NCBI GenBank assembly: GCA_036271815.1 | Contig: DATAZX010000013.1 | Span: 16,545-80,544 of the forward strand | Length of the DNA: 64,000 nucleotides | Reading direction: 5' to 3' | Source: Solirubrobacteraceae bacterium | GTDB taxonomy: Bacteria; Actinomycetota; Thermoleophilia; Solirubrobacterales; Solirubrobacteraceae | Part shown: one piece after another, positions 1-64,000 of the stretch | Numbering within the stretch: position 1 is the first letter of the stretch | How the letters are laid out: the number at the start of each line of letters is the position of its first letter | The notes under the pieces: model-generated | What the model was told of the DNA's origin: nothing | Databases searched by the model: none | What the model saw: only the letters and a program-made list of their open reading frames with translations | Program-made: the position numbers and the translations under genes

Positions 1-566
1 TCGTGATGGGTGTACTCGACGTGGATGCCGAGCTGCTCGAGCGCGAGCACCGTCTCGCGGCGCACGTCGGAGCCCGCGTCGAGCGTCGTGAGGTCGAAGT
101 AGCCGCCGTTGTCGAGCACCTGCGGGGGGCTGTTGGAGTCGCGGAAGAGGAAGTACTCGAGCTCTGGACCGACGTTGAACGTGTCGAAGCCCATCCGCTC
201 GGCGCGCTTCAGCGCGCGGCGCAGCACGTGGCGCGGGTCGCCCTCGTACGGCGTGCGCTCGGGCGTCAGGACGTCGCAGAACAGCCGCGCGACCCCCTGC
301 TCCTCGGGGCGCCAGGGCAGGACCGCGAACGTCGAGGCGTCGGGCATCGCGATCATGTCGGACTCCTCGATCGCGTTGAAGCCCGTGATCGACGAACCGT
401 CGAAGCCCATGCCGTCCGTGAAGGCGGCGTCGAGCTCGCTGCGGTTGATCGAGAACGACTTCAGCTGACCGAGGATGTCGGTGAACCACAGCCGGATGAA
501 GCGGATGTCGCGTTCGGCGACGATGGCCTTGACGTCGTCGGGCGTTTGGGGGCGGTCGGCGGACAT
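1..566 (-). CDS. glnA: glutamine synthetase type I, N-terminal part (3' end runs off the window)
   Basis: Not in the supplied ORF track because it has no in-window stop. My minus-strand translation from the ATG (complement of 564-566) reads MSADRPQTPDDVKAIVAERDIRFIRLWFTDILGQLKSFSI...GMGFDGSSITGFNAIEESDMIAMPD...GPELEYFLF. That is the GS-I beta-grasp N-domain plus the start of the catalytic domain. The + ORF 3..896 is its shadow. Confidence 0.85.
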   Translation of the reverse strand, partial: MSADRPQTPDDVKAIVAERDIRFIRLWFTDILGQLKSFSINRSELDAAFTDGMGFDGSSITGFNAIEESDMIAMPDASTFAVLPWRPEEQGVARLFCDVLTPERTPYEGDPRHVLRRALKRAERMGFDTFNVGPELEYFLFRDSNSPPQVLDNGGYFDLTTLDAGSDVRRETVLALEQLGIHVEYTHH

Positions 567-579
567 GCGCGGGAGCCTA

Positions 580-617
580 GTGCAGCGATCGTTACGCCCA
601 GGTTTCGGCGCTCTTTC
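580..617 (-). promoter_or_regulatory. candidate GlnR-type operator array upstream of glnA
   Basis: The minus strand reads GAAAG-n6-GAAAC-n6-GTAAC-n6-TGCAC. It is followed directly by TAGGCT (a TANNNT -10-like hexamer, complement of 574-579), which ends 7 nt before the glnA ATG. The pentamer/6-nt spacing resembles the gTnAc-n6-GaAAc architecture described for actinobacterial GlnR boxes. Confidence 0.3.
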
Positions 618-693
618 GCTGTTGACGGCGCGGCGGGACGGCAGGGCGGCGGGCGCAGGTCGACGCCGCGGGCGCGCGCGACGACGGTGTCGC

Positions 694-830
694 GGTCAGC
701 GCGCTCGGCGGGCGTGTCAGGGGTCAGCGCTCGGCGGGCGTGGCGGGCGTGTCGGGGTCAACGCTCGGCGGGCGTGGCGGGCGTGTCGGGGTCAGCGCTC
801 GGCGGGCGTGTCGAGGTCAGCGCTCGGCGA
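694..830. repeat. five tandem imperfect copies (period 26-34 bp) of GGTCAGCGCTCGGCGGGCGTG
   Basis: Copies start near 694, 722, 756, 790 and 815. The last copy is the genuine 3' end (…AER-stop) of the HxlR gene at 817-1221. The other four keep the GAGCG(C/T)TGA (ER-stop) core. Confidence 0.85.
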
Positions 831-1221
831 GCCAGCGCCGCGCCCAGCGCTCGAGCTCGTAGACGGCCGGGGCGAGCTCACGCCCCATCTCGGTGAGCTC
901 GTACTCGACGCGCACCGGACGCCCCTGGTGCACGGTGCGGATGACGACGCCGCGCGACTCGAGCTCCTTCATGCGCTCGGACAGCAGACGATCCGACAGC
1001 TCGGGCACGGAATCGGCGATCTCGCCGAAGCGCAGCGTGGTGCGGTGGATCAGCACGCTGACGATCGCGCCCGTCCAGCGGCGCCCGATCAGCTCCACGG
1101 CCTCGTGGTACAGCGGACAGCAGGGCGGGTGCCCGTTCTTCGCAGCGCCGCCATCGCCGTGCGACGCCGGCGCGCGACCATGCGCGGCCGGCGGCTGCCG
1201 GCCGTCCTCGGCAGTCCGCAT
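817..1221 (-). CDS. HxlR-family winged-helix transcriptional regulator
   Basis: Contains CPLYHEAVELIGRRWTGAIVSVL...FGEI...SDRLLSERMKELESRGVV.R...VEYELTEMGREL, the typical HxlR/DUF24 signature. Shares an operon with the upstream AhpD-like gene. Confidence 0.85.
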   Translation of the reverse strand: MRTAEDGRQPPAAHGRAPASHGDGGAAKNGHPPCCPLYHEAVELIGRRWTGAIVSVLIHRTTLRFGEIADSVPELSDRLLSERMKELESRGVVIRTVHQGRPVRVEYELTEMGRELAPAVYELERWARRWLAER

Positions 1222-1227
1222 GCGGCG

Positions 1228-1791
1228 CTACGCGGCGCGCAGCGTCCGGGTGTCTTCGACGGACCCGTCGACGGGGACGTCGCCCGCGACGTTCACCATC
1301 GCCGTGAAGCGCTCGAGCGCCACGTACGCGATCGCCTCGAGGATCTGCTCGTCCGACCAGCCGGCCTCGCGTGCCTCCTCGTGCAGATGCATCGGCGGCG
1401 CGCCCGGGTTCTCGACGACGGCCTTCAGGTAGCGCAGCAGCGCGACCTGCTTCTCGTCGCCGGAGTTGAACTTGCGCGCGGCCGCGATCTCGTCGAGCGG
1501 CACGCCGGCCTGGCGAGCGGTGCGGTTGTGCATCGCGACGCCCGGCCGCGATCCGTGGTGCTCGGCGATCGCGAGCGAGATGCGCTCGAGCGTCGCGACG
1601 TCGAGGGCACCGCGGCGCAGCTCGGAGCGAAAGCGCGCGTAACCGCGCAGCGCCGCGGGCGATCCGGCCAGGGCACCGAGGAAGTTCGGCAGCTGGCCGC
1701 CGGTCGCGAGGGCTCCACGTAGCACGGGGACCGAGCCCTCGGGGGCCGTGAGGTCGTCGTGGATCTGGAATCTGCTCATCGGTGTCTTCAT
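1228..1791 (-). CDS. carboxymuconolactone decarboxylase / AhpD-like family protein
   Basis: 187-aa ORF with normal composition and the CMD/AhpD-like helical pattern (LERISLAIAEHHGSRPGVAMHNRTARQAGV...DEQILEAIAYVAL). Confidence 0.75.
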   Translation of the reverse strand: MKTPMSRFQIHDDLTAPEGSVPVLRGALATGGQLPNFLGALAGSPAALRGYARFRSELRRGALDVATLERISLAIAEHHGSRPGVAMHNRTARQAGVPLDEIAAARKFNSGDEKQVALLRYLKAVVENPGAPPMHLHEEAREAGWSDEQILEAIAYVALERFTAMVNVAGDVPVDGSVEDTRTLRAA

Positions 1792-1857
1792 GGGTGGCCT
1801 TCTGGGGGTGAGGTGGGGATCGGCGTCCGTGCCGGCTGCTCTACTCGGGGTTCGTTC

Positions 1858-1872
1858 CTTACTTGAGGTAAG
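1858..1872. promoter_or_regulatory. palindrome CTTAC-N5-GTAAG in the AT-richer upstream region of the AhpD-like/HxlR operon (candidate operator)
   Basis: Seen directly as ccTTACttgagGTAAgtgtaag. It sits 67-81 nt upstream of the 1791 start, in the only AT-enriched patch of this intergenic region. Confidence 0.3.
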
Positions 1873-2164
1873 TGTAAGCCCCTGCCCGGACTCATTGCAA
1901 GGGCACCCGATGACTTCTACGCGCCGCGCCTAACGCGTGGCTCATCAAGACGTGACGGATTTGCAAAGGCTTCCCGCGCCGCGAGGCTTCTATCCGTTCT
2001 GGCGCGTAGCCGCTCGTCACGGCGTTTGGCAGCGGTGGGTCGGTGGCGGGAGCGGCCGGTCGCGCGGCGTCGCGTCCGACGCGACGAGTCAGCGGCCGGC
2101 CGCGGCGGGACGCGGCGGGACGCGGCGTCTCGACGCCGCGGGTCAGGGGCGAGAGCGCACGGTC

Positions 2165-2300
2165 GAGCGGGCGCGACGAGGCCGCGAGTGGACGGCCGGG
2201 AAGCGGAGCGGGCGCAACGGGCCGCGGGTCGACGGCCGGCGGAATGGGCGCGACGGGGCCGCGGGTGGACGGCGGGACGGAGCGGGTGCGGGGCGGACCT
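2165..2300. repeat. about 4 imperfect tandem G-rich repeats (period ~41 bp), GAGCGGGCGCGACGrGGCCGCGrGTsGACGGCCGG
   Basis: Units at 2165-2200, 2206-2242, 2246-2280 and a partial one from 2280. They lie in a 550-bp non-coding gap that also holds shorter GACGCGGCGG repeats (2095-2125). Confidence 0.6.
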
Positions 2301-2347
2301 CGACGCCGCGAGTCAGCGACGGTGGCGCGGCCGGCCGGGCGGACGAT

Positions 2348-2886
2348 TCAGAACGGCGTGAGGGAGATGACCGCGGGTGCGTCGGCCGTGCCGATCGCCA
2401 CGAGGATCAGGATCAGGCCCATCAGCAGCGCCCACATCGCGACGCGGTCGGGACGTGCGCCGACGCGCTCGATCGGGCGGCGTGCCGGGCGGCGGCGCTC
2501 CAGATCGACCACGCGCGGGACGGCCGGCGCGGGAACGGTGTGGCCGCGCAGCTCGATCGTCGCGCGGCCGGGCGTGCCGCTGCCCTTCATACGGGGACGC
2601 CGCGGCTCGATCGGATGCTCGGCGTCGTGACGCGGGTGGGTATCCGCATGCTGGCCGCGGCGCGGAGCGAGCGCGGGCTCGGGCGCACGCCGGGGCGGGC
2701 CGCTCTCGCTGTGCAGGGGACCGCTCACACGGCGCATCTCGGCCTCGACATGACGACGCTCGCGGGTCGCCCGGCGCGTCGCCAAATCGGCCTCGTCGGC
2801 GCGACGGCGTGCTTCGTCCGTGCGCTCGTAGTCGTCACGCAGATGCTGGACATCGGCCCACCAAGCGCGGGCCTCCGAATGTGCCA
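2348..2886 (-). CDS. hypothetical protein with a C-terminal transmembrane anchor
   Basis: Reading from the internal ATG (MAHSEARAWWADVQHLRDDYERTDEARRR...) to the C-terminal hydrophobic helix VAMWALLMGLILILVAIG. The upstream extension of ORF 2348..3049 looks non-coding. Confidence 0.5.
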
Positions 2887-3352
2887 TGTGGTGTGGTCCT
2901 CTTTCGATGAGGCCTACGGGGTTAGCTGACGGGCTCGCGCTTGAAAGAGCAGCGCTACATCCGGCGGGCCGGACGATTCGCCCCAACGTGTGGTTCCCCC
3001 GCTCCCGGTGCCTTCCGAACCCCGGGACTCGGCGATCTGACGGCGCCATCGTACCAGCGATGGATTTCCCTGCATATGCGCAGTGTTATGGAGACGTCGG
3101 ACGGAAACGCCGCAGTTTGCGGGTTCGACGGCGTGCTCGTCGGCGCTGCGGGGTGCGATCGGCGCGTGCGACGCCGTGGCGGCGCGCCGGGATCTCCGGG
3201 CGAGAGGGTGCCCGCCCGGCCACGCGGCGTGGCCCGGTCGGGCGGTCCTCCGGCGGGCTGTGGGCCTCGAGCGCTGGACGTTCGATCCCTCAGAGACCGC
3301 GCGGGGGCTGGTTGGGGAGCTGGCGAAGCCATCCGACCTATGCTCCGCGGAT

Positions 3353-3793
3353 ATGACGATTCTGCGGATGGACAACGTTCTCGTCGTCGTCGACGACCTC
3401 GAGGCCGCCAAAGCGTTCTTCGCCGAGCTCGGTATGGAGCTGGAAGGCGAGGCGCCGGTCGAGGGGCGTTGGGTGGACCGCGTCGTCGGGCTCGACGACG
3501 TCCGTGCCGACATCGCCATGATGCGGACCCCGGACGGCCACAGCCGGCTCGAGCTGACGAAGTTCCACACGCCGCCGGCGGTCAGAGCCGAGCCGGAGAG
3601 CGCGCCGGCGAACGCCCTGGGCATACGCCGCATCATGTTCGCCGTCGACGACATCGACGACGTCGTTGCCCGCCTGCGCAGCCACGGTGCCGAACTCGTC
3701 GGCGAGATCGCGCAGTACGAGGACGTCTACCGGCTCTGCTTCCTGCGTGGCCCTGAGGGCATCATCATCGGATTGGCCGAGCAGCTCAGCTGA
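3353..3793 (+). CDS. VOC / glyoxalase-bleomycin-resistance family protein
   Basis: MTILRMDNVLVVVDDLEAAKAFFAELGMELEGE...IRRIMFAVDDIDDVVARLRSHGAELVGEI, the paired beta-alpha-beta-beta-beta VOC pattern. The start is set at the in-frame ATG at 3353. Confidence 0.8.
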   Translation: MTILRMDNVLVVVDDLEAAKAFFAELGMELEGEAPVEGRWVDRVVGLDDVRADIAMMRTPDGHSRLELTKFHTPPAVRAEPESAPANALGIRRIMFAVDDIDDVVARLRSHGAELVGEIAQYEDVYRLCFLRGPEGIIIGLAEQLS

Positions 3794-4029
3794 GACCTCC
3801 ATGGGTGCGGCCGGGGGCGGCTCCGGACGGTACTGGCATCGCCGCTCGGTGGCTGTGAGGCGGTCCGCCCGCACCAGCGCCATCTCCACGGACCTCGCGG
3901 CCGGTGTGCAGAGCGCCGCGCCACATCTCCTAGTAGCGGGCCATATCGCACAACCAACTCGCCGGCACCTGCGACCGCAGCCTCGTCGCCACGACCCCTG
4001 ACGAACCCACCTGGGTTCGGAAGCGAGCG

Positions 4030-4509
4030 CTAGCGGCCGGCGACGTCGGCGAGGTAGGTCGCGACCTTGCGCGCGTCCCCCGCCTCGAGCAGCTCGGCCG
4101 GCATCTGGCCCTGGCCCGCGCGACCCAGCTTGATCGCGTTGAGGGTCAGCGCGACCGGCGGCTGCAGCACGTCGAGGTCGGGGCCGACCTTGCCGACGGC
4201 GTTCGCGTCGGCGAGGGTGTGGCAGGTCGCGCACTTCTGCGAGAAGAGCACGCGGCCCTGCTCCTCGGTCTTCGTGAGCGTCGTGCCACCCGGTCCGGCG
4301 GAGGCGTCGCCATTGGTCATGACGAGGATGGGAACGGCGATGCCGAACAGGGCGACGAGCCCGGCGAGCCCGAACTCGGACGCGCGCAGCGGCCGGCGAC
4401 GCCCGACCTCGAGCGTGTCGCGGACGCCGCGAGGCCCGCCGCGCATCGCGACGAGGACCACGCTGAGCCCGAGGATGATGAAGAACCCGAGGAAGAGTGC
4501 AGCAGCCAT
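4030..4509 (-). CDS. membrane-anchored class I c-type cytochrome
   Basis: Two N-terminal hydrophobic helices, then the CATCH haem-binding motif (CxxCH) and a distal Met (GQMP). Confidence 0.8.
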   Translation of the reverse strand: MAAALFLGFFIILGLSVVLVAMRGGPRGVRDTLEVGRRRPLRASEFGLAGLVALFGIAVPILVMTNGDASAGPGGTTLTKTEEQGRVLFSQKCATCHTLADANAVGKVGPDLDVLQPPVALTLNAIKLGRAGQGQMPAELLEAGDARKVATYLADVAGR

Positions 4510-4634
4510 GCGGCGCGCAATCTACTTCACGGCGTCGGACGGTGACGCCGTGAATCGCATGAGCGCCGTAAATCTCGTCGATGGCGCATACGCGCGAGCG
4601 CACGCGGATGCTCCTCGCGGCAGCCCGATCGCCC

Positions 4635-7600
4635 TCACCGGCGCCTCCCCGCGGCGAAGCTCTGGACCGCGGGCGCGACGGCGCGGAAGTCGTCGGTTCC
4701 GGTCGCGGCGACCTCGACCTCGGCCTGGCGGGCGAGCTCGGCGAGGTCCAGCGGGGAGATGTCCTTGACCTCGGTCGCGATGCGATCGGGGACCTCGAGC
4801 CGCAGCACGCGCCGCGCGAGCAGGTTGATCGCACCGCCCGCCGAGGCGTGGCGCTCGAGCCGGCCCTCGACGAGCAGCAGCGGCTCCGTGCGCACCGCGA
4901 GGCGATCGCGCTCGTAGACCTGCGGCGAGACGACGACGTTGATCGTGCCGTGCTCGTCCTCGAGCAGCAGGAAGAGGATCCCCTTCGCCGTCCCGGGGCG
5001 CTGGCGCGCGACGACGAGCCCGCCGACGCGCACCTCGGCGCCGTGCGGCAGGCGGGCGAGCGCGTCGATCCCGACCGCGCGGTTGGCGCGCAGCCGCTCG
5101 CGCAGCAGCTCGATCGGGTGCGCCGCCGCGGTCAGCCCGGTGGTGGCGTAGTCGGCGATCATCGCCTCCCACGCCGGCAGCGGCTCGAGCCTGGGCGGCG
5201 CCGGCAGGTCGAGCCCGAGCGAGAGCTGCACGCCGACGGTCCGGATCTCCGTCGAGGGCTTGGCCGCGCGAGCATCGGATCCGGGGGCCGCTCGGGCACG
5301 CGCACCTCGTGCGGCCGTCCGCGTGCGGATCTGGATCCCCGGCGCGGCGACCCCGAGCCGCCACAGCGCGACCCGGCGATCGCCGCCGGCAAGCGCGTCG
5401 CAGGCGCCCGACCAGGCGAGGCGCTCGAGCGCGGAGCGTCCCGCGCCCGCACGCGAGGCGAGATCCTCGAGCGAGGCGAACGGCCCGCCGGCCTCGCGGG
5501 CCTCGACGAGCGCGGCGATCTCGCCCGCGCGCACGCCGGCGACATACCCGAGACCGATCCGGACCGCCCCGTCTGCCGTCACCGTGCAGCCGGCGGCGCT
5601 CGCGTTGACGTCGGGGGCGAAGACCTCGATCCCCCGCCGTTGCGCCTCGTGGACCAGCGCGTCGGGCGGATAGAAGCCCATCGGCTGCTCGTCGAGCAGC
5701 GAGCAGAGGAACTCCGGCCCATAGTGCACGCGCAGCCAGGTCGACTGGTAGGCCAGCAGGCCGAAGGCCACGCCGTGGGCCTTCGGGAAGCCGAAGCCCG
5801 AGAAGCCCGAGACCATCTCGAAGACGCGCTCGGCAAGCTCGTCGGTGACGTCTGCGTGCTTCGCCTTCGCCCCTTCGACGAAGCCGCGATGGTGCGCCTC
5901 GATCGCCTCCTCCGAGCGCTTGCGGCTCATCGCCCGGCGTAGATCCTCGGCATCCCCCGCGCTGAAGCCGGCGAACGCCTGTGCGACCTCCAGCACCTGA
6001 TCCTGGAAGATGATCGTGCCGAGCGTGACCTCCAGCGGCTCCTTCAGCGACGGGTGCAGGTAGGGCACCTGGAACGACGGATCGGCGTTCAGCTTCTGGC
6101 GGTTCTCGATGTAGGGGTTGACGGCGCCGCCGACGATCGGCCCCGGCCGCACGATCGCGACCTGGATCGTGATCTCCTCGAGGTTCTTCGGGCGCGTGCG
6201 CCGCAGCGAGCCCATCTGCGCGCGCGACTCGATCTGGAAGACGCCGGTCGTCTCGGCGTTCTGGATGCACTCGTAGGTCGCGGGGTCCTCGAACGAGATC
6301 CGCGACAGGTCGATGCGCTCGCCGCGCCGCTGCGCGACGTGGTCGATGCAGCGCTCCACGGCGCTCAGCATCCCCAGGCCGAGCAGGTCGATCTTCAGGA
6401 AGCCCGCGTCCGCGCAGGAGTCCTTGTCCCACTGCGCGAGCTGGCGGCCCTCCATCGCGGCCGGTACGAGCGGGACGCAGTCGACGAGCGGCCGGGTCGC
6501 GACGATCATCCCGCCGGAGTGCTGGGAGAGATGGCGCGGCAGGCCCTGCGCCTCGGCGGCCAGACGGGCGAGCCACGCCCAGCGACCGGTGCGCCTTCCG
6601 GGACCGAGCGCCGCGTCGATGTCGCGGTCGACGTCGCCCGTCGACCAGCCCTCGCTGCCGCGCGCGACGCGCTCGATCTCGCCCGGCGGCAGGCCGAGCG
6701 CCTTGCCGAGCTCGCGAATCGCCCCGCGGGCGCGGTAGGTCGGGAAGGCGGCCACGAGCGCGGAGCGCTCGATGCCGTATTCCTCGTGGACGCGCGGGAT
6801 CAGCTTCTCGCGGATCTCGCGCGGGAAGTCGAGGTCGATGTCGGGCAGCGCCGTGAGGTCCTCGCTGAGGAAGCGCCCGAGCAGCAGCTTGTTGGCGATC
6901 GGGTCGACGTGGCTGAGGCCCGTGAGGTGGCAGACGATCGACGAGACGCTCGACCCGCGCCCGCGGCCCGGCGGCAGCAGCGCCCGCGCGCTGTCCGGGC
7001 CACGCACCTGCACGGCGATCTCGCGCGCGAGCTCGAGGATCTCGCGATGCAGGACGAAGAACCCCGCGAGGCCGAGCGAGCCGATCACGCGCAGCTCCGC
7101 CTCGAGACGAGCCGTCGCCTCGGCTCGGTGCTCGGACCCCTTCCCCGTCAGGGGATAGCGCTCGTCGAAGCGCGCGCGGCAGATCTCGGCGAGCTCGCGG
7201 TCGGAACCGGCGTCGTCGGCGCCGGGGTAGCGATAGCCGAGGTCCGTCGTGAGGTCGAAGGTCAGTCGCTGCGCGAGCGCCTGCGTCTCGGCGATCGCCT
7301 CTGGGTGATCGCAGAAGCGCGCGGCCATCGCCTGTGGGGTGCAGAGCACGTGCGCGTGGTTGCCGCGGCGCAGCGGCTCGGAGGCGTCGAGCGTCGCGTG
7401 CTCGCGGATCGCGACGAGCGCGTCCTGCAGCAGCGCGCGCTCGGCGGTGTGGGCATGGACGTTGCCGGTCGCGACGGTCGTGACCCCGAGCCGCGCGGCG
7501 AGCGCGGACAGCGCGCGGTTCAGCGCGCGGTCGTGGCGGGCGAGCGGGCGCTGCAGCTCGACGCGGAGGTCGTCGCGACCGAAGACGCCGAGCAGGCGGC

Positions 7601-8024
7601 GCATCGTCGGCTCGTCGCGCACGCCACGGGCCGCACAGCCGCTGAGGCAGATGAGGCCGTCGCGGTGACGCTCGACGTCGTCGAGCGAGACCGAGGGCTC
7701 CGTGCGGTCGCGCTGCGGCCCCTCGCGCGTGTGCGCGTGGGCCTTCGTCACGAGCCGGCAGAGGTTGCGCCAGCCGGTGTCGTCGCGAACGAGCAGCGTG
7801 ATGTGGCGGGCGTCGTCGAGCGTCACCTCCGCCCCGTGGATCGCGCGCAGGCCGAGCGACCTCGCCGCCTGCGCGAACTCCATCGATCCCGACAGCGAAT
7901 CGTGATCGGTGAGCGCCATCGCGCCGTGCCCCAGGCGCAGCGCCGCCGCGACGAGCTCCTCGGGCTGGGAGGCGCCGTCCAGGAAGGAGTAGGCGGAGTG
8001 GGCGTGCAGCTCGACGTACGACAT
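4635..8024 (-). CDS. dnaE2: error-prone DNA polymerase III alpha subunit (DnaE2-type)
   Basis: PHP domain start MSYVELHAHSAYSFLDGAS, polymerase core (GVFQIESRAQM, PGPI) and an OB fold, about 1129 aa. An SOS box lies directly upstream. The start is set at the ATG at 8024, not the 22-codon upstream extension. Confidence 0.85.
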   Translation of the reverse strand: MSYVELHAHSAYSFLDGASQPEELVAAALRLGHGAMALTDHDSLSGSMEFAQAARSLGLRAIHGAEVTLDDARHITLLVRDDTGWRNLCRLVTKAHAHTREGPQRDRTEPSVSLDDVERHRDGLICLSGCAARGVRDEPTMRRLLGVFGRDDLRVELQRPLARHDRALNRALSALAARLGVTTVATGNVHAHTAERALLQDALVAIREHATLDASEPLRRGNHAHVLCTPQAMAARFCDHPEAIAETQALAQRLTFDLTTDLGYRYPGADDAGSDRELAEICRARFDERYPLTGKGSEHRAEATARLEAELRVIGSLGLAGFFVLHREILELAREIAVQVRGPDSARALLPPGRGRGSSVSSIVCHLTGLSHVDPIANKLLLGRFLSEDLTALPDIDLDFPREIREKLIPRVHEEYGIERSALVAAFPTYRARGAIRELGKALGLPPGEIERVARGSEGWSTGDVDRDIDAALGPGRRTGRWAWLARLAAEAQGLPRHLSQHSGGMIVATRPLVDCVPLVPAAMEGRQLAQWDKDSCADAGFLKIDLLGLGMLSAVERCIDHVAQRRGERIDLSRISFEDPATYECIQNAETTGVFQIESRAQMGSLRRTRPKNLEEITIQVAIVRPGPIVGGAVNPYIENRQKLNADPSFQVPYLHPSLKEPLEVTLGTIIFQDQVLEVAQAFAGFSAGDAEDLRRAMSRKRSEEAIEAHHRGFVEGAKAKHADVTDELAERVFEMVSGFSGFGFPKAHGVAFGLLAYQSTWLRVHYGPEFLCSLLDEQPMGFYPPDALVHEAQRRGIEVFAPDVNASAAGCTVTADGAVRIGLGYVAGVRAGEIAALVEAREAGGPFASLEDLASRAGAGRSALERLAWSGACDALAGGDRRVALWRLGVAAPGIQIRTRTAARGARARAAPGSDARAAKPSTEIRTVGVQLSLGLDLPAPPRLEPLPAWEAMIADYATTGLTAAAHPIELLRERLRANRAVGIDALARLPHGAEVRVGGLVVARQRPGTAKGILFLLLEDEHGTINVVVSPQVYERDRLAVRTEPLLLVEGRLERHASAGGAINLLARRVLRLEVPDRIATEVKDISPLDLAELARQAEVEVAATGTDDFRAVAPAVQSFAAGRRR

Positions 8025-8025
8025 G

Positions 8026-8039
8026 CGAACAGATGTTCG
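8026..8039. promoter_or_regulatory. LexA (SOS) box CGAAC-AGAT-GTTCG
   Basis: Perfect palindrome matching the actinobacterial / Gram-positive SOS consensus (CGAAC-N4-GTTCG). It lies 1 nt upstream of the dnaE2 start codon. Confidence 0.65.
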
Positions 8040-8046
8040 CAGAGCG

Positions 8047-8061
8047 CCCGGATAAACCGGG
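8047..8061. terminator. stem-loop CCCGG-ATAAA-CCGGG (probable tRNA-Gln trailer hairpin; likely intron target motif)
   Basis: A 5-bp stem with a 5-nt loop, seen directly. It lies 5 nt upstream of the inferred intron 5' end on the + strand. Confidence 0.4.
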
Positions 8062-8447
8062 ATGGAGTGAGGAATGAGAGAGTCCGACATCGAAGGAGTA
8101 GCGATCCACGGTGGCCCCGAGTCATGCGTTGGCGTTCGTGAGGGCGTCGGCGAAGCGTTGACAGGGGTACACGTAGGCTGGGCTATTGAGCCGCGAAATC
8201 CATGGTTCCGGGGTGCCGACGTCGTTGCGAAAGGCGGAAGGCAACATCGGCGACAGCGCTATCGCGAGCTGTCGTCGGACCCTGCGCGGTCAGTGAACCT
8301 GTGCATGCGTGGAAGCTCCATCCGCGAGAACGGGGAGGTCCCGTGGTTGCTCGTGCCGGTCGATGATGCCCCGCCCTTGATGGTTCGCGGGGTGGCAGGT
8401 CGGCTGGTGGCGGGCCGCGGGGGGAACGCCAAGGCGGTAAGCCCCCG

Positions 8448-9938
8448 ATGAACGACGATGGGAAGTCAGACGGCCTCGTAGTACCTGCGAAGCTGCCGAA
8501 CAACACCGATTCGTCGGTGGCGGAGGTGGTGGAGGGAAGGAGGCCGGCCAAGGGAAACGCGGCCAGCAAAACGCGTCCCGGACACCGAGCCGGGTCAGAC
8601 GCGCCGAGTGCGCTGGATCGCGTGCGCCACAGCGCGCAGCAAGACAAGGAGGCACGGTTCACCGCGCTCCTGCACCATGTCGATGTCGATCGTCTGCGAG
8701 CGGCCTATCGGGCGTTGAACCCGCGGGCTGCGACGGGGACTGACGGCGTGACGTGGGCGGCCTACGGCCAGGATCTCGAAGCGAACCTTCGCGATCTGCA
8801 TGGTCGGGTGCATCGCGGGAGCTACCGGGCGAAGCCGACGAGAAGGGTGTACATCCCGAAGTCCGATGGGCGCAGGCGCCCGTTGGGGATCGCCGCACTG
8901 GAGGACAAGATCGTCCAGCGCGCCGTCGTGGAGGTGCTCAACGGCATCTATGAGACGGACTTCCTCGGCTTCTCCTACGGATTTCGGCCGGGTCGGTCAG
9001 CGCATGATGCGCTGGACGCGCTCGCGGCCGGGATCTATGGCCGGAAGGTGAGCTGGGTGCTCGACGCGGACATCCGCGACTTCTTCGGCCAGCTCGATCA
9101 GGGCTGGCTGAAGCGGTTTCTCGAGCACCGCATCGCAGACCGGAGGGTCCTGCGCCTGATTGACAAGTGGTTGGGCGCGGGAGTCATCGAGGACGGGAAA
9201 TGGACCAGGACCGAGGGTGGGACGGCGCAGGGAGCATCGGCATCGCCGCTGCTGGCCAACGTCTACCTGCACTACGTCTTGGACCTCTGGGCCCATCAAT
9301 GGAGAGGACGCAACGCGCACGGCGAGATGATCATCGTGCGGTACGCCGACGACTACATCGTGGGGTTTGAACGCGAGCGAGACGCCCGCCAGTTCCTCGC
9401 CGACCTTCGCGACAGACTCGCGAGGTTCAGCTTGGAGTTGGCGCCCGAGAAGACGCGGCTGATCGAGTTCGGGCGGCTCGCCGCCCGAGACCGCAAGCGG
9501 CGCGGACAGGGCAAGCCGGAGACGTTCGATTTCCTGGGCTTCAAGCACTGCTGCTCGAAGACCAAGAACGGGCGGTTCATGCTCAAGCGCATCACGATCG
9601 CCAAACGGATGCGGACCAAGCTGCGCGAGGTCAAGGACGACCTCAAACGGCGCCGTCATCTCCCGATCCCCGACCAAGGGCGATGGCTGGGCAGCGTGGT
9701 GCGAGGGCACTACGCCTACTACGCCGTGCCCGGCAACAGCGACTCGATCAACGCGTTCTACAACGAGGTCACCCGGTACTGGTACCGGTCGCTACGGCGT
9801 CGAAGCCAGCGCACACGGCTGACCTGGACGCGCATGAGACGCCTCAGCGCTCGATGGCTACCACCCCCCAAACGCATGCACCCCTTCCCCAACGCGCGCT
9901 TCGACGCCAGAACCCAAGGCAGGAGCCCAGTGCGCTAG
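8448..9938 (+). CDS. group II intron reverse transcriptase/maturase (no endonuclease domain evident)
   Basis: RT blocks include RRVYIPKSDGRRRPLGIAALEDKIVQ, QGASASPLLANVYLH and VRYADDYIVGF (YADD). A C-terminal X/maturase region follows (GHYAYYAVPGNS...RYWYRSLRRRSQ). Confidence 0.9.
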   Translation: MNDDGKSDGLVVPAKLPNNTDSSVAEVVEGRRPAKGNAASKTRPGHRAGSDAPSALDRVRHSAQQDKEARFTALLHHVDVDRLRAAYRALNPRAATGTDGVTWAAYGQDLEANLRDLHGRVHRGSYRAKPTRRVYIPKSDGRRRPLGIAALEDKIVQRAVVEVLNGIYETDFLGFSYGFRPGRSAHDALDALAAGIYGRKVSWVLDADIRDFFGQLDQGWLKRFLEHRIADRRVLRLIDKWLGAGVIEDGKWTRTEGGTAQGASASPLLANVYLHYVLDLWAHQWRGRNAHGEMIIVRYADDYIVGFERERDARQFLADLRDRLARFSLELAPEKTRLIEFGRLAARDRKRRGQGKPETFDFLGFKHCCSKTKNGRFMLKRITIAKRMRTKLREVKDDLKRRRHLPIPDQGRWLGSVVRGHYAYYAVPGNSDSINAFYNEVTRYWYRSLRRRSQRTRLTWTRMRRLSARWLPPPKRMHPFPNARFDARTQGRSPVR

Positions 9939-9957
9939 CAGCGCACGCTGGGATCTG

Positions 9958-9993
9958 CGCGGGGGGCCGCCCGAAAGGGCGGTCCCTACCGCG
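9958..9993 (+). ncRNA. group II intron domain V
   Basis: CGCGG-GGGGCCGCCC-GAAA-GGGCGGUCCC-UA-CCGCG. This gives a 5-bp lower helix, a 2-nt 3'-strand bulge, a 10-bp upper helix and a GAAA tetraloop. The catalytic triad position reads CGC rather than AGC, as reported for class C introns. Confidence 0.75.
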
Positions 9994-10017
9994 ATTGACA
10001 GCAGGACGGAAGCTTCA

Positions 10018-10088
10018 CTGGGGAGCCAGGATTCGAACCTGGACGAGCACTTCCAAAGAGTGCCGTGCTGCCATTACACCACTCCCCA
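10018..10088 (-). tRNA. tRNA-Gln (anticodon UUG)
   Basis: UGGGGAG acceptor with a U1-A72 pair, D-loop AAUGGCA, anticodon arm GCACU-CUUUGGA-AGUGC, T-arm CCAGG-UUCGAAU-CCUGG and G73. No encoded CCA. Confidence 0.9.
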
Positions 10089-10135
10089 GTAATTCGGCCA
10101 CAGGGCCTCGGACAAGATAACCCTAGGATGCGCGG

Positions 10136-11530
10136 ATGCCAGATCTCACCGTCGTCGTCCTCGCCGCGGGCCAGGGCACGCGCATGCGCTCGACGATCCC
10201 GAAGATGCTCCACGACCTCTGCGGGCGCCCGCTCGTCGGCTGGCCGATCGCCGCCGCGCACGAGGCCGGCGCGACGACGATCGTGGTCGTCGACTCCCCG
10301 GCGGGCACGCTCGCGGGCCACCTGCCCGAAAGCGTGCGCAGCGTCGTGCAGCCCGAGCCCAACGGCACGGGCGGCGCGGTCCGGGCGGCCGCCGAGCAGC
10401 TCGCCGACGGCGCGACGATCGTCGTGCTCCCCGGCGACGCGCCGCTCGTCACGGCGACCGCGATCGCGGAGCTCGTCGACGCGCACGCGAGCGGCGCGGC
10501 GGCCGCGACGATGGCGACGATGACGCTCGAGGACCCGGCCGGCTACGGCCGCGTCGTGCGCGACGCCGACGGGGCCGTGCGGCGCGTCGTCGAGACCAAG
10601 GCGCCCGGCGACGCGACGCCCGAGGAGCTGCTGATCCGCGAGGTCAGCACCTCGATCTTCGCCTTCGACGGCGCCGCCCTGAAGGCCGCGCTGGACACGC
10701 TCACCCCCGACAACGCCCAGGGCGAGCTCTACCTCCCCGACGTGCTGCCCGCGCTGACTCGCGCCGGCCACGCCGTCGCCGCGCACCGCATCGCCGATCC
10801 CGACCTCGCGCTCGGGGTCAACGATCGCGTCCAGCTCGCACAGGTCCGCGCGATCGCCCAGCGCCGCATCCACGACGCCCACGGCCGCAACGGCGTGACG
10901 ATCGTCGATCCGGCATCGACCCTGATCGACGTCACGGTGACGCTCGGCGAGGACACCGTCGTCGAGCCGAGCTCGTTCCTGCGCGGGACGACGACGGCCG
11001 GGCGCGGCTGTCGCATCGGCCCGCTCACCACCCTGATCGACGCGATCCTGCACGACGGCGTCGCGATCCCGCACTCCTACGTCGTGGCGGCGGAGATCGG
11101 CGATCAGGCGACGGTCGGGCCGTTCGCCTACCTGCGGCCCGGCACCCACCTGCGGGAGCGCTCGAAGGCCGGCACCTTCGTCGAGATCAAGAACTCCGAC
11201 GTCGGGGCCGGCAGCAAGGTCCCGCACCTGTCCTACATCGGGGACGCCGACATCGGCGAGGAGACGAACCTCGGAGCGGCGACGATCACCGCCAACTACG
11301 ACGGGACGAGCAAGCACCGCACGACGATCGGCGACCGCGTCCACACCGGCGTCGACACGACGCTCGTCGCCCCCGTCACGCTCGGCGACGACACGTGGAC
11401 GGGCGCGAACTCGGCGATCACGAAGGACGTCCCGGCGCGCGCGCTCGCCATCGCCCGCGAGCGCCAGACCAACTACGAGGGCTACGCGGACCGCCGGCTG
11501 CGCGGCGGCGACGACCAGACGGACCACTAG
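10136..11530 (+). CDS. glmU: bifunctional UDP-N-acetylglucosamine pyrophosphorylase / glucosamine-1-phosphate N-acetyltransferase
   Basis: LAAGQGTRMRS...PKMLH nucleotidyltransferase motif, plus a C-terminal left-handed beta-helix with hexapeptide repeats. Confidence 0.92.
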   Translation: MPDLTVVVLAAGQGTRMRSTIPKMLHDLCGRPLVGWPIAAAHEAGATTIVVVDSPAGTLAGHLPESVRSVVQPEPNGTGGAVRAAAEQLADGATIVVLPGDAPLVTATAIAELVDAHASGAAAATMATMTLEDPAGYGRVVRDADGAVRRVVETKAPGDATPEELLIREVSTSIFAFDGAALKAALDTLTPDNAQGELYLPDVLPALTRAGHAVAAHRIADPDLALGVNDRVQLAQVRAIAQRRIHDAHGRNGVTIVDPASTLIDVTVTLGEDTVVEPSSFLRGTTTAGRGCRIGPLTTLIDAILHDGVAIPHSYVVAAEIGDQATVGPFAYLRPGTHLRERSKAGTFVEIKNSDVGAGSKVPHLSYIGDADIGEETNLGAATITANYDGTSKHRTTIGDRVHTGVDTTLVAPVTLGDDTWTGANSAITKDVPARALAIARERQTNYEGYADRRLRGGDDQTDH

Positions 11531-11544
11531 ACTCAGCCAAACCG

Positions 11545-12567
11545 ATGAGCGCGGTCGAGACGCAGCCGTTGCCGGCCACCCGCCTGAACCTCGGCTACGA
11601 CAAGAACCTCATGCTGTTCTCCGGGCGGGCGAACCCGGAGCTCGCCGCGAGGATCGCAGCGAAGCTCGGGATCGAGCCTGGGCCGGTCACGCTGAAGACG
11701 TTCACCAACGGCGAGGTGTACTGCCGCTACGGCGAATCCGTCCGCGGCGCCGACGTCTTCATCGTCCAGCCGACGTGCGCGAATCCCGTCACCGGGCTGT
11801 CGCCGAACGACGCCCTGATGGAGCTGCTGCTGATGATCGACGCGGCCGTCGGCGCGAGCGCGCACCGCGTCATCGCGGTCACGCCGTGGTTCGGCTACAG
11901 CCGCCAGGACAAGAAGTCCGCGCCGCGCGAGCCGATCTCGGCGCGGCTCGTGTCGCGCATGCTCGAGCGCGCCGGCGCCGATCGCGTCCTCACGATGGAC
12001 CTGCACGCCGGTCAGATCCAGGGCTTCTTCTCCAAGCCCGTCGACCACATGACGGCGCTGTTCATGCTGACCCAGCACTTCAAGGACCTCGGGCTGTCGG
12101 ACCTCGTCGTGGTCGCGCCGGACGCCGGCCGCGTGAAGCTCAACAAGAAGTTCGCGTCCAAGCTCGGCGCCGACCTCGCGATCCTCGACAAGGAGCGACC
12201 GGCACAGCAGGTCGCCGAGATCGGCCACATCATCGGCGACGTCAAGGGCAAGACGGCGATCATCGTCGACGACATCATCGACACGGCGACCACGCTGCGC
12301 GTCGCGGGTCAGGCCGTGCTCGACGCGGGAGCCAGGGCCGTCTACGCGGCCGCCACGCACCCCGTCATGAGCGGCCCGGCCTTCGAGAACCTCGCCGCGT
12401 CGCGCTTCGAGCAGATCGTCGTCACGGACACGATCCCGCTGCCGCCGGGCGCGCCCGCGAACATCACCCAGCTCTCCTGCGCCGACCTCCTGACCGACTC
12501 AATCCGCAGCATCTTCAGCGACCGGTCCGTCAGCGACGTCTTCGGCGGCGAGAACCAGCTCTTCTGA
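11545..12567 (+). CDS. prs: ribose-phosphate pyrophosphokinase
   Basis: LFSGRANPELA, DLHAGQIQGFF and the PRPP-binding loop TAIIVDDIIDTATT. The start is set at the ATG at 11545, after the glmU stop. Confidence 0.92.
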   Translation: MSAVETQPLPATRLNLGYDKNLMLFSGRANPELAARIAAKLGIEPGPVTLKTFTNGEVYCRYGESVRGADVFIVQPTCANPVTGLSPNDALMELLLMIDAAVGASAHRVIAVTPWFGYSRQDKKSAPREPISARLVSRMLERAGADRVLTMDLHAGQIQGFFSKPVDHMTALFMLTQHFKDLGLSDLVVVAPDAGRVKLNKKFASKLGADLAILDKERPAQQVAEIGHIIGDVKGKTAIIVDDIIDTATTLRVAGQAVLDAGARAVYAAATHPVMSGPAFENLAASRFEQIVVTDTIPLPPGAPANITQLSCADLLTDSIRSIFSDRSVSDVFGGENQLF

Positions 12568-12782
12568 ACGCGGCGGCGCGTGCCTAGGGGCGTCAGCGAC
12601 TTGTGCCCCGGTTCGCGCCAGTCGCTGATGTGAACGGGATGTCTGCGGCGTCCAAATTGACGGCATGGGTACGATGGCTATCGCAGGCTTGAACCATTGA
12701 GCGTCGCTTGCCGATACCGCTTGCAGTGACCATTCCGCCGCCGCGGTGGCCATCATGTTCATGGCGGCGATGAAAAGGGACG

Positions 12783-12989
12783 ATGACAATGACCGTGGCA
12801 GAACAAGTCCGCGCCGAGGAGAAGCTCAGCGAAGCGCTGGAGGAATTCGCTGGCGATTGGGTCGCTGTTCGCGAACACGCGGTGGTAGCCCATGCTTCTG
12901 GTCTGGAAGAACTCCTTGACGAGATCAAGGACACCGAAGTCGAGGCATTCTTCCAGGTCGCCGAAGACAGCTCCGCCTGCTTCTTCTAG
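12783..12989 (+). CDS. small acidic hypothetical protein (68 aa)
   Basis: MTMTVAEQVRAEEKLSEALEEFAGDWVAVREHAVVAHASGLEELLDEIKD... has protein-like composition and lies in a locally lower-GC patch. It sits directly upstream of, and overlaps, the retropepsin-like gene. I recall similar short proteins (a DUF5678-like pattern) next to such proteases, but have not verified this. Confidence 0.5.
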   Translation: MTMTVAEQVRAEEKLSEALEEFAGDWVAVREHAVVAHASGLEELLDEIKDTEVEAFFQVAEDSSACFF

Positions 12990-13404
12990 ACCGAAGACCT
13001 TCCCGTATCGCGCACGGAGCGCCGGCGCAGTCCTGAGCCCGGCCATCCCGCTGAAGCTACTGAAGCTCAACGGGGACATCCTGCCGTCCACCCTAGGGCT
13101 GGTAGACAGTGGCGCGGATACGTCGATGTTTCCGGCGGCTCTCGCTGCCATTCTCGGCATAGATCTGATAGTCGATTGTGCGACGGCGATGGGCACGACA
13201 GCCGGTGGGACAACGACGAACCACGTCTACCAGCCGGGCGTTGACGCGATCGTGATGGGCGAGAAGATCCACCTGGGTGCCACGTTCAACCAGGGGCTGC
13301 CGGTGATATTGCTCGGTCGCTGCGACTTCTTCGCCCTCTACAGGGTCTCATTCGACGAGCGACGACAGCAGTTTGGCCTCGACCGCTACGACGCAGCACC
13401 GTGA
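12892..13404 (+). CDS. retropepsin-like (clan AA) aspartic protease; start uncertain
   Basis: LGLVDSGADTSMFP carries the D-S/T-G-A active-site motif, followed by a flap-like and C-terminal ILLGRCDFF segment typical of single-domain retropepsin-like proteases. The only canonical in-frame start (ATG 12892) overlaps the upstream ORF by 98 nt. Confidence 0.7.
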   Translation: MLLVWKNSLTRSRTPKSRHSSRSPKTAPPASSRPKTFPYRARSAGAVLSPAIPLKLLKLNGDILPSTLGLVDSGADTSMFPAALAAILGIDLIVDCATAMGTTAGGTTTNHVYQPGVDAIVMGEKIHLGATFNQGLPVILLGRCDFFALYRVSFDERRQQFGLDRYDAAP

Positions 13405-13524
13405 CGCGCGCCCTCCACCTGGGTCCAGCGCGGCTGACAGCGGGTTGTGGGCGCAGCATCCCGCCAGCCTGCCCGTGATGCGGTCCGGCTTCGACGCTGG
13501 CTCGGCTAGCGTTGGCCCCAGCGC

Positions 13525-13830
13525 ATGGAGAGCCCCGCCGTCGACCTCATGCAGCGCCTCGGGCTCTCCGACGACGAGCTCTGCGAGATCCTCGCCGTCG
13601 ACCCGATCTCGGTCATCACCGGCGAGCTCGATCACCGGCCCGAGCTGAGGATCCTGCTCGACCTCACGGCGGAGGCGCTGCAGCAGGTCGGCCACGGGAC
13701 GCTGCGCTCGTGGCTGCGACGCCGCGGACCGAACGGGGTCCCGCTGGAGCATCTGCGCGCCCGCGACTTCGGTGCCTTCGAGGACGACCTCGAGGTGCTG
13801 GCAAACCGCGGCTTCGTGATCGGCGGCTGA
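13525..13830 (+). CDS. hypothetical protein resembling the DUF2384 (Xre/MbcA/ParS antitoxin C-terminal) domain
   Basis: ...LRSWLRRRGPNGVPLEHLRARDFGAFEDDLEVLANRGF resembles the W-L-x-P-x-P-x-L-GG-x-P-x-L pattern of DUF2384. No RES-type partner lies adjacent. Confidence 0.5.
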   Translation: MESPAVDLMQRLGLSDDELCEILAVDPISVITGELDHRPELRILLDLTAEALQQVGHGTLRSWLRRRGPNGVPLEHLRARDFGAFEDDLEVLANRGFVIGG

Positions 13831-13991
13831 CGAGCGCACCCGAGACCGAGACCGGGGACCGACCGGGCCGTCAAGCGCGTGCGGCAAGGCGCCGAACCTC
13901 GGACGTCCGTCCAGGCGTCGCACGCCGCCCGCCACACTCGACAGGATGTCGCCGGCGCCTCGTGGTCAACGGCACGAGGCGTCCGGCGGCG

Positions 13992-14267
13992 TCATTGCAG
14001 CTCGGGGCGCGTCTCGCCCGGCCAGATGCCGGTCAGCCAGTGAAAGCCCTTCGCCCCGCTGCGATTGACCGCCGCCTTCGTCACGGCGAACGTCGCGCCC
14101 TCGATCGCCGCCGCGCCGAGCACGCGACCCCACGTCGCCTCGAGCGTCGTCGGCTTCGGCGGCTCGCGCTCGTCGATGCGTCCCCAGACCTGCTCGAAGG
14201 CCTTGCGCGCGAGGATTCCGGCCACGATGCCGATGACGATTCCGAAGGGTTTGTAAAGAAGCTTCAT
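13992..14267 (-). CDS. DUF4235-like small membrane-associated protein
   Basis: MKLLYKPFGIVIGIVAGILARKAFEQVWGRID... is the typical DUF4235 N-terminus. A strong hairpin (13951-13987) lies just downstream. Confidence 0.7.
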   Translation of the reverse strand: MKLLYKPFGIVIGIVAGILARKAFEQVWGRIDEREPPKPTTLEATWGRVLGAAAIEGATFAVTKAAVNRSGAKGFHWLTGIWPGETRPELQ

Positions 14268-14326
14268 ATGCTCGCGCAGGGTACCCCTCCTGCGGCACAA
14301 TTGACCGCAACTACCGGGAGGCTGAC

Positions 14327-15025
14327 ATGGACCAGGCCGACGATCTTCTCCAGCGTGCGCTGCTCGACGCGGAAGCCTGCGCGTCCGTCGCCCTCAAGGT
14401 CGCAGACCTCCCGCTGTCGGAGGCCGTGACCGTGATCTTCCACGGCCGCCGCGACCTCGGCACGCTGCAGACCTACGTCACCAACGGCGGCCGCGACGCC
14501 GGCTCGGCCGTCGGCGCGGGCGAGTTGCTGCGCGTCCCCTGCGACCTCGACCTCGCCGACGCGTCCACGCGCGACGAGGCGGAGGAGCTCTACGCGGCGC
14601 AGGCACGCGCGCTGCGCGACGCCATCGTGGCCGCCGACACGGTGCTCGCCGTGTGGGCCGGGCCGCTCGCCGCCGCCACCGGCGGCGACATCGAGATCGA
14701 GCGCTCGATCGACCTCGGCGTGCGGCTTCCCGCGCACCGCCTCATGCCGGTCGCGCTGACCGCCCCCGAGCGCCGGATGCTCGTGGCCGCCGTCTGCGGG
14801 GCGCGCACGCTCGCGGAGGGGCGCCCGCCGATGGGGATCGTCTGCGCGCAGCAGGACCTCGCCCACGTGTACCCCCTGTCCGACGACCCCGAGCGCTGCC
14901 TCGAGGACTTCGAGCAGCGCGCGGCCAAGCACGCGCGCCGCCTCGTCGAGCGCCTGGACCACCAGGAGGCCTCCGTGCAGCGCTTCCTCGAGCTCAACGG
15001 AGACGACTTCCACCGCACCGGCTGA
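14327..15025 (+). CDS. hypothetical protein (232 aa)
   Basis: Acidic, normal-looking composition, while the overlapping ORFs are Arg-rich. No motif recognised. Confidence 0.55.
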   Translation: MDQADDLLQRALLDAEACASVALKVADLPLSEAVTVIFHGRRDLGTLQTYVTNGGRDAGSAVGAGELLRVPCDLDLADASTRDEAEELYAAQARALRDAIVAADTVLAVWAGPLAAATGGDIEIERSIDLGVRLPAHRLMPVALTAPERRMLVAAVCGARTLAEGRPPMGIVCAQQDLAHVYPLSDDPERCLEDFEQRAAKHARRLVERLDHQEASVQRFLELNGDDFHRTG

Positions 15026-15065
15026 ACCTCGCACGAGCCGGGGCCGAGCAACGCAGCGCGGCCCG

Positions 15066-15551
15066 GTGCCGCGCCGCGGGGCGCTCGCACGTGAGAATGG
15101 GCGCGTGAAGCGTCCCGTCATCATCGCCGTCGCCGTCATCGCCTTCCTCGCCATCGCGTTCTTCGTGACGCGCTGGCTGAACAACGACACCGTCGAGCGG
15201 GGCGACGTCGTCACGCTGCTCAAGGCACAGGCGCGCGGGGACCTGCCGGGAATGCTGAGCGTGCTCAAGTGCCCCGACGCGGCCTGCGTCGCCGTGGCGC
15301 GGGCGGACTCGCAGAAGCTGCACGGCACCGGCGAGGTGAAGATCGCGTTCTACACGTCCGGGACGGCGCATGCGGTGACCGACAAGACGAAGCCGACGCG
15401 CGTCGTCTGGTACACGCCCGACCGCCTCGCCAAGGGCCTCACCACCGTCCAGTGCGTGCTCGTGCGCCGCAGCGGCAACGTGCTGGCCGGGGCCTCCATT
15501 ACGCTGCTGCGCCTCAGCGCCCCGATCGGACACGAGGCGAGTTGTCCCTAG
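15066..15551 (+). CDS. hypothetical membrane-anchored protein
   Basis: N-terminal TM helix PVIIAVAVIAFLAIAFFV followed by a soluble domain with 3 Cys. The start may be the internal GTG (VKRPVII). Confidence 0.55.
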   Translation: MPRRGALARENGRVKRPVIIAVAVIAFLAIAFFVTRWLNNDTVERGDVVTLLKAQARGDLPGMLSVLKCPDAACVAVARADSQKLHGTGEVKIAFYTSGTAHAVTDKTKPTRVVWYTPDRLAKGLTTVQCVLVRRSGNVLAGASITLLRLSAPIGHEASCP

Positions 15552-15592
15552 GCACAACTCGCGTGGACGCGAGGTGTTGGGTCCCGACGAAC

Positions 15593-17494
15593 ATGCGCAT
15601 CCTCCGTCCGCTCACACTCGCGACCGCCGCCCTCGTCGCGGCCATCGTCCTCGCCGCGATCGCGATCGCGGGCGCCGCGCCCGCCCAGGCGGCCGACGGC
15701 ATCACCCACGGGACGATCTACCACGACGGCCCGGACAACCGCTACCTGCTCGGCGGCGACTGGCTGTTTCGCCTCGACACGGCCGGCGTCGGGCTCACCC
15801 AGCACTTCCAGCGCCAGACCGCCGACGCCGGCTGGAAGAAGACGAGCGTGCCGAACGCGTGGAACGCCGGCGACAACTCGGTTGCCTCGATGCTCGGCAC
15901 CGTCGGCTGGTATCGCAAGGACTTCCACCTGCCCGACGCGAGCAGCCGGATGGACTGGCTCGTGCGCTTCGAGTCGGTCAACTACCGCTCGCAGGTGTGG
16001 CTGAACGGCACGCCGATCGGCCGCAACACCGGTGCCTACCTGCCGTTCACCCTGCGCTTCCCGGGCTCGGTCCTCAAGCGCAAGGGGCTCAACCACCTCG
16101 TCATCCGCGTCGACAACCGCCGCCTGCCGAGCGACTTCCCGCCGTCCGGCCTCACCGGCGAGGGCGACCCCGCGGGCGGCTGGTGGAACTACGGCGGCCT
16201 GCTGCGCGAGGTCTACCTGCAGCGCGTCGATCGCGTCGACATCTCGAGCCTGCTCGTGCGCCCCGACCTGCCCTGCACGACCTGCGCCTCGAAGGTGCTG
16301 ATGCAGGTCACGGTGCGCAACTACCAGCAGCATCCGGGCCGCGTGAGCATCGACGGCAGCTTCGGCGGCACGGCGGTGAGGCTCGGCACGAAGACGGTGT
16401 CCGCGCGGAGCTTCGCGACGTTCAAGGCATCGGTCCGCGTGGCGCATCCGCAGCTGTGGTCGCCCGCGTCGCCGCATCTGTACAAGGCGCGCTTCACCGT
16501 GCGACTCGCCGGCAAGAAGGTCGTCGGCTGGCACCTGCACAGCGGGATCCGCTCGATCAAGGTCGTCGGCGGGCACCTGCTGCTCAACGGCCGCCAGCTG
16601 CATCTGCGCGGCGTCGGCCTGCACGAGGACGACCTCGTCACCGGGGCCGCGATCACGAGCGCGCGCCGCAAGCAGATCGTCGCGCAGGCCAAGGAGCTCG
16701 GCGCGGACGTGATCCGCGCGCACTACCCGCTGCACCCCGAGCTGCAGGAGCTCGCCGACAGCAAGGGCCTGCTGATCTGGTCGGAGATCCCGGTCTACGC
16801 CGTCAAGACGCAGTACCTCAAGCGCCCCGAGGTCCGCAAGCTGGCCACGCGGATGCTCGAGGAGAACATCGTCGCCAACCAGAACCACCCGTCGATCATG
16901 CTGTGGTCGATCGGCAACGAGCTGTCGTCCAAGCCCGGTCCGGTGCAGGCGGCGTACATCTCGGCGGCAGCGCGCGAGGCGAAGGCGCTGGACCCGACGC
17001 GGCCGGTCGGGCTGGCGATCAACGGCTACCCGTCGGCCGGCTGCCGCCCGCAGTACGGGCCGCTCGATGTGATCGGCGTCAACGAGTACTTCGGCTGGTA
17101 TCCGGGTCCCAACGGCGAGATCGCCGACCGCGACAGCATGTCGGGCTACCTGGACTCCGTCCACGCGTGCTATCCGAACAAGGCGATCTTCATCTCCGAG
17201 TTCGGCGCCGAGGCCAACCGCGACGGGCCGGTCGAGGAGAAGGGCACGTACGCCTACCAGCAGGACTTCGTCAACTACCACCTCGGGGTGTACGCGACGA
17301 AGCCGTGGCTCAGCGGCGCGATCTACTGGGCGTTGCAGGAGTTTCGCGTGCGGCCCAACTGGGACGGCGGCAACCCGCATCCCGACTCGCCGATCCACGC
17401 GAAGGGCCTGCTGCACTTCGACGGCGAGAAGAAGCCCGCCTGGTTCGACGTGCAGCGCATCTACAAGGCGACCGACCAGCTCGGCGGCGGGTAG
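15593..17494 (+). CDS. secreted glycoside hydrolase family 2 (beta-glucuronidase/galactosidase-like)
   Basis: Signal peptide MRILRPLTLATAALVAA...APAQA. Sugar-binding domain (GWYRKDF, VNYRSQVWLNG), then a TIM barrel with NHPSIMLWSIGNE (acid/base) and ISEFGAEA (nucleophile). Confidence 0.85.
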   Translation: MRILRPLTLATAALVAAIVLAAIAIAGAAPAQAADGITHGTIYHDGPDNRYLLGGDWLFRLDTAGVGLTQHFQRQTADAGWKKTSVPNAWNAGDNSVASMLGTVGWYRKDFHLPDASSRMDWLVRFESVNYRSQVWLNGTPIGRNTGAYLPFTLRFPGSVLKRKGLNHLVIRVDNRRLPSDFPPSGLTGEGDPAGGWWNYGGLLREVYLQRVDRVDISSLLVRPDLPCTTCASKVLMQVTVRNYQQHPGRVSIDGSFGGTAVRLGTKTVSARSFATFKASVRVAHPQLWSPASPHLYKARFTVRLAGKKVVGWHLHSGIRSIKVVGGHLLLNGRQLHLRGVGLHEDDLVTGAAITSARRKQIVAQAKELGADVIRAHYPLHPELQELADSKGLLIWSEIPVYAVKTQYLKRPEVRKLATRMLEENIVANQNHPSIMLWSIGNELSSKPGPVQAAYISAAAREAKALDPTRPVGLAINGYPSAGCRPQYGPLDVIGVNEYFGWYPGPNGEIADRDSMSGYLDSVHACYPNKAIFISEFGAEANRDGPVEEKGTYAYQQDFVNYHLGVYATKPWLSGAIYWALQEFRVRPNWDGGNPHPDSPIHAKGLLHFDGEKKPAWFDVQRIYKATDQLGGG

Positions 17495-17539
17495 CGCACG
17501 CCGGCCGGCGGCCCCCGTTCGCTACCCTTCGCCGTCGCC

Positions 17540-18190
17540 ATGGCAACCCAGAGCACCAAACTTGCGATCTCACCGCGCACCCCCGAGGGGTCCCGCGCCA
17601 CCCGCCGTCTGCGTCGCAGCGGCCGCGTTCCCGGCGTCCTCTACGGCGGCGGCGACGAGCCGATCGCCTTCAGCGTGGACGCCCGCGAGCTGCGCATCGC
17701 GCTTGCCGCGAGCGGCGCCGTGCTCGAGGTCGTCGACGACGGCACGGCGATGCCCGCCGTCCTGAAGACCGCCCAGTACCACCCGGTCCGCGGCGAGACG
17801 ATGCACGTCGACCTGCTGCGCGTGAACCTGAACGTCGCGATCGCGGCGGTCGTCCCGCTCGAGCTCGTCGGCGGGGACGACTCCCCCGGCGTCAAGGACG
17901 GTGGCGTGCTCGAGCACATCACCCGCGAGCTGAACATCGAGGCGCTGCCGACCGAGATCCCCGAGTCGCTGAGCTACGACGTGTCCGGGATGCAGATCAA
18001 CGACACGATCACGCTCGCCGACGTGCCGGTGCCCGCGCACATCACGCTGCTCGACGATCTCGAGGACACCGTGATCGCGACGCTGTCGCCGCCGCGCGTC
18101 GACGCCGCCGCCGACGAGATCGAGTCCGAGACCGAGCGCGTCGGCGAGTCCGCCGCCGCGCCCTCCGCGGGCGACTCCGGCTCCGACTGA
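17540..18190 (+). CDS. rplY: 50S ribosomal protein L25 / general stress protein Ctc
   Basis: RRLRRSGRVPGVLYG..., with HPVRGETMHVDLLRV and the C-terminal Ctc extension. Confidence 0.9.
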   Translation: MATQSTKLAISPRTPEGSRATRRLRRSGRVPGVLYGGGDEPIAFSVDARELRIALAASGAVLEVVDDGTAMPAVLKTAQYHPVRGETMHVDLLRVNLNVAIAAVVPLELVGGDDSPGVKDGGVLEHITRELNIEALPTEIPESLSYDVSGMQINDTITLADVPVPAHITLLDDLEDTVIATLSPPRVDAAADEIESETERVGESAAAPSAGDSGSD

Positions 18191-18201
18191 AGGCAGCGCC
18201 C

Positions 18202-18786
18202 ATGCGGCTCTCCGGCCGCGGTGCGAGCGCCCCGGTCGACTGGCTCGTCGTCGGCCTCGGCAATCCCGGCTCGCGCTACGCGGGGACGCGCCACAACATC
18301 GGCTTCGAGGTCGCCGGCAGGCTCGCCGAGCGCTGGCAGCTGCCGCGTGCGAAGACGAAGTTCAACGGGCTGCTGTCGGAGGGCCGCACCGGGCCGGGCG
18401 GTCCGCGCGTCGCCGTGCTGCTGCCGCAGACCTACATGAACGACGCCGGCCGCTCCGCCGGGCCGGCACGCGGCGCCTACAAGCTCGCGCTCGAGCGGCT
18501 GCTCGTGCTGCACGACGAGATCGACCTGCCCTTCGGCGAGGTGCGCACGCGCGTCGGCGGCGGGCTCGCGGGCCACAACGGCCTCAAGTCGCTGAAGGCC
18601 GAGCTCGGCGGCGTCGACTTCGCGCGGGTGCGGATCGGCGTCGGGCGCCCCGACTCGACGGACCCCGAGATCGTCTCCGCCCACGTGCTCGGCGCCTTTC
18701 GCGAGCCGAAGGCCGACGTCGCCGACCTGATCGATCGCGCCACCTCCGCCGCCGAGGCGATCGTGCTCGGCGAGCGCGAGCCGTAG
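18202..18786 (+). CDS. pth: peptidyl-tRNA hydrolase
   Basis: LVVGLGNPGSRYAGTRHNIGF, MNDAGRS and GHNGLKS motifs. The start is set at the ATG at 18202 in the frame of track ORF 15574..18786. Confidence 0.9.
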   Translation: MRLSGRGASAPVDWLVVGLGNPGSRYAGTRHNIGFEVAGRLAERWQLPRAKTKFNGLLSEGRTGPGGPRVAVLLPQTYMNDAGRSAGPARGAYKLALERLLVLHDEIDLPFGEVRTRVGGGLAGHNGLKSLKAELGGVDFARVRIGVGRPDSTDPEIVSAHVLGAFREPKADVADLIDRATSAAEAIVLGEREP

Positions 18787-18970
18787 CCCGCAGGCGTTCG
18801 CGTCGCACCCGCAGGCGTTCGCGCCGCACCCGCCGGCGTCCGTCCGCGGGCACGGCGCCGGCCGCCGCCGGCGCCGGCGGCCTCGCGCACCTCGCGGGCG
18901 CCGGCGCGGTTGTGCGCGCGTCGCGGTCGCGGCTCTCCAGCGCGGGCCTCGTTCTGCCGATGAGCACCGC

Positions 18971-20749
18971 ATGGCCCTTCGCCGCCTCGCGCTCGTCGCC
19001 GTCGCAGTCGCCGGCGCCGCGCTGGCCTTCGCGGGTCCGGCGCAGGCCGTCGATCCTCCGTCGTGCGACGCCACGACGATCTGGGCGCGGCCGGGGATCG
19101 CGCACGTCCACGAGCTGTCGTGCTGGGGCGTGGACAGCGTCGAGCTCGCCTCGCCGCCGCAGCACGCGCGACTCGAGGGGCTCGTGCTGTCCTACGAGGT
19201 GAAGTTCCGGCTCACGCCCGACGCGTCGTCGCCCGAGGACGACGCGTTCACGCTGCACCTCACCGGCCAGGGCGGCACGACCGATCAGGTCATCCACATC
19301 GACACCGTCCCGCTGAGCCGCAACACGCCGCCGCATTGCTATCCCGTCAGCGTGGCGCAGCGCACGAGCGCCGCGACGCCCACGCTCGTCGGGTTCGAGG
19401 TCTCGTGCCTCGACGACGAGCACGACGACTTCACGATCTACGGCGGCGGACCGGGCACGCATCCGGACGCGCCGCTGTTCGACGACGGCCACCTCGGCAG
19501 CACCGTGGCCTGGCACTACCTGCCGACCATCGCGTCGGGCCAGGAGCAGACGACCTACTACGCCGTCGACGAGCTCGGCGCGCGCTCGGCGGACGCGCCG
19601 ATCAGCGTCGAGGTCGGTCCGGCGGTCGATCGCCGGCCGCTGTGCAGTCAGGACGGCTTCTTCCCCATCCCGTCGCTCGGGGTCCTCTCGCGGCCCGGAG
19701 CGACGCGCCACGTCGTCGTGTACTGCGGCGACGCCGATCGCGACCCGGTCGTGCCGCGGGTGGCGATCGCGCCGTCGCGCGGCGACCTGACCGCGTTCGA
19801 TGTCGGCCCGCTCCAGCAGCTCGCAGCCGGCAGCGGCGTGCGCATCGACGCGACGTATGTCCCGAGGACGCCGTTCGAGGGCAGCGACCAATTCGCCGTC
19901 GTCGCCGGCGGCCCGCGGGGCGACGGCTCGCCGCTCCCCGTCGAGGTCACGGCACGAGCGCTGCCGGCGAACGAGCCTGCGACCTGCTGGGCGAGCCCGG
20001 CCCACATCGGCGACGACCCCGAGGCCGACCTGACGGCGTCCTGCCGCGACGACGACGGCGACCCGATCACCGCCGCGCTCGTCACCGCGCCGGCCCACGG
20101 CCACGCCGCGGCGCCGGTCGTGCGACCCGACTACTTCGCCCCGGACCAGGACCTCTCGGTCGGCTACACGCCCGATCCCGGCTACGTCGGGCACGACGCG
20201 CTGACCGTGGCGATCAGCGACGCGAGCGGCGTGACGCAGACGCTCGAGCTGACGGTCACCACGGGCTGGACCACCGGCATCACCGCGCCGTACACGATCG
20301 GCGAGCCCTATGCGTGGCCCGAGCTCTCGTGGCCGAGCGGGCCGACGTGGCAGCCCTCGGTCGGCCAAGCGCTTCCCGTGACCCCGGTCGAGCAGGCGCG
20401 CCGGGCGCTCGGCACGCGTGCCGTGCGGCTCGTCGCCCGGGTCGGCGACGCCGGCGTGTACGCCCGGCGCGACGTGGTGAGAGCGTCGGCGCACACCCGC
20501 GCGCTCGCGGTGACGTGCCCCGTGCGCTGTGCCGTGACGTCGCGCAGCTCGGTCGCCGGACGCGGCGCGGGAGCCGTGCGGCACCGGGTGTCGCCGGGCC
20601 GGGCCGCCGCCCTGAGCCTTGCGCTGAGCTCCGCGCAGCGCGCGCGGGTGCGGCGCGCGGGCCATGCTCGGGTCCTGTTTCGCCTGACCGTCACGCGCAC
20701 CGGCGGCAAGCCGCGCCGCGCGACCGTGCGCGTCGCGCTGCGCGGCTGA
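18971..20749 (+). CDS. secreted hypothetical protein with repeated Cys-containing Ig-like modules and a basic C-terminal domain
   Basis: Signal peptide MALRRLALVAVAVAGAALAFAGPAQA. At least three similar modules follow (C...DDE/DD..D.. patterns). The C-terminal ~130 aa are Arg-rich. Confidence 0.65.
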   Translation: MALRRLALVAVAVAGAALAFAGPAQAVDPPSCDATTIWARPGIAHVHELSCWGVDSVELASPPQHARLEGLVLSYEVKFRLTPDASSPEDDAFTLHLTGQGGTTDQVIHIDTVPLSRNTPPHCYPVSVAQRTSAATPTLVGFEVSCLDDEHDDFTIYGGGPGTHPDAPLFDDGHLGSTVAWHYLPTIASGQEQTTYYAVDELGARSADAPISVEVGPAVDRRPLCSQDGFFPIPSLGVLSRPGATRHVVVYCGDADRDPVVPRVAIAPSRGDLTAFDVGPLQQLAAGSGVRIDATYVPRTPFEGSDQFAVVAGGPRGDGSPLPVEVTARALPANEPATCWASPAHIGDDPEADLTASCRDDDGDPITAALVTAPAHGHAAAPVVRPDYFAPDQDLSVGYTPDPGYVGHDALTVAISDASGVTQTLELTVTTGWTTGITAPYTIGEPYAWPELSWPSGPTWQPSVGQALPVTPVEQARRALGTRAVRLVARVGDAGVYARRDVVRASAHTRALAVTCPVRCAVTSRSSVAGRGAGAVRHRVSPGRAAALSLALSSAQRARVRRAGHARVLFRLTVTRTGGKPRRATVRVALRG

Positions 20750-20967
20750 TCGCGGCGACGCTCGCCGGTCGGCGCAGGACCGCGCCGCGCCGGCCGCGCT
20801 CGAGCCGGCCACCCCCGCGACCGCCCGCGCCAGGCCGTCGCCGGGCGTTCGCGGGCGCCGCAGCCGGCGACCGCCCGGTCGCCCGCCCGGGCGACCGGCC
20901 GGCCGACCCCGCGACCTAGACTCAGGAGCACCGGCCGCGCCCGTGCGCGGTCGCGCCGCGTGTACCG

Positions 20968-24387
<3,420 letters not shown>

Positions 24388-25524
24388 GCGGCGGCACCCG
24401 ATATCGAGGAACAGCGCGTTGGCGCGCGAACGTGGCTATGATCGCCGCGTTGTGAACCGAACTCTTCGTCTGCTCCCGGCGCTTGGCGCCTTTTTTGTGC
24501 TCGCGATCGCCGTCGCCGCGTGCGGCGACTCCGTGCCCGGCAATGCCGTGGCGCGCGTCGGTGATGCCACCATCACCAAGGCCCAGTTCAACCGCTGGTT
24601 CGCGATCGCGGACTCGAGCAACCCGGCGGCACCCGGCACGAAGGCGACGTACGACCCGCCGAGCTACACGGCGTGCATCGCGAACAAGCGCAAGACGGCG
24701 CCGAAGCCCGCCAAGGGCCAGCCGGCGACGACCGACGCGACGTACAAGACGCAGTGCGGCCAGGAGTACACGAGCCTTCGCGATCAGGTGCTGCAGTTCC
24801 TGATCCTCGAGAAGTGGGTCGCGGGCGAGTCCAAGGACGAGGGGCTCAAGGTCTCCGACAAGGCCAACGAGGCGGCGTACGTGAAGGCCAAGAAGGAGGC
24901 GTTCCCGACGGATGCGGACTTCACGAAGTTCCTCCAGCAGTCGGGCATGACCGTCACCGACGCTCGCTTCCAGGTCGCGTTCAACACCGTGTACACGGCG
25001 CTGCGCGAGAAGGCCGTCAAGCGTGCGCAGAAGGTGACGACCGCGGGGATCGCCGCGTACTACAAGAAGAACAAGGCTCGCTTCGCGACGCCGCAGACGC
25101 GCGACGTGCGCGTCGTGCTCGCCAAGACCGAGGCCAAGGCGAAGGCCGCGCTGAACGCGCTGAAGTCGGGTCAGAGCTTCAAGACGGTGGCGAAGAAGTA
25201 CTCGATCGACCAGGCATCCAAGGCGACCGGCGGCGTCCTGTCGGGCGTGGCGAAGGGCTCGCAGGAGAAGCCCTTCGACACGGCGCTGTTCGCCGCTCCG
25301 AAGGGCAAGCTGACCGGGCCGGTCAAGGTCCAGTTCGGCTACTACGTCTTCAAGGTCCAGAAGATCACGCCCGCCTCGCAGCAGACGCTGAAGCAGTCCA
25401 GCGCCGCGATCCGCCAGCAGCTCACCGGCCAGTACCAGAAGGCGGCCGACGACAAGTTCAACGCCGACCTGCGCAAGAAGTGGAAGGCGAAGACGAACTG
25501 CCGCAGCGGCTTCGTCATGGACCA

Positions 25525-27545
<2,021 letters not shown>

Positions 27546-27744
27546 ATCGTCCCACGCGCGTCGCGCCGGCGGGCCTTGCTCGGCCGGCGTCGCGTTGGGG
27601 ACGTCGCGTCGGTGGCCGTCGCGTCGGCGGGCCGGCTCGGGCCGGCCCCTTCGGTGCCGGACGTCAGATCGCGGACATCGGGGCGGCGGGAAATGATCGC
27701 GTGCACGTGCAGGAGCGGCACGCCGCGGGGCGAACGGGTCTCGG

Positions 27745-28044
27745 ATGGCGGACACCACTCCACGCGTGCGCTGGGACAGGATCGGGCGCATGGCGCTGCT
27801 GCTCGTGGGCCTGCTGCTGATGTACCTGTACGTCAACCCGCTGCGCACGTACGTCGCGACGCTGCATGAGGAGCACGGCAAGAACGCGACCGTCGCCGAG
27901 CTGCAGCGCGAGCACCGTGCGCTGCAGCGACGCGACAGCGCACTGCGCCGGCCCGGCAGCGTCGAGCTCGAGGCGCGCCGGCTCGGCATGGTGCGCCCGA
28001 CCGAGCGCGCCTACGTCGTCAAGGGCCTGCCGCACGGCGACTGA
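27745..28044 (+). CDS. ftsB: septum formation initiator (FtsB/DivIC family)
   Basis: Single TM helix (MALLLVGLLLMYLYV) plus a coiled coil and ...EARRLGMVRPTERAYVV. Conserved position after eno. Confidence 0.8.
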   Translation: MADTTPRVRWDRIGRMALLLVGLLLMYLYVNPLRTYVATLHEEHGKNATVAELQREHRALQRRDSALRRPGSVELEARRLGMVRPTERAYVVKGLPHGD

Positions 28045-28059
28045 TCCGCGTGCCGGGCG

Positions 28060-28404
28060 GTGGGTAGCCTGGCGAGCGTGGCGACGAGCTTCGAGACAGC
28101 GCTGCTGCAGTGGCGCGAGGGCGAGCGCCGCATGGCCGGAGCCCCGCCGGACCAGCGACCGGCCCTGGAGGCCGTGGTGAGCGCGATCGAGGCCGAGCTG
28201 CGCCGGCGGCTCGGCGGCACGTTCACGACCGACGAGCTCGCCGAGCTGTACGACCGCGGCACCGACTGGTGCACCGATCTCGCGGCCGACCTCGCGCCGC
28301 GGGCGCCGTGGGCATGGGATGCCCGCACGGTCGCCGACGCGGCCTTCCTGCGCTACCTGCGCGACGCTCGGGACTTTGCCGGCGGCCGCCGGACCGAGCC
28401 CTGA
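28060..28404 (+). CDS. hypothetical protein (114 aa)
   Basis: Protein-like composition and a GTG start. No recognised motif. Confidence 0.45.
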   Translation: MGSLASVATSFETALLQWREGERRMAGAPPDQRPALEAVVSAIEAELRRRLGGTFTTDELAELYDRGTDWCTDLAADLAPRAPWAWDARTVADAAFLRYLRDARDFAGGRRTEP

Positions 28405-28542
28405 CGGCGGACGCCGATCGCCCCCAGGCGGCGTCCTCGGATCTCGGAGGGCCGGCGCACTCCGTCGATCCTGCGTCCCCTGCCTGGTGGCGGCGGCCCG
28501 GGGCGGGCCGATCACGCGCCGGCGCCCCAGGGCGCCGGGATC

Positions 28543-29127
28543 TCAGCCGTCGTCGCTGCCGCTGCGGCGGATGACGATCTGGTCCTCTTCGATCGTCACC
28601 TCGACGGGCCGGTGGCCGGCCCAGTGCTCTGCGTAGATCGGGTTGTCGGCGATCGCGGGGTCCAGCCACAGCCCGTAGCCGTCCTCGCCGTGGTCGAACG
28701 TGGCCTCGAGCGCGGTCGTGCCCGTACGTGCGCCGGCACGCCCGCGTCCTCCGCGGCGCCCGCGGCGTCGCGGCGTGGTCCTCGCGGGGGCATCGGGGTC
28801 GGCGTCGTCGTCCTCGCCGGCCTCGGCACGGCGGGCGTCCTCCTCGGCCTTGATGCGGTCCTCCTCGACCTTGCGCGCCTCGGCCTCCTCGAGCTCGGCC
28901 GCGACCTTCGCGTCGTCTTCGGCGCGCAGGTCGATCTCGTCGTCGAAGTCGATGCCCGGTGCGTCGCCGTTCTCGGCCTCGGCGGGCGTCAGCTCGTTGT
29001 CGCGCTTGAACGTCTCGATCTGCTGGACGGTCGCCTCGAGCTGGTGGGCGATCCAGGCGTCGGTACGGCCCTGGCGGACCCAGCCGCGGATTTGATTGAG
29101 ATGTGGGCGCAGAGATCGGCGAGCCAT
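28543..29127 (-). CDS. hypothetical protein with an HTH-like N-terminus, an acidic/Arg-rich disordered centre and a small C-terminal domain
   Basis: [44 protein letters not shown]..., then an EEDxxAEE low-complexity segment, then ...[38 protein letters not shown]. Confidence 0.6.
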
Positions 29128-29262
29128 GGGCGCGAGACCTTACAAGAAGCGCCAGCCGACCACTTGGCACGTGTCTGCGTATTGTCGAGCCTCCGCGCGC
29201 GCTGTTGCCTTTGCGCGGGAGACGTGATTGAGTGGCCTCGGCGACAAGGAGGGTGGCCGTAC

Positions 29263-29484
29263 ATGCTGGTACTGACACGCAAGTCCAACCAAAGCATCAT
29301 GATCGGCGACGAGATCGAGATCACCGTCTTGTCGATCATGGGCGAGAAGGTGCGCATCGGCATCCAGGCACCGCGGGACATCCCCGTCTTCCGCAAGGAG
29401 GTCTACCTGGAGATCCAGGCGGAGCGCGGGACCGTCAGCGCCAGCGACCAGGTCGAAGCCGCGCTCGGCAAGCTCAGCTCGTAG
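29263..29484 (+). CDS. csrA: carbon storage regulator CsrA
   Basis: [48 protein letters not shown] is a near-textbook CsrA. Its SD lies inside ACAAGGAGG (29244-29252), which resembles the CsrA-binding consensus ACARGGAUG. Confidence 0.9.
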
Positions 29485-29528
29485 CGGCGCGGACCCTTCG
29501 CGCGCTGCTCGTCGGCCCGGACGGGCGC

Positions 29529-29774
29529 TCAGCCCATCACGACGTACAGCGTCTGGAACATCGCGACGGTCACGATGACCGCGGTCGCGATGAGCACCAG
29601 CACGAGGACGATGAACCGTGCGGTGCCGCGCTTGTGCGTCTGCTCGAGCCTGCGCTGCTGAGCGCGCAGGACGGCCCGGCGACGCAGCGACTCCCGGCGG
29701 ACCCGGTCGTCGTGGGTCTCCTCGTGGAATGCCCGCTCGAACTCGTCGAGAGACTGACGCATGCGCGTTGCCAT
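29529..29774 (-). CDS. small tail-anchored membrane protein (81 aa)
   Basis: Charged helical N-terminus plus a C-terminal TM helix FIVLVLVLIATAVIVTVAMF. Confidence 0.5.
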   Translation of the reverse strand: MATRMRQSLDEFERAFHEETHDDRVRRESLRRRAVLRAQQRRLEQTHKRGTARFIVLVLVLIATAVIVTVAMFQTLYVVMG

Positions 29775-29878
29775 TCGTTACGGAGCCTAGCCCACTTCGG
29801 CGCGGCTGTGGGAGCCGGCGCGCCCGCGACGAGAAGGTCGCCCGCCCGCCCGCTCCGGTCCGCGAGCCGCACGACGCG

Positions 29879-30385
29879 CTACGCCGAGCACGCGCTCCAG
29901 AGGCCGCGTCCGGCGATGCTCGCCGTGCGGGCGAGACGTGCGAAGCGCTCCGCGTAGCGGGTGTTGGGGGCGATCGGCAGCGGCCGCGCGTAGCCGCGGG
30001 CGACGAGCTGCTCGTTGAAGGACCTCCCGTCCGGCAGGACGAGGTACACGAGCGCGCGGCCGTAGCGATCGCGCGACTCGGCGCCGATCTCGTAGCGCAC
30101 GCGCAGGCCGGTCAGCGTGCGCTTCGTGAACGCCGACGCCTGCGGTCCGAAGCAGTCGCGATGGCCGAAGACCTCCGGCGTGTCGACACCGATGAAGCGG
30201 CTGCGCCCCAGCGTCGAGAGGATCGCCGTGTCGCCGTCGACGACGCGCGTCACGAGCGCCTCGCCCGTCGCGCCGCCGGTCACCGGCGACGCGTCGCGGT
30301 CGCCGCCGCGACGCGGCAGGCCGGTGGCACCCGCGACGGCGGCGACCACGCACAGGCCGCTGACGAGGAGCGATCGCTTGGACAT
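29879..30385 (-). CDS. secreted thermonuclease (staphylococcal nuclease homologue)
   Basis: Signal-like N-terminus, then VVDGDT...IGVDTPE...RYGRALVYL...NEQLVARGYA. Confidence 0.85.
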   Translation of the reverse strand: MSKRSLLVSGLCVVAAVAGATGLPRRGGDRDASPVTGGATGEALVTRVVDGDTAILSTLGRSRFIGVDTPEVFGHRDCFGPQASAFTKRTLTGLRVRYEIGAESRDRYGRALVYLVLPDGRSFNEQLVARGYARPLPIAPNTRYAERFARLARTASIAGRGLWSACSA

Positions 30386-30469
30386 GCCGGCGACGCTACG
30401 CCGTCAACGCCGGCGGACCCCGCTTCTGCGCAGATCCGGCACGAGATCACGCGCCTTCCTGCGCGAACG

Positions 30470-31546
30470 TCACGCGATCGTGACGTCCGGCGAGAGGTAG
30501 ACGTCCTGGATCGCGTGCAGCAGCGCGATGCCGTCCTCGAGCGGGCGCTGGAACGCCTTGCGGCCGGAGATCAGCCCGAGGCCGCCCGCACGCTTGTTGA
30601 TCACCGCGGTCCGGACCGCCTCCGCGAGGTCGCCGTCGCCCGACGACGCCCCGCCCGAGTTGATGAGCGGGACGCGGCCCATGTAGCAGTTGGCGAGCTG
30701 GTAGCGCGTGAGGTCGATCGGGTGGTCGGTCGTGAGCTTGTCGTAGACGAGCTTGGAGGTCTTGCCGTACGAGCCGCCGAGCTTGCGCGCGACCGCCGCA
30801 TAGCCGCCGTTACGGTCCGGCAGCTTCTGCTTGATGATGTCCGCCTCGATCGTCACGCCGAGGTGGTTGGCCTGGCCCGTGAGGTCGGCGGCGGCGTGGT
30901 AGTCGACGCCGTCGACGACGAAGTCCGGGTTGCGCAGATAGCACCACAGCACGGTGAACATGCCGCGACGGTGGGCGTCCTCGAAGGCGCGTGCGACCTC
31001 GACGATCTGGCGATCGGCCTCGGCCGAGCCGAAGTAGATCGTCGCGCCGACACCGGCCGCCCCGAGCTCGTGCGCGCGCTGCACCGACGAGAACATGATC
31101 TGGTCGAAGCTGTTGGGCGCCGTCAGCAGCTCGTTGTGGTTGAGCTTGACGATGAGCGGAAAGCGGTGCGCGAAGCGGCGGCTGACCGAGCCGAGCACCC
31201 CGAGCGTCGACGCGAGCGCGTTGCAGCCGCCCTCGATCGCGAGGCGCACGAGGTTGCCGGGATCGAAGTAGATCGGGTTCGCAGCGAAGCTCGCGGCGGC
31301 CGAGTGCTCGATCCCCTGGTCGACCGGCAGGATGCTGACGTGGCCGGTCCCGGCGAGTCGCCCGGACGCAAGCAGCCACTGCAGGTTGCGCAGCACGTTC
31401 GTCGAGCGATCGGAGTCCAGCAGCACGCGATCGACGAAGCCCGGGCCGGGGAGGTGCAGGTCCGCGGCCGCGATCGTCTCGCAGCGGTGGGTGAGCAGAT
31501 CCCGCGCGTCCGCGCCGAGCAGCTCCTCGAGACGGGCGGTGGACAT
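30470..31546 (-). CDS. fbaB: class I fructose-bisphosphate aldolase (DhnA/FbaB-type)
   Basis: [10 protein letters not shown]..., PLIVKLNH (Schiff-base Lys region) and ...[11 protein letters not shown]. The start is set at the ATG at 31546; the rest of track ORF 30470..32698 is the shadow of the + gene. Confidence 0.85.
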
Positions 31547-31615
31547 CTCGGCTGTCGCCACGATGGGTCCCTTCGTCGCTTCTAGAACGTGGCACGGAGG
31601 GTACGCTCCCGCCGA

Positions 31616-32737
31616 ATGCGCGAGAACTTCACCGGGCCGGTCGGGACGGTCGGCGTCGAGGAGGAGCTCATGATCGTCGACGCGTCGACCTACGCGCTCG
31701 TCAACGCGATCGAGGCACTGCTCGAGGACACCGGCGCGGCGAACGCCCACCGCGAGCACGGCGACGTCAAGCCCGAGCTGATGGAGTCCGTGCTCGAGAT
31801 CGCCACGAAGCCGTGCGCGACGACGGGCGAGGCGGAGCGCCAGCTGCGTGCGCTGCGCCGCCAGGTGCGCGAGACCGCGTCGGGGCGCGGCCTGACGATC
31901 GGCTCCGCCGGCACGCACCCGTTCGCGATGTGGGAGGACCAGCGGATCGTCGCGCGCCCGCGCTACCGCGACCTCATCTCCGCGCTGCGCTTCGTCGCAC
32001 GCCAGGAGCTCATCTTCGGCATGCACGTGCACATCGGGATGGACGACGCGGACAAGGCGATCCACGTCGCCAACGGGATGCGCGTGCACGTCCCCGTCCT
32101 GCTCGCGCTGAGCGCCAACTCGCCGTTCTGGCGCGGCGACCGCACCGGCCTGCTCTCGACCCGCACGCCGATCTTCCGCCAGTTCCCGCGCGTCGGCATG
32201 CCGCCCGCCTACGCCGACTGGGACGACTGGGAGCGCCAGGTCGCGTTCATGGTCGCAAGCGGCGTGATGGAGGACTACACCTACCTCTGGTACGACGTGC
32301 GCCCGCACCCCAACCTCGGCACCGTCGAGATCCGCTGCTGCGACTCGCAGACGCGCGTCGAGCACACGGTCGCGCTGACGGCGCTGATCCAGGCGATGGT
32401 CAAGGAGCTCGCCGAGCACTACGAGGAGGGCAAGCAGCTCGCCGCATATCCGTGGCAGATGCTCGACGAGAACAAGTGGCTCGCGGCGCGCCACGGCCTC
32501 GAGGGCGAGATCGTCGACCTGCCGTCGTCCGAGCGCGTCGGCACGCGGGCGCTGACGCGGCGCCTGCTGGACAGGCTCACGCCACACGCCCAGGATCTCG
32601 GCTCGGCGAGCGCGCTGGACGGCATCGTCGACCTGCTCGAGCGCGGCAACGGCGCCGCACGGCAGATCGTCGTCTACGAGGCCAACAACGACCTCCACGA
32701 GGTCATGGCCGAGATCGTCGCGGCGACCGCCGCATAG
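31616..32737 (+). CDS. carboxylate-amine ligase, YbdK / glutamate-cysteine ligase family 2
   Basis: [21 protein letters not shown] and SANSPFW motifs. A GTG at 31589 is an alternative start. Confidence 0.85.
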
Positions 32738-32811
32738 CGCGACGCCGCCCGCCGCCGGGTCTTCCGCGATCCTTCGACGGGCGCGCTCGGCAGCTCCGTA
32801 GAATCGAGTAG

Positions 32812-33636
32812 ATGCCGCATCCTGACCTCTTCGTCGTGTGCAAGAACTGCCAGGCCGAGGTCAGTCCCTACATCACCGAGTGCCCGTATTGCGGGATGCG
32901 GCTGCGCAAGCGCGCGCCGAAGATCGAGCGCCCGGACGCGCCGCCGCCGAAGCCGCCGCGGCGTCTGGGTCGCGGGACCTCGCGCGGGCGCGCGAAGACG
33001 CCCAGGCCCGCCGCGGAGCCGCGCCTCGGCCGGCTGCGCGGCGGCGAGATCCCGGGCATCCGCGGCGACGCGCTCGCGAAGCCGTGGGCCACGATCGTCC
33101 TCGTCGCGCTGTCGTTCGGGATCTGGTTCTCGCTGGCGTTCTACGCGAGCGAGAACTTCGCGCTGACCGCGCTCGGCGGCGATCCCTGGCGCTACGTCAC
33201 GGCCTCGCTGCTGAACGGCAACACGGCCACCCAGTTCGTGATCGTCCTCGGCCTCGGGCTGTTCGGCTGGCTGATCGAGCGCCGGCACGGCCCGATCGTC
33301 GTCGTGGCGCTGTTCGCGCTGTGCGGACCGGGCGCGCTCGCGATCGCCGTCGCGCTGGACCCCGGCGCCGGCGTGTTCGGCTCGCAGGGCGCCGCGCTCG
33401 GACTGCTGTGCGCATGGGTCGTCCCGGTGCTGATCGCGCGGCGCCGCGGAACGGGCGACGACGACGTCGACCTGCTCGGCGCGCTGGTCATCGGCGTCGT
33501 GCTGCTGCTGGCGCCGGTGCTCGCGCAGGGCGACGTCGTCTCCGGCGTGTCGGTGGGGAGCACGTTCGCGGAGCTCGTCGGCGCCGGCCTCGGCGCGCTC
33601 GCCGGCCTGGTGCTGTCCACGAGGCCCGCGCGCTAG
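32812..33636 (+). CDS. rhomboid-fold membrane protein with an N-terminal zinc ribbon; catalytic residues apparently missing
   Basis: CKNC...CPYC zinc ribbon, a [10 protein letters not shown] (WR) motif and 6 predicted TM helices. The canonical GxSG and AH motifs read GSQG and AE in my by-eye alignment to GlpG. Confidence 0.6.
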
Positions 33637-33998
33637 TGCCGGACGGACCGCCGGTGCGCGAGACCTACACGGCCGCCGAGGTCGACGCCGCCGTCGCGGC
33701 GCTGTCGGACCCCGAGCGCTTCGGGCATGCCCAGGAGATCGTCGCGCATGCCGCGCCGGGACTGCAGCGGGTGCTCGGCAGCGCGCTCGAGGCCGGCGGC
33801 TGGTTCGACCAGGCCCACGAGGCCCAGCTCACGCAGGTGTCCGGCGTCGAGGATCGCAGCGAGCGTGCGCGCGCGATCCACGCGCTGATCGCCGAGGAGA
33901 CGCGCCTGGCGATGCTCGTCGGCGTCTCGGTCGGATTCGAGCTCGCGCGCGAGCTCGCCGCGCAGCCGCACGACAACCACGAAGGGAACACCGGATGA
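33636..33998 (+). CDS. hypothetical protein (120 aa)
   Basis: GTG start overlapping the rhomboid stop (TAGTG). Acidic helical composition. Confidence 0.5.
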   Translation: MPDGPPVRETYTAAEVDAAVAALSDPERFGHAQEIVAHAAPGLQRVLGSALEAGGWFDQAHEAQLTQVSGVEDRSERARAIHALIAEETRLAMLVGVSVGFELARELAAQPHDNHEGNTG

Positions 33999-34270
33999 CC
34001 CACGCGATCGTGCTCGTCGAAGCCGAGCGAGACGTGATGTCCACGCTCGGCGGGGCACTCGCCGAGGTCGACGGGGTGCGGGAGGCCTACTCCGTCACGG
34101 GCGAGTGGGACTTCGTCTGCATCGTGCGCGTCGATCGCCACGAGGACCTGGCGAGCGTGGTGACCGGCGCGATCTCGACGATGCCCGGGGTCGCGAGGAC
34201 CCACACGATGGTCGCCTTCGAGGCGTTCTCGCGCCACGACCTGGAGGCGATGTTCTCGATCGGCGAGTGA
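33995..34270 (+). CDS. stand-alone Lrp/AsnC ligand-binding (RAM) domain protein
   Basis: MTHAIVLVEAERD....EVDGVREAYSVTGEWDFVCIVRV...M, the typical AsnC_trans_reg fold with no HTH. ATGA overlap with the upstream gene. Confidence 0.8.
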   Translation: MTHAIVLVEAERDVMSTLGGALAEVDGVREAYSVTGEWDFVCIVRVDRHEDLASVVTGAISTMPGVARTHTMVAFEAFSRHDLEAMFSIGE

Positions 34271-34289
34271 CGGCCCGCCGGCCTCGGGC

Positions 34290-34493
34290 TCAGTCCTCCT
34301 GCCAGCCGCGGCAGAACCAGACCGAGCGGTCCTTCCAGTCGTGGGCCATCAATGCGACGCCGACGGCGCCGGCGAAGGTCAGGATCGCGCCCGTCGCACC
34401 ATGGTGGCAGCGCTGGCCATAGATCCACAGGCGACGGCGCACGCTGTCGTAGTGAATCGGCTTGTGCAGGTGTGGAGTCGTCGTCGTGGCCAT
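34290..34493 (-). CDS. small hypothetical protein (67 aa) with one hydrophobic helix and a His/Cys-rich N-terminus
   Basis: MATTTTPHLHKPIHYDSVRRRLWIYGQRCHHGATGAILTFAGAVGVALMAHDW... Confidence 0.4.
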   Translation of the reverse strand: MATTTTPHLHKPIHYDSVRRRLWIYGQRCHHGATGAILTFAGAVGVALMAHDWKDRSVWFCRGWQED

Positions 34494-34626
34494 CGGATCG
34501 TCACTGCTTCCTAGATCGGAAAACGCCCGCGGGAAACCACAGTTGCGCTCCACGACCGATCATGCGTCCAGGCGCGTTTGCGTCGCCGGTGGGCCGGCCG
34601 TCGCGGGCGCGCGTCAGAATGACCCC

Positions 34627-35286
34627 GTGCCCGTGATCAAAGCCGAGTACGGCCCCACGATGCCCGAGCTCGTCGGCGGCCTGCCGCGTGCGGCGCGCGC
34701 GGCGGCGATCGCGTTCGGGGCGCTCGTGGTCCTCGCCGCGATCGCGATCGCGCTGCGCGCGCGGTCCGGCGACACGGCGCTCGTCGTGCGCGGACCGGTC
34801 ACCTTCAACCTCGCCTACGGGCCGCAGCTGCAGCACTTCTCGCAGCCCGGCTCGCTGCTCGCGCTGCGCCAGCGCCGCGGCGGCCTGTTCCTGGACTCCT
34901 ACGTCGTGCGCCGCCTGAGCCTGCCCGCCTACGAGGGCGCCGTCGGCGGGCTGCTGCCGGTCTACTCCGACAAGTACCTCGCGGCCCTGCTGCGCCGCTA
35001 CGGGCCGTCGTTCGATCTCGTGCAGGAGGGTCGCACGCGAATCAACAACGGGATCGGCTACCAGCTCGTGCTGCGCGGCACGCGCGACGGCCGGGCGCTC
35101 TACGTCCGCCATCTGCTGCTCGTGCCCGAGACGCCGGACGGCGTGCGCCAGGGCGTCGTCATCGAGCTCGAGTCCACGCCGGCGTCCGGCACGCCGAACG
35201 CGCTCGGCAACGGCAACGCGGGCGCGCTCAAGCAGGCGCTGCGCTCGTTTCGCTTCGGCACGTCGACGACCGGGGGCACGCAGTGA
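34627..35286 (+). CDS. hypothetical membrane-anchored protein
   Basis: TM helix AAAIAFGALVVLAAIAIAL followed by a soluble domain. The start (GTG 34627 or ATG 34660) is uncertain. Confidence 0.55.
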   Translation: MPVIKAEYGPTMPELVGGLPRAARAAAIAFGALVVLAAIAIALRARSGDTALVVRGPVTFNLAYGPQLQHFSQPGSLLALRQRRGGLFLDSYVVRRLSLPAYEGAVGGLLPVYSDKYLAALLRRYGPSFDLVQEGRTRINNGIGYQLVLRGTRDGRALYVRHLLLVPETPDGVRQGVVIELESTPASGTPNALGNGNAGALKQALRSFRFGTSTTGGTQ

Positions 35287-35612
35287 TCGCCTGGGCGGAC
35301 TTCGAGAAGGTCGACATGCGCGTCGGGCGGATCGTCGCGGTCGAGGACTTCCCGCAGGCGCGCAAGCCGGCCTGGAAGCTGCGCATCGACTTCGGCCCCG
35401 AGATCGGCGAGAAGCGCTCCTCCGCCCAGATCACGAGCTACACGCGCGAGCAGCTCGAGGGCCGGCTCGTCGTCGGCGTCGTGAACTTCCCGCCGCGCCA
35501 GATCGGGCCGGTGCGCTCCGAGGTGCTCGTGCTCGGCGCGGTCGCCGACGATCACCCCGTGCTGCTGCTCGAGCCCGACGCGGGCTCGCGGCCGGGCGAC
35601 CGCATCGCCTGA
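35283..35612 (+). CDS. csaA: tRNA-binding domain protein (CsaA/YgjH family)
   Basis: FEKVDMRVGRIVAVEDFPQARKPAWKLRIDFG...VVGVVNFPPRQIGP..SEVLVLG. Confidence 0.85.
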   Translation: MIAWADFEKVDMRVGRIVAVEDFPQARKPAWKLRIDFGPEIGEKRSSAQITSYTREQLEGRLVVGVVNFPPRQIGPVRSEVLVLGAVADDHPVLLLEPDAGSRPGDRIA

Positions 35613-35616
35613 TCCG

Positions 35617-37260
35617 TCAGCCGACGGTGATGACGACGCTGCGGATGATGCGATGCGTCTGGACCTGCGCGTGCTTGAGGCGCGCGTGAGCTGAGCGCGC
35701 CGGGCGCGCCGCGCCGGGGTGCGCCGTCGCTCCGCCCGTGCCCGAGACCGCGGTCGTCGTGTCGGGCTGGGCGGGCGTCGCCGGTGCCTGCGACGGCGGC
35801 GAGGTGACGGGAGGCGTGGACGTGGACGGCGGCGTGGCGACGACCGGCGCCGGGTTGGACGCCGGATCCTGCGGCGTGAGGATGACCGGGGGCGTCGTGA
35901 CGGGCTCCGCGGGAGCGGCCACGCCGCCGGTCTGCGCGGGCGGCGCCGTGGCGCTGCTCAGCGTCGTGCTGTCGCTCTCCTCCTGGACGGGCGCGAGGCC
36001 CGGGGTGGTCGTCGCGGTGGGGTCGGTCGTCGCGGGCGCCGTCGTCGCGGTGGGCGTCTGGAGGGCCGTGGCGGCCGGGTCGACGGCGACCTTCGCGCCG
36101 GCGGTCTTCGCCGGATCGGCCTTCCGGACCACCGCCGTCGCGACGGCCGGCGGAGTGCTCGCCACCGGCTTCGCGGCGTTGACCGGCTGCTGGGCGGACG
36201 CGACGACCTCGGGCTCCGTGCGCTTCGCGACGGCGGGCGGTGCCACGGCGGCGGCGACCGCGCGGACCGGCAGCTTCGTCTGCACGTGCTTGACCTCGAC
36301 GGCACCCGCCGTGACGATCGCGGCGGCGGCGAGGCCCGCCGCGGTCTTCGTCGCGATCGTGCTGATGCCGGCGGTCATCGCGCTCGTGCCGCCGGTCGCC
36401 GCGACGCTGACGGCCGCGGCGCCCGCGGCGCTGCCGGCGCCCGCGGACGCGGTCATGCCGAACTGCGCGAGCAGCGCCTTCTTGAAGAGCAGCAGCGGCG
36501 CGACGGGGAAGACCGCGGCGAGCGCCTTGTTCGTGCTGCGCAACTGCGCCTTGAAGCCCTGGCAGCGCTCGCACGAGCGCACGTGACGGCGGGCCGGGGC
36601 GGTCGAGCGCTTGAGGCCCTCGGCGACCTCGCCGAGCTCCTCGCGAACCTCCTCGCAGGTCAGCGTGCGCGCCTCGGCGGCCTCGGCGAGCGAGACCCGC
36701 GCGCGCACGAGCAGGGACTTCACCGAGGGGATCGTCGTCTCCATCGCCTCGGCGATCTGCTCGTAGGAGAGCGCGTCGATCTCGCGCAGCAGCAGCGCGG
36801 TCTTCTGCGTCTCCGGCAGATCCTGCACGTCGGCGACGAGCAGGCGGAACTCCTCGCGCTTGTGGACCTTGTCCGCCGTGCTGGCGCCGCCCTCGGAGAT
36901 GTGCACGTCCATCGAGTCGACGCCGATCGCCTGGACGCGGCGCAAGTGGTTCAGCGAGCGGTTGCGGGCGATCCGGTACAGCCACGGGCGCACGTTGATC
37001 GCGCGGTCGTCGGCGAGGATCGCGTTGAACGAGGCGGCGAAGACCTCCTGCAGGACGTCCTCGGCGTCCTCGCGCGAGCCGAGCATGTGGCGGCAGAAGG
37101 CCAGCAGGCGCGACTGGTAGCGGGCCACGAGCGCCTCGAACGCGCCGTGGTTGCCGCGCCGCACGAGCACGATCAGGCGCTCGTCGGATTGCAGGCGCAG
37201 CAGCGGCGTCGAACCCCGAAGGCCGATCTGCGCTGAGTGCTTGAGAGCTGAGGCTTCCAT
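35617..37260 (-). CDS. ECF sigma factor fused to a ZAS anti-sigma domain, TM segments and a long Pro/Thr/Ala-rich tail
   Basis: Sigma-70 region 2 (EDVLQEVFAASF...RPWLYRIARNRSLNHLRR), region 4 (LPETQKTALLLREIDALSYEQIAEAM) and an HxxxCxxC motif (HVRSCERC). Two hydrophobic helices follow, then about 190 aa of P/T/A-rich sequence. The start is set at the ATG at 37260 to avoid the tRNA. Confidence 0.8.
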   Translation of the reverse strand: MEASALKHSAQIGLRGSTPLLRLQSDERLIVLVRRGNHGAFEALVARYQSRLLAFCRHMLGSREDAEDVLQEVFAASFNAILADDRAINVRPWLYRIARNRSLNHLRRVQAIGVDSMDVHISEGGASTADKVHKREEFRLLVADVQDLPETQKTALLLREIDALSYEQIAEAMETTIPSVKSLLVRARVSLAEAAEARTLTCEEVREELGEVAEGLKRSTAPARRHVRSCERCQGFKAQLRSTNKALAAVFPVAPLLLFKKALLAQFGMTASAGAGSAAGAAAVSVAATGGTSAMTAGISTIATKTAAGLAAAAIVTAGAVEVKHVQTKLPVRAVAAAVAPPAVAKRTEPEVVASAQQPVNAAKPVASTPPAVATAVVRKADPAKTAGAKVAVDPAATALQTPTATTAPATTDPTATTTPGLAPVQEESDSTTLSSATAPPAQTGGVAAPAEPVTTPPVILTPQDPASNPAPVVATPPSTSTPPVTSPPSQAPATPAQPDTTTAVSGTGGATAHPGAARPARSAHARLKHAQVQTHRIIRSVVITVG

Positions 37261-37392
37261 GGTTGCCGGACGGCGCGTGCTGCGCCTTCGACGTTGCAAA
37301 CCCCACAACGGTCGCGAAGTTCCGAGGTTGCGCCTGAAGTCCAGGCTAGCGGCCCGCACGGGAAGGCCCGCCCGCGCCCGCTCGCGCGGCAA

Positions 37393-37478
37393 TGCCCGGG
37401 GCGGGATTCGAACCCGCAAGCTCTTGCGAGCCAGCGGCTTTTAAGGCCGCCTGCCTGTGCCGATTGGGCCACCCGGGC
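37393..37478 (-). tRNA. tRNA-Leu (anticodon UAA)
   Basis: GCCCGGG acceptor, anticodon arm GCGGC-CUUAAAA-GCCGC, a long variable arm (type II), T-arm GCGGG-UUCGAAU-CCCGC and A73. Confidence 0.9.
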
Positions 37479-37520
37479 GCACGCCTATCCTACGGCGCGC
37501 TCCCGGGCGATCCGACGATC

Positions 37521-38462
37521 TCAGCGCTTGACGTTCTTCAGCTGGGCCTTGTAGACGGCGTACGCCGGTCGGGCCGTGCCGTTCGCGTTGACGAGGCCGG
37601 CGTCGAAGCCGTCGCAGGCGTTGCCGAACCAGTTGTAGGAGTACAGCCGGTCGATGTACTTGTCGTAGGTCTTCAGCAGCCCGAACATGAACTTCGTCCG
37701 GTTCGCCGCGCGCGACTGGTTGCAGGGCAGGTCGCCGCCGAAGTTCACGACGCCGCCGGTCTCCGTGAGCCAGAACTTCGAGACCTTGTTCTTCAGGCGC
37801 ACGGCCTTGACGATGCGCGCGATGCCGGGGTAGCGGCTGCTCGCGTTCTTCTCCGTGATCTTGCGGTTGACCTGGGAGTAGTTGTGGATGCCGATGATCT
37901 TCGCGGTGCGGCCCGAGGGGCCGGCGGCGGCCATCCACTGCTTGATGTACGTCTCGACGCCCTTCTGGTCGAGCACGTCGAGCGCGACGATGTTGCAGCC
38001 CGAGCACAGGCTCTTGAAGGTCTTGTAGTACTGCGCCGCGCGCTTGGGGCTCTTCGACGTCGGCTGGGTCGTGTGGTTCTCCTCGTTCCAGACGCCCCAG
38101 TCCTTGACGCCGAACGGCTTGTAGCGCGCGATCAGCGCCTTGGCGGCCTTCTTGTAGGCCGCGACGCTCGGCAGCGTGCCCTGGCCGGCGGTGAGGTTGT
38201 CCGTCGAGAGGTGCATGAGGACCTTGACGCCCGCGGCCCTCGCGGCGGCGACGAACTGGTCGGCCTTGGTCAGCTCGGCCGGGTCGGTGGCCGCGTCCCA
38301 GTGGATGAAGTAGCGCGTCTGCTTGAGGTGCAGCGCCTGATAGAGCGGGTCGGCGAACATCTTCGGGCTCTGGTCGCCGATGCCGACGGTGACGTTGACG
38401 CGGGCCTGCGCGGCGGCCGGTAGGGCGGCGAGGCCGATCACGACGAGCAGCGAGACGAGCAT
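37521..38462 (-). CDS. secreted clan GH-A (TIM-barrel) glycoside hydrolase-like protein
   Basis: Signal peptide MLVSLLVVIGLAALPAAAQA, plus GVWNEENH (acid/base-like NE) and FWLTETGG (nucleophile-like). Strikingly Lys/Asn/Tyr-rich compared with its neighbours. Confidence 0.7.
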   Translation of the reverse strand: MLVSLLVVIGLAALPAAAQARVNVTVGIGDQSPKMFADPLYQALHLKQTRYFIHWDAATDPAELTKADQFVAAARAAGVKVLMHLSTDNLTAGQGTLPSVAAYKKAAKALIARYKPFGVKDWGVWNEENHTTQPTSKSPKRAAQYYKTFKSLCSGCNIVALDVLDQKGVETYIKQWMAAAGPSGRTAKIIGIHNYSQVNRKITEKNASSRYPGIARIVKAVRLKNKVSKFWLTETGGVVNFGGDLPCNQSRAANRTKFMFGLLKTYDKYIDRLYSYNWFGNACDGFDAGLVNANGTARPAYAVYKAQLKNVKR

Positions 38463-38647
38463 GCGACGGGGCAAGGTTTGCTTCCTTTCGGCGAGGTCAA
38501 CCGTTGGGCACCACATCGGCAGCACCTTGGCGCAGCTGAAGCCTAACCGGGCAGGCGACCCCGCGGGCGGGTCGAGCGCCGTGGGCCGCGGTGAGCTGCG
38601 CGCCCGAGTCGCGCCGCGCGGCGAGCGCGGTGCCGGGCCGCGGCCCG

Positions 38648-39403
38648 TCAGGCCGCGCGCACGCCGACGGCCGGGGCGCCGACGCCGTCGAGCAGGAGCG
38701 TCGCGAGCCGCTCGTTGCCTTCGATCTGCAGGCCACCGTGGTCGCTGTTGGGTCCGAGCGCGTCGATCCAGTCGGCCTGCGTGCCCGACACGCGCGTGTC
38801 GGCGTGGGCGGCCGGCTGCTCGGCGACCGTGACGGAGTCGGCCTGCACGGTCAGGGTGTAGTGGCGGGTCGTGGCGGCGTCGAGGTCGACCGTGAACTCG
38901 GCCGTGCCGCTCAGGCCGCTGGGCACGTCGACGAGGCCGGGGGCGATGCGCAGGATCGCGCCGATGTCGATCGCCTCGGACTCGCGCGGCGCGGTCCACG
39001 CCCACTCGTAGCCCCAGCGGGCGAGGGCGCCGAGGACGGGAAGCAGCTCCTTGGAGCGGGGCGTCAGCTCGTAGTCCACGCGCGGCGGGACCTCGCGGTA
39101 GCGCTGGCGCGTGAGCAGGCCGCCGGCGACCATGCGGTTCAGCCGCGAGCGCAGCTGCTCGGTCGAGATGCCGGGCAGCACTCGCTGCAGCTCGACGAAG
39201 CGGCGCGGGCCGGTGGACAGGTCGCGGATGATCAACAGCGTCCACTTGTCGCCGACGAGGTCGAGTGCTCGTGCGTCGGGCGCCCATTGGTGGTACGGGT
39301 GGCGCTTCGGACTGGGGGTGGTGGGCAATGCGATCGCCTCCGAGAGGGGCCGGGCGTGTGCTGGACGCCGCTGCACGGACGTTGTCGGTATCAGAGGCAC
39401 CAT
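38648..39403 (-). CDS. HxlR-family regulator with a C-terminal SCP2-like extension
   Basis: ALDLVGDKWTLLIIRDL..GPRRFVELQRVLPGISTEQLRSRLNRMVAGGLLTRQ...VDYELT, followed by a ~110-aa C-terminal domain. The start is set at the internal ATG (MVPLI...). Confidence 0.75.
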   Translation of the reverse strand: MVPLIPTTSVQRRPAHARPLSEAIALPTTPSPKRHPYHQWAPDARALDLVGDKWTLLIIRDLSTGPRRFVELQRVLPGISTEQLRSRLNRMVAGGLLTRQRYREVPPRVDYELTPRSKELLPVLGALARWGYEWAWTAPRESEAIDIGAILRIAPGLVDVPSGLSGTAEFTVDLDAATTRHYTLTVQADSVTVAEQPAAHADTRVSGTQADWIDALGPNSDHGGLQIEGNERLATLLLDGVGAPAVGVRAA

Positions 39404-39433
39404 ATGGCAGCTTTCTAAACGTTGTGCGCCTTT

Positions 39434-39450
39434 GGTCCAGATGTTGGACC
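39434..39450. promoter_or_regulatory. palindrome GGTCCA-N5-TGGACC in the divergent HxlR / DsbA-like intergenic region (candidate operator)
   Basis: Seen directly in the AT-enriched 104-bp divergent region. Confidence 0.3.
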
Positions 39451-39507
39451 TTTGACGTGCCAAATCCGGTGCGAAGGTTCCCGCAAGTTCTCGGGAGGGC
39501 ATGCGTT

Positions 39508-40134
39508 GTGCTGTACGTGGACGTCATCTCGCTCGACAGCTACCGCCGCGCAAGGGCGCGGGACCGTCAGCACGCGCGCCCGGCGGCGGCCCCGCTGACG
39601 TTCTACTTCGACCTGCGCTCGGTCTACACCTACCTCGCCGCCGAGCGCGTGGACCGGATGTTCGCGGGCGTGCGCTGGCTGCCGGCGTCCGCGAAGGCGC
39701 TCGGTCGCGGCATCGTGCTGGGAGACGACGAGCGCAGGGTGGTGCGCACGCGCGCGACGCTGCTCGGCCTTCCGCTCGTCTGGCCGGGCGAGCCGCCGGC
39801 GCTCGAGCTCGGCGCGATGCGCGTCGCGGCGCTCGCGGCCGAGCGCGGGGTCGCCGCGCAGTTCGTGCTCGCGGCGAGCCGGCTCGTCTTCTGCGGCGGC
39901 TACGCCATCGCCGATCCGGAGACGCTCGCCGAGGCGGCGGCGACCGCCGGCATCGACTGGCGCGACATGCTCCGCGCGGCCGGTGACGTCTCGCGCGACG
40001 GGCCGATCGAGGAGGCCGGGCGGCTGTTGCTGGCGGCCGGCGCCGATCGCCTGCCGGCGATGCGCGTCGGCGCGCGGCTGTTCTGCGGGGAGGACCGGCT
40101 GTCGGAGGTGGCGGCGGCGCGCGTCTCGGCGTGA
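39508..40134 (+). CDS. DsbA-like thioredoxin-fold protein (2-hydroxychromene-2-carboxylate isomerase family)
   Basis: LTFYFDLRSVYTYLAAERV is the N-terminal signature. GTG start preceded by GGGAGGG. Confidence 0.7.
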   Translation: MLYVDVISLDSYRRARARDRQHARPAAAPLTFYFDLRSVYTYLAAERVDRMFAGVRWLPASAKALGRGIVLGDDERRVVRTRATLLGLPLVWPGEPPALELGAMRVAALAAERGVAAQFVLAASRLVFCGGYAIADPETLAEAAATAGIDWRDMLRAAGDVSRDGPIEEAGRLLLAAGADRLPAMRVGARLFCGEDRLSEVAAARVSA

Positions 40135-40208
40135 CGTGGGCTCGTCGCGTCGGTGGGCGCTCGTCTGTCCGCGACGGCGTGTCGGCCCGTTGGTAGGGTC
40201 GAACGGCG

Positions 40209-41915
40209 ATGCCGATCGACGACGCCGGTGGCCACGCGCCGGGCTCCGCTGACGTCGTCGGCGGGCATCTCGTCGCGCGGCGGCTGAAGGCGCACGGGGT
40301 CACGAAGCTCTTCACGCTCTCCGGCGGGCATCTGTTCTCGATCTACGACGGCTGCCGCGCCGAGGGCATCGACATCGTCGACGTGCGCCACGAGCAGTCG
40401 GCGGCGTTCGCGGCGGAGGGCTGGGCGAAGGTCACCCGCACGCCGGGGGTCGTCGCGCTGACCGCTGGCCCGGGCGTCACGAACGGGCTGAGCGCGCTCG
40501 CGTCGGCGCTGCAGAACCACTCGCCGATGCTCGTGCTGGGAGGCCGCGCGCCCGCCGCGCGCTGGGGGCAGGGGTCGCTGCAGGAGATCGACCACGTGCC
40601 GTTCGTCGCGCCGCTGACGAAGTTCGCCGCGACCTCGACGAGCACCGCCGCGATCCCCGAGCTCGTGGACGCGGCGCTGGCGGCCGCGGTCGCGCCGCAC
40701 GGCGGGCCGGCGTTCGTCGACCTGCCCCTGGACCACGTCTTCGGCGCGGCGCCGGAGGATGCGGCCGCGGGGGTCGGACCCGGGCGGCCCGTCGAAGGGG
40801 AGGCGGATGGGAACGCGGTGGCGCGCGCGGTCGCACTGCTGCGCGGTGCCCGCCGGCCGGTCGTGATGGCGGGCACCGATCTGTACTGGGGCCGCGGCGA
40901 GGGCGCGCTGCTCGCGCTTGCCGAGCGGCTGCGGATCCCGGTCTTCCTCAACGGGCTGGCGCGGGGCTGCGTGCCGGCCGATCACGAGCTGTTCTTCTCG
41001 CGCGCGCGACGCGAGGCACTGCGCGACGCCGACGTCGCGCTCGTCGTCGGCGCGCCGATGGACTTCCGGCTGGGCTTCGGAGCGGTGTTCGGCGACGACA
41101 CGTCGCTCGTGGCGATCGATCGCGTGCCTCCCGCCCGCGAGCATCCGCGGGCGGTCGCGGTGCGGCTGTACGGGGGGATCTCCGGGACGCTCGACGCGCT
41201 CGCCTCGGGCGCGGGGTCGAGCGCGGGCTCGGGCTCGGAGTGGGGCACGGGCTCGGACTCCGGGGCGAGCCGCGAGGCGTGGATCGCGCGGCTGCGCGGC
41301 GTCGAGCACGAGGCGCGCGCGGCGGAGCGCGCCGAGCGCGAGGACGACCGGGCGCCGCTGCATCCGATGCGGATCTACGCCGAGCTCGGCGCGCTGCTGG
41401 ACCGCGACGCGATCGTGATCGGCGACGGCGGCGACTTCGTCTCCTTCGCGGGACGCATGATCGACTCCTACCAGCCGGGCTGCTGGCTGGATCCGGGGCC
41501 GTTCGGCTGCCTCGGCTCCGGACCGGGCTACGCGCTGGCGGCCAAGCTCGCGCATCCCTCGCGCCAGGTCGTCCTGCTGCTCGGCGACGGGGCGTTCGGC
41601 TTCGGCGGAATGGAGTTCGACACGCTGGCACGCCACGGCGTGAACGTCGTCGGGGTCGTGGGCAACAACGGGATCTGGGGGCTCGAGAAGCACCCGATGG
41701 AGACGATCTACGGGTACTCGGTGGCTGCCGACCTGCGGCCCGAGACGCGCTATGACGGCGTCGTCGCGGCGCTTGGTGGGCACGGCGAGCTCGTGCGCAC
41801 GCCGGCGCAGCTGCGCCCGGCGCTCGTGCGGGCGTTCGAGGCGGGGCTGCCGGCGCTCGTCAACGTGTCGACGGACCCGAGCGTGGCGTACCCACGGCGG
41901 TCGAACCTCGCCTGA
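40209..41915 (+). CDS. thiamine-pyrophosphate enzyme (acetolactate synthase / oxalyl-CoA decarboxylase-like)
   Basis: N-terminal Pyr domain ([27 protein letters not shown]) and the C-terminal TPP motif GDGAFGF...NNG. Confidence 0.85.
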
Positions 41916-41933
41916 CGAGCGCGCGCTCGCGTG

Positions 41934-42020
41934 TCAAAAGGCGGAAGCCGCCCCCAGGGGAAAGGGCGGCTTCCTGATGCTGGCCTCGGCAGGACGGGCA
42001 GGGGGTACGTGCCTAGCGAG
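41934..42020 (-). ncRNA. candidate small RNA with two C-rich hairpin loops (6C-like?)
   Basis: On the minus strand: CCUCG-CUA-GGCA-CGUACCCCC-UGCC-...-CGAGG, then the terminator hairpin with loop UUUCCCCUGG and a U-tract. It lies in a 263-bp convergent spacer. No homology was tested. Confidence 0.25.
41943..41974 (-). terminator. intrinsic terminator (11-bp perfect stem); the U-tract is on the minus strand
   Basis: GGAAGCCGCCC-(10-nt loop)-GGGCGGCUUCC. On the minus strand it is followed by GCCUUUUGA. It may also stop the convergent TPP-enzyme transcript. Confidence 0.65.
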
Positions 42021-42178
42021 GTCTATGTGTGATCCGGGCGGCGGGAGGCGCCGATCTATCGGCAGGCCCGGACCTATGGGCCGGCGGTCGGTCCCCCTCT
42101 CAAAGCCTGGGTCCCTCACCGGCACTCTGAGTATCGGACGCTCGCGCGGAAAGCTTGAGTCGGACGTTCGTCGAGTCT

Positions 42179-43099
42179 TCAGGAGGCCGCGAGCGCGAGC
42201 GCGCAGCCGCGCAGGATGTCGTGCTCGGAGACCTCGACGGACTCCAGGCCGAAGGCGCGGATCGCCTCGATCAGCATCGCGATGCCGGCGACGATCGTCG
42301 GCGCGCGCTCCGGATGCAGGCCGACGACCTCGCGGCGCTCGGCGTTCGTCATCTGGGCGAGCCGCGCGAGCAGCAGCTCGCACGTGGACAGCTCGAGCCG
42401 GTGGCCGTGGACGCGCTTGGGGTCGTAGGGGTCCAGGGCGAGCTCGATCGCGGCGCACTGGGTCGCGGTGCCGGCGACGGCGATGGCGGTCTGGACGCGC
42501 TCGCGAAGCTCGTGGGGGACGGCGCCGATGACGATCGCCTGGACCTCGGCGGCGAGCGCCTGGATGCCCTCGGGCGGGGGCGGGTCGTCGTGCAGGTGGC
42601 GCTCGGTCTGGCGCACGACGCCGGCCTGCGTGGAGACGTGGAAGTCGACGACGCCGTCGCGGCCCGTGACGAACTCGGTGGATCCGCCTCCGATGTCGAT
42701 GACGACCACCTCCGCGCCGTCGTGGGGGCGCTCGCTCGTCGCGCCGGCGAACGTGAGCGCGGCCTCCTCGTCGCCGCCGATCGTGCGGGCGCGCAGGTCG
42801 AAGCGATCGTTGATCTCGGCGGTGAAGGTCGCGCCGTTGGCGGCGTCGCGGACGGCGCTCGTGAGGACGCCGGTGGTGGCGGTGGCGCCGTGCTCGTCGA
42901 TCGCCGCGCGGTAGCGCTCGAGGACGTCGAAGACGCGCTGCATCGGGGCGTCGCCGAGGCGGCCGGTCGCGTCGACGCCCTCGCCGAGCCGGGTCACGAT
43001 CGACTCGCGGCGAAGCTCGGTGACCGTGCGGTCGGGCGCGACCTCCGCGACCAGCAGGCGGGTCGAGTTCGTTCCGATGTCGACGACGGCGACGCGCAC
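42179..43099 (-). CDS. ppx: exopolyphosphatase / guanosine pentaphosphate phosphohydrolase (Ppx/GppA family)
   Basis: VAVVDIGTNSTRLLV, DIGGGSTE and ...GTATQ motifs. The track start (GTG 43165) nearly abuts the tRNA, so I prefer the GTG at 43099 (VRVAVVD). Confidence 0.85.
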   Translation of the reverse strand: MRVAVVDIGTNSTRLLVAEVAPDRTVTELRRESIVTRLGEGVDATGRLGDAPMQRVFDVLERYRAAIDEHGATATTGVLTSAVRDAANGATFTAEINDRFDLRARTIGGDEEAALTFAGATSERPHDGAEVVVIDIGGGSTEFVTGRDGVVDFHVSTQAGVVRQTERHLHDDPPPPEGIQALAAEVQAIVIGAVPHELRERVQTAIAVAGTATQCAAIELALDPYDPKRVHGHRLELSTCELLLARLAQMTNAERREVVGLHPERAPTIVAGIAMLIEAIRAFGLESVEVSEHDILRGCALALAAS

Positions 43100-43169
43100 G
43101 CTGCGAGGGTAGCCGCCCGGCCATCCGTCGACTGTCCGGCGGGCTGTTGCTAAGCTGTGACCCACACGC

Positions 43170-43243
<74 letters not shown>

Positions 43244-43248
43244 TACGG

Positions 43249-43273
43249 AAACCCCCTCTCGCCAGGGGGTTTT
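43249..43273 (+). terminator. intrinsic terminator after tRNA-fMet
   Basis: AAACCCCCU-CUCGCC-AGGGGGUUU followed by UCGUUCUU. Confidence 0.7.
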
Positions 43274-43369
43274 CGTTCTTAAGAGGCCGGTCGGCCGGTT
43301 CTGCGTGTGGGCTGCTGGACCAGGGTGCTGGACGAACCTGCAGCCCGCTTCGTGGTCACCGCTGCTCGG

Positions 43370-43659
43370 CGTCGAGGATCGCGGCTTCGACGTGCCGGCG
43401 GATGTAGCGCACGTGCCGGCAGAGCTTGACGCGCGGCAGCGTAGGGCATCCTGTCCTTGCCAGCTTCCCGGCGCGCAGCCCCTTTCGCTTCACCCGCGCC
43501 CAGGCCGACCAACTCGCGGCCGAATTCGCGGCCGCCGACTCCGACGTCGCGCTGTCGGCGCAGCCACCTCGACAGGCGGTGGTAGGAGGTCTCCAGCTCG
43601 GCGGCGAGGCCGCGGGCAGCAATCAGCTTGGTCGGCTCGGTCACCCTCCGCGCCTCCAT
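43370..43659 (-). pseudogene. possible frameshifted remnant of an excisionase/MerR-like HTH gene
   Basis: One frame reads MEARRVTEPTKLIAARGLAAELETSYHRLSRWLRR (HTH-like). A second frame downstream reads ...LPRVKLCRHVRYIRRHVEAAILDAEQR, like the xxLPxVKLGRxxRxRxxDVEAFL tail of excisionase-family HTH proteins. Neither frame is complete. Confidence 0.25.
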
Positions 43660-44249
43660 CCGCGCTTCGGCGCCTCACCGAATGTCCCGGCGAGTCGCCA
43701 CGACGTGTCGACCTGCTGCGTGAACCCGCCGCCGAGACTGAGGACCTTCCGCTGGCGGATCTTGCTCGCGACATCGGCATCGATCCCGAAGTCCTCGCGT
43801 GAGGTGACCTGTAGCTGGAACTCCCGCAGGCCGTACCTCGCGCGACCCTCCGCAACGGCCTGCCAGGTCGGCTCGTGGCTGAACCACACAAGGCCGTCGG
43901 GAACCTCGGGCATGGTGGCCGACACGAGCCTGGCCTCGAAGACAAGAGAGCGGTCGCGGCGGCTGCCGATGCTCAGCGTGGCGTGATTCTTGAGGACGCG
44001 CTTGATCGGGGCTTCGATGTTCGCGCTGATGTCACGCTTCCAACCGTGCTCGGATCTGACGGTCAGGCGCTCGGCGCCGAGCGCCATGAGCAGTCGCATC
44101 GCCTCGCCGAAGCGCTCTTCGAAGACGCGGACGTGGAAGTCAGCTATCGGGTAGTAGCGCTCGGCGACCGCTGGGCTGCCGATGTAGACGACGTTGCGAA
44201 GCGGGTGCCCGATAGGCATGTCGAGCTGACCCACGTGCGACTGCCTCAC
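43641..44249 (-). CDS. orphan hypothetical protein (202 aa), possibly 5'-truncated
   Basis: Protein-like, beta-rich sequence (…NVVYIGSPAVAERYYPIADFHVRVFEERFGEAMRLL…). The same frame stays open and protein-like for a further ~300 nt upstream (…GVLRGDPRHPTLKALKEADDDGLHLLP) without any ATG/GTG/TTG. Confidence 0.5.
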   Translation of the reverse strand: MRQSHVGQLDMPIGHPLRNVVYIGSPAVAERYYPIADFHVRVFEERFGEAMRLLMALGAERLTVRSEHGWKRDISANIEAPIKRVLKNHATLSIGSRRDRSLVFEARLVSATMPEVPDGLVWFSHEPTWQAVAEGRARYGLREFQLQVTSREDFGIDADVASKIRQRKVLSLGGGFTQQVDTSWRLAGTFGEAPKRGWRRGG

Positions 44250-44550
44250 CGGCAGCAGGTGCAGGCCGTCGTCGTCGGCTTCTTTGAGCGCCTTCAGCGT
44301 CGGATGCCGCGGATCGCCGCGGAGTACGCCCCACGGACGTCGAGGTTGATCCAGGACACCTGCGGCGCCCGGGTCGTTCTCGGCTTCAAGGACGTCATCG
44401 GGGTCGAGCGGGCCGGGTTCTGGCGCCGGCAGTTCCTCAACCCGTTCGCCCTCGAGGGGTACTGAGCGACTGCGCCCCAGCCGGCGGCGAGGCGCCGACT
44501 CTCCCGCCCGTCGCGCGCCGACACGAGGCCGGGCGCGCGACGGCGGAAAG

Positions 44551-44841
44551 TCAAGCCGGGGGAGGAGGCGGCGGCGGGCGCCAGGGCTCGCCGGGCTTGC
44601 GCGACGGGGGCGTCCAGCCCTTCGCGGTCATGCCGAGCGTGTTCATCGCGCGCTCCTTGACCGTCCACGGCAGGCGCCGGTACAGCGGCACGAACAGCGT
44701 CCGCCACAGCGTGCCGCCGGACTCGCGGTAGGGCGCCACCGTCGACGGCTGGTCGCGCCCGATCTCGCTCAGCACGGCGAGGCGCAGGTAGTGCTCCGAG
44801 CGCTCCCGCAGGTTGCGCTTGGCGTCCGAGACCGAGCTCAC
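44551..44841 (-). CDS. small hypothetical protein (96 aa) ending in a poly-Pro tail; last gene of the long minus operon
   Basis: GTG start overlapping the upstream stop (GTGA). VSSVSDAKRNLRERSEHYLRLAVLSEIG...TLWRTLFVPLYRRLPWTVKERAMNTLGMTAKGW...PPPPPPPA. Confidence 0.55.
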   Translation of the reverse strand: MSSVSDAKRNLRERSEHYLRLAVLSEIGRDQPSTVAPYRESGGTLWRTLFVPLYRRLPWTVKERAMNTLGMTAKGWTPPSRKPGEPWRPPPPPPPA

Positions 44842-46193
44842 GTCGCCACCACCAGCTCGTTCGCGCGCTGCGCCGCCAGCGCGTTCTGCGCCGCGATCGA
44901 GATCGGCTCGAAGAGGGCGCCGATCGGCGGCGAGTAGATGTTCTCCATGTAGGCGAGGTCGTACAGCGTCGCGCCGCGCTTGGCCGCGAACGCGAGGAAG
45001 TCGCAGCGCTCCTTGACGCCCTCGCCGCCGTGGATGACGCCGCCGATCAGCCGCAGCGTGCCCGGCTCGGCGAGCAGCTTGACGAACGTCTTCGTCGCGC
45101 CCGGGAAGTAGCGCGCCTTCGTGACGCCGACGCCCTTGGCGAGCACGTACGGGATTCCGATCGACTTGGCGAGGTTCTCGCCCATCGAGAAGCCGCCGAT
45201 CGTGTAGTCGCCGGCGACCATGCCCCACGGCACCCACACCGGGTCGTAGGCGAGGTCGGAGCCCGTGATGTTGAACGCCGCGACCCGGCCCTGGGCGTAC
45301 GCGTGCGCGCCCGTGAGCCCGACGATCGGGACCATGTTCAGGCCGTGCGGGACCTCGATGACGTCGCCCGCCGCCCACACGCCCTTCGCCGACGTGCGCA
45401 TGTGATCGTCGACGACGACCGCCCCGGTCGTGCCGAGCTTCAGGCCCGCGGCCTCGGCGAGCGCGGTGTTCGGGACCTTGTGCAGGCCCGTCACGACCGC
45501 GTCGCATTCGATCACGCCGTCGGACGTCGTGACGGCGCGGACGTGCCCGTCGGCGTTGCCGTCGAAGGACTCGAGCCGCGTACCGAGGTGCAGCTTCACG
45601 CCGCGCGCCTCGAGCGAGTCGTGGACGGGCTTGGCGACGTCGGGATCGAGGATCTCGTGCAGCACCCAGGGACCCTCGTCGACGAGGTCGACCTGCAGCC
45701 CGCGGTGCGCCAGCGCCCCCGCCATCTCGACCGCGATCGGGCCGCCACCGTGGACGACGACGCGCTTCATGTCGTCGAGCTTCTCGTCGAACTCCATCGA
45801 CTTGCGGATGTCCTTGACGTAGTGCAGCCCGTCGAGGTTCGCGCCCGGCACCTTCGGCTGCTCCCAGAAGAAGCCGGTGCAGAGGATCAGCTGGTCGAAG
45901 CCCTCCGGCTGGTTGCGGACCGTGATCGTGCGGCGGTCGAGGTCGATGTCGGTGACGGTCGTCTCCATGCGCATGTCGAGGCCGTCCTCCTCGTAGCGCG
46001 CGACGGTCGAGAGGAAGAGGTCGTCGAACTTCGGGATCTCCCTGCCGTGCACGAAGGGGATCCCGCACGGCGAGTAGGCGATGTCCGAGAACTCCGTGAA
46101 CACGCTCACCTTCAGGGCCGGGTTCAGGCGTTTGGTGATGGTGGCGGCTGCCGTACCCGCGCCGCCACCGCCGATGACGATCACGCGCTCCAT
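44838..46193 (-). CDS. FAD-dependent pyridine nucleotide-disulfide oxidoreductase (NADH oxidase / CoA-disulfide reductase-like, single redox Cys)
   Basis: VIVIGGGGAGTAAA (FAD), YSPCGIPF (the redox-Cys position of Nox/CoADR enzymes), VVVHGGGPIAVEMAG (NAD(P)H) and GVWAAGDV. Confidence 0.85.
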   Translation of the reverse strand: MERVIVIGGGGAGTAAATITKRLNPALKVSVFTEFSDIAYSPCGIPFVHGREIPKFDDLFLSTVARYEEDGLDMRMETTVTDIDLDRRTITVRNQPEGFDQLILCTGFFWEQPKVPGANLDGLHYVKDIRKSMEFDEKLDDMKRVVVHGGGPIAVEMAGALAHRGLQVDLVDEGPWVLHEILDPDVAKPVHDSLEARGVKLHLGTRLESFDGNADGHVRAVTTSDGVIECDAVVTGLHKVPNTALAEAAGLKLGTTGAVVVDDHMRTSAKGVWAAGDVIEVPHGLNMVPIVGLTGAHAYAQGRVAAFNITGSDLAYDPVWVPWGMVAGDYTIGGFSMGENLAKSIGIPYVLAKGVGVTKARYFPGATKTFVKLLAEPGTLRLIGGVIHGGEGVKERCDFLAFAAKRGATLYDLAYMENIYSPPIGALFEPISIAAQNALAAQRANELVVAT

Positions 46194-47425
46194 GATGGTT
46201 CCTCTCGGTCGTTGACAATCAGATCTGAGATCTCCTCGCGGCGGCGATGCAGGCGCCACGTGCCCCCGTCGCGCGCGACGATCGCCGGGCGCAGGTCGCC
46301 GAACTGCGTCGACTGCACCTGGTTGTAGGCGCCGACGTCGCGGGCGATCAGCACGTCGCCCGGGGCGAGCTCGCCGAGGCGGGCGGCGGGGGCGAGGACG
46401 TCGATGTTCAGGCACAGCGGCCCCGCGACGAGCGCCGGTGAGGCCGTGGCGTCGCCTCGCGGTCGCAGGGGCTCCAGGCGCGGCCACGCCCACAGGGCGC
46501 TGGCGAGCAGGTTCGTGCCGGCGTCGACGACGGCGCAGATGCTCGCGTCGGCGAGGGTCTTGACGGCGACGACCGTGCAGGCGAGGTCGACCGCGTCGGC
46601 GACGAGCGCGCGGCCCGGCTCGAGCAGCAGGCGCCCGTCGAAGCCCGCGCCGCGCAGGGCGTGGGCGACGGCGGCGGCCGTTGCCGTGGCGGCCGTCGAC
46701 GGCGCCGCCGGCCAGCCGCCGCCGAGGTCGATCGTCGTGACGCCGAGCTGGGCGGCGAGCCCGGCGAGCGTCGCGGCGGCCTGGGCGTGGACCGCCGGCG
46801 ACTTCGCCCACGCGACGCGGACGTTGGCGGCGAGGTTGTCCGCGCGCTCGCCCCCGGCGCCGGCACCCGCGCCGGCATCGGTGGGAGCCGTGAAGTCGGT
46901 CGAGACGAGGTGCACGGACAGCGCCTCGAGCGTCAGCCCGAGCTCGATCGCGCGGCGACCCGCGGCGACCACGTCCGCGGGGGCGATCCCGAAGCGGCTC
47001 GCCTGACCCTCCGGGCCGGGCAGCCCGACGCGGATCCCCGCCCGCTCGACGCCCGCGAGCGCGAGCCGTCGCAGCTCGGGCGCGCTGTCGACGATCACCA
47101 GCGCGCCGTCGGCGGCGGCACGCTCGAGCAGTGCGTCGGGCTTGACCGGGCCGTTGACCGTGATCCGCGGCCCGTCGACGCCGACGACGTCGCGCGCCAG
47201 CGCGTACTCCGCGGCGCACACGACCTCGGCCCCCGCGCCGTCGTCGGCGAACGCACGCAGGAACGCCGTCGTGCGGTTCGTCTTGTAGGAGTAGGAGATC
47301 TCGGTGTCTGGCCAGGCCGCCGACCACGCCTCGCGCATGCCGGCCAGCCGCTCGCGGGCGCGGTCGACGTCGGCGAGCCAGAGCGGGGAGCCGTGCTCGG
47401 CGACGAGCGCGGCGACGGCGCTCAC
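46181..47425 (-). CDS. fold-type III PLP-dependent decarboxylase (Orn/DAP/Arg decarboxylase family 2)
   Basis: YSYKTN (PLP Lys), IDLGGGWP, LLLEPGRALV and GPLCLNIDVL. GTGA overlap with the upstream gene. Confidence 0.85.
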   Translation of the reverse strand: MSAVAALVAEHGSPLWLADVDRARERLAGMREAWSAAWPDTEISYSYKTNRTTAFLRAFADDGAGAEVVCAAEYALARDVVGVDGPRITVNGPVKPDALLERAAADGALVIVDSAPELRRLALAGVERAGIRVGLPGPEGQASRFGIAPADVVAAGRRAIELGLTLEALSVHLVSTDFTAPTDAGAGAGAGGERADNLAANVRVAWAKSPAVHAQAAATLAGLAAQLGVTTIDLGGGWPAAPSTAATATAAAVAHALRGAGFDGRLLLEPGRALVADAVDLACTVVAVKTLADASICAVVDAGTNLLASALWAWPRLEPLRPRGDATASPALVAGPLCLNIDVLAPAARLGELAPGDVLIARDVGAYNQVQSTQFGDLRPAIVARDGGTWRLHRRREEISDLIVNDREEPSWSA

Positions 47426-48783
47426 AGTCCCTCCCGCACGGTCGCGGCGAGGTGCAGCGCCCGCGGCGTCCCCTTGCTGTCCAGCAGCGCGGCGACCGGC
47501 TCGCGCCAGCGCCCGGATGCCGCCTCGGCGATCGCCTCGGGCAGCACGCTGCGCAGGTGGCCCATCGCCCACGGGTCGGGTCGCGAGAGGTTCAGGCGCA
47601 GCGTCGTCGCGGCGCCCGTCGCGCCCATCCCGTCGCCGGGGTACGTGGCCACGTGGCGTGCGAACAGGGCGACCATCAGCTCCTGCGCCGTGACGCCGGC
47701 ACCGGACGTGTCCAGCGCGCAGGCCAGGCCGCGCACGGGCGAGGTCGTCAGCGCCACCCCGTCGACGGCGGCGAGCGTGGCCTTCAGATGCGAGAGGTTG
47801 CCGCGCACGATCCGCTCGGCGTGCGGCAGGTAGTCGACGTCCTCGAGCGCGCCGAGCGCGCCGTGCTGGGCGATCAGGCTCGTATTCAGGCGCGTCAGCG
47901 CGGCCTTCAGGCGCAGGCAGCTGCGCATCAGGCGCGACGGCCCGGCGAGGAAGCCGATCCGCGCACCCGCCATCCCGAAGCAGTGCGAGACCGAGAACGT
48001 CGCGACGGCGTTCTCGGTCAGCCGCAGGGCGGGCAGCGAGGCGAACGGGACGTCGGGATCGATGACGAGTGGCGCGTGCGTGACGTCGTGGATCAGCAGC
48101 AGGTCGTGCTCGTCGGCGAGCCGCGCGAGGGCGGCGAGCTCGTCCGGGGTCTGGACGGTCCCGTACGGGTTCAGCGGGTCGACGATCACGATCGCGCGGG
48201 TGCGCGGCGTGATCGCCGCGGCGACGAGGTCGGGGTCGAGGCGAAAGCCGGTGCTCGCGTCGATCGAGACGGTCACCGGCACGGCGCCCGTGGCGATCAC
48301 GGCCGACGGCACGTGGAAGTAGCCCGGATCGGACAGGATGACCTCGTCGCCCGGGCCGGCGACGGCCATCAGCGACAGCGCGATGCCGGCCTGCGCGCCC
48401 TCCGTCCCGATGACCTCGAAGCTCTCGTCGCGCGGGCGGCCGAGCACGCGCGCGGCGGATTCGCGCAGCGGCTCGACGAGATCCGGGCTGTACTGGTTGA
48501 GGTGCTCGGCGGTGACGGCGTCGCGCATCGCGTCGACCGCGCTCGCGGGCGGGCCGGCGAAGCAGGTCAGCCAGCCGAGGTCGGCCCACGTCGCGGGATC
48601 CAGCCGCGTCGTGCCGCCGGGGTACATCGTCGCGGGGTCGAAGCCGACGATCGCGATCGCGTCGCGGTAGGTGAGGTAGTTCCACATCGCGTGGTGCGAG
48701 CGCTCGAGCGCGATCAGCCGCTCGGACGCAAGCTGCGGCGTGCTGTCGGGGTCGGTGCCCCAGGTGAGGACGGAGGAGCTCAT
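47422..48783 (-). CDS. class I/II aminotransferase-fold protein with His at the Schiff-base lysine position
   Basis: DPLNPYG and LLLIHD fit the fold. The usually invariant S-x-S-K-x-F-x-M-x-G-x-R-x-G block reads SVSHCFGMAGARIG (His codon CAC, complement of 47983-47985). Confidence 0.8.
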   Translation of the reverse strand: MSSSVLTWGTDPDSTPQLASERLIALERSHHAMWNYLTYRDAIAIVGFDPATMYPGGTTRLDPATWADLGWLTCFAGPPASAVDAMRDAVTAEHLNQYSPDLVEPLRESAARVLGRPRDESFEVIGTEGAQAGIALSLMAVAGPGDEVILSDPGYFHVPSAVIATGAVPVTVSIDASTGFRLDPDLVAAAITPRTRAIVIVDPLNPYGTVQTPDELAALARLADEHDLLLIHDVTHAPLVIDPDVPFASLPALRLTENAVATFSVSHCFGMAGARIGFLAGPSRLMRSCLRLKAALTRLNTSLIAQHGALGALEDVDYLPHAERIVRGNLSHLKATLAAVDGVALTTSPVRGLACALDTSGAGVTAQELMVALFARHVATYPGDGMGATGAATTLRLNLSRPDPWAMGHLRSVLPEAIAEAASGRWREPVAALLDSKGTPRALHLAATVREGL

Positions 48784-49682
48784 GCGGCCGCACCCCGCTC
48801 GGCGGTGGTGCCGGCACCGGCGCCGGCATCGGGGTCGCGCACGAAGCGCATGACGCGGTAGATCGCGTTGCGATCCGAGGTCACGGTCGCCGGCGCGTAC
48901 CCCGCAGCGCGCGCGTAGCCCTCGATCTGCCCGGCCGGGCGCAGCCGCCACACGCAGCGCCCGCCCTCGGCGTTGCGCCACACGCGGGCGATGTACTCGA
49001 TCTCCGGGTTGTCGACCTGGACGTTGCAGACGATCTGCGCCGGCGCGACGGTCTCGGCGAGGTCGAGGAAGTGGCGCGCGATGAGGGCGTCGTCGTGGTA
49101 GATGCCGTACAGCCCGAGCTCGCAGACGACGTCCGGCCGCGGGCGCAGCGTCAGCAGGGCATCGCGATCGAAGGCGCTCGCCCGGCGCGTCGTCATGCGG
49201 TCCTCGACGCCGAGCTCGCGAGCCGCCGCGGTCGCCTGCTCGAGCGCGGCCGCGTCGATGTCCCACAGGACGGCGGTGACGGCGGGGCGCCGCGCGATCG
49301 CGCGCAGCAGGTATGGGCTCGGGCCGGCGGCGAGGTCCGCGACGACCGGTCGATCGCCGGTGGTGGCGTCGATCGCCTCGAGCACCGCCGTCTCCGCGAG
49401 GCCGCGGATGTCGCGAAACGCCTGGCAGGTCGGGCGGCTCAGCAGCCGGCGGTCCAGCCGCCGTCCGATCGTCGTGCGCCCGGCCGCGCGGTTGGCGTAG
49501 ACGTGCGCCATGAACGGCCCGGAGTCGAAGCCGTGGCGGTGCCCGATGCGCGTCCCCTCGGACACGCACGCGCTCGCCCGCGAGGCGAGCGACAGCGCCG
49601 CGAAGCGCCACGCCCGCGGCGAGCTGCGCGGCAGCTCGGCCCGCAAAGCCTCAAATCGCCGGGCTGAGAGCTCAGCCGACAT
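48780..49682 (-). CDS. class I SAM-dependent methyltransferase
   Basis: Rossmann-type motif I VVADLAAGPSPYL, an acidic post-I residue (WDID) and motif-III-like VCELGLYG. Confidence 0.7.
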   Translation of the reverse strand: MSAELSARRFEALRAELPRSSPRAWRFAALSLASRASACVSEGTRIGHRHGFDSGPFMAHVYANRAAGRTTIGRRLDRRLLSRPTCQAFRDIRGLAETAVLEAIDATTGDRPVVADLAAGPSPYLLRAIARRPAVTAVLWDIDAAALEQATAAARELGVEDRMTTRRASAFDRDALLTLRPRPDVVCELGLYGIYHDDALIARHFLDLAETVAPAQIVCNVQVDNPEIEYIARVWRNAEGGRCVWRLRPAGQIEGYARAAGYAPATVTSDRNAIYRVMRFVRDPDAGAGAGTTAERGAAA

Positions 49683-50208
49683 ACAACCCCGTCTCGACGA
49701 GCTCGCGGCGGCGGTACAGCTCGTGCGCGTCGCCGGCGGCGCTGTGCGGTCGCGTCATCAGCGTGGCGAGGCGCTCCTGGGCCGCGTCGTTGTCGGCGAT
49801 CACGACCGCGAGCGTCTGCGCGTCCTCGCCCGCGGCGCCGGCGGCATACGTATCGAGCAGCTGGCCGAAGTGATCGAGCGAGCCGGCGGCGTAGGCGACG
49901 AGCTCCTCGAAGTCCGCGATGACCTCGATGCGCTCGTAGATCGCGTCGCCCTCGGGCGGCGCGACGTACGCGTCGGGGTCGACGCCGTGCGCGAGCGCGC
50001 GGACGCGGAAGAGGTTCATGTGGCGCGCGTTCGCCGCGACGAGCTCGGCGAGCAGCTGCTTGGCCTCGGGGTCGTCGGTGCCCGGGACGCGCGCCGAGAA
50101 CAGGTCGACCCACCGGCGCATGCCGTAGGCGTGGCGGGCGAAGACCTTGCCGATGCGCTCGGGGTCCTCTCCGAGCACGGTGAGCAGTTCGTCGCGGTTA
50201 GTCAGCAT
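49672..50208 (-). CDS. all-helical hypothetical protein (178 aa); ferritin / haem-oxygenase-like fold suspected
   Basis: Helical heptad-like composition with scattered E/H/D (ARHAYG, ANARHMNLF, GSLDHF). No firm motif. Confidence 0.5.
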   Translation of the reverse strand: MLTNRDELLTVLGEDPERIGKVFARHAYGMRRWVDLFSARVPGTDDPEAKQLLAELVAANARHMNLFRVRALAHGVDPDAYVAPPEGDAIYERIEVIADFEELVAYAAGSLDHFGQLLDTYAAGAAGEDAQTLAVVIADNDAAQERLATLMTRPHSAAGDAHELYRRRELVETGLYVG

Positions 50209-50632
50209 CGGTGGGCTCCGGTTCGGAGAGGTCGACCGCGACGTAGGTGACGTCGAGATCCGGGGAGAGCATGTTCGAGACCCAGCAGAACGGCTTCGCG
50301 CGGGTCACGAGAGCCTCGAGGTCGTGCTCGCCGGCGCGCGCCGCGACCTCGATGCGCAGCGTCCCGTAGCGCAGCTCGCGCCCGGCGCGCTCGGCGTCGA
50401 TCGTGACGCGCAGGCCGGGAAGCTCGACGTCGCGCTTGGCGGCGACGTGCGCGACGGCCAGGCAGAAGCAGCTCGCCAGCGCCGACAGCATGAGCTCGGT
50501 CGGCATCATGCCCGCGTCCGCGCCGCCGACCTCGACCGGCTCGTCGACGCGGACCTCGTGCCCGCGCGCGGTCGCCGTGGCGCCGAGGTCGCCCGTCCAC
50601 ACCGCCTGCACGTGGCGTGCGTCGCGGGCCAC
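50198..50632 (-). CDS. OsmC/Ohr-family peroxiredoxin-like protein
   Basis: PTELMLSALASCFCLAV and ...AKPFCWVSN carry the two conserved OsmC cysteines. Confidence 0.85.
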   Translation of the reverse strand: MARDARHVQAVWTGDLGATATARGHEVRVDEPVEVGGADAGMMPTELMLSALASCFCLAVAHVAAKRDVELPGLRVTIDAERAGRELRYGTLRIEVAARAGEHDLEALVTRAKPFCWVSNMLSPDLDVTYVAVDLSEPEPTDAD

Positions 50633-51799
50633 CTACACCGCCCCGATCCGCTCGGCCTGAAACGACCGGTACGCGTCCTCGTGGGCGCCGGCCGCCGTGT
50701 CCCACCCGTAGGCCGCGACGACGCGCTGCCCGCCGGCCAGCAGCCGCGCGCACAGCGCCGGGTCACGCGCGACGCGCGCGAGCGCGGCCCCGAGGGCGTG
50801 CCCGTCGCCGGCGGGGCACAGCAGGGCGTTCTCGCCGTCGGCGAGGAAGGTCAGGAAGACGTCGAGCTCGGATGCGACGACGGGCAGCCCGGCGGCGAGC
50901 GCCTCGAGCGCGACGAGGCCGAAGCCCTCCTTCGTCGACGGGAACGCGAAGACGTCGGCGGCGCGGTAGTGGCGCTCGAGCTCGGCGGGGCTGACCGTGC
51001 CGGCGCGGCGGACGTGCTCGTCGACGCCGAGCTCGCGCGCCCGGGCCGCGAAGCGATCGATCTCGTCGCGGTAGTCGAAGAGGGTCGCGCCGCCGACGAC
51101 CAGCAGCAGCGGGTCGCGCTCGGGCACGAGCTCGCGCAGGCGGGCGAAGCCCTCGAGCAGCGTCAGCGAGCCCTTGCGCGGCTCGATCCCGCCCACGGTC
51201 AGCACGGTCAGGCGGTCTGCGAGCCGCAGGGCGTCGCGATCGGCCGCACGCTCGGCGTCGTCGCGAGAGCAGCGGAAGCGGGCCTGGTCGACGCCGTTTC
51301 GCACGAGCTGGGCCTGCACGCGGAACTCGACCGCGAGACGGTCGATCCACGGGTGCGAGACGCAGAGCACGAGGTCGGGGGCGAGGATCGATCGATCCTG
51401 GCACGCGATCAGTGATGGGGAGATGAACTCGTCGACGTGGTGGACCGTGCGCACGACGTGGCCGACGACGCCCTCGTCGCGCAGGTCCAGCGCCGCGTTG
51501 GCCGAGATGCAGTCCTGTGCGTGGACGATGTCGAAGTCGCCCTCGGCCAGCAGCGCCCGCAGGCCCTCGCGGTAGGCGTCGACCATCGCGAGGATGCGCT
51601 CGTCGAACTGCGCGTGGGTCGGGACGTGCTCGACGAGGTGCGTCGCGACCGCGGTGTCGCGAAAGAAGCGCTCGCCCGGCTGCGCGAGCGCGCAGACGCA
51701 GACGTCGTGCCCGCGCTCGGCCAGTGCCTCGGCGACCGCGAGCGCGTGCTCGACGCCACCGCGCGGCTTGACCGAGTACGTGAGCATCGCGACCTTCAT
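50633..51799 (-). CDS. GT4-family glycosyltransferase (MSMEG_0565-like by context)
   Basis: MKVAMLTYSVKPRGGVEHALAVAEALAERGHDV is the N-terminal GT-B start. The C-terminal E-x7-E region reads FPSTKEGFGLVALEALAAGLPVVAS. Confidence 0.85.
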   Translation of the reverse strand: MKVAMLTYSVKPRGGVEHALAVAEALAERGHDVCVCALAQPGERFFRDTAVATHLVEHVPTHAQFDERILAMVDAYREGLRALLAEGDFDIVHAQDCISANAALDLRDEGVVGHVVRTVHHVDEFISPSLIACQDRSILAPDLVLCVSHPWIDRLAVEFRVQAQLVRNGVDQARFRCSRDDAERAADRDALRLADRLTVLTVGGIEPRKGSLTLLEGFARLRELVPERDPLLLVVGGATLFDYRDEIDRFAARARELGVDEHVRRAGTVSPAELERHYRAADVFAFPSTKEGFGLVALEALAAGLPVVASELDVFLTFLADGENALLCPAGDGHALGAALARVARDPALCARLLAGGQRVVAAYGWDTAAGAHEDAYRSFQAERIGAV

Positions 51800-53283
51800 G
51801 CGGCTGCTCCGTTGCCGAGCGCACGCAGGGCGAGCCGCGTCGCGGCGGCATTGGACGGCGCGACGATCGCCCCGGCGTCGCGCAGGATCCTCATCTGGCG
51901 GACCGCGTCCTGCGGGTCGCCGGGGGTTCCGCAGACGCGCGCCAGCACGACGGCGTCCCTCGCAGCGAGGGCGATCGCGTCGGCCAGCCCGCCCGCGGGA
52001 TCGGCGTGCCCGCCGTGGCCGAGGACGACGTCGAGCAGCACGCAGCCGACGGCGTCGTCTGCGGCGGCGTCCGCGAGGAAGCCGAGCCGCACGTCGAGGT
52101 CGACCATCGGGTGCGGGCGACCCTGCGTGTACTCCTCCTCGCCGAGGTCGAGCACGGCGTGGCCGCCGTTGCGCTCGTCGGGACCGTGTCCGACGTTGCC
52201 CTCGAGCGGGCCGAGCTCGCGCTCGAGCAGCGTCACGGCCTCGTGCGCCAGCGAGCCGCCGGAGTACAGGCCCAGCAGGCGCCGGCCGCTCGCGCGCTCG
52301 CGCGCCGCGTCGACCGCGGACTCGAGCTCGCCCAGGTCCTCGACCGCGGTCCCGGCCGCCGCGCGCGCCGCGGCCTCGAGCGTGTCGTGGATCTCGAACG
52401 GCGCCTCGCCGCCCTCCCAGCCGACGAACGCCGCGACGACGCGCTTGCCGTCGGGCAGGTCGTCGGCCAGCGACGCGACGACCTCGGGTGCCGGGGGCTT
52501 GGAGACGAGCAGCAGCGTCTCGGTCTCGTCGTCGGCGGCGAGCATGTGCATCGCCTGGCGGAACATGATCCCGCCGATCGCGGCCGACAGGTCGCGCCCG
52601 CCGACGCCGACGATCTGCGACACGCCGACGCCGGCCGCGTCGAGCAGGCAGGCCGATTCCTGGGCGCCGGTGCCCGCGGCGGCGACGATGCCGACGGGTC
52701 CCGCGCTGACGACGTTCGCGAAGCCGAGGCCGACGTTGCCGAGCATCGCCGTCCCGCAGCCGGGACCCATCACGAGCAGGCCGAGCTGCGCGCCGCGGCG
52801 CTTGAGGGCGAGCTCGTCGGCGAGCGAGACGTGGTCGGAGAAGAGGAAGACGTGCATGCCGGCGCTGAGCGCGCGGTGCGCTTCGAGCGTCGCGTACTCG
52901 CCGGCGACGGAGATCAGCGCGACGTTGGGATCGGCGAGCCGGCGGCCGGCGGAGACGAGCGAGCGCGGCGCCTCGCGCTCTGCGGTCACACCCGAGCCCG
53001 AGCCGCTGCCCGCGCCGCCGCCGCTGGACAGCTCGTCCTCGGCGCGCTCGAGCATCTGCGTGGCCGTCTCGTCGCTGTCGGTCTCGACGGCGACGACGAT
53101 GTCCGAGGGACCCGCCTGGCCGACGTCGACGCCGCGCGCGGTCAGCAGCTCGAGGTTGGCCGCCGTGCCCATCCCCATCTCACAGCCGCTGACGCCGTCG
53201 GCGCCGCGCAGCCCGCGGGCGATGCCCATCAGCTTGACGCTGTCCGCGTAGCGGTTCGCGATGACCTTCGCGTGCCAGCTCAC
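51796..53283 (-). CDS. fdrA: FdrA-family protein (succinyl-CoA-synthetase-like CoA-binding / ligase fold)
   Basis: VSWHAKVIANRYADSVKLM..., ...VMGPGCGTA..., ...GIVAAAGTGAQE... and ...VGVGGRDLS... The start is set at the GTG at 53283, overlapping the carbamate kinase stop (GTGA). Confidence 0.8.
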   Translation of the reverse strand: MSWHAKVIANRYADSVKLMGIARGLRGADGVSGCEMGMGTAANLELLTARGVDVGQAGPSDIVVAVETDSDETATQMLERAEDELSSGGGAGSGSGSGVTAEREAPRSLVSAGRRLADPNVALISVAGEYATLEAHRALSAGMHVFLFSDHVSLADELALKRRGAQLGLLVMGPGCGTAMLGNVGLGFANVVSAGPVGIVAAAGTGAQESACLLDAAGVGVSQIVGVGGRDLSAAIGGIMFRQAMHMLAADDETETLLLVSKPPAPEVVASLADDLPDGKRVVAAFVGWEGGEAPFEIHDTLEAAARAAAGTAVEDLGELESAVDAARERASGRRLLGLYSGGSLAHEAVTLLERELGPLEGNVGHGPDERNGGHAVLDLGEEEYTQGRPHPMVDLDVRLGFLADAAADDAVGCVLLDVVLGHGGHADPAGGLADAIALAARDAVVLARVCGTPGDPQDAVRQMRILRDAGAIVAPSNAAATRLALRALGNGAAA

Positions 53284-54227
53284 AGCAGCGCCGCCTGCGG
53301 CTCGGCCTGGATCCAGGTGCCGTCCTCGCCGCGGATCGCGGCCAGCAGCGAGTCGGCGTCCGTGACGATCGCGGCCCCCCCGCTGCCGGTCGCGAAGCGC
53401 TCGGCGGACTCGATCTTCGGACCCATGCTGCCGGGCGGGAACTCCCCGTCCTCCAGGCGCCGGTGCGTCTCGTCCGTGCTCATGTGAAACAGCGGGCGCT
53501 CCCAGCGGGTGCCGAAGTCCGAGACGACGCGGGGAACGGCGGTCAGCAGCACGAGGATGTCGCAGCGCAGCGCGATGCCGAGCTCCGCCGAGCAGCGGTC
53601 CTTGTCGATGACCGCCGCCATGCCCGCGAGCGTGCCGCCGCGGGTGCTGACGGGAATCCCGCCGCCGCCGCCGGCGATCACGATCGAGCCGCTCTCGGCG
53701 AGCACGCGGATCGCCTCGAGCTCGAGGATCTCGACGGGCTTCGGGCTCGCGACCATGCAGCGCCAGCCGCGCCCGGAGTCCTCGCCGACGACCCAGCCAC
53801 GCTCGCGCGAGAGGCGCCGCGCGTCCTCCTCGGTGTAGAACGGGCCGACCGGCTTGGTCGGGTTGTCGAACGCGGGGTCGTCGTCGTCGACGCGCACGCG
53901 CGTGAGGATGGTCGCGGTCGGCGCGTCGGGATCGATCTCGGCGATGCTCGTCTGCAGCAGGTACCCGAGCTCGCCCTGCGTCATCGCGCCGAGCGCGTGC
54001 AGCGGCAGCCCCGGCACCTGCGGCTCGCCCATCGCGTGCTGCAGCATGAGCGTGCCGACCTGCGGGCCGTTGCCGTGCGTGAGCACGACCTCGTGGCCGT
54101 CGCGGCGCAGCGCGACGACGGCCTCGGCCACGGGCCGGGCGCTGTCGAGCTGGTCGGCCCAGGTGCCGCGCTGGTTCTCCTTGAGCAGGGCGTTGCCGCC
54201 CACGGCGATGATGATGCGCACTTTCAA
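53280..54227 (-). CDS. arcC: carbamate kinase
   Basis: IAVGGNALL, THGNGPQVG and GGGGIPV motifs. Confidence 0.9.
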   Translation of the reverse strand: MKVRIIIAVGGNALLKENQRGTWADQLDSARPVAEAVVALRRDGHEVVLTHGNGPQVGTLMLQHAMGEPQVPGLPLHALGAMTQGELGYLLQTSIAEIDPDAPTATILTRVRVDDDDPAFDNPTKPVGPFYTEEDARRLSRERGWVVGEDSGRGWRCMVASPKPVEILELEAIRVLAESGSIVIAGGGGGIPVSTRGGTLAGMAAVIDKDRCSAELGIALRCDILVLLTAVPRVVSDFGTRWERPLFHMSTDETHRRLEDGEFPPGSMGPKIESAERFATGSGGAAIVTDADSLLAAIRGEDGTWIQAEPQAALL

Positions 54228-54832
54228 TCAACTCCTCTGACCATGAACCAGAGTGCGCGCGCGGGCGCCTCGGACGGATTTGCCCACATGTGCGGCCGGT
54301 CGGTGCGAAAGTGGATCGAGTCGCCGGGCTGCAGGTCGGTGACGTCGTTGTCGACGGTCACCCGCAGGGTGCCCTCGAGCAGGTAGATGAGCTCCTCGCC
54401 CGGGTGGCGCATCGGGTCGGGTCCGCTCGTGGCCAGCGACTCGACGAGCGCCTCGGCGCCGGCGAGGCGGTAGCGGCCGTAGCGCCCGGAGACGTTGTCG
54501 AGCGCGATCCCGCTCTTCGAGGTGTACAGGCGCGCCCGCAGGTCGCCGCGGACGACGATCGCGGCGGGCGCCGTGACGTCCTCGTCGATGAAGTAGCTGA
54601 CGCTCGTGCCGAGCGCGGCCGCGACCTTCATGAGCGTCGCGATCGTCGGCGTCATGCCGCTCTTCTCGATCTTGTGGACCGAGGCGGTCGAGACGCCGGC
54701 GCGGCGCGCCAGCTCGGCCAGCGACCAGCCGCGCTCGGCGCGTGCCAGGGCCAGCTTGGCGCCGAGCGCGGAGACCGTGCGCTCGATGTCAGGGAGCGTC
54801 AGCGGGGGGATCTTCTCGGAGCGCGTTTCCAT
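54224..54832 (-). CDS. XRE-family HTH regulator with a C-terminal cupin domain
   Basis: LALARAERGWSLAELARRAGVSTASVHKIEKSGMTPTIATLMKVAAALG is the HTH_3 domain. The cupin reads ...HPGEELIYLLEGTLRVTV...GDSIHF. First gene of the minus operon, with a 4-nt overlap with arcC. Confidence 0.85.
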   Translation of the reverse strand: METRSEKIPPLTLPDIERTVSALGAKLALARAERGWSLAELARRAGVSTASVHKIEKSGMTPTIATLMKVAAALGTSVSYFIDEDVTAPAAIVVRGDLRARLYTSKSGIALDNVSGRYGRYRLAGAEALVESLATSGPDPMRHPGEELIYLLEGTLRVTVDNDVTDLQPGDSIHFRTDRPHMWANPSEAPARALWFMVRGVD

Positions 54833-54914
54833 GTCGTATCGGATAGTACACACCAGTCAAGGTCGCAACAAACTCGAAACATTCCGGCGGATCGGGCTGT
54901 TTGGGGGGTCGGAC

Positions 54915-54943
54915 TTGACGTGCGGCCCAGGTCGCGCTAGGAA
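54915..54943 (+). promoter_or_regulatory. candidate promoter TTGACG-N17-TAGGAA for the plus operon
   Basis: Seen directly in the 190-bp divergent region. The region also holds an 8-bp inverted pair, TATCGGAT (54837-54844) / ATCCGATA (54953-54960). Confidence 0.3.
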
Positions 54944-55022
54944 TGCATCCACAATCCGATAAGGGCTCCGGCGAGGTCGGGGTCCGGCTGGCTGCGAGGC
55001 CGGCTCGACAGAGGGAGACGGC

Positions 55023-55496
55023 ATGGCCGATCTGACAGAACCGGGAACCGAGCTCTTCAACACCAGCGAGAAGCTCTTCGAGGACATCAAGGCGGAGCCT
55101 GGCGAGAAGGCGTACACGTTCATGCACACGGTCCCCTACGAGGGCTCGGTCGGCCTCGTGAACCTGCTGACGACGACCCGCGTCCTGCGCAAGGGCTTCG
55201 ACACGAGCCTGATCCTGTACGGCCCCGGCGTCCTCATGGCCTCGGGTACTCGCGGCTTCCCGAGGGTCGGCGACGAGGCCTTCCCCGGTCACATGGCGAT
55301 CAACAACCAGCTCGCGAAGTTCATGGAGGAGGGCGGCAACGTCTACGCCTGTCGCTTCGCCGCCGGTGCGCTGTATGGCTTCCCCGAGGCGAACTTCATG
55401 CCCGGCGTCAAGCCCTTCCACCCGCTCGACGTGCTCGACTCGGCCCTGACGGCGTGGCGCCAGAAGGCCTTCCAGCTCAACACCTGGACCCTCTAG
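55023..55496 (+). CDS. 157-aa conserved protein in the position of Nit1C Hp1 (MSMEG_0572/Sll0783-like; DsrE-like pattern)
   Basis: ...[13 protein letters not shown]...[16 protein letters not shown]... resembles DsrE/DsrF-type folds. Its composition (K/F/N/Y-rich) is unlike the surrounding genome. The family assignment is from memory of cluster architecture. Confidence 0.7.
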
Positions 55497-55500
55497 GACC

Positions 55501-56127
55501 ATGCTCGTGCTGGACCGGGACGGAGCGGTAGCCGCGTGGCGGCGGGCCGAGGGGCGCATCTACCCCTCGGTGATGATGAACGCCTCGCTGTACCAGGAGT
55601 ACGTGGCGGTCGTCCGGGGGATCGCCGGGGAGCTCCTCGACGTCCACAGCGAGGACGACCTCGTCGTCGCGTGGCACGAGCGCGGCGACCTCGTTCGCAT
55701 GGTGATCGACCGCCTCGCTCCGTCGATGGCCCAGCTCATGGACCGCGAGGCGGTGCGTGACGCGGCGTTCTGCCATCGCCATCGCGAGATCACGCGCGAG
55801 ACGGGCAAGGAGCTCGCCGCGCAGCGCCTCGCGGACGCCAAGCGCAGCGGCGCCGAGTGGGTCACGTTGTTCGACGACGTGACCCCGCTCGGCGCCCAGC
55901 GCCTGGAGATGCACGTCCGCAGCGGGCGTGCCCTGCACACGAGCACGAGCCTGCCGCTCGACGGCACGCACCCGGAGTGGGAGCTCGAGGTCGTGCAGCT
56001 CGACCCCAACGACGGCGTCTGGTTGTTGGACCAGGCCCCACTGCTCAAGCCGCAGAAATTCGACCGTCAAGACGAATGGGAGGCGCGCATCCAGCAGGCC
56101 CGATCCTCCTTCGGAGGTGACCAGTAG
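55501..56127 (+). CDS. hypothetical protein (208 aa)
   Basis: Protein-like composition, 4-nt gap to the upstream gene. No motif recognised. Confidence 0.6.
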   Translation: MLVLDRDGAVAAWRRAEGRIYPSVMMNASLYQEYVAVVRGIAGELLDVHSEDDLVVAWHERGDLVRMVIDRLAPSMAQLMDREAVRDAAFCHRHREITRETGKELAAQRLADAKRSGAEWVTLFDDVTPLGAQRLEMHVRSGRALHTSTSLPLDGTHPEWELEVVQLDPNDGVWLLDQAPLLKPQKFDRQDEWEARIQQARSSFGGDQ

Positions 56128-56987
56128 TGCCGACCCACCCGAAGAAGATCATCGACGCGCACTGCCACATCGGGGAGATCCCGCCGTGGAAGTTCTACGA
56201 CCTCGAGCATCCGGTGAAGCCGACGGTCTACGACTACAAGGACACGAAGTCCTTCGTCAAGAACCACATGCAGGAGTTCAAGGTCGAGCGCGCGCTCGTG
56301 ATGTCGAACTACGGCGTGCCGATCCCCGAGCTGTCGTTCGACCTCAACGACGTGGTGCTCGAGGCGTCGACCTCCAACGACCGCATCCTCGCGGCGCTGT
56401 GGGTCTCGTTCCTGCCGCGCAACGCCGAGCTGACGCGCAAGGCGCTGAAGCTCGTGACGGAGTCGAGCGTCGTGGCGCTGAAGACGACGTTCCTGCTCGG
56501 CGGCAACCCGGACCCGGGCACGTGGGACGAGGAGACGACGGCGATCGCCGACGAGTGCTTCGACATCTGCGAGAAGCACGACCTGATCTTCCACTTCCAC
56601 ACGAGCCCGGGCGGCAACTCGGACTTCGGCAACTTCATCCCGCTCGTCGAGAAGTACGGCAAGCGCTGCAAGATCTACCTCGTGCACATGGGCGGCGGCG
56701 TCTCGGGCCACATCAAGCTCGTGCCGAAGTTCCTCAAGTGGGTGGAGGAGGGCTACAAGGTGTACACCGACACCTCGTGGGCCGTCGGCTTCGGCGCGCG
56801 CTGGCTGCTGACCGAGATCGAGAAGACCGGCGTCGGCGGCGATCGCGTGTTCTTCGGCTCCGACGAGCCGTGGTCGGACTTCGACTCGGAGTACTGGAAG
56901 CTCAACGGCATCCGCGGCATCTCGCAGGAGCTCAAGGACAACGTCTTCTGGCGCAATTTCGAGACGCTCTACGACGGTCGTGGCTGA
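56127..56987 (+). CDS. amidohydrolase-2 (TIM-barrel metal-dependent hydrolase) family protein
   Basis: IIDAHCHIG (HxH), ...LVHMGGG... and ...FFGSDEPW (metal Asp). GTG start overlapping the upstream TAG. Lys/Phe/Tyr-rich. Confidence 0.8.
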   Translation: MPTHPKKIIDAHCHIGEIPPWKFYDLEHPVKPTVYDYKDTKSFVKNHMQEFKVERALVMSNYGVPIPELSFDLNDVVLEASTSNDRILAALWVSFLPRNAELTRKALKLVTESSVVALKTTFLLGGNPDPGTWDEETTAIADECFDICEKHDLIFHFHTSPGGNSDFGNFIPLVEKYGKRCKIYLVHMGGGVSGHIKLVPKFLKWVEEGYKVYTDTSWAVGFGARWLLTEIEKTGVGGDRVFFGSDEPWSDFDSEYWKLNGIRGISQELKDNVFWRNFETLYDGRG

Positions 56988-58149
56988 GTCCGGCGTCAGC
57001 GACGTGCCGGTGCCGCTGTCGCTCGACGATCGCAGGCTGCTCGTCGAGCTGCAGTCCTTCGGCGTCCGCGTGGTCGGGGGCGACGGCGCCCTCGGCCGCC
57101 GCGGCGGCGCGGGCCCGTCCGACGCGCTGTTCCTCTACGTGCGCGGGCTGCCGCTGACGGTGCCCCAGCACGCCGAGTACGTGACCAGCTCGCCCTACAC
57201 GCTGCGCCTCGACGGCGCGAAGCCTTCGCTGTATCGCGACGACGACCTCGTCGGCGTCGTCGGGCTCCCGCGGCGGCCGAAGATCTACGACATGCAGACC
57301 GCGGATGGGATCCCGTACTGGAAGATCGCGCTGCTGCACCTCGACTCGATCGCCTCGACCGTCGTGCAGAAGTGCATCTACTGGGGCACGCCCGAGCAGT
57401 GCGGCTTCTGCGGGATCGAGCTGACGCGCGGCGAGCAGACGATCCCGGTCAAGACGCCGGCGCAGCTCGCGGAGGTCTGCAGCGCGGCGCACCGCCTCGA
57501 CGGCGCGGTCGACGCGACGCTGACGACCGGCTCGATCAACCGCCGCGACCGCGGCGCGCTCTACATCTCCAAGTGCGCGGCGGCGATCAAGGACGCCTGC
57601 GGCATGCCCGTGCAGGTGCAGTTCGAGCCGCCGGACGACCTCGCCGTGCTCGACGAGGTGCACCGCGCCGGCGTCGACGCGGTCGGCATCCACATCGAGA
57701 CGTTCGATCCCGACGTGCTCGCGCGCGTCGCGGCCGGCAAGGCACAGTGCGGCGTCGAGGGCTACTTCCGCACGTGGGAGCGGGCCGTCGAGGTCTTCGG
57801 CCGCGGGCGCGTGACGACGTACGTGATCCTCGGCATGGGCGAGCGTCGCGAGCTCATCGAAGAGGGCTGCCGGCGGGCGATCGAGATGGGCGTGTACCCG
57901 TTCGTCGTGCCGATCCGGCCCGTCCGCGGGACGCTGCTGCAGGACACGCCGACGCCCGACCCGGACTACGTCGCGGCGATCTACAAGAGCGTGTCGGCGA
58001 TGCTCGCCGCGTCCGGCCTCGACCACTCCGAGGCCGCCGCCGGCTGCGCGCGCTGCCAGGCCTGCTCCGGGCTGTCCGCCTGGGAGCGGGTCTTCGAGAA
58101 GGAGGCCAACGGTGGCCATTTCGAGCTCGGCGCCGTCCACGCTTCCTGA
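56980..58149 (+). CDS. radical SAM-type protein (MSMEG_0568-like) with unusual Cys spacing
   Basis: The cluster region reads C-IYWGTPEQ-C-GF-C (Cx8Cx2C), not CX3CX2C. TIM-barrel-like GIHIETFD follows, with a C-terminal CARCQAC (CX2CX2C). The first ~125 aa precede the Cys cluster. Confidence 0.7.
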   Translation: MAESGVSDVPVPLSLDDRRLLVELQSFGVRVVGGDGALGRRGGAGPSDALFLYVRGLPLTVPQHAEYVTSSPYTLRLDGAKPSLYRDDDLVGVVGLPRRPKIYDMQTADGIPYWKIALLHLDSIASTVVQKCIYWGTPEQCGFCGIELTRGEQTIPVKTPAQLAEVCSAAHRLDGAVDATLTTGSINRRDRGALYISKCAAAIKDACGMPVQVQFEPPDDLAVLDEVHRAGVDAVGIHIETFDPDVLARVAAGKAQCGVEGYFRTWERAVEVFGRGRVTTYVILGMGERRELIEEGCRRAIEMGVYPFVVPIRPVRGTLLQDTPTPDPDYVAAIYKSVSAMLAASGLDHSEAAAGCARCQACSGLSAWERVFEKEANGGHFELGAVHAS

Positions 58150-58654
58150 CCGCGCACCGCTCGCGTGCGGGCTCGCGCGCGGGCGCGCCGAGCTCGACGA
58201 GCACTTCGCGGTGCGCCGGCGGATCTTCGTCGCGGCGCAGGGGCTGTTCGCCGACGACGACCGCGACGCCCACGACGACGACCCGGCGACGCTGCACGCG
58301 GTCGCGCGCTCGGGCGGGGACGTCGCGGGTGCCGTGCGCCTGTACCCGCTCGACGGCGACGGCCTGTGGAAGGGCGACCGGCTCGCCGTCCTGCCCGCCG
58401 AGCGCGCCCTGCAGCTCGGCGCGATGCTCGTGCGCTTCGCCGTCCGCACGGCGGGAGAGCGCGGCGGCCGGCTGATGATCGCCCAGGTCCAGGTCCCGAA
58501 CGTGCGCTTCTTCGAGCGTCTGGGCTGGAGCGCCGACGGCGACGTGACCCCGATGTTCGGCGTCGATCACCAGCCGATGGCGATCGCGCTCGGCGCCGGC
58601 AGCGGTCGCGGTCGTGGCCGCACCGCCGGCGCCGGCCTCAGCCCAGGCCGGTGA
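58112..58654 (+). CDS. GNAT-family N-acetyltransferase (MSMEG_0567/Sll0786-like)
   Basis: ...AVRLYPL...GDRLAVLPAERALQLGAMLVRFAV...FFERLGW. GTG start preceded by AGGAGG, overlapping the radical SAM gene by 38 nt. Confidence 0.8.
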   Translation: MAISSSAPSTLPDRAPLACGLARGRAELDEHFAVRRRIFVAAQGLFADDDRDAHDDDPATLHAVARSGGDVAGAVRLYPLDGDGLWKGDRLAVLPAERALQLGAMLVRFAVRTAGERGGRLMIAQVQVPNVRFFERLGWSADGDVTPMFGVDHQPMAIALGAGSGRGRGRTAGAGLSPGR

Positions 58655-59573
58655 GCGGGGCGATGTCGAAGTCCCAGACGGTGGCGCCGGCGCCGCCGCT
58701 CTCGAGCTTCAGCGCCCGCGAGTCGTCGAAGTGCCCGCACGGCTCGCAGGCGAGGCCGCGGCGCGTGAAGACCTCGCAGGCGGCCCTCGCGTGCTCGGGC
58801 GCGGCGGCGAGCAGGAAGCCGAAGCTCGGGAACGTCTTCAGCCAGCGCTCCACGGAGACGCCGTCGGGACGCGGGAGCCGGTCGACGTCGAGCACCGCGC
58901 CGCAGCGCGCGGCCTCGAGCAGCTGCAGCAGCGAGCCGGCGGCGCCGGGCATCGAGACGTCGCGCGCGGCGTGGCAGAGCCCGACCTCGGCGACCTCGGC
59001 GAGCGCCTCGCCGTCGTCGCGCAGGTGCTCGGGCGCGCGATCGCGCAGCGACGTGAAGAAGTCCGTGTCGTCGCCCATGTACCGGCCCTCCAGGCAGAAC
59101 GCGCCGAGCAGGACGTCGCCGGGGCGCGCCGCCGCCGCGCGCAGCGGCCGGCGCGCGATGCCCGTGCACGTCGCCGACAGCGACGGCGCGCCGCCCATCG
59201 TCAGGTGCCCGCCGACGACCTCGACGCCGAGCAGGTCGGCCGCCCACGCCAGCCCCTCGAGCACGAGCTCGGCATGGGCCTCGTCGGGGCTGACGAGCAT
59301 GTCGAGGATCGCGAGCGGGCGCCCGCCCATCGCGCGCACGTCGGAGACGTTCGTCACGACGGCCGACGCGCCCGCCGCGCGCGGCTGCGCCGCCACGAAC
59401 GACGGCAGGATCGCCTCGCCGCAGAGCACGATCCACTCGTCGCCGTGCGCGATCAGCGCGCCGTCGTCGCCGTCGCCGACCGGGCCGAGCCTCTTCACGA
59501 GCCGCAGGTCGCGCTTTGCGTGCAGCGCGGGCGAATCTCGGACGAGCGCCGCGAGGGCTTCAGGGTCGGGCAT
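58638..59573 (-). CDS. AIR-synthase-related protein (PurM/ThiL-like fold; sll0787-like)
   Basis: GDGDDGALI, ...NVSDVRAMGGRP..., ...VVGGHLT... and ...RDVSMPG.. Its 3' end overlaps the convergent GNAT gene by 17 nt. The start is ATG 59573, or alternatively GTG 59621. Confidence 0.8.
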   Translation of the reverse strand: MPDPEALAALVRDSPALHAKRDLRLVKRLGPVGDGDDGALIAHGDEWIVLCGEAILPSFVAAQPRAAGASAVVTNVSDVRAMGGRPLAILDMLVSPDEAHAELVLEGLAWAADLLGVEVVGGHLTMGGAPSLSATCTGIARRPLRAAAARPGDVLLGAFCLEGRYMGDDTDFFTSLRDRAPEHLRDDGEALAEVAEVGLCHAARDVSMPGAAGSLLQLLEAARCGAVLDVDRLPRPDGVSVERWLKTFPSFGFLLAAAPEHARAACEVFTRRGLACEPCGHFDDSRALKLESGGAGATVWDFDIAPLTGLG

Positions 59574-59623
59574 CGCGGCGAATCTAGTGGACGAGCACAA
59601 CCAATCGGAATCGGAGGCCACAC

Positions 59624-61051
59624 GTGACGCTTGATCAGGCGGTGCTGCGCAGGGTGGAGGTCGTCAACGTCGGGCTTGCCGCGTTCGGCGAGGCGATCCG
59701 CGACCAGGACACCCCGGTCGTCGACGTCGACTGGCGCCCGCCGGCGTCCGGCGACCCGCGGGCCGTCGCGGCGCTCGAGCGCCTGTGGGGCGAGCACGGC
59801 GCGACGGTCGCCGCGGCGAACGAGACCGTCGTGTCGCGGATGGAGGCGGCGTCTCCGCGCGCCGTCGCCGTGTCGACCGCGCGCGACGTCCTGCCGGTGC
59901 TGGCCGAGGGTCGCACGCTGATCCACTCCGGCCCGCCGATCGCGCCCGACCGCCTCGCGGACCCACAGCGCCGCGCGCTCGTGGCCGCGGCGATCTTCGA
60001 GGGCTGGGCCGACGACCGGCCGTCGGCCCGCGCGCTGATCGCGTCCGGTGCGATCGGGCTGGCCTCGGGCAACGAGAACAACCACGTCGGCGCGATGACC
60101 GGCGTCTGCTCGCCGTCGATGCCCGTCTGGGTGATCGAGGACGAGGGCTCGGGCGCGCGCACGTTCTCGACCTTCAACGAGGGCGCCGGCAAGACGCTGT
60201 GGTTCGGCACCGACGCCGACGAGGCGATCGAGCGGCTGCGCTTCTTCCGCGACGACCTCGGCCCGCTGATGAACCGCCTGATCGAGCGCCTCGGCCCGAT
60301 CGAGATCTTCAAGCTCGCGGCCCAGGGCCTGCATCAGGGCGATGAGCTGCACATGCGCAGCCAGGCGACCGGCAACCTGCTGATCCGCGACCTGCTGCCG
60401 GGCTTCGCGGCGCTGGGCGGCGAGAAGGCGGCGCGCTTCCTGTCGACGAACTGGCACTTCTTCCTCAGCCTCACGATCGGCGCGTCGAAGTGCACGCTGC
60501 TGGCGGGGTCGGGGGTGCCGGGCGCGAGCGTCGTCTCGGTGATCTCGCGCAACGGCACCGACATGGGCCTGCAGCTCGCGTCGATGCCGGGCCGCTGGTT
60601 CCTGGCGCCGTCGCCGCCCGTCGAGGACGCGCTGCTGCGCGAGGGCTACACCGAGGACGACGCGGCGAAGGACATCGGCGACTCGGCCGTGATCGAGTGC
60701 GTCGGTCTGGGTGGGATGGCCGTCGGCGCCGCGCCGGCCGTCGCGGCGTTCTTCGGCGGCGACGCGGCGGATGCGATCGCGCGCACCGAGCGCATGCGGG
60801 AGATCTGCGCGGGCCGCTCGCAGCGCTTCACGATCCCCGCGATGGACTCCGCGCCGACGCCCGTCGGGATCGACGCGCGCCTGGTCTGCGAGCTTCAGAT
60901 CGCGCCGCAGATCACGACCGGCGTGCTGCACGCGCGCGACGGCGTCGGCCAGATCGGCGCGGGCATCGCCCACCAGCCGACCGCGCCGTTCCAGGACGCG
61001 ACGATCGCGCTGGCCGCGGAGCTCGACGCCGCGAGCGCGGGCCGGGCGTGA
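59624..61051 (+). CDS. DUF1116 (YlbE-like) protein
   Basis: 475 aa. ...NENNHVGAMTG..., ...DELHMRSQATGN... and ...VISRNGTDMG... fit the pattern I associate with E. coli YlbE-type proteins. GTG start with GGAGG 6 nt upstream. Confidence 0.7.
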   Translation: MTLDQAVLRRVEVVNVGLAAFGEAIRDQDTPVVDVDWRPPASGDPRAVAALERLWGEHGATVAAANETVVSRMEAASPRAVAVSTARDVLPVLAEGRTLIHSGPPIAPDRLADPQRRALVAAAIFEGWADDRPSARALIASGAIGLASGNENNHVGAMTGVCSPSMPVWVIEDEGSGARTFSTFNEGAGKTLWFGTDADEAIERLRFFRDDLGPLMNRLIERLGPIEIFKLAAQGLHQGDELHMRSQATGNLLIRDLLPGFAALGGEKAARFLSTNWHFFLSLTIGASKCTLLAGSGVPGASVVSVISRNGTDMGLQLASMPGRWFLAPSPPVEDALLREGYTEDDAAKDIGDSAVIECVGLGGMAVGAAPAVAAFFGGDAADAIARTERMREICAGRSQRFTIPAMDSAPTPVGIDARLVCELQIAPQITTGVLHARDGVGQIGAGIAHQPTAPFQDATIALAAELDAASAGRA

Positions 61052-61968
61052 TCGAGGCGGCCGTCGCGCAGCCTCGCGGGACGGGCGTGGCGACGGACGT
61101 CGTCCTGCGGACCCCGCGCGTGACGGCAGCGCAGGCGGCCGGGACGGCGGACGGGCACGAGGTCGCGCGCGTTGCGTCACCGGCACTCGCGAGCTCGCGC
61201 GCGGGGCGGGCGCGATGCGGCGGCGACGCCCCGCGCGTGCTGCGCGCGACGGCGCTCGGGCTCGGTGCAGCCCGCGCGCTGCGCGGCGGCGCCGAGGGCG
61301 CGGTCGTGCTCGCGTTCGGGCCGGGTGGCTACCTGCTGCTCGGCGATCGCCACGTGCTGCTTGCGCCGGTGCGCTCGCCGCTGGGTCCGCTGTCGGTCCT
61401 CGTCGCGGGGCTCGCAGCCGGCCACCTCGTGCCCGGCGATCGCGTGCGCGTGACGGACGACGCGCTCGAGCTGGCGTCGCTGCGGATCGTGCTCGCGGGC
61501 GCGCGCCCGGCCCCGGCGCCGCGCGCGACGCCGCTGTCGGCGGACTGGCGGCCGGCGCTCGCCGCCGCGCTGCGCGTCGTGGCCCCCGTCCCGGCGGACC
61601 TGATCGCGGGCCTCGACGCGCTCGCCCGCGGCGACGTCGGCGGCGGCCTGTCGCGGCTCGCGGGGCTCGGCGAGGGGCTGACGCCCGCGGGCGACGACGT
61701 GCTCGCGGGCTACATGGCGTGGCGCTGGTCGCAGGGGACGCGCCTGACGCTGCCGGCGCACAACTGCGCGCCGCTCGGCCGCGACTACCTGCGCTGCGCC
61801 GAGCGCGGCGAGCTGCCTGCGCCCGCGGCGCGCGTCCTGCAGGCGATCCGCGACGGCGAGCCGCAGGCCGCCGAGCGCGCGGCGCGCGGCCTCGGCGCCT
61901 GGGGTGCGAGCTCGGGCCGGGCGCTGCTGTGGGGGATCGCGGCCGGTGCCCGCTGCGACCATGCTTGA
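61048..61968 (+). CDS. DUF2877 (YlbF-like) protein
   Basis: ...LAGLGEGLTPAGDDVLAGY... is the hallmark GxGxGLTPxGDDxLxG motif. GTGA overlap with the DUF1116 gene. Confidence 0.7.
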   Translation: MIEAAVAQPRGTGVATDVVLRTPRVTAAQAAGTADGHEVARVASPALASSRAGRARCGGDAPRVLRATALGLGAARALRGGAEGAVVLAFGPGGYLLLGDRHVLLAPVRSPLGPLSVLVAGLAAGHLVPGDRVRVTDDALELASLRIVLAGARPAPAPRATPLSADWRPALAAALRVVAPVPADLIAGLDALARGDVGGGLSRLAGLGEGLTPAGDDVLAGYMAWRWSQGTRLTLPAHNCAPLGRDYLRCAERGELPAPAARVLQAIRDGEPQAAERAARGLGAWGASSGRALLWGIAAGARCDHA

Positions 61969-62500
61969 TCAGACCGTCATGCTCGATCGCGACGGCATGC
62001 GCCGCGCGCTCGTGCGGATCGCGCACGAGATCGTCGAGAACGGCGGCGATCCCGCGCGGCTGGCGCTCGTCGGCATCCACCGCCGCGGCGCCGTGCTCGC
62101 GGCGCGGCTGCGCCGGCTGCTGATCGAGCTGCACGACATCGAGCTGCCGCTCGGCGACCTCGACATCTCGTTCTATCGCGACGACGTGACGCTGCGCGCG
62201 GGCTCGCCGGTCGTCCACGCGACGCACCTGGACTTCGCCGTCGACGGGCTCACGGTCGTGATCGTCGACGACGTGCTGTTCACCGGGCGCACCGTGCGCG
62301 CCGCGATCGAGGCGCTGTTCGACTACGGCCGCCCCGCGCGCGTGCAGCTCGCCGTCCTCTGCGACCGCGGCCATCGCGAGCTGCCGGTGCGCCCGGACTA
62401 CGTCGGGCGCAACCTGCGCACCGCCCGCTCGGCCCGCGTCTTCGTCGCCGTCGACGAGCTCGACGGCGACGACAGCGTGACGTTGAGCGACCTCGACTGA
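61961..62500 (+). CDS. pyrR: bifunctional pyrimidine regulatory protein / uracil phosphoribosyltransferase
   Basis: ...LVGIHRRGAVLA..., ...DISFYRDD... and the PRPP loop VVIVDDVLFTGRTVRAA. ATG overlapping the DUF2877 stop by 8 nt. Confidence 0.9.
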   Translation: MLDQTVMLDRDGMRRALVRIAHEIVENGGDPARLALVGIHRRGAVLAARLRRLLIELHDIELPLGDLDISFYRDDVTLRAGSPVVHATHLDFAVDGLTVVIVDDVLFTGRTVRAAIEALFDYGRPARVQLAVLCDRGHRELPVRPDYVGRNLRTARSARVFVAVDELDGDDSVTLSDLD

Positions 62501-62521
62501 CCCGGCGAGGCGAGGCGACCG

Positions 62522-62923
62522 CTACAGCGGCGTCGCGAGCTCGAGCAGCGTGCCGAACGGGTCGCGCACGTAGGCGACGCGCTGGCCCTGCGGCTTGTCC
62601 TGCGGCGGTGCGAGCGGGCTGCAACCGGCCTCGAGCGCATGCGCGTACGCGCCGTCGACGTCCTCGTGGACGAGCGCGAGCTCGACGTTCGGCGGCGGTC
62701 CCTCGATCGCGGCGTGCCGCACGCCGCCCGCGAAGTTGTGCTCGCCGAGCCCGTATGCCGCGAAGCCGACCTTCGTCGAGCCCGTGTCGAGCTGGGCGTA
62801 CTCGCCGCTCGGCACGCTGAACTCGACGCGCATCCCGAAGACGCGCTCGTAGAACTGCGCGGCGGCGGGCGGGTCCTCGACGTAGACGATCACCCAGCCG
62901 AGCGTCATCGCGAAGTCAGGCAT
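62522..62923 (-). CDS. VOC / glyoxalase family protein
   Basis: MTLGWVIVYVEDPPAAAQFYERVFGM..., ...VAYVRDPFGTLLEL. Confidence 0.8.
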   Translation of the reverse strand: MPDFAMTLGWVIVYVEDPPAAAQFYERVFGMRVEFSVPSGEYAQLDTGSTKVGFAAYGLGEHNFAGGVRHAAIEGPPPNVELALVHEDVDGAYAHALEAGCSPLAPPQDKPQGQRVAYVRDPFGTLLELATPL

Positions 62924-63185
62924 GCTCGCGCGCCTTGCGCTCGCGGCTGAACTCCCACCACGGCCGAGCCGGCTCGCCGTCGGCGAACGAGACCGCCGCG
63001 ACGAACGTGTCCAGCAGGCAGGGGTCGTGGCGCCGGCCGTCGAGCGCGCAGAGGCGCTCGAAGAGCTCGTGCGGGTCGCGGCCGCGCAGGTCGCCGGCGC
63101 CATGCACGTCCAGGCGCTCGAGCTTGCGCGCGACGGCCGGGCCGATGTTGGGGATCGCGGTGAGGTCGCTGGTCATGGGGGACAT
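62916..63185 (-). CDS. small helix-hairpin-helix DNA-binding protein (89 aa)
   Basis: LTAIPNIGPAVARKLERLDVHGAGDL is an HhH motif. The start is set at the ATG at 63185; the rest of track ORF 62916..63908 is the AraC shadow. Confidence 0.65.
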   Translation of the reverse strand: MSPMTSDLTAIPNIGPAVARKLERLDVHGAGDLRGRDPHELFERLCALDGRRHDPCLLDTFVAAVSFADGEPARPWWEFSRERKAREHA

Positions 63186-63228
63186 GATCGCGTGTCGGCG
63201 GCGCGCCGTCTTGTAGGAAACGGCCGTC

Positions 63229-63246
63229 TCGCCTACGCCTACGCCT
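63229..63246. repeat. (GCCTAC)3 hexanucleotide tandem repeat spanning the AraC-family gene stop
   Basis: The minus strand reads ...GCG GCG TAG GCG TAG GCG TAG GCG, giving three in-frame stops 6 nt apart. Confidence 0.8.
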
Positions 63247-63949
63247 ACGCCGCGAGCAGCGCCGAGGGCGCGACCCCGGCGAGGTCGCGGCAGTCGTTGG
63301 CGAAGTGCGCCTGGTCGGCGTAGCCGGCGTCGAACGCGACGCGTCCGAGCTGCGCGCCGCCGCGGGCCGCGTCGAGCGCCCGCGCGAGGCGCAGCACGCG
63401 CGCGAGGCGCTTGGGTCCGTACCCGACCGCCGCCGCGAAGCGCCGGCGCAGCTGGCGCTCGCTGACGCCGAGGTCGTAGGCGAGCGCCGAGACCTCGAGC
63501 GACGGGTCGTCGAGCGCGGCCACTGCCGCGCGCACGAGCGGGTCCGGCGGCGCGGAGGCGGGCGCGCGCGCCGCGAGCGCGGCGAGCAGGACGCGCCCGC
63601 GATCGTCGTGCGCGTCGAGCGCCTGCGCGAGGCGCAGCCCGTCGTCGCCCCAGACGCCGTCGACCGCTACCCGCGCGTCGCGTAGCGCCGCCGCATCGAC
63701 GCCCAGCAGGGAGGGGGCGGCGCCCGGATGCAGGCGCACCCCGGCGACGCGCGTGCCGGCCTCGAGCCCGACGAGGAACGCGCGCGTGTTTGGGCCGACG
63801 ACCTGCGTGCCCACGCCCTCGGTCCAGACGATGTCGATGCAGCCGTCCGGGACGACGCGGACCGGCGGGCCGCCGTCGCCGCTGCGCTGCCACGTGCACT
63901 GCACCCACGGCGCCAGCATGGCCGTCGGCGCCTGCTCGCGGTAGGTCAT
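63245..63949 (-). CDS. AraC/XylS-family transcriptional regulator
   Basis: C-terminal HTH pair ...LAYDLGVSERQLRRRFAAAVGYGPKRLARVLR...AGYADQAHFANDCRDLAGVAPS. Confidence 0.85.
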   Translation of the reverse strand: MTYREQAPTAMLAPWVQCTWQRSGDGGPPVRVVPDGCIDIVWTEGVGTQVVGPNTRAFLVGLEAGTRVAGVRLHPGAAPSLLGVDAAALRDARVAVDGVWGDDGLRLAQALDAHDDRGRVLLAALAARAPASAPPDPLVRAAVAALDDPSLEVSALAYDLGVSERQLRRRFAAAVGYGPKRLARVLRLARALDAARGGAQLGRVAFDAGYADQAHFANDCRDLAGVAPSALLAA

Positions 63950-64000
63950 GCGGCGAGCCTACCCGCCCCGAAGCGCTGCGTCGCGAGCGTCGGACGGGTC

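Follow-up and report, generated by a model that had tools for sequence, protein, structure and literature searches.

The window analysed here, a stretch of 64,000 nucleotides, carries an intact, mobile-type group II intron of 1,954 nt on its plus strand, between a dnaE2-like gene and a tRNA-Gln gene to both of which it is antisense (Table 1). An intact intron in this antisense position had been proposed in the initial annotation, and the RNA model match and the uninterrupted reverse transcriptase (RT)/maturase frame bear this out. The polymerase gene was assigned to NCBIfam NF004225 ('error-prone DNA polymerase') with 916 bits, against 632 for DnaE1. In 29 relatives the gene starts at the same position, and its ATG (8024-8022) lies 1 nt from a LexA (SOS) box, so that the mRNA is probably leaderless. 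The intron begins 17 nt from this start codon (8024), where about 40 nt had been estimated, and stops 22 nt before the tRNA. The tRNA-Gln has a U1-A72 pair, its discriminator G73 at 10018, and is untouched by the intron.

Table 1. Features of the intron and its flanks, in window coordinates.
Feature	Position	Strand	Basis or remark
dnaE2-like error-prone DNA polymerase gene	4635-8024	-	Pfam PHP, DNA_pol3_alpha, finger, HHH_6, OB
LexA (SOS) box CGAACAGATGTTCG	8026-8039		read directly; same box before dnaE2 in 29 genus relatives
candidate IBS2 (GATG)	8032-8035	+	NATG at all occupied sites; tentative pairing of 3-4 bp
IBS1 (TTCGCA)	8036-8041	+	last six 5'-exon nt; outer half of LexA box plus CA
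group II intron	8042-9995	+	bacterial class E type; homology limits of copies, EBS/IBS covariation, empty sites
first domain I stem-loop	8047-8061	+	CCCGG-ATAAA-CCGGG, in every copy
domain I-IV core	8079-8299	+	Rfam RF02005 (group-II-D1D4-6), 198 bits, E 3e-59, full model length
EBS3 (A)	8171	+	pairs with first 3'-exon base, T9996
EBS1 (UGCGAA)	8226-8231	+	domain I hairpin loop; 6-bp complement of IBS1
intron-encoded RT/maturase	8448-9938	+	496 aa, intact, without endonuclease domain
domain V	9923-9955	+	AGC triad 9924-9926, AC bulge 9945-9946, 4-bp upper helix, 5-nt loop UAGCA
domain VI	9958-9993	+	bulged A9988, 7 nt ahead of the 3' splice site
3' exon spacer, 22 nt	9996-10017	+	orthologous to HNH-gene/tRNA-Gln spacer of relatives
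tRNA-Gln (UUG)	10018-10088	-	Rfam RF00005, 60.7 bits; ARAGORN 10017-10089

Extent, ribozyme and class of the intron

The intron ends were placed by alignment of about ten copies, whose shared homology begins GAGCG or GTGCG and stops at CGCGAT. In the window these limits fall at 8042 (GAGCG) and 9995, the homology terminating at ...CCCTACCGCGAT, which marks the 3' end of the intron. Copies in other genomes, compensatory changes in EBS1/IBS1 and EBS3/IBS3, and about 29 empty sites are concordant on both ends. The strings on which the initial annotation relied are present (GUGAG at 8067, the hairpin at 8047-8061 and a CGC hairpin at 9957-9995), but the ends drawn from them were displaced. Every copy retains the 25 nt that precede 8067, and at the other end homology stops at 9995 instead of touching the tRNA at 10018. 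Deletion of 8067-10018 had appeared to give a tRNA-Gln with an encoded CCA; this arises only if the true G73 is removed, and the empty sites of relatives instead read ...CGAAC-N4-GTTCGCA/T... (insertion point marked /). For annotation, the case shows that GUGYG-like strings and hairpins in their vicinity may place intron ends tens of bases off.

The element has the domain I-IV core, domains V and VI, the RT/maturase frame and the EBS-IBS complementarity of a group II intron. The hairpin at 8047-8061, formerly taken for the trailer or terminator of the tRNA-Gln gene and for the intron's target, is intronic and is conserved at unrelated loci; its stem shows a register-shifting change among copies with 5 bp retained. 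The CGC hairpin had been read as domain V, but it carries the bulged A9988 and is domain VI. The real domain V has AGC, the G of this triad lying opposite an A, and the TAG stop codon of the open reading frame (9936-9938) falls inside its loop. Across six distinct copies, domain V is invariant or compatible, 98.9% of domain VI cells are paired (a single pair, at the tip, being fully compensatory), and 99.4% are paired for the two domains together. Rfam RF00029 (domains V-VI) gave no match, even with a 151-nt slice and E up to 10, and the two domains therefore rest on copy conservation and pair counts.

The encoded protein matched Pfam RVT_1 and TIGR04416 (338 bits, cutoff 300). It is 55% identical (E 1e-122) to the disrupted open reading frame of pRmeGR4b, which represents S.me.I4 remnants, 55% identical to the intron protein of pKPN3 and 33% identical to that of the class D intron RmInt1. 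In a PDB sequence search, reverse transcriptases of IIC, IIA and IIB introns all scored E 1e-31 to 1e-37, class C being no better than the others.

The disrupted intron on pRmeGR4b has been named class E S.me.I4 (PMC5894124). This intron of Sinorhizobium meliloti and Cl.be.I2 are examples of bacterial class E, or IIE (Toro 2002; Nagy et al. 2013, PMC3753933). IIE introns have IIB-like RNA of 450-700 nt without the open reading frame, and a 5-nt domain V loop is a hallmark of IIE and IIF (PMC3753933). The window intron has 463 nt of RNA outside the frame and the loop UAGCA, its protein is without an endonuclease domain and is closest to the class E reference, and RF02005 also matches the S.me.I4 locus and the pKPN3 intron; the RF02005 match, the missing endonuclease domain, the non-ORF RNA of about 460 nt and the 5-nt loop are all shared with class E introns such as S.me.I4. 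On these sequence comparisons the intron is of bacterial class E and not class C, an assignment that rests on the RF02005 RNA, the S.me.I4 protein and the domain V loop, with one named reference that was identified through a paper's description. EBS1, EBS3 and a candidate EBS2 are shared with IIB-like introns. Differences from the class E references are the LexA operator target of the GAAC-N4-GTTC type, the 5' end GAGCG where theirs is GUGCG, a very short EBS2 pairing, and the host, a Thermoleophilia-type actinobacterium.

Class C (IIC) introns recognise a stem-loop by its shape together with an IBS1 of 3-4 nt, have no EBS2, and land after terminator or attC stem-loops. Like these, the window intron is compact, lacks an endonuclease domain and lies next to a multi-copy palindromic DNA motif. 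It had been read as a class C intron at 8067-10018 that targeted the trailer hairpin of tRNA-Gln in the manner of a terminator and had its 3' end at the tRNA, a reading favoured by the compact element, the hairpin near the 5' end and the CGC in the 3' hairpin. This is now very improbable. IBS1 abuts 8042 and not 8067, comprises 6 bp (up to 7 in lineage L004) and overlaps the palindrome itself, and a single-stranded 13-nt loop lies at the EBS2 position. The 5' exon is the LexA box, and no terminator-like stem-loop was found ahead of the insertion site (before 8042). Both the RNA and the protein match class E references, and the empty-site junction differs. The initial annotation had named ends placed elsewhere, another class and a different empty-site junction as grounds for giving up its reading, and all three were found.

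RmInt1 and RmInt2 of S. meliloti also have an RT/maturase only, with no endonuclease domain, and share with the window intron an EBS1/EBS2/EBS3-guided, site-specific retrohoming into a repeated genomic sequence, which for the window intron is predicted. They differ in being class D introns (RNA model RF01999, RmInt1 protein as above) that target insertion sequences and not a regulator binding site.

Target recognition and the LexA box

EBS1 and IBS1 change in a perfectly compensatory manner in six lineages, that of the window and five others with different 5' exons (L004, L009/L005, L006, L007 and L010). Where EBS1 reads UGUGAA (L077 and others), pairing is kept via a G-U wobble. EBS3 is A in all copies with a 3'-exon T and G in all copies with C, and a switch between the two states is found within the SOS clade (G in L077 and L082). 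The candidate EBS2, CAUG (8201-8204), is in a 13-nt internal loop (8196-8208); in the window copy the fourth pair with IBS2 is a G-G mismatch. What remains of EBS2 is a weak CAUG/NAUG pairing of 3-4 bp, perhaps with GUUC/GAAC across an internal loop. A 7-bp pairing of CAUGGUU with AACNAUG was ruled out by exon register.

Searches made without requiring a box gave 14 copies of the sublineage, and in 14 of 14 the insertion is 2 nt past a CGAAC-N4-GTTCG box (4/4 near-identical copies, 2/2 additional ones from 401 genomes of the order and 8/8 on metagenome contigs). At all 14 the box adjoins the start codon of a gene of SOS type that lies on the opposite strand, the neighbouring genes being dnaE2, dinB, HNH, Rv2578c-type radical SAM and PD-(D/E)XK genes. 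Orientation is constant: the intron, separated from the operator by 2 nt, always faces away from the gene. The lineage was found in the promoters of at least seven different SOS-type genes in Solirubrobacterales-type genomes. A lexA gene was not found in the source genome (G000, 68% complete), and the lexA of relatives was used for this reason; it carries the same box, TGCGAACAGATGTTCG, of its own. Motif and gene content point to LexA binding at the boxes.

Empty sites agree with this target. The 29 at dnaE2 read CGAAC-N4-GTTCGCA followed directly by native sequence, and the one in genome G042 reads GTTCGCATGAC, the exact junction predicted for the window. An empty HNH/tRNA-Gln site is present in G014, and a 49-nt remnant of the intron 5' end at the dinB box in G015. 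The sequence ATGTTCGCA occurs only four times in G000, and two of the four are occupied. As far as sequence can tell, the lineage is one that homes to LexA operators and has repeatedly landed before SOS genes.

Two other origins of this pattern were weighed. The box might have been carried in by the intron, as a co-mobilised 5' exon or as part of a larger repeat; about 45 nt upstream of 8067, box included, are indeed common to the window and contig C86. The chance of this is negligible, since the same box stands without an intron before dnaE2 (29 genomes), the HNH gene (G014) and the radical SAM gene (G000 contig C16), and since identity between loci does not extend past the variable bases in the middle of the box. 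Alternatively, the intron might be an immobile relic whose position stems from a single ancient insertion that was then passed on by descent or copied from promoter to promoter by gene conversion, a view with which the blindness of RF00029 to domains V-VI and the lack of a promoter found for the intron would agree. We consider this improbable. The 496-aa frame is intact, with TIGR04416 above its cutoff, as are domains V and VI; a second copy in the same genome is exact over the 100 bases compared, and near-identical (95%) copies lie at other genes in G002. The occupancy of orthologous sites also differs between genomes, and EBS/IBS complementarity is kept at every site.

The element at 8042-9995 is thus very probably an apparently functional class E (IIB-like) retroelement whose RT/maturase lacks an endonuclease domain and which homes to LexA operators. 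Most of the copies compared are from metagenome-assembled genomes. Two unpublished genomes, G013 (L005) and G004 (L007), contributed one row of the tree, two of the 3' exons and two of the EBS1/IBS1 examples; leaving them out does not alter the conclusions, L004, L006, L009, L010, L077, L082, L094 and L102 being sufficient. No description of a LexA or SOS box as a group II intron target was found in the literature on group II introns with LexA, SOS box and retrohoming. The new element is the LexA-operator target of this lineage; class E introns themselves are known.

For the related Kl.pn.I5, sites have been given only as 'intergenic regions with conserved IBS' (Leclercq and Cordaux 2012, PMC3522654). 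The pKPN3 intron (Kl.pn.I5 / Se.ma.I1, 'ltrA' of Klebsiella plasmids; RF02005 187 bits) begins 1 nt beyond a perfect LexA box, CTGTATATATATACAG-T/GTGCG, and its EBS1 region is complementary to ACAGT. It points away from an opposite-strand gene whose start looks, by eye, like that of a umuD homologue, and a Cupriavidus plasmid copy is arranged in the same way. Kl.pn.I5 and the window lineage both insert 1-2 nt beyond a LexA operator and have an EBS1 that can pair with one of its half-sites. The operator is the gammaproteobacterial CTGT-N8-ACAG in the former and GAAC-N4-GTTC in the latter, and EBS1 differs because the operator type differs. In the protein tree the two form separate supported clades, the neighbours of each being non-SOS-targeting; the sister rows of Kl.pn.I5 have other targets where these were determined. 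Because Kl.pn.I5 falls in a separate clade the shared habit looks convergent, which suggests that LexA-box targeting was gained independently in two lineages.

The dnaE2 promoter and the operator as a landing site

TGC stands ahead of GAACAT in 28 of the 29 dnaE2 promoters, and a -35-like GTGACA is found at 17-nt spacing in relatives. The 29 aligned empty sites therefore suggest a promoter made up of GTGACA and an extended -10 element, TGC-GAACAT. A sigma-70 consensus scan of both strands around the intron found no promoter, including none for the intron on the plus strand. That the intron lies in the dnaE2 SOS promoter region and displaces upstream promoter sequence, as first annotated, was upheld: the insertion disrupts neither the operator nor the proposed -10 element nor the probably leaderless dnaE2 start, and it shifts all upstream sequence, including the -35-like GTGACA, 1,954 bp away. 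The dnaE2 promoter is presumably weakened as a result.

Target DNA would be read through RNA-DNA base pairing, EBS1 with TTCGCA, the candidate EBS2 with NATG and EBS3 with the first 3'-exon base. The 10-11 target bases would correspond to the promoter-distal half of CGAAC-N4-GTTCG plus CA, the CA being the complement of the TG in the putative extended -10 element. Since the pairing bases are an operator half plus CA, every SOS promoter of the clade that reads NATGTTCGCA/Y would be a landing site; the predicted invadable target is CGAACACATGTTCGCA/TGAAC. RmInt1 and RmInt2 use replication forks for priming, and retrohoming of the window intron may be primed there too, as for other endonuclease-less introns.

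LexA operators might go beyond an accident of base pairing and be a selected landing pad, with retrohoming confined to the SOS response by LexA shielding; we put this forward tentatively, as the less likely of the two. LexA occupancy would shield the site in unstressed cells, and the operator would be free during the SOS response, when stalled forks could offer single-stranded DNA and primers to an intron without an endonuclease. In two class E lineages EBS1 has become fitted to operators of unrelated consensus, which would make sense on this view. If so, each insertion would, as a by-product, separate the -35 from the -10 element in front of a repair gene or a gene for a mutagenic polymerase and in this way rewire some of the SOS regulon, and gating of integration by LexA would make this a simple natural example of retrotransposition that depends on stress.

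The bacterial group II introns known to date reside in other mobile elements, after terminators or at attC sites, where they do no harm. The operator of a global repressor, which is short, strongly conserved, many-copy and intergenic, represents a different strategy and creates a physical link between a retroelement and the DNA-damage regulon. Stress-induced mutagenesis could be altered by the insertions, since dnaE2 and dinB, which encode error-prone polymerases, are among the genes hit.

The tRNA-Gln neighbourhood

A spacer similar to 9996-10017, of 23-24 nt, lies between the SOS box of the HNH gene and tRNA-Gln in G002 (L003, occupied) and G014 (L036, empty). The HNH gene is followed directly by the intron and then by tRNA-Gln in G002, and it adjoins tRNA-Gln with no intron between them in G014; tRNA-Gln is beside dnaE2 in none of the 29 relatives. 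Contig C86 ends 100 nt into an identical intron copy behind the SOS box of an HNH gene. These points raise to about an even chance the explanation that the dnaE2/tRNA-Gln context is unreal, the 3' flank (tRNA-Gln, glmU) belonging to the HNH copy of C86 and having been mis-joined by the assembler via the repeated intron, or alternatively that two intron copies recombined and inverted a segment. Against this, the 68%-complete bin yielded no contig with the fourth arm (an intron 3' end that continues into an upstream flank of dnaE2 type), and its absence makes a mis-join and a real inversion indistinguishable. The two sites are mutually inverted on one contig of G014, so that an inversion is mechanically possible. 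A search of G000 with the region upstream of dnaE2 from its closest relative (G054) gave a sole match, 72% identical, on a contig not otherwise linked to the locus. Repeated introns can give misleading gene neighbourhoods in metagenome bins.

The empty site of G014 reads GCA-AAGCGCCCGGA, which is similar to the first bases of the intron; this likeness is probably due to chance, because the spacer length and the remaining sequence match the 3' exon of occupied sites.

Identity and class of the intron

The element lying between dnaE2 and tRNA-Gln(UUG) is, by sequence comparison, a class E group II intron whose lineage targets SOS operators: a known type of element, new in its target. That it is a real and intact group II intron, as the initial annotation held, was confirmed by an Rfam match to RF02005 (group-II-D1D4-6) at 8079-8299 (198 bits, full model length) and by ORF 8448-9938, encoding a 496-aa RT/maturase (TIGR04416, 338 bits; cutoff 300). 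Pfam matches of this ORF comprised RVT_1 only, without an endonuclease domain. The interpretation placed on the element (class C, a terminator hairpin as target, and a 3' end at the tRNA) proved wrong on these specific points.

Features of the dnaE2/tRNA-Gln region (window positions)
Feature	Position	Strand	Details
dnaE2	4635-8024	minus	PHP, pol III alpha, finger, HHH and OB domains; top NCBIfam match "error-prone DNA polymerase"
LexA box (very probable)	8026-8039		CGAACAGATGTTCG; perfect, Gram-positive-type; 1 nt from dnaE2 start codon
Group II intron	8042-9995	plus	between dnaE2 and tRNA-Gln(UUG)
Domain V	9923-9955	plus	9-position lower helix, 4-bp upper helix, 5-nt loop UAGCA
Domain VI	9958-9993	plus	bulged A9988, 7 nt from 3' end
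tRNA-Gln(UUG)	10018-10088	minus	
glmU		plus	beyond tRNA-Gln; rightmost feature of region

Nagy et al. (PMC3753933) describe IIE and IIF introns as of a small, IIB-like type whose domain V loop measures 5 nt, and the window intron agrees on both points. The Sinorhizobium meliloti GR4 plasmid pRmeGR4b is described (PMC5894124) as harbouring a single class E intron, S.me.I4, which is disrupted, along with one copy of the class D intron RmInt1. Its frameshifted ORF was 55% identical to the window protein (E 1e-122), at a locus matching RF02005; its intact ORF was only 33% identical, at a locus matching RF01999. On the basis of its size and domain V loop, the identity to the S.me.I4-type ORF and the shared RF02005 match, the window intron was filed as class E, not class C. 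Its IBS1 of 6 bp is also unlike class C, and no terminator-like structure was found ahead of the insertion site. Structure matches of the protein in the PDB displayed no class preference.

The hairpin previously read as domain V with a CGC triad is domain VI, with its bulged A; domain V lies upstream of it. Domain V has AGC at 9924-9926, the G opposite an A, and an AC bulge at 9945-9946, and its loop holds the ORF stop codon. In a comparison of six distinct copies, 99.4% of the pairs proposed for domains V and VI were formed and one pair, at the domain VI tip, was fully compensatory. Since most positions never vary, the predicted structure is backed by conservation more than covariation. The domain V-VI region gave no match to RF00029 in Rfam.

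Intron ends and exon pairing

A whole-genome search of 40 relatives returned approximately ten full or partial intron copies at unrelated loci. Similarity in all copies began at GAGCG (GTGCG or GAACG in some), corresponding to 8042, and ended at ...CCCTACCGCGAT, corresponding to 9995. The hairpin CCCGG-ATAAA-CCGGG (8047-8061), earlier proposed as tRNA trailer and intron target, is therefore intronic; its 5-bp stem is kept in divergent copies via a register-shifting change.

The six bases preceding 8042 (TTCGCA) complement UGCGAA (8226-8231), a domain I hairpin loop. Matching EBS1 loops were found in five other lineages with different 5' exon ends (IBS1): UAACGG with CCGUUG (L004), CGAAAA with UUUUCG (L009 and L005), UCAGGU with ACCUGA (L006), UAAGCG with CGCUUG (L007) and CGAAAG with CUUUCG (L010). 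L005 (G013) and L007 (G004) come from unpublished genomes, and no conclusion hangs on these two alone. By this textbook EBS1/IBS1 covariation the predicted 5' splice site is fixed at 8041/8042. Position 8171 tracks the first base of the 3' exon: wherever that base is T the copy has A, and wherever it is C the copy has G, two copies within the same sublineage being among the latter; this pattern fits EBS3/IBS3 pairing and a 3' splice site at 9995/9996.

One copy (L136, G350:C27:151804) has a junction short by two bases, GTTCGCA-GCGCC vs GTTCGCA-GAGCGCC; the deletion may have inactivated its 5' splice site. In L009 (G015:C50) and L005 (G013:C393) an approximately 75% identical copy is inserted behind ...GGTGTTTTTCG, where an OrfA-like frame of the IS3 family (…LKAASVFF) ends, close to where IS3-family elements carry their frameshift site.

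Insertion at LexA boxes

The source genome, G000, carries a second copy at the end of contig C86, and the relative G002 carries two at 95% identity. Each lies 2 nt past a LexA box abutting the start codon of an opposite-strand gene, HNH-type (C86 and G002) or dinB (G002). A junction-pattern scan of all species representatives, in which the pattern itself required a box, added sites in Solirubrobacterales and Thermoleophilaceae bins, before dinB, Rv2578c-type radical SAM, HTH-HNH and PD-(D/E)XK genes and a 107-aa ORF. Because of that requirement, the search was repeated with intron sequence only. Among 401 genomes of the order this recovered another 2 copies, and metagenomes added 8 contigs, all 10/10 at GAAC-N4-GTTC[G/C]CA; with four from the homology search, 14/14 copies were at boxes. 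Only 18 such boxes occur in the 2-Mb G000.

The window box matches the known actinobacterial/Firmicute LexA consensus, and lexA of three relatives has the same box approximately 50 nt upstream. Judged from the consensus, the typical SOS genes behind it and lexA carrying it, the box is very probably LexA's. In G002, G014 and G024 (L133, L134, L132) lexA and dnaE2 share a contig, 8-15 kb apart; lexA was not found in G000, a 68%-complete bin.

ATGTTCGCA occurs just four times in G000: the intron fills two of these sites, a third is a vacant box ahead of a radical SAM gene (C16), occupied at the orthologous site in other genomes, and the fourth is outside any box. Site specificity is thus explicable by base pairing alone, with no need to invoke whole-box recognition by the intron's protein.

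The C16 site (L024, 27407-27421) has a perfect 5' exon, CGAACACATGTTCGCA/TGCTCG, before an Rv2578c-family gene; the orthologous site is occupied in bins L082, L088/L137 and L144. The gene in L082 (4830-6329, MAG MFD05442.bin.2.72) gave weak Hint, intein-splicing and LAGLIDADG matches, all below Pfam cutoffs, and the top NCBIfam match of L024 was the 'intein-containing Rv2578c family' model, below cutoff. In L082 the SOS gene itself may contain an intein, with the intron next to it in the promoter. Since dnaE2 starts GTTCG-C-ATG, the window box has GCA/TG on both sides; the minus-strand near-target (8022-8041), in sense orientation within the start codon (A/TG), is unoccupied and reads CTG vs ATG at the IBS2 position.

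The dnaE2 promoter was intron-free in 29 same-genus genomes (L042-L070), where CGAAC-N4-GTTCGCA runs directly into native sequence. The G042 site, GTTCGCATGAC, is the exact junction predicted on deleting 8042-9995. These empty sites contradict the junction obtained earlier by deleting 8067-10018, and the "encoded CCA" of tRNA-Gln appears only when this U1-A72 tRNA is stripped of its true discriminator, G73. G015 retains a 49-nt 5' intron remnant at its dinB box.

In the window (8022-8041) and these relatives the box abuts ATG or GTG, with a conserved TGC ahead and GAACAT, the proposed -10, within the operator. TGC precedes GAACAT in 28/29 intron-free dnaE2 promoters; a GTGACA-like hexamer lies 17 nt upstream in about half, and CC[AG]TCC follows the -35-like hexamer in many. 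We infer that dnaE2 has a leaderless start and that its -10 element, extended by TG, overlaps the operator; SOS genes of the genus seem leaderless. On entry the intron would have split the -35 element from the TG, keeping the operator, -10 element and start codon of dnaE2 and moving the remainder 1,954 bp off.

Neighbourhood and related introns

The 3' end had been placed against tRNA-Gln; the intron stops 22 nt from it. The HNH/tRNA-Gln spacers of G002 and G014 match those 22 nt; the G014 site has no intron and reads HNH-endonuclease-like gene, its SOS box, 23-nt spacer, tRNA-Gln. The dnaE2/tRNA-Gln adjacency was found in no relative, and C86, on which the HNH gene lies, ends after 100 nt of the intron. 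These three points leave two explanations: a mis-join of arms by the assembler through the ~2-kb repeat, or recombination between two intron copies. The empty G014 site (L036, C2:391180) reads GCA-AAGCGCCCGGA, a 10-nt identity to the intron's first bases (AGCGCCCGGA) that is either chance or a trace of old excision.

Literature searches found no paper describing LexA-box homing by group II introns; Kl.pn.I5 sites were termed simply intergenic (Leclercq and Cordaux 2012, PMC3522654). The copy of this intron on the Klebsiella plasmid pKPN3 scores 187 bits on RF02005 and encodes a protein with 55% identity to that of the window. It sits at a LexA box, CTGTATATATATACAG-T/GTGCG, and its EBS1 region is complementary to ACAGT; a Cupriavidus plasmid copy is alike. 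In the protein tree the Solirubrobacterales SOS-box copies form one group (support 90/99), nested in a supported clade (97/97) whose other actinobacterial copies have different targets. Klebsiella and Cupriavidus form a separate clade (99/99), joined by a branch (94/96) to a sister pair, Methylocystis and S. meliloti pMl2, of which the Methylocystis copy has a different target. Judged from so small a sample, introns seem to have acquired LexA-box targeting at least twice, on two unrelated operator sequences.

Follow-up and report, generated by a model that had tools for sequence, protein, structure and literature searches.

Growth on cyanide as a nitrogen source requires the Nit1C cluster, whose function is still described as obscure (PMC7815647). 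MSMEG_0572 of the M. smegmatis cluster is among the most strongly GlnR-induced genes, at 263-fold (PMC3662644), and that cluster makes cells resistant to peroxide and increases NADPH/NADP (PMC6039565). At NCBI, canonical Nit1C genes are tagged with the GO term 'biosynthetic process'. A second relevant system is AllFGH, the oxalurate/oxamate carbamoyltransferase of E. coli, which was characterised in 2024 (PMC11326118) and works alongside a catabolic carbamate kinase (PMC11326118; PMC9843812). The reaction is reversible in vitro, and assays of the E. coli enzyme followed the synthesis of oxalurate from oxamate and carbamoyl phosphate (PMC11326118). Here we describe an actinobacterial locus in which relatives of both systems are interleaved; we found no description of such a composite cluster in the searchable literature, in keeping with a preliminary description of this DNA, which was aware of none.

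Results

The window analysed is a stretch of 64,000 nt from a Solirubrobacteraceae bacterium (GCA_036271815.1, contig DATAZX010000013.1, 16,545-80,544 of the forward strand). Positions 44551-61968 hold a divergent two-arm cluster of about 20 genes (Table 1). GC3/frame analysis of the window reproduced the earlier gene map of 44551-62500, and in the related genome L089 an independent gene caller gave the same genes with near-identical lengths. In order of transcription, the 11 genes of the minus arm encode an XRE-cupin regulator, carbamate kinase (CK), AllF, a GT4 glycosyltransferase, OsmC, h178, a Methyltransf_20 protein, an aminotransferase-fold protein, a decarboxylase, a flavoprotein and p96. 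Successive junctions overlap by 4, 4, 4, 0, 11, 11, 4, 4, 13 and 4 nt, bearing out the overlaps of 4-13 nt and the one exact abutment (GT4/OsmC) reported before. Across a gap of 190 nt, also as reported, the plus arm begins with p157 (Hp1), p208, Amidohydro_2, a radical SAM protein (rSAM) and a GNAT. The coordinates likewise agree with the convergent 17-nt overlap between the GNAT gene and the AIR-synthase-like (AIRS-like) gene on the minus strand, and with the stop/start overlaps that link allG, allH and pyrR. The overlap with allH is real, but pyrR did not hold up as part of this unit. Its position after allH is shared by the closest relatives alone: apart from the window, it is seen in L004/L089 and L006 (one of the 52 related loci with enough flank, plus L006). 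It is a passenger and no conserved cluster member.

Table 1. Features of the cluster, with positions in the window and the basis of each assignment
Feature	Position	Strand	Basis
p96, 96 aa, basic, rich in Trp/Arg/Pro, no Cys	44551..44841	-	start/stop by GC3 analysis
Single-Cys pyridine-nucleotide-disulfide oxidoreductase, CoADR/NADH oxidase/persulfide reductase group	44838..46193	-	Pyr_redox_2 181 bits
Orn/DAP/Arg-type PLP decarboxylase (type-A block)	46181..47425	-	PF02784 + PF00278; lysA 142 bits, below cut-off 298
Class I aminotransferase-fold protein (type-A block)	47422..48783	-	Aminotran_1_2 122 bits; partial DegT_DnrJ_EryC1
Methyltransf_20 methyltransferase (type-A block)	48780..49682	-	PF12147 128 bits
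h178, 178 aa, unknown family (type-A block)	49672..50208	-	alignment A10
OsmC/Ohr-like, thiol peroxidase fold	50198..50632	-	PF02566 60 bits; Cys55/57 + Cys116
MSMEG_0565-family GT4 glycosyltransferase	50633..51799	-	TIGR04047 391 bits, cut-off 260
AllF (FdrA), subunit of AllFGH-type carbamoyltransferase	51796..53283	-	NF004760 416 bits, just below cut-off 433
Carbamate kinase (CK)	53280..54227	-	NF009007 278 bits, cut-off 266; TIGR00746 332 bits, below cut-off 358
XRE-HTH + cupin regulator, PuuR-like architecture	54224..54832	-	HTH_3 + Cupin_2; PuuR 57 bits, below cut-off
Divergent control region	54833..55022	.	alignment A5 of 12 loci: invariant blocks
Hp1/NitB (p157), MSMEG_0572/Sll0783 family	55023..55496	+	TIGR04044 208 bits, cut-off 110
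p208, unknown family and fold	55501..56127	+	conserved
Amidohydro_2 metal-dependent hydrolase/decarboxylase	56127..56987	+	PF04909 59 bits
MSMEG_0568-family radical SAM	56980..58149	+	TIGR04043 383 bits, cut-off 304
MSMEG_0567/Sll0786-family GNAT	58112..58654	+	TIGR04045 97 bits, cut-off 68
sll0787-type AIR-synthase-like (PurM superfamily)	58638..59621	-	TIGR04049 278 bits, best match, below cut-off 321; AIRS + AIRS_C
AllG (DUF1116/YlbE) subunit	59624..61051	+	PF06545 210 bits; 36% identical to YlbE
AllH (DUF2877/YlbF) subunit	61048..61968	+	PF11392 61 bits; 28% identical to YlbF over C-terminal part
pyrR	61961..62500	+	NF003549 219 bits, cut-off 138; start 61961 or 61904; overlaps allH end

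The core genes are those of Nit1C. Hp1, the two-triad rSAM, the GNAT, the AIRS-like protein and the GT4 are kept as orthologues, and the proposed Nit1C-type core without a nitrilase stands: four of the family models pass their cut-offs (the AIRS-like protein has its own as best match, below cut-off), and neither the window nor any of the 52 related Thermoleophilia loci with enough flank, to which all counts out of 52 refer, yielded a nitrilase. After TIGR04049, the next matches of the AIRS-like protein are methanogenesis marker 2, ThiL and SelD; its start codon is uncertain (59573-59621), and its gene occurs in 51/52 loci, as does that of the GT4, whose next-best NCBIfam matches are MshA and BshA. 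Identity of the rSAM to canonical Nit1C proteins is only 41-45%, with both Cys triads (C132-x8-C141-x2-C144 and C356xxC359xxC362) invariant, canonical proteins included. The AF2 model of Hp1 (pLDDT 82) adds a new point: all its top Foldseek matches are DsrE/DsrF/TusBCD proteins (probability 1.0, E 2e-6 to 5e-4), giving Hp1 a DsrE/TusD-like fold with a Cys110, in a YAC110RF motif, that is invariant even in the canonical Klebsiella and Rhizobium proteins.

Where canonical clusters have the nitrilase, this one has the Amidohydro_2 gene, and p208 and Amidohydro_2 have together taken the nitrilase position. Both are present in all 52 loci. Amidohydro_2 is 77-98% identical among them, with invariant motifs H12xH14 and D246, and is absent from the related loci L074 and L079. 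For p208 there was no match in Pfam, NCBIfam or the PDB, and a Foldseek search of the PDB with its AF2 model (pLDDT 81.6) gave nothing at E<=0.001; it has 1175 homologues, and among the 120 of them listed, all that carry a name are called 'hypothetical protein'. It extends to distant loci as well.

What this cluster has gained relative to Nit1C is a predicted three-subunit AllFGH carbamoyltransferase and CK, whose genes are divided between the arms. The preliminary description had recognised an FdrA/DUF1116/DUF2877/carbamate-kinase set; by Pfam and by identity to the E. coli proteins (28-40% to FdrA, YlbE, YlbF and YbcF) its members are homologous to AllFGH-AllK, and FdrA, DUF1116 and DUF2877 are AllF, AllG and AllH of an AllFGH-type enzyme. 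AllF shares 40% identity with E. coli FdrA along its full length, and CK 39% with YbcF/AllK. Unlike FdrA, the AllF of the cluster has no C-terminal tail; that segment stands at the N-terminus of AllG, where residues 6-54 match FdrA residues 506-554, tying genes on two arms to one enzyme. Genes for CK and AllF were each found in 51/52 loci and for AllG in 50/52, while AllH is weakly conserved (35/52 at >=50% coverage). The interleaving claimed earlier is also conserved, as the carbamoyl genes are split over both arms, among Nit1C-type genes, in 49/52 loci. Carbamate kinases normally run towards ATP.

The cluster is real and not a one-off, being conserved in many soil actinobacteria. About 50 other species-level genomes share its gene order and orientation, and the same gene set occurs in other Actinomycetota and in Dormiibacterota MAGs whose rSAM is only ~60% identical. 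Relatives outside the 52 loci combine its parts with other enzymes: a nitrile hydratase is paired with AllG/AllH in L079 and with CK/AllF in Streptomyces L086, which also carries the cofactor-synthesis genes LarB, LarC and LarE. The canonical Nit1C clusters, judged from the two loci inspected, work without AllFGH and CK, so the carbamoyl step is no inherent part of the core; that AllFGH/CK never occur with a nitrilase is likewise read from those two loci.

The decarboxylase, aminotransferase-fold protein and methyltransferase had been taken as an integral part of the locus. Their distribution shows that they form an accessory module rather than core: this type-A block, which includes h178, is found in 38/52 loci (the methyltransferase and h178 genes each in 38), and the other 14 (type B) have XcbA/C/D and ComA instead, genes of coenzyme-M biosynthesis (PMC9457059). 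Translational coupling links allG-allH to xcbA-xcbD in type-B loci. Within the type-A block, the decarboxylase, also present in L001 and L089, retains the PLP lysine (YSYK48TN); the aminotransferase-fold protein has His in place of the expected PLP-binding Lys (SVSH267C, not SxSK), as do 41 of 42 homologues; and h178, without a match in Pfam, NCBIfam or PDB profiles, has invariant His26, His63 and His113.

The cluster also has a sulfur/thiol side that the preliminary description lacked, made up of the DsrE-fold Hp1 with its invariant Cys, a single-Cys CoADR-like reductase and OsmC, whose gene occurs in 52/52 loci. Profile and sequence comparison show that the flavoprotein and p96 do not belong to the Nit1C families MSMEG_0569 and MSMEG_0570. 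The flavoprotein has no relation to MSMEG_0569 and is CoADR/NADH-oxidase-like: its best NCBIfam match is CoA-disulfide reductase (271 bits, below the cut-off of 579), the nearest structures in the PDB are NADH oxidase (6ruz), CoADR (4fx9/3kd9), CoA-persulfide reductase (8a56) and Npsr (3ntd), and Cys43 lies in SPC43GIPF. Similarly, p96 has no similarity to MSMEG_0570 and no Pfam or NCBIfam match; its gene always follows that of the flavoprotein, with identities of 60-66% in type-B loci (alignment A2) and 33% in Streptomyces L086. In place of the MSMEG_0569/0570 pair of canonical Nit1C, this cluster has a single-Cys CoADR-type flavoprotein and p96, together with OsmC.

The divergent control region contains a near-palindromic operator-like site at ~54836-54851 and a second operator-like site, CACAATCCGATAAGG, at 54950-54964; an ATCCGA/TCGGAT motif occurs in 42-44 of 72 upstream regions. 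There are -35-like (TTGACG, 54915-54920) and -10-like (TAGGAA, 54938-54943) elements, and the 5' UTR has two GC-rich hairpins; comparison with Rfam gave no match. A GlnR-box match at 54865-54881 (GCAAC-N6-GAAACA) fits the M. smegmatis consensus Gn2AC-n6-GnAACA (PMC3662644). It is one of only two in the whole window, alone not significant at that scale; it recurs at the same position in 16/17 close-clade loci and was not found in more distant ones. The XRE-cupin gene is present in 51/52 loci, at the far end of the arm in some type-B loci. The XRE-cupin protein probably controls expression of the cluster via the conserved operator-like sites, as GlnR probably does too in the window's clade.

Discussion

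Positions 44551-61968 very probably constitute one functional unit and a variant of Nit1C. The best explanation overall, one that we hold tentatively, is that of a conserved, co-regulated cluster that represents an actinobacterial lineage of its own within the Nit1C/gpr 'nitrogen-starvation' clusters, with a thiol-linked pathway that releases carbamoyl groups. It is reasonable to infer a pathway that makes or dismantles a carbamoylated or ureido metabolite; its function is most likely the thiol-linked conversion of a carbamoyl unit via carbamoyl phosphate to NH3 and ATP, although we put forward the nitrogen-releasing carbamoyl-phosphate mechanism itself a little more tentatively still. The core enzymes would process a small C-N unit, bound to a thiol or persulfide carrier, into an N- or S-carbamoyl intermediate, and the hydrolase slot would supply a hydrolytic C-N step. 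AllFGH would then move the carbamoyl group onto phosphate, and CK would convert carbamoyl phosphate to NH3, CO2 and ATP, unless carbamoyl phosphate were used directly. The flavoprotein, OsmC and Hp1 would maintain the redox state of the thiol carrier, while the accessory block (h178, the methyltransferase, the Lys-less aminotransferase fold and the decarboxylase in the window, coenzyme-M genes in other genomes) may provide a small co-substrate.

Several observations run against nitrogen release. The GT4, GNAT, radical SAM, methyltransferase and PLP-type enzymes look more biosynthetic than catabolic, and accessory blocks that vary between genomes are a usual trait of biosynthetic clusters. The two canonical Nit1C loci inspected do without AllFGH/CK, and AllFGH is reversible in vitro, with the assays of the E. 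coli enzyme run towards synthesis (PMC11326118). Against the overall explanation, too, the GlnR-box match, not significant alone at window scale, was found in the close clade only.

The product of the cluster might instead be a small metabolite or cofactor that contains sulfur and is glycosylated and/or carbamoylated, such as a low-molecular-weight thiol or antioxidant made under nitrogen stress; we consider this possible but rather unlikely. CK would then give carbamoyl phosphate, AllFGH would be the carbamoyl donor enzyme, and the flavoprotein and OsmC would use or recycle the product. Such a role is in line with the synthesis of oxalurate from oxamate and carbamoyl phosphate by AllFGH in vitro (PMC11326118), the peroxide resistance given by the M. 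smegmatis cluster (PMC6039565) and the coenzyme-M genes of type-B loci (PMC9457059). It also suits the MshA/BshA-like matches of the GT4, which occurs alongside a GNAT, the second Cys triad of the rSAM, the sulfur/thiol parts (DsrE-fold Hp1, CoADR-like reductase, OsmC), the Lar genes of Streptomyces L086 and the GO term on canonical genes. However, near-universal presence and high conservation across an order argue for core physiology rather than a specialised product, though a cofactor would fit this as well. Carbamate kinases are, moreover, normally catabolic, and a copy of their own is rare in biosynthetic clusters. The nitrilase or nitrile hydratase of sister clusters and the cyanide-assimilation phenotype (PMC7815647) also point to nitrogen release.

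Ureide catabolism next door is improbable: in this reading AllFGH and CK would degrade oxalurate from purine or allantoin breakdown, as they do in E. coli, and the Nit1C-like operon alongside would be unrelated. The families are those of E. coli allFGH-allK and both systems serve nitrogen supply, but no allB/C/D/E-type allantoin genes occur in the window cluster or the annotated related loci, and the identities are low, with AllF below its model cut-off. The four genes are non-contiguous and interleaved with Nit1C-type genes in 49/52 loci, the linkage holds in lineages with an rSAM only ~60% identical, and in type-B loci allG-allH is coupled to xcb genes.

Mere juxtaposition of independent modules without a shared pathway would fit the separate promoters of the two arms, the AIRS-like gene on the opposite strand and the varying accessory blocks, but is very improbable given the 4-13 nt overlaps within arms, the spread of one enzyme's subunits, with a relocated segment, over both arms, and an order and orientation kept in ~50 species-level genomes and other lineages; this co-conservation excludes a chance arrangement limited to one genome.

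The cluster joins Nit1C genes to a set of enzymes for making carbamoyl phosphate and ATP, and this union offers new, testable clues to the role of Nit1C.

A Nit1C-type core without a nitrilase

The G+C content of the window is about 72%, so many of its raw ORFs are spurious frames; genes were mapped from third-position GC analysis and inspection of start codons. The two divergent arms, overlapping junctions, intervening gap and convergent overlap of the preliminary description were all recovered in this map, and an independent gene caller run on a related genome (L089) also returned these genes, differing little in length.

Positions of the cluster, its borders and features discussed in the text
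Feature	Position	Strand	Remarks
GlnR-box pattern match	43145-43161		upstream of Ppx/GppA gene
Left border of the cluster	43145-44550		lower-GC stretch (~66%) 3' of the tRNA gene
tRNA gene	43170-43243	+	left cluster border; Rfam
202-aa ORF	43641-44249	-	within the lower-GC stretch
Minus arm	54832 down to 44551	-	11 genes; junction overlaps 4, 4, 4, 0, 11, 11, 4, 4, 13, 4 nt
Decarboxylase gene	46181-47425
Aminotransferase-fold gene	47422-48783
Divergent region	54833-55022		190 nt between arms
Near-palindrome	~54836-54851		at XRE-cupin start; invariant block, 12-locus alignment
GCAAC-N6-GAAACA	54865-54881		invariant block, 12-locus alignment
TTGACG-N17-TAGGAA	54915-54943		promoter-like hexamers; invariant block, 12-locus alignment
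CACAATCCGATAAGG	54950-54964		invariant block, 12-locus alignment
Plus arm	55023-58654	+	five genes
AIR-synthase-like gene	59621-58638	-	convergent with GNAT gene, 17-nt overlap
AIR-synthase-like/allG start codons	59573-59624		gap at most ~50 nt, possibly 2 nt
FdrA-tail match in allG	59624-59785
DUF1116, DUF2877 and PyrR genes	right of AIR-synthase-like gene	+	stops and starts overlap
pyrR	61961-62500		overlaps allH 3' end

We compared the cluster with canonical, nitrilase-bearing Nit1C (or gpr) as found in Synechocystis (sll0783-0787), M. smegmatis (MSMEG_0565-0572), Pseudomonas (nitBCDEFGH) and on a Klebsiella plasmid (L084). The family assignments made from sequence inspection stood for the 157-aa protein (Hp1), the radical SAM protein, the GNAT and the glycosyltransferase GT4, which all pass their NCBIfam cut-offs. 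The AIR-synthase-like protein has the expected sll0787-family model as by far its top match but scores below the cut-off; the position of its gene in the cluster is conserved. With canonical Nit1C the window has in common orthologues of Hp1, the radical SAM protein, the GNAT and GT4 (the last being found in some canonical clusters) and probably an orthologue of the AIR-synthase-like protein; the order of Hp1 and the radical SAM-GNAT pair is the same.

Scores of proteins against family models (NCBIfam)
Protein	Model	Score (bits)	Cut-off (bits)	Outcome
GT4	MSMEG_0565	391	260	pass
Hp1	MSMEG_0572/Sll0783, TIGR04044	208	110	pass
Radical SAM	MSMEG_0568, TIGR04043	383	304	pass
GNAT	MSMEG_0567/Sll0786, TIGR04045	97	68	pass
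AIR-synthase-like	sll0787 family, TIGR04049	278	321	by far top match, below cut-off
Carbamate kinase	NF009007	278	266	pass
AllF	NF004760	416	433	below cut-off
DUF7714 (type-B loci)	XcbA family	346	150	pass
Lyase (type-B loci)	XcbD, 3-sulfopropionylcysteine synthase	623	600	pass
Lyase (type-B loci)	XcbC	458	575	top match, below cut-off
ComA (type-B loci)	phosphosulfolactate synthase	236	280	top match, below cut-off

The canonical clusters of Rhizobium and the Klebsiella plasmid encode Hp1, a nitrilase, radical SAM, GNAT, AIR-synthase-like, MSMEG_0570 and MSMEG_0569 proteins, and have neither AllFGH nor carbamate kinase. In the window, by contrast, AllFGH and carbamate kinase are added, a 208-aa protein (p208) and an Amidohydro_2 protein occupy the nitrilase position, the AIR-synthase-like gene lies on the opposite strand, and the regulator is an XRE-cupin protein rather than a sigma-54 activator. 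The radical SAM protein is only 41-45% identical to its canonical counterparts. The reported lack of a nitrilase was borne out: no cluster protein matches a nitrilase or CN_hydrolase model in NCBIfam or Pfam, and tblastn with the Klebsiella nitrilase found none in the window or in 52 related loci.

The flavoprotein, previously counted as a Nit1C member, had to be reassigned. It does not match the MSMEG_0569 model, and BLASTP against the Klebsiella MSMEG_0569 protein was not significant. Its sequence places it in the single-cysteine CoA-disulfide-reductase (CoADR), NADH-oxidase and persulfide-reductase group, with Cys43 at the redox position of the family. The 96-aa protein p96, considered as a diverged MSMEG_0570, gave no NCBIfam match, and BLASTP did not align it with MSMEG_0570 of Klebsiella. 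In the window, a CoADR-like flavoprotein, p96 and OsmC are found in place of the canonical MSMEG_0569 and MSMEG_0570.

A carbamoyl module divided between the two arms

In current Pfam, DUF1116 and DUF2877 are AllG and AllH, subunits of oxamate carbamoyltransferase, and both window proteins exceed the gathering scores (AllG, PF06545, 210 bits; AllH, PF11392, 61 bits), as the preliminary description had anticipated. Of the partners it proposed for them, the carbamate kinase passes its model, whereas AllF falls below its own, although it aligns with E. coli FdrA at 40% identity over 504 columns. Identities to the other E. coli proteins are 36% (AllG/YlbE), 28% (AllH/YlbF) and 39% (carbamate kinase/YbcF).

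Window AllF is 60 residues shorter than FdrA and lacks its C-terminal tail; in a difference from E. coli, this tail is encoded at the start of allG, where AllG residues 6-54 match FdrA residues 506-554 (L087:5196-5345, the 3' end of E. coli fdrA). The segment has thus moved between the two subunit genes, and since these genes lie on opposite arms, the move ties both arms to one enzyme.

Species-representative genomes, one per species, were scanned with the radical SAM alignment. The peptide patterns used, DG[IV]PYWKI and STVVQKCI, were built from the window's own lineage and are absent from both canonical Nit1C radical SAM proteins inspected. At least 585 genomes matched, from which the best 80 loci were fetched; among the matches listed, the closest radical SAM relatives belong to Solirubrobacteraceae and other Thermoleophilia. 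All 20 window proteins were compared with the fetched loci by tblastn, and genes were counted over the 52 Thermoleophilia loci with enough flank. Hp1, p208, Amidohydro_2 and OsmC were present in 52/52, carbamate kinase, AllF, GT4 and the XRE-cupin gene in 51/52 each, and AllG in 50/52; MSMEG_0569 and MSMEG_0570, like the nitrilase, were found in 0/52. AllH was found in 35/52 only, because its sequence is poorly conserved. The split layout, in which AllG lies on the arm opposite AllF and carbamate kinase, is retained in 49 of the 52 loci. More distant loci, in other Actinomycetota, Dormiibacterota and a MAG labelled Bacillota (radical SAM proteins about 60% identical), keep most of the set and have the flavoprotein gene at the head of the plus arm. 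Cultured carriers include Solirubrobacter ginsenosidimutans (L002) and a Conexibacter strain (L051). The association first noticed in a single genome is conserved, and the cluster is shown to be one conserved genetic unit with the subunits of one enzyme spread over both arms.

Locus L088 starts inside the cluster and was left out; its 1200-aa AllF-GT4-OsmC call (L088:1146-4748, ENA long-contig assembly) is probably a frameshift or assembly artefact, not a true fusion. The Streptomyces chiangmaiensis locus (L085) looks degraded by frameshifts, and another Streptomyces locus, L086, was taken in its place.

At the right edge, pyrR follows allH only in the closest relatives (with the same overlap in L089 and L006) and is absent from the others; it is outside the conserved cluster. 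The customary pyr biosynthesis genes do not accompany it in the window, and a tie to carbamoyl phosphate is no more than conceivable. At the left border, the lower-GC stretch may be a small foreign insertion; its 202-aa ORF has no Pfam match.

Two accessory blocks and an exchangeable hydrolase

The amino-acid-tailoring block described earlier exists in the window but proved to be accessory. It comprises the 178-aa protein h178, Methyltransf_20, an aminotransferase fold and an Orn/DAP-type decarboxylase, and occurs in 38 of the 52 loci, the window included (type A). The other 14 (type B) lack it and carry four genes after allH, encoding DUF7714, two proteins of the fumarate-lyase family and ComA; the two blocks do not co-occur in any of the 52. 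The type-B genes match coenzyme-M families, DUF7714 and one lyase passing the cut-offs. Together, XcbA, XcbC, XcbD and ComA account for all but one of the five steps by which bacteria make coenzyme M (PMC9457059). This likeness to XcbA-E of Xanthobacter autotrophicus is confined to the type-B sister clusters, where the genes replace the accessory block seen in the window; unlike X. autotrophicus, these clusters have no CoM-dependent alkene or epoxide enzymes. We know of no description of coenzyme-M genes in Solirubrobacterales. In L002, the type-B locus examined for XcbE, none was seen, and allH/xcbA and xcbA/xcbD overlap by 4 nt each. The type-B loci are L002:13946-19626, L022, L023, L025, L029, L031, L033, L034, L038, L041, L044, L046, L051 and L069; coenzyme-M genes also directly follow allH in L073, L075 and L082.

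The gene for the C-N hydrolase varies as well. In L079, Amidohydro_2 is absent and a cobalt-type nitrile hydratase with CbtA adjoins allG-allH (L079:2323-4848); L074 also lacks Amidohydro_2, and a nitrile hydratase gene lies at the edge of the type-B locus L044 (L044:20784-21107). The Streptomyces locus (L086:1-12798), a third version of the cluster, reads carbamate kinase, AllF, GT4, LarE, LarB, LarC, OsmC, AIR-synthase-like, flavoprotein, p96-like, Hp1, nitrile hydratase. Its Hp1 is 74% identical to that of the window, its flavoprotein is CoADR-like, its nitrile hydratase is of the cobalt type, and its LarE, LarB and LarC (nickel-pincer cofactor synthesis) all score above cut-off; no radical SAM, GNAT, Amidohydro_2 or LarA gene lies within the locus. 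We rejected thiocyanate hydrolase as the identity of this nitrile hydratase, as the true nitrile hydratase models pass and the thiocyanate model fails. Homologues of Xcb, ComA, nitrile hydratase and Lar proteins are all absent from the window. These gene contents suggest that the C-N hydrolase is an exchangeable slot, filled by nitrilase, nitrile hydratase or Amidohydro_2. Nitrile hydratase genes were also seen beside the variant cluster in unrelated lineages.

Features of individual proteins

The predicted structure of Hp1 (mean pLDDT 82) has only DsrE/DsrF/TusBCD sulfur-relay proteins as its top structural matches (probability 1.0), and one cysteine, Cys110 in a YACRF motif, is invariant in variant and canonical Hp1; window Hp1 shares 55-58% identity with its Klebsiella and Rhizobium counterparts. 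The model and the cysteine support the DsrE proposal made previously (PMC6039565). Two invariant Cys triads (six Cys) are common to variant and canonical radical SAM proteins, so their chemistry is probably alike. Amidohydro_2 retains its HxH and Asp metal ligands.

The aminotransferase-fold protein has a His at the expected PLP-Lys position (SVSH267C), as do 41/42 homologues. The same substitution of Lys by His is characteristic of ColD and other PMP-dependent sugar dehydratases, and by analogy the protein may use PMP like ColD-type dehydratases or be no transaminase at all. A low-complexity Ala/Gly insertion, AGAGAGAGG (residues ~183-192), separates the two Pfam domains of the decarboxylase.

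The proteins p208, p96 and h178 lie outside known families. For p208 we found 1175 homologues, and among the 120 listed every name given was 'hypothetical protein'; it has no Pfam, PDB-sequence or PDB-fold match, Foldseek against the PDB returned nothing at E<=0.001 with its model (pLDDT 81.6), and it is thus also without a recognisable fold. PDB searches gave nothing significant, either with single sequences (Hp1, radical SAM protein, Amidohydro_2) or with alignment profiles (p208, Amidohydro_2, h178). A DinB/YfiT-like thiol transferase is a conceivable identity for h178.

Candidate control sites between the arms

When the divergent region was aligned across 12 loci, four invariant blocks emerged, which are listed with their positions. 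Throughout the order, 42-44 of 72 upstream regions contain an ATCCGA/TCGGAT motif, which probably represents the operator sites of the XRE-cupin protein. The block GCAAC-N6-GAAACA fits the M. smegmatis GlnR consensus, Gn2AC-n6-GnAACA, and MSMEG_0572, the Hp1 gene of that species, is induced 263-fold (PMC3662644); a GlnR-box match 5' of Hp1 is a further likeness to canonical Nit1C, MSMEG_0572 being GlnR-induced in M. smegmatis. The 64-kb window has two occurrences of the pattern, where 0.6 would be expected. It stands at the same position in 16/17 close relatives and was not found in more distant loci. The motif is a lead towards GlnR control, and a hint that nitrogen starvation or cyanide might induce the cluster.

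The candidate promoter hexamers rest on phylogenetic footprinting, since a consensus sigma-70 scan returned no promoter; terminator-like sites were at chance level. The Hp1 5' UTR contains two GC-rich hairpins, with stems that seem compensatory between loci. An Rfam scan of 42-64 kb at gathering thresholds found nothing besides the tRNA, and a permissive scan of the divergent region gave no match, indicating no known riboswitch. The gap between the start codons of the divergent AIR-synthase-like gene and allG (30-38 nt in L001 and L002) is so short that their promoters must sit within the adjoining coding sequences.

Discussion

The Nit1C core was already known as a cluster, as were all the enzyme families save p208, p96 and h178. 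In the searchable literature we found no description of the nitrilase-less lineage with AllFGH and carbamate kinase, its breadth, its exchangeable hydrolase slot or its two alternative accessory modules, in agreement with the preliminary description, which knew of no account of this composite architecture. Certain themes seem to recur: an enzyme for C-N hydrolysis, be it nitrilase, nitrile hydratase or Amidohydro_2, in all versions; thiol or sulfur parts (the DsrE-fold Hp1, the single-Cys reductase and OsmC), with coenzyme-M genes or LarE in some; and AllFGH with carbamate kinase in nitrilase-less lineages.

We tentatively favour a nitrogen-scavenging pathway that runs via a carbamoyl intermediate and carbamoyl phosphate. 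Carbamate kinases normally run towards ATP, which argues for this direction. The E. coli AllFGH-AllK pair is catabolic (PMC11326118; PMC9843812), the canonical cluster is strongly induced by nitrogen starvation (PMC3662644), and Nit1C, whose function was called obscure in 2021, is needed for cyanide assimilation and growth on cyanide as nitrogen source (PMC7815647); each of these also speaks for scavenging. A small C-N unit on a thiol carrier would become a carbamoyl intermediate, from which AllFGH would make carbamoyl phosphate; the kinase would then yield NH3, CO2 and ATP. By analogy with E. coli AllFGH and AllK, carbamoyl groups would be expected to move onto or off phosphate in a reaction coupled to the formation of ATP.

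In the main rival, to which we give somewhat less weight, the cluster makes a cofactor or antioxidant that contains sulfur or is glycosylated or carbamoylated. GT4, GNAT, the radical SAM protein and the accessory blocks fit such a biosynthesis, as does the peroxide resistance associated with the M. smegmatis cluster (PMC6039565).

A bolder extension of nitrogen scavenging, to which we give little credence, would make this cluster and all Nit1C a thiol-carried C1-N shuttle. In [NiFe]-hydrogenase maturation, HypF and HypE combine carbamoyl-phosphate-linked transfer, a PurM-superfamily ATPase and a possible Cys-thiol C1-N carrier; they serve here as a mechanistic analogy only, with their logic reversed. 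A cyano- or cyanate-level unit would be caught by a thiol or persulfide, giving an S-cyano or S-carbamoyl adduct carried by Cys110 of Hp1 or by a small thiol, for example coenzyme M in type-B genomes. The lineage's own nitrilase, nitrile hydratase or Amidohydro_2 would hydrate the adduct; in nitrilase-less lineages AllFGH would hand the carbamoyl group to phosphate. The thiol would be regenerated by the CoADR-like reductase together with OsmC and p96. Unlike HypE, the AIR-synthase-like protein has no C-terminal Cys, HypE is not among its NCBIfam matches, no HypE or HypF homology was detected, and the reactions would have to run the other way.

It is unlikely that the module simply serves ordinary oxalurate catabolism beside a Nit1C core. 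Counterparts of all four genes of the E. coli allF-allG-allH-allK operon (fdrA-ylbE-ylbF-ybcF) lie in the window, AllF with a model score below cut-off, and work published in 2024 showed the purified E. coli AllFGH enzyme to be the oxalurate/oxamate transcarbamylase (PMC11326118). Unlike that operon, however, the window genes lie on two divergent arms about 6 kb apart, the cluster has no adjoining allantoin-degradation genes, and all-type ureide genes were found neither in it nor in the annotated related loci. The split genes, the moved tail and this lack of allantoin genes nearby suggest that oxalurate is probably not the substrate. Chance juxtaposition of the modules is likewise unlikely, since the composite recurs among the 52 loci and in distant lineages and is thus not peculiar to this genome.

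Comparative genomics places independent constraints on Nit1C, namely an exchangeable hydrolase slot, a link to carbamoyl phosphate and ATP in the nitrilase-less forms studied, an Hp1 with a sulfur-relay fold, and coenzyme-M genes in some genomes, which offer concrete handles on its function, a question dating from 2005. The range of contexts known for the newly defined AllFGH transcarbamylase is widened, and carriers are culturable (Solirubrobacter, Conexibacter, Streptomyces). If true, the thiol-carried shuttle would be a new biological route from cyanide- or cyanate-type nitrogen to carbamoyl phosphate, with ATP gained through carbamate kinase. Solirubrobacterales are abundant soil bacteria, and with at least 585 matching species-level genomes, the cluster may matter for soil nitrogen turnover.

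Follow-up and report, generated by a model that had tools for sequence, protein, structure and literature searches.

A class I aminotransferase-fold protein with histidine at the Schiff-base lysine position is a conserved component of a nitrilase-less Nit1C/gpr cluster variant

Can a protein of the aminotransferase fold that lacks the lysine needed for the internal aldimine with pyridoxal phosphate (PLP) still be a working enzyme, and if so, of what kind? This question is raised by a protein, here termed ATH, encoded in a 64,000-nucleotide stretch from a soil actinobacterium of the Solirubrobacteraceae (GenBank assembly GCA_036271815.1, contig DATAZX010000013.1, positions 16,545 to 80,544; hereafter the window, to which all coordinates refer). 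The original prediction, made from the sequence alone, had placed a His at the Schiff-base position and proposed a dehydratase, another non-transaminase or a pseudoenzyme in place of a standard aminotransferase. The gene and the residues considered are as follows.

47422 to 48783, minus strand: ATH gene, 453 aa, class I aminotransferase fold lacking the Schiff-base lysine (reading frame and translation, PF00155, AlphaFold2, Foldseek, dN/dS)
47953 to 47994, minus strand: residues S264-V-S-H-C-F-G-M-A-G-A-R-I-G277 in translation, the class I aminotransferase 'S-x-S-K...R-x-G' block
47983 to 47985, minus strand: CAC codon of His267, at the PLP Schiff-base lysine position in alignments to 1J32, 1BKG and 1BJW
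48076 to 48087, minus strand: D233-V-T-H236 from alignments; Asp233, the pyridine-N1 ligand, is kept and His236 replaces the O3'-binding Tyr
47917 to 47919, minus strand: Cys289, invariant in 46/46 cluster-embedded His-type proteins (types A, B and C) and present in 0/15 Lys-type proteins
47905 to 47907, minus strand: Lys293, at the end of helix 283-296, the only conserved lysine, kept in Lys-type relatives too
47596 to 47598, minus strand: Arg396 (LRLNLS), equivalent of the alpha-carboxylate-binding Arg, invariant family-wide

ATH has the class I/II aminotransferase fold. Pfam Aminotran_1_2 (PF00155) scored 121.6 bits over residues 78-399 (cut-off 19.7), and an AlphaFold2 model of the ligand-free monomer (pLDDT 89.9, pTM 0.91) matched the aspartate aminotransferase (AspAT) 1J32 with a TM score of 0.87 in Foldseek. 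A partial match to PF01041 (residues 124-237 of 453, 66 bits) is subordinate to the PF00155 match and ends before the Lys region. The best NCBIfam models were GntC and PRK06225 (E about 1e-44 to 1e-45), with VioD lower (3e-30), and ATH scored far under the family cut-offs (153 bits vs 351-415). Conserved extensions of ~75 residues at the N-terminus and ~40 residues at the C-terminus are additional to AspAT-type enzymes.

The reading frame is intact, from the ATG at 48783 to the stop codon at 47422-47424. In phmmer alignments His267 is in exact register with the catalytic Lys of the solved AspATs 1J32, 1BKG and 1BJW, with 'fsvsHcfgmagaRigf' of ATH against 'gfaKtyamtgwRvgf' and 'gaaKafamtgwRigy', and it occupies the same column in a MAFFT alignment with generic class I aminotransferases. 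By alignment, then, ATH lacks the internal-aldimine Lys of the 'S-x-S-K' signature and has His267 in its column, as predicted. The His codon is two substitutions away from Lys (AAA/AAG). An independent assembly from a soil run spans 44551-49432 with two mismatches, neither of which affects this codon.

Histidine is also found throughout the relatives of ATH, which answers the question of whether orthologues would show Lys instead. All 240 of the database relatives listed (120/120 and 120/120), at identities down to 43%, carry His at the Lys position, as do 48 species-level GTDB genomes from Solirubrobacterales, Thermoleophilia, Thermodesulfobacteriota/Dadabacteria and Dehalococcoidia. These 48 His-type loci were drawn from a GTDB genome scan and represent at least four lineages. 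The dN/dS of ATH against its orthologues was 0.17-0.26 (~0.2), indicating purifying selection. Nothing beyond the oddness of the His residue speaks for a lesion confined to this strain, for an error of sequencing or assembly, or for a decaying gene. This explanation is refuted: the relatives, the 48 genomes, the dN/dS with its intact frame, the concurring independent assembly and the two substitutions required leave it a negligible probability. The original expectation that a sequencing error was unlikely was thus correct.

Among the best 150 representatives of 50%-identity clusters, the column holds Lys in 91 and His in 20, and every one of these His residues falls within ATH's own family, a distribution that is not due to chance. 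Generic aminotransferases in this set have Lys, save for a few with other residues. We attribute these outliers with neither Lys nor His to misalignment, to frameshifted ORFs or, as with the Arg of P0266, to genuine variation. The 'fusion' proteins P0150 and P0206 were left out, as they look like frame-shifted ORF calls from high-GC contigs. One possible RNA run (n = 1) contained ~90%-identical fragments of an ATH relative, which is suggestive but falls short of proving expression.

The cofactor and alpha-carboxylate ligands Asn205, Asp233, Arg275, Tyr98 and Arg396 are kept in ATH, and the phosphate contacts Arg275 and Ser264/Ser266 are aligned and conserved. Across the family Tyr98, Tyr155, Asn205, Arg275 and Arg396 are invariant, and Asp233 is present in 46/48 His-type proteins. 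The claim that the rest of the fold signature is intact holds for DPLNPYG (Asn205) and IHD (Asp233), which are unaltered, but not for DEIY, in which the O3' hydrogen-bonding Tyr is His236 (DVTH), a hallmark of the whole family. In the alignments ATH has the class I/II ligand set (Asp-N1, Asn-O3', Arg/Ser-phosphate, Arg-carboxylate) with the exception of this O3' Tyr. Gln131 occupies the position of the Lys109 equivalent of Thermus AspAT. The presence of His236, together with the replacement of Asp by Asn in some relatives, shows that the cofactor site of the whole family is unusual, so that analogies with AspAT may mislead.

These ligands bear on whether ATH is an enzyme at all. A pseudoenzyme, acting as a scaffold, regulatory or ligand-binding subunit such as a partner of the decarboxylase encoded next to it, would be consistent with the loss of the residue that defines PLP catalysis and with the tight coupling of ATH to another PLP enzyme. 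Ser4/Ser5 offer a precedent, a hetero-oligomer one of whose subunits is aminotransferase-like but lysine-less (PMC11726168). However, the cofactor and substrate ligands of ATH are invariant across phyla, which a scaffold would not need, His267 and Cys289 are likewise invariant, and several loci (L014, L016, L021) have no decarboxylase beside ATH. ATH is also full length with conserved N- and C-terminal extensions, unlike Ser4. These observations and the dN/dS of ~0.2 disfavour the pseudoenzyme option of the original prediction, which we consider quite improbable.

A lysine elsewhere in the active site would have made ATH a normal PLP enzyme. Of its three lysines only Lys293 is conserved. It is invariant and appears to align near Arg292* of AspAT, roughly at the position from which that residue reaches the active site of the partner subunit, and could on this basis be a relocated Schiff-base lysine. 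However, Lys293 is equally invariant in 15 Lys-type relatives that already possess the canonical Lys, and so did not arise as a replacement. In AspATs the counterpart of Lys293 binds the distal group of the substrate, not the cofactor. Conservation and the family alignment revealed no compensating lysine for His267 among the three, and relocation is judged very unlikely.

The Lys-type relatives form a sister clade with examples in Pararhizobium antarcticum (L067), Oceanobacillus (L060) and Dongiaceae (L051-L055). They share 35-44% identity with ATH, both extensions, His236, Lys293, Gln131 and Arg396, but retain the Schiff-base Lys and have Asn233, Ala289 and Lys298/His300. The difference between the two groups is a coordinated residue switch, (H267, D233, C289, R298, N300) vs (K267, N233, A289, K298, H300), which points to two functional states and not to decay. 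The neighbours of the Lys-type genes also differ, comprising GntR regulators, transporters, proline-racemase-like and P5C-reductase genes, with a Nit1C-type cluster in 0/15 loci. In a neighbour-joining tree the Lys clade is nested among His clades, with a topology too weak to give the direction of change; it would allow an ancestral His with Lys regained in the sister clade.

The genomic context of ATH is an operon on the minus strand with a set of divergent partner genes.

44551 to 44841, minus strand: conserved 96-aa ORF with poly-Pro tail, final operon gene in type A clusters
44838 to 46193, minus strand: CoA-disulfide-reductase/NADH-oxidase-like flavoprotein with a single redox Cys motif (YSPCGIPF)
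46181 to 47425, minus strand: type III (Orn/DAP/Arg) PLP decarboxylase, with its GTG start codon and the ATH stop codon overlapping in GTGA; own Lys kept (YSYKTN)
48780 to 49682, minus strand: SAM-dependent methyltransferase (Pfam Methyltransf_20); stop overlaps the ATH start (ATGA)
49672 to 50208, minus strand: 178-aa protein with no Pfam match and a predicted heme-oxygenase/TenA-like helical fold; invariant H26, H63, H113 and D139
50198 to 54832, minus strand: upstream part of the same operon, comprising the next five genes
50198 to 50632, minus strand: OsmC-like peroxiredoxin
50633 to 51799, minus strand: MSMEG_0565-family GT4 glycosyltransferase
51796 to 53283, minus strand: FdrA/AllF
53280 to 54227, minus strand: carbamate kinase
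54224 to 54832, minus strand: HTH/PuuR-like regulator
55023 to 61968, mixed strands: divergent partner genes of the ATH operon, synteny conserved in three lineages, as follows
55023 to 55496, plus strand: MSMEG_0572/Sll0783 family
55501 to 56127, plus strand: 208-aa protein without assigned function
56127 to 56987, plus strand: Amidohydro_2
56980 to 58149, plus strand: MSMEG_0568 radical SAM
58112 to 58654, plus strand: MSMEG_0567 GNAT
58638 to 59573, minus strand: sll0787 AIR-synthase-like
59624 to 61051, plus strand: AllG
61237 to 61968, plus strand: AllH

The 4-nt start/stop overlaps on either side of ATH (ATGA and GTGA) indicate that it is co-translated with the methyltransferase and the decarboxylase, in agreement with the translational coupling originally proposed. 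The decarboxylase is adjacent to ATH or one gene away in 39/48 loci. Other neighbours vary with lineage. Clusters of types A and B have the heme-oxygenase-like protein and the methyltransferase, the latter adjoining ATH in these two types alone; some type B clusters carry a CysK-like gene, and type C an SsuD-like monooxygenase. PDB sequence and profile searches with the methyltransferase gave weak matches to the SAM-binding region only (among them MppJ, E 0.0025), too weak to support a role as a keto-acid C-methyltransferase. The assignment of the 178-aa protein as TenA/heme-oxygenase-like derives from its AlphaFold2 model and Foldseek, with weak E-values, a PDB profile search having given no significant match.

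Five signature families of the Nit1C/gpr cluster (sll0783-0787; MSMEG_0565-0572) are present in the window: MSMEG_0572/Sll0783, MSMEG_0568, MSMEG_0567, sll0787 and MSMEG_0565. Four scored above their NCBIfam cut-offs (bits/cut-off: TIGR04044, 207.6/109.9; TIGR04043, 383/304; TIGR04045, 97/68; TIGR04047, 391/260), and the AIR-synthase-like protein slightly below (TIGR04049, 278/321). The ATH cluster is thus of the Nit1C/gpr type by its five families. Among the genes scanned, from 44551 to 61968, none matched the Nit6803-type nitrilase or the MSMEG_0569 flavin oxidoreductase; an Amidohydro_2 protein and a CoADR-like flavoprotein stand in their place. Cluster partners lie within 10 kb in 47/48 His/Asp-type loci compared with 0/15 Lys-type loci, and ATH is a fixed component of this nitrilase-less Nit1C/gpr variant.

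Fixation of His across a large, multi-phylum clade within one cluster suggests that ATH is probably a working, non-standard vitamin B6 enzyme. Starting from the residue identities, fold, conservation, selection and synteny observed for ATH, we infer cofactor binding (from residues only), a catalytic-base role for His267, a reaction type and a pathway order. Our preferred reading, to which we give belief and doubt in about equal measure, is that ATH would be an active enzyme that holds PLP or PMP non-covalently, uses its His as acid/base and has a substrate in common with the decarboxylase. Free PLP or PMP would be held via Asn205, Asp233, Arg275, Ser264/266 and Tyr98*, and an alpha-keto or alpha-amino acid would be bound through Arg396. 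His267 may then act as general acid/base in place of the Lys, for proton transfers at C4'/C-alpha. With no internal aldimine, ATH would be unable to carry out normal, fast ping-pong transamination; the earlier view that a standard ping-pong aminotransferase is unlikely is supported. The most likely chemistry would be of the PMP-ketimine type known from ColD and E1, either elimination or one-directional amination on a keto-acid intermediate, and Cys289 and Lys293 from the partner subunit would probably help at the distal end of the substrate. The product or substrate of ATH would be common to the translationally coupled type III decarboxylase. The dehydratase activity raised in the original prediction is a hypothesis. 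In line with the preferred reading, the K258H mutant of AspAT keeps its cofactor bound and retains residual activity.

Alternatively, ATH could be an ordinary, slow aminotransferase in which His267 performs the 1,3-proton shift and the amino acid formed is supplied to the decarboxylase to give an amine. The full ligand set including the alpha-carboxylate Arg396 is retained, the nearest solved relatives of ATH are all aminotransferases, and 2-oxo acids are commonly turned into amines by transamination and then decarboxylation; SpnQ, moreover, has aminotransferase activity in some conditions (PMC8987622). We nevertheless regard this explanation as rather unlikely. His and not Lys has been kept by selection over a wide radiation despite Lys-type relatives, the co-varying Cys289, Arg298 and Asn300 suggest an altered mechanism, and the His forms of E1 and ColD do not transaminate their substrate (PMC8987622).

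A further reading can also be formulated, although we consider it unlikely. ATH would be the founding member of a family of lysine-less, class I-fold, PMP-dependent lyases that arose independently of ColD/E1, with His267 and Cys289 eliminating C-O, C-S or C-N from an alpha-keto-acid intermediate in the biosynthesis or turnover of a redox-active small molecule of Nit1C/gpr-type clusters. A low-molecular-weight, thiol-like compound or a ureido/nitrile-related metabolite would be candidates for this molecule. Such a product is hinted at by the dedicated CoA-disulfide-reductase-like enzyme, by the OsmC peroxidase and the DsrE-like MSMEG_0572 protein, by the LipS2-like radical SAM enzyme and the MshA/BshA-like glycosyltransferase, and by AllFGH and carbamate kinase, which handle carbamoyl groups.

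These findings have several implications. The Lys-to-His switch is seen here, independently of the sugar enzymes, in class I, the amino-acid branch, and it is fixed in a large soil and sediment clade that spans several phyla. The automatic annotations of this clade as 'pyridoxal phosphate-dependent aminotransferase' or 'aspartate/methionine/tyrosine aminotransferase' are probably wrong. With a His/Asp/Cys form and a Lys/Asn/Ala form side by side, the family provides a natural experiment on the change of B6 reaction type.

In a few sugar 3-dehydratases, replacement of Lys by His shifts the chemistry from transamination to PMP-dependent deoxygenation, and ColD, E1 and SpnQ are, to our knowledge, the only established Lys-to-His precedent in aminotransferase-fold proteins. 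These DegT/DnrJ/EryC1 nucleotide-sugar 3-dehydratases resemble ATH in having fold-type I and His in place of the Schiff-base Lys; they are PMP-dependent, with His as acid/base and a non-covalent cofactor (PMC8987622). ATH differs from them in belonging to the class I family PF00155 and not to PF01041, and in keeping the alpha-carboxylate Arg of amino-acid aminotransferases. There are no 4,6-dehydratase or other deoxysugar-pathway genes near ATH, although one GT4 glycosyltransferase is present, and it has no counterpart to the four-Cys [2Fe-2S] motif that E1 and SpnQ carry. No such motif is conserved among the cluster-embedded His-type proteins, in which Cys289 alone is universal, Cys268 being confined to type A and Cys74 to types A and B; E1-type Fe-S chemistry was therefore rejected. 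Together, these differences indicate that the Lys-to-His replacement in ATH is convergent with that in ColD/E1. The comparison with ColD in the original prediction is thus a functional analogy only and does not extend to homology.

The best sequence and structure matches of ATH are class Ib aspartate/aromatic/prephenate and kynurenine aminotransferases (1J32, 1BKG, 1DJU, 6F5V, 3FVS), with family-profile E-values down to 1e-44 and TM scores of 0.8-0.87. They share with ATH the Asn, Asp, Arg (phosphate), Tyr* and Arg (carboxylate) ligands, and differ by Lys to His267, Tyr225-equivalent to His236, Lys109-equivalent to Gln131, the extensions and an identity of 19-28%. GntC, VioD and OrfR-type cyclases and dehydratases, which act on hydroxy-arginine substrates and to which the GntC and VioD models above belong, are class I-fold proteins that are not aminotransferases, but they keep the Lys; against solved structures, AspATs outscored GntC (8FFT) with the ATH profile. 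No relevant literature turned up on class I aminotransferases lacking the lysine, on Methyltransf_20/PF12147 or on what the Nit1C cluster makes, nor was any paper on a member of the ATH family found.

The Nit1C/gpr cluster, known since 2005, has links with nitrogen starvation, with the use of cyanide and with resistance to peroxide. We know of no aminotransferase-like gene described in its canonical form. The ATH cluster differs from it in containing ATH, the decarboxylase, OsmC, the CoADR-like reductase, Amidohydro_2, carbamate kinase and AllFGH-like genes. In M. smegmatis the links are with nitrogen starvation and peroxide resistance (PMC6039565). The strict association of ATH with this variant provides a new handle on it.

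We analysed ATH, a class I aminotransferase-fold protein that lacks the catalytic lysine and whose gene lies in the window (72% G+C) as follows.

48783-47422, minus strand: ATH open reading frame, 453 aa, ATG at 48783, stop at 47422-47424
47983-47985, minus strand: CAC codon of His267, by translation

The database protein closest to ATH, from a Solirubrobacteraceae MAG, is 96% identical, and the best protein matches assign the window to a soil Solirubrobacterales bacterium. Residues 264-277 read S-V-S-H-C-F-G-M-A-G-A-R-I-G; the codon is as originally predicted, and we agree that Lys would need two nucleotide changes from CAC. The predicted translational coupling was borne out by gene overlaps: the ATH ATG overlaps the stop of the upstream Methyltransf_20 methyltransferase gene (ATGA), and its stop overlaps the GTG start of the downstream Orn/DAP/Arg-type PLP decarboxylase gene (GTGA). 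The decarboxylase and CoA-disulfide-reductase-like flavoprotein genes overlap by 13 nt.

Alignment and fold both placed His at the Schiff-base lysine position, confirming the central observation of the original prediction. Pfam Aminotran_1_2 matched residues 78-399 in a single piece (121.6 bits, cut-off 19.7). Aligned by phmmer to three aspartate aminotransferases (AspATs) of solved structure, ATH has H267 at the catalytic Lys and R275, eight residues further on, at the phosphate-binding Arg; N205 matches the O3' Asn, and D233 matches the pyridine-N1 Asp. H267 also falls in the Lys column of multiple alignments that include generic aminotransferases. These pairwise alignments end before R396 (LRLNLS), which occupies the column of the generic 'RLS' alpha-carboxylate motif in the multiple alignment and is the probable equivalent of the alpha-carboxylate Arg. 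In its AlphaFold2 model (pLDDT 89.9, pTM 0.91) ATH folds like a class Ib AspAT (TM 0.87 to 1J32); the model's top structural neighbours are all amino-acid aminotransferases, and the family profile retrieves the same proteins. The claim that the rest of the signature is intact held for N205 and D233 but not for the O3'-bonding Tyr, since AspAT DEIY reads DVTH in ATH (Tyr225 to His236). The other cofactor ligands are kept, as is the alpha-carboxylate Arg.

S-x-S-H was found in 120/120 best relatives of ATH (69-96% identity) and in 120/120 best relatives of a Thermodesulfobacteriota orthologue itself 46% identical to ATH. Searching one genome for each GTDB species gave 63 family loci, 48 of them with His. 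Over 44551-49432 an independent Logan assembly of one soil metagenome run differs from the window at two positions, both outside the His codon, and dN/dS against close orthologues is 0.17-0.26. We consider a lesion or sequencing error at His267 refuted, with a negligible probability: the residue is a trait. The family is compact. When 1.8 billion cluster representatives were searched exhaustively, 55 scored E <1e-30, family members included, past which scores blend into the general aminotransferase background. Among the top 150 representatives, residue 267 is Lys in 91 and His in 20, and all those with His belong to the ATH family. Generic aminotransferases in this set have Lys with few exceptions (such as Arg in P0266), which we attribute to misalignment, frameshifted ORFs or, as in P0266, a genuine variant. 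Two database proteins (P0150 and P0206) appear as 'fusions' of methyltransferase, ATH and reductase segments; they seem to be ORFs called in a shifted or wrong frame on high-GC contigs, not real fusions.

Family members share a conserved N-terminal extension of ~75 residues (…H-x-M-W-N-Y-x-T-Y-R-D-A-I…), a helical extension at the C-terminus, and His236, Gln131, His157, Lys293 and Arg396. Two main residue states were seen: H267 + D233 + C289 + R298 + N300 in cluster-embedded proteins, and K267 + N233 + A289 + K298 + H300 in a sister clade (Lys type). Cys289 is present in 46/46 cluster-embedded His proteins and 0/15 Lys proteins; no E1-like multi-Cys Fe-S motif was found in the family alignment. 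In the Lys-type clade (L067:9968-11359, L060:9935-11296, L054:9977-11350 and others) the motif reads F-N-N-I-T-H-N: Asn stands where an Asp normally protonates the pyridine nitrogen of PLP, an unusual feature for a class I aminotransferase. A third combination, H267 with N233, occurs in two proteins outside the cluster, one directly downstream of a 2181-aa polyketide synthase (L049:2574-11317) and one whose neighbours are a B12-binding radical SAM enzyme and an ABC transporter (L001:2261-5215). In a neighbour-joining tree rooted on generic aminotransferases the Lys clade falls within the His radiation, a topology not robust enough to polarise the change. Only three lysines remain in ATH, of which K293 is the sole conserved one and could be proposed as a relocated Schiff-base lysine. 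Since the Lys-type clade also conserves K293, it is not compensating, and we regard relocation as very improbable; no other candidate was identified in ATH. By alignment K293 lies at the end of helix 283-296, near AspAT Arg292*, and probably corresponds to that site. In AspAT, Arg292* binds the distal group of the substrate from the partner subunit.

The region 44551-61968 is a variant of the Nit1C/gpr cluster (MSMEG_0565-0572, sll0783-0787), arranged as follows.

54832 to 44551, minus strand: 11-gene operon containing ATH
Operon genes 1-6: HTH regulator, carbamate kinase, FdrA/AllF, MSMEG_0565-family glycosyltransferase, OsmC, 178-aa protein
Operon genes 7-11: methyltransferase, ATH, decarboxylase, CoADR-like reductase, 96-aa ORF
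Divergent set, first part: MSMEG_0572/Sll0783, 208-aa protein, Amidohydro_2, MSMEG_0568 radical SAM enzyme
Divergent set, remainder: MSMEG_0567 GNAT, sll0787 AIR-synthase-like protein, AllG, AllH

The variant pairs the MSMEG_0572, radical SAM, GNAT, AIR-synthase-like and GT4 families with OsmC, the CoA-disulfide-reductase-like flavoprotein, Amidohydro_2, carbamate kinase and AllF/AllG/AllH (oxamate carbamoyltransferase-like); no cluster gene scanned matched the Nit1C nitrilase or MSMEG_0569 flavoprotein models. In M. smegmatis, nitrogen starvation induces the canonical cluster, which makes the cells resistant to peroxide (PMC6039565), and E. coli AllFGH is an oxamate carbamoyltransferase (PMC11326118). 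The gene set hints at a redox-active (perhaps thiol-like) or carbamoyl/ureido metabolite.

Several neighbours have features of their own. The 178-aa protein (49672-50208, minus strand) has no Pfam or NCBIfam match; AlphaFold2 predicts a TenA/heme-oxygenase-like (CADD-like) helical fold for it (pLDDT 94.8), its residues H26, H63, H113 and D139 are invariant, and some sources name its relatives 'rubrerythrin', 'bacterioferritin' or 'ferritin-like'. It may be a metal-dependent oxidase. The decarboxylase (46181-47425, minus strand) carries an Ala/Gly-rich low-complexity insertion (…TDAGAGAGAGGERADNLAANVRVAWAKSPAVHAQAAATLAGLAAQ…). At 142 bits it falls well below the lysA cut-off (298), which rules out a diaminopimelate decarboxylase orthologue. 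The 96-aa ORF (44551-44841, minus strand) has a C-terminal poly-proline tail (…PPPPPPPA) and no family match.

Synteny is kept in three lineages. Type A, in Solirubrobacterales, has the gene order of the window, with the 96-aa ORF conserved as the final operon gene. Type B, in Thermodesulfobacteriota/Dadabacteria and relatives, runs 178-aa protein, methyltransferase, ATH, decarboxylase; several loci have an extra gene between the last two, which in the one locus examined (L033:11338-12306, Thermodesulfobacteriota) encodes a CysK-like PALP enzyme. In both types the 178-aa protein and Methyltransf_20 genes always occur together, immediately upstream of ATH. Type C, in Thermoleophilia/Miltoncostaeaceae, is without both and runs carbamate kinase, ATH, SsuD-like luciferase-type monooxygenase (L058:11676-12686, Thermoleophilia), decarboxylase, AllF, glycosyltransferase, OsmC, reductase. 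At least one cluster partner lies within 10 kb at 47/48 His/Asp-type loci, the lone exception being Dehalococcoidia L035, where a similar SsuD-like gene (L035:5636-6751) is downstream of ATH. The CysK-like and SsuD-like genes hint at sulfur chemistry. Of the immediate neighbours, the decarboxylase recurs most constantly (39/48 loci); none adjoins ATH in L014, L016 or L021. No Lys-type locus (0/15) has a cluster partner within 10 kb; these genes adjoin GntR regulators, Na+-symporters, and proline-racemase-like and P5C-reductase genes, a setting that suggests amino-acid catabolism.

The predicted substrate-contacting residues (Y36, Y39, R40, D41, Q131, K293, R298, N300, R396) are identical in types A, B and C, so the substrate probably comes from the shared cluster core rather than from the methyltransferase, heme-oxygenase-like, CysK-like or monooxygenase genes, which are lineage-specific. 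It would be an alpha-keto or alpha-amino acid whose distal group is polar or anionic, and the decarboxylase may act directly before or after ATH. We propose that ATH holds PLP/PMP non-covalently, with His267 as acid/base at C4'/C-alpha, and carries out not standard ping-pong transamination but PMP-ketimine chemistry of the ColD/E1 type, either elimination or one-way amination. By analogy with those enzymes we hold this general mechanism with moderate confidence, and any specific reaction with much less. His is chemically competent at the Lys position, since the AspAT K258H mutant reportedly binds the cofactor and is weakly active. A conventional but slow aminotransferase is the leading alternative, though we think it unlikely: His267 and the co-varying Cys289/Arg298/Asn300 favour a non-standard enzyme, as originally suggested. 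Dehydratase activity, part of that suggestion, is a hypothesis. A pseudoenzyme or scaffold, also raised originally, would accommodate loss of the lysine but is less likely still given the kept cofactor ligands and alpha-carboxylate Arg, the invariant His267 and Cys289, and purifying selection.

No NCBIfam model claims ATH, the best being PRK06225 and GntC (153 bits against cut-offs of 351-415), and its relatives are publicly annotated 'pyridoxal phosphate-dependent aminotransferase' or 'aspartate/methionine/tyrosine aminotransferase'. Our literature searches turned up no paper describing either a class I aminotransferase-fold enzyme without the lysine or this variant of the cluster. ATH belongs to the class I aminotransferases by fold but fails their defining catalytic feature. 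In ColD/E1/SpnQ the Lys is likewise replaced by His, which starts elimination from the PMP-ketimine, and reversion to Lys restores transamination (PMC8987622). The original parallel with ColD holds for the switch itself but not for family membership: ATH has a different Pfam family, no sugar context and no Fe-S motif, retains the amino-acid carboxylate Arg, and is not a member of the ColD/E1 family. We class the ATH family as convergent Lys-to-His aminotransferase-fold enzymes tied to the Nit1C/gpr-variant cluster.
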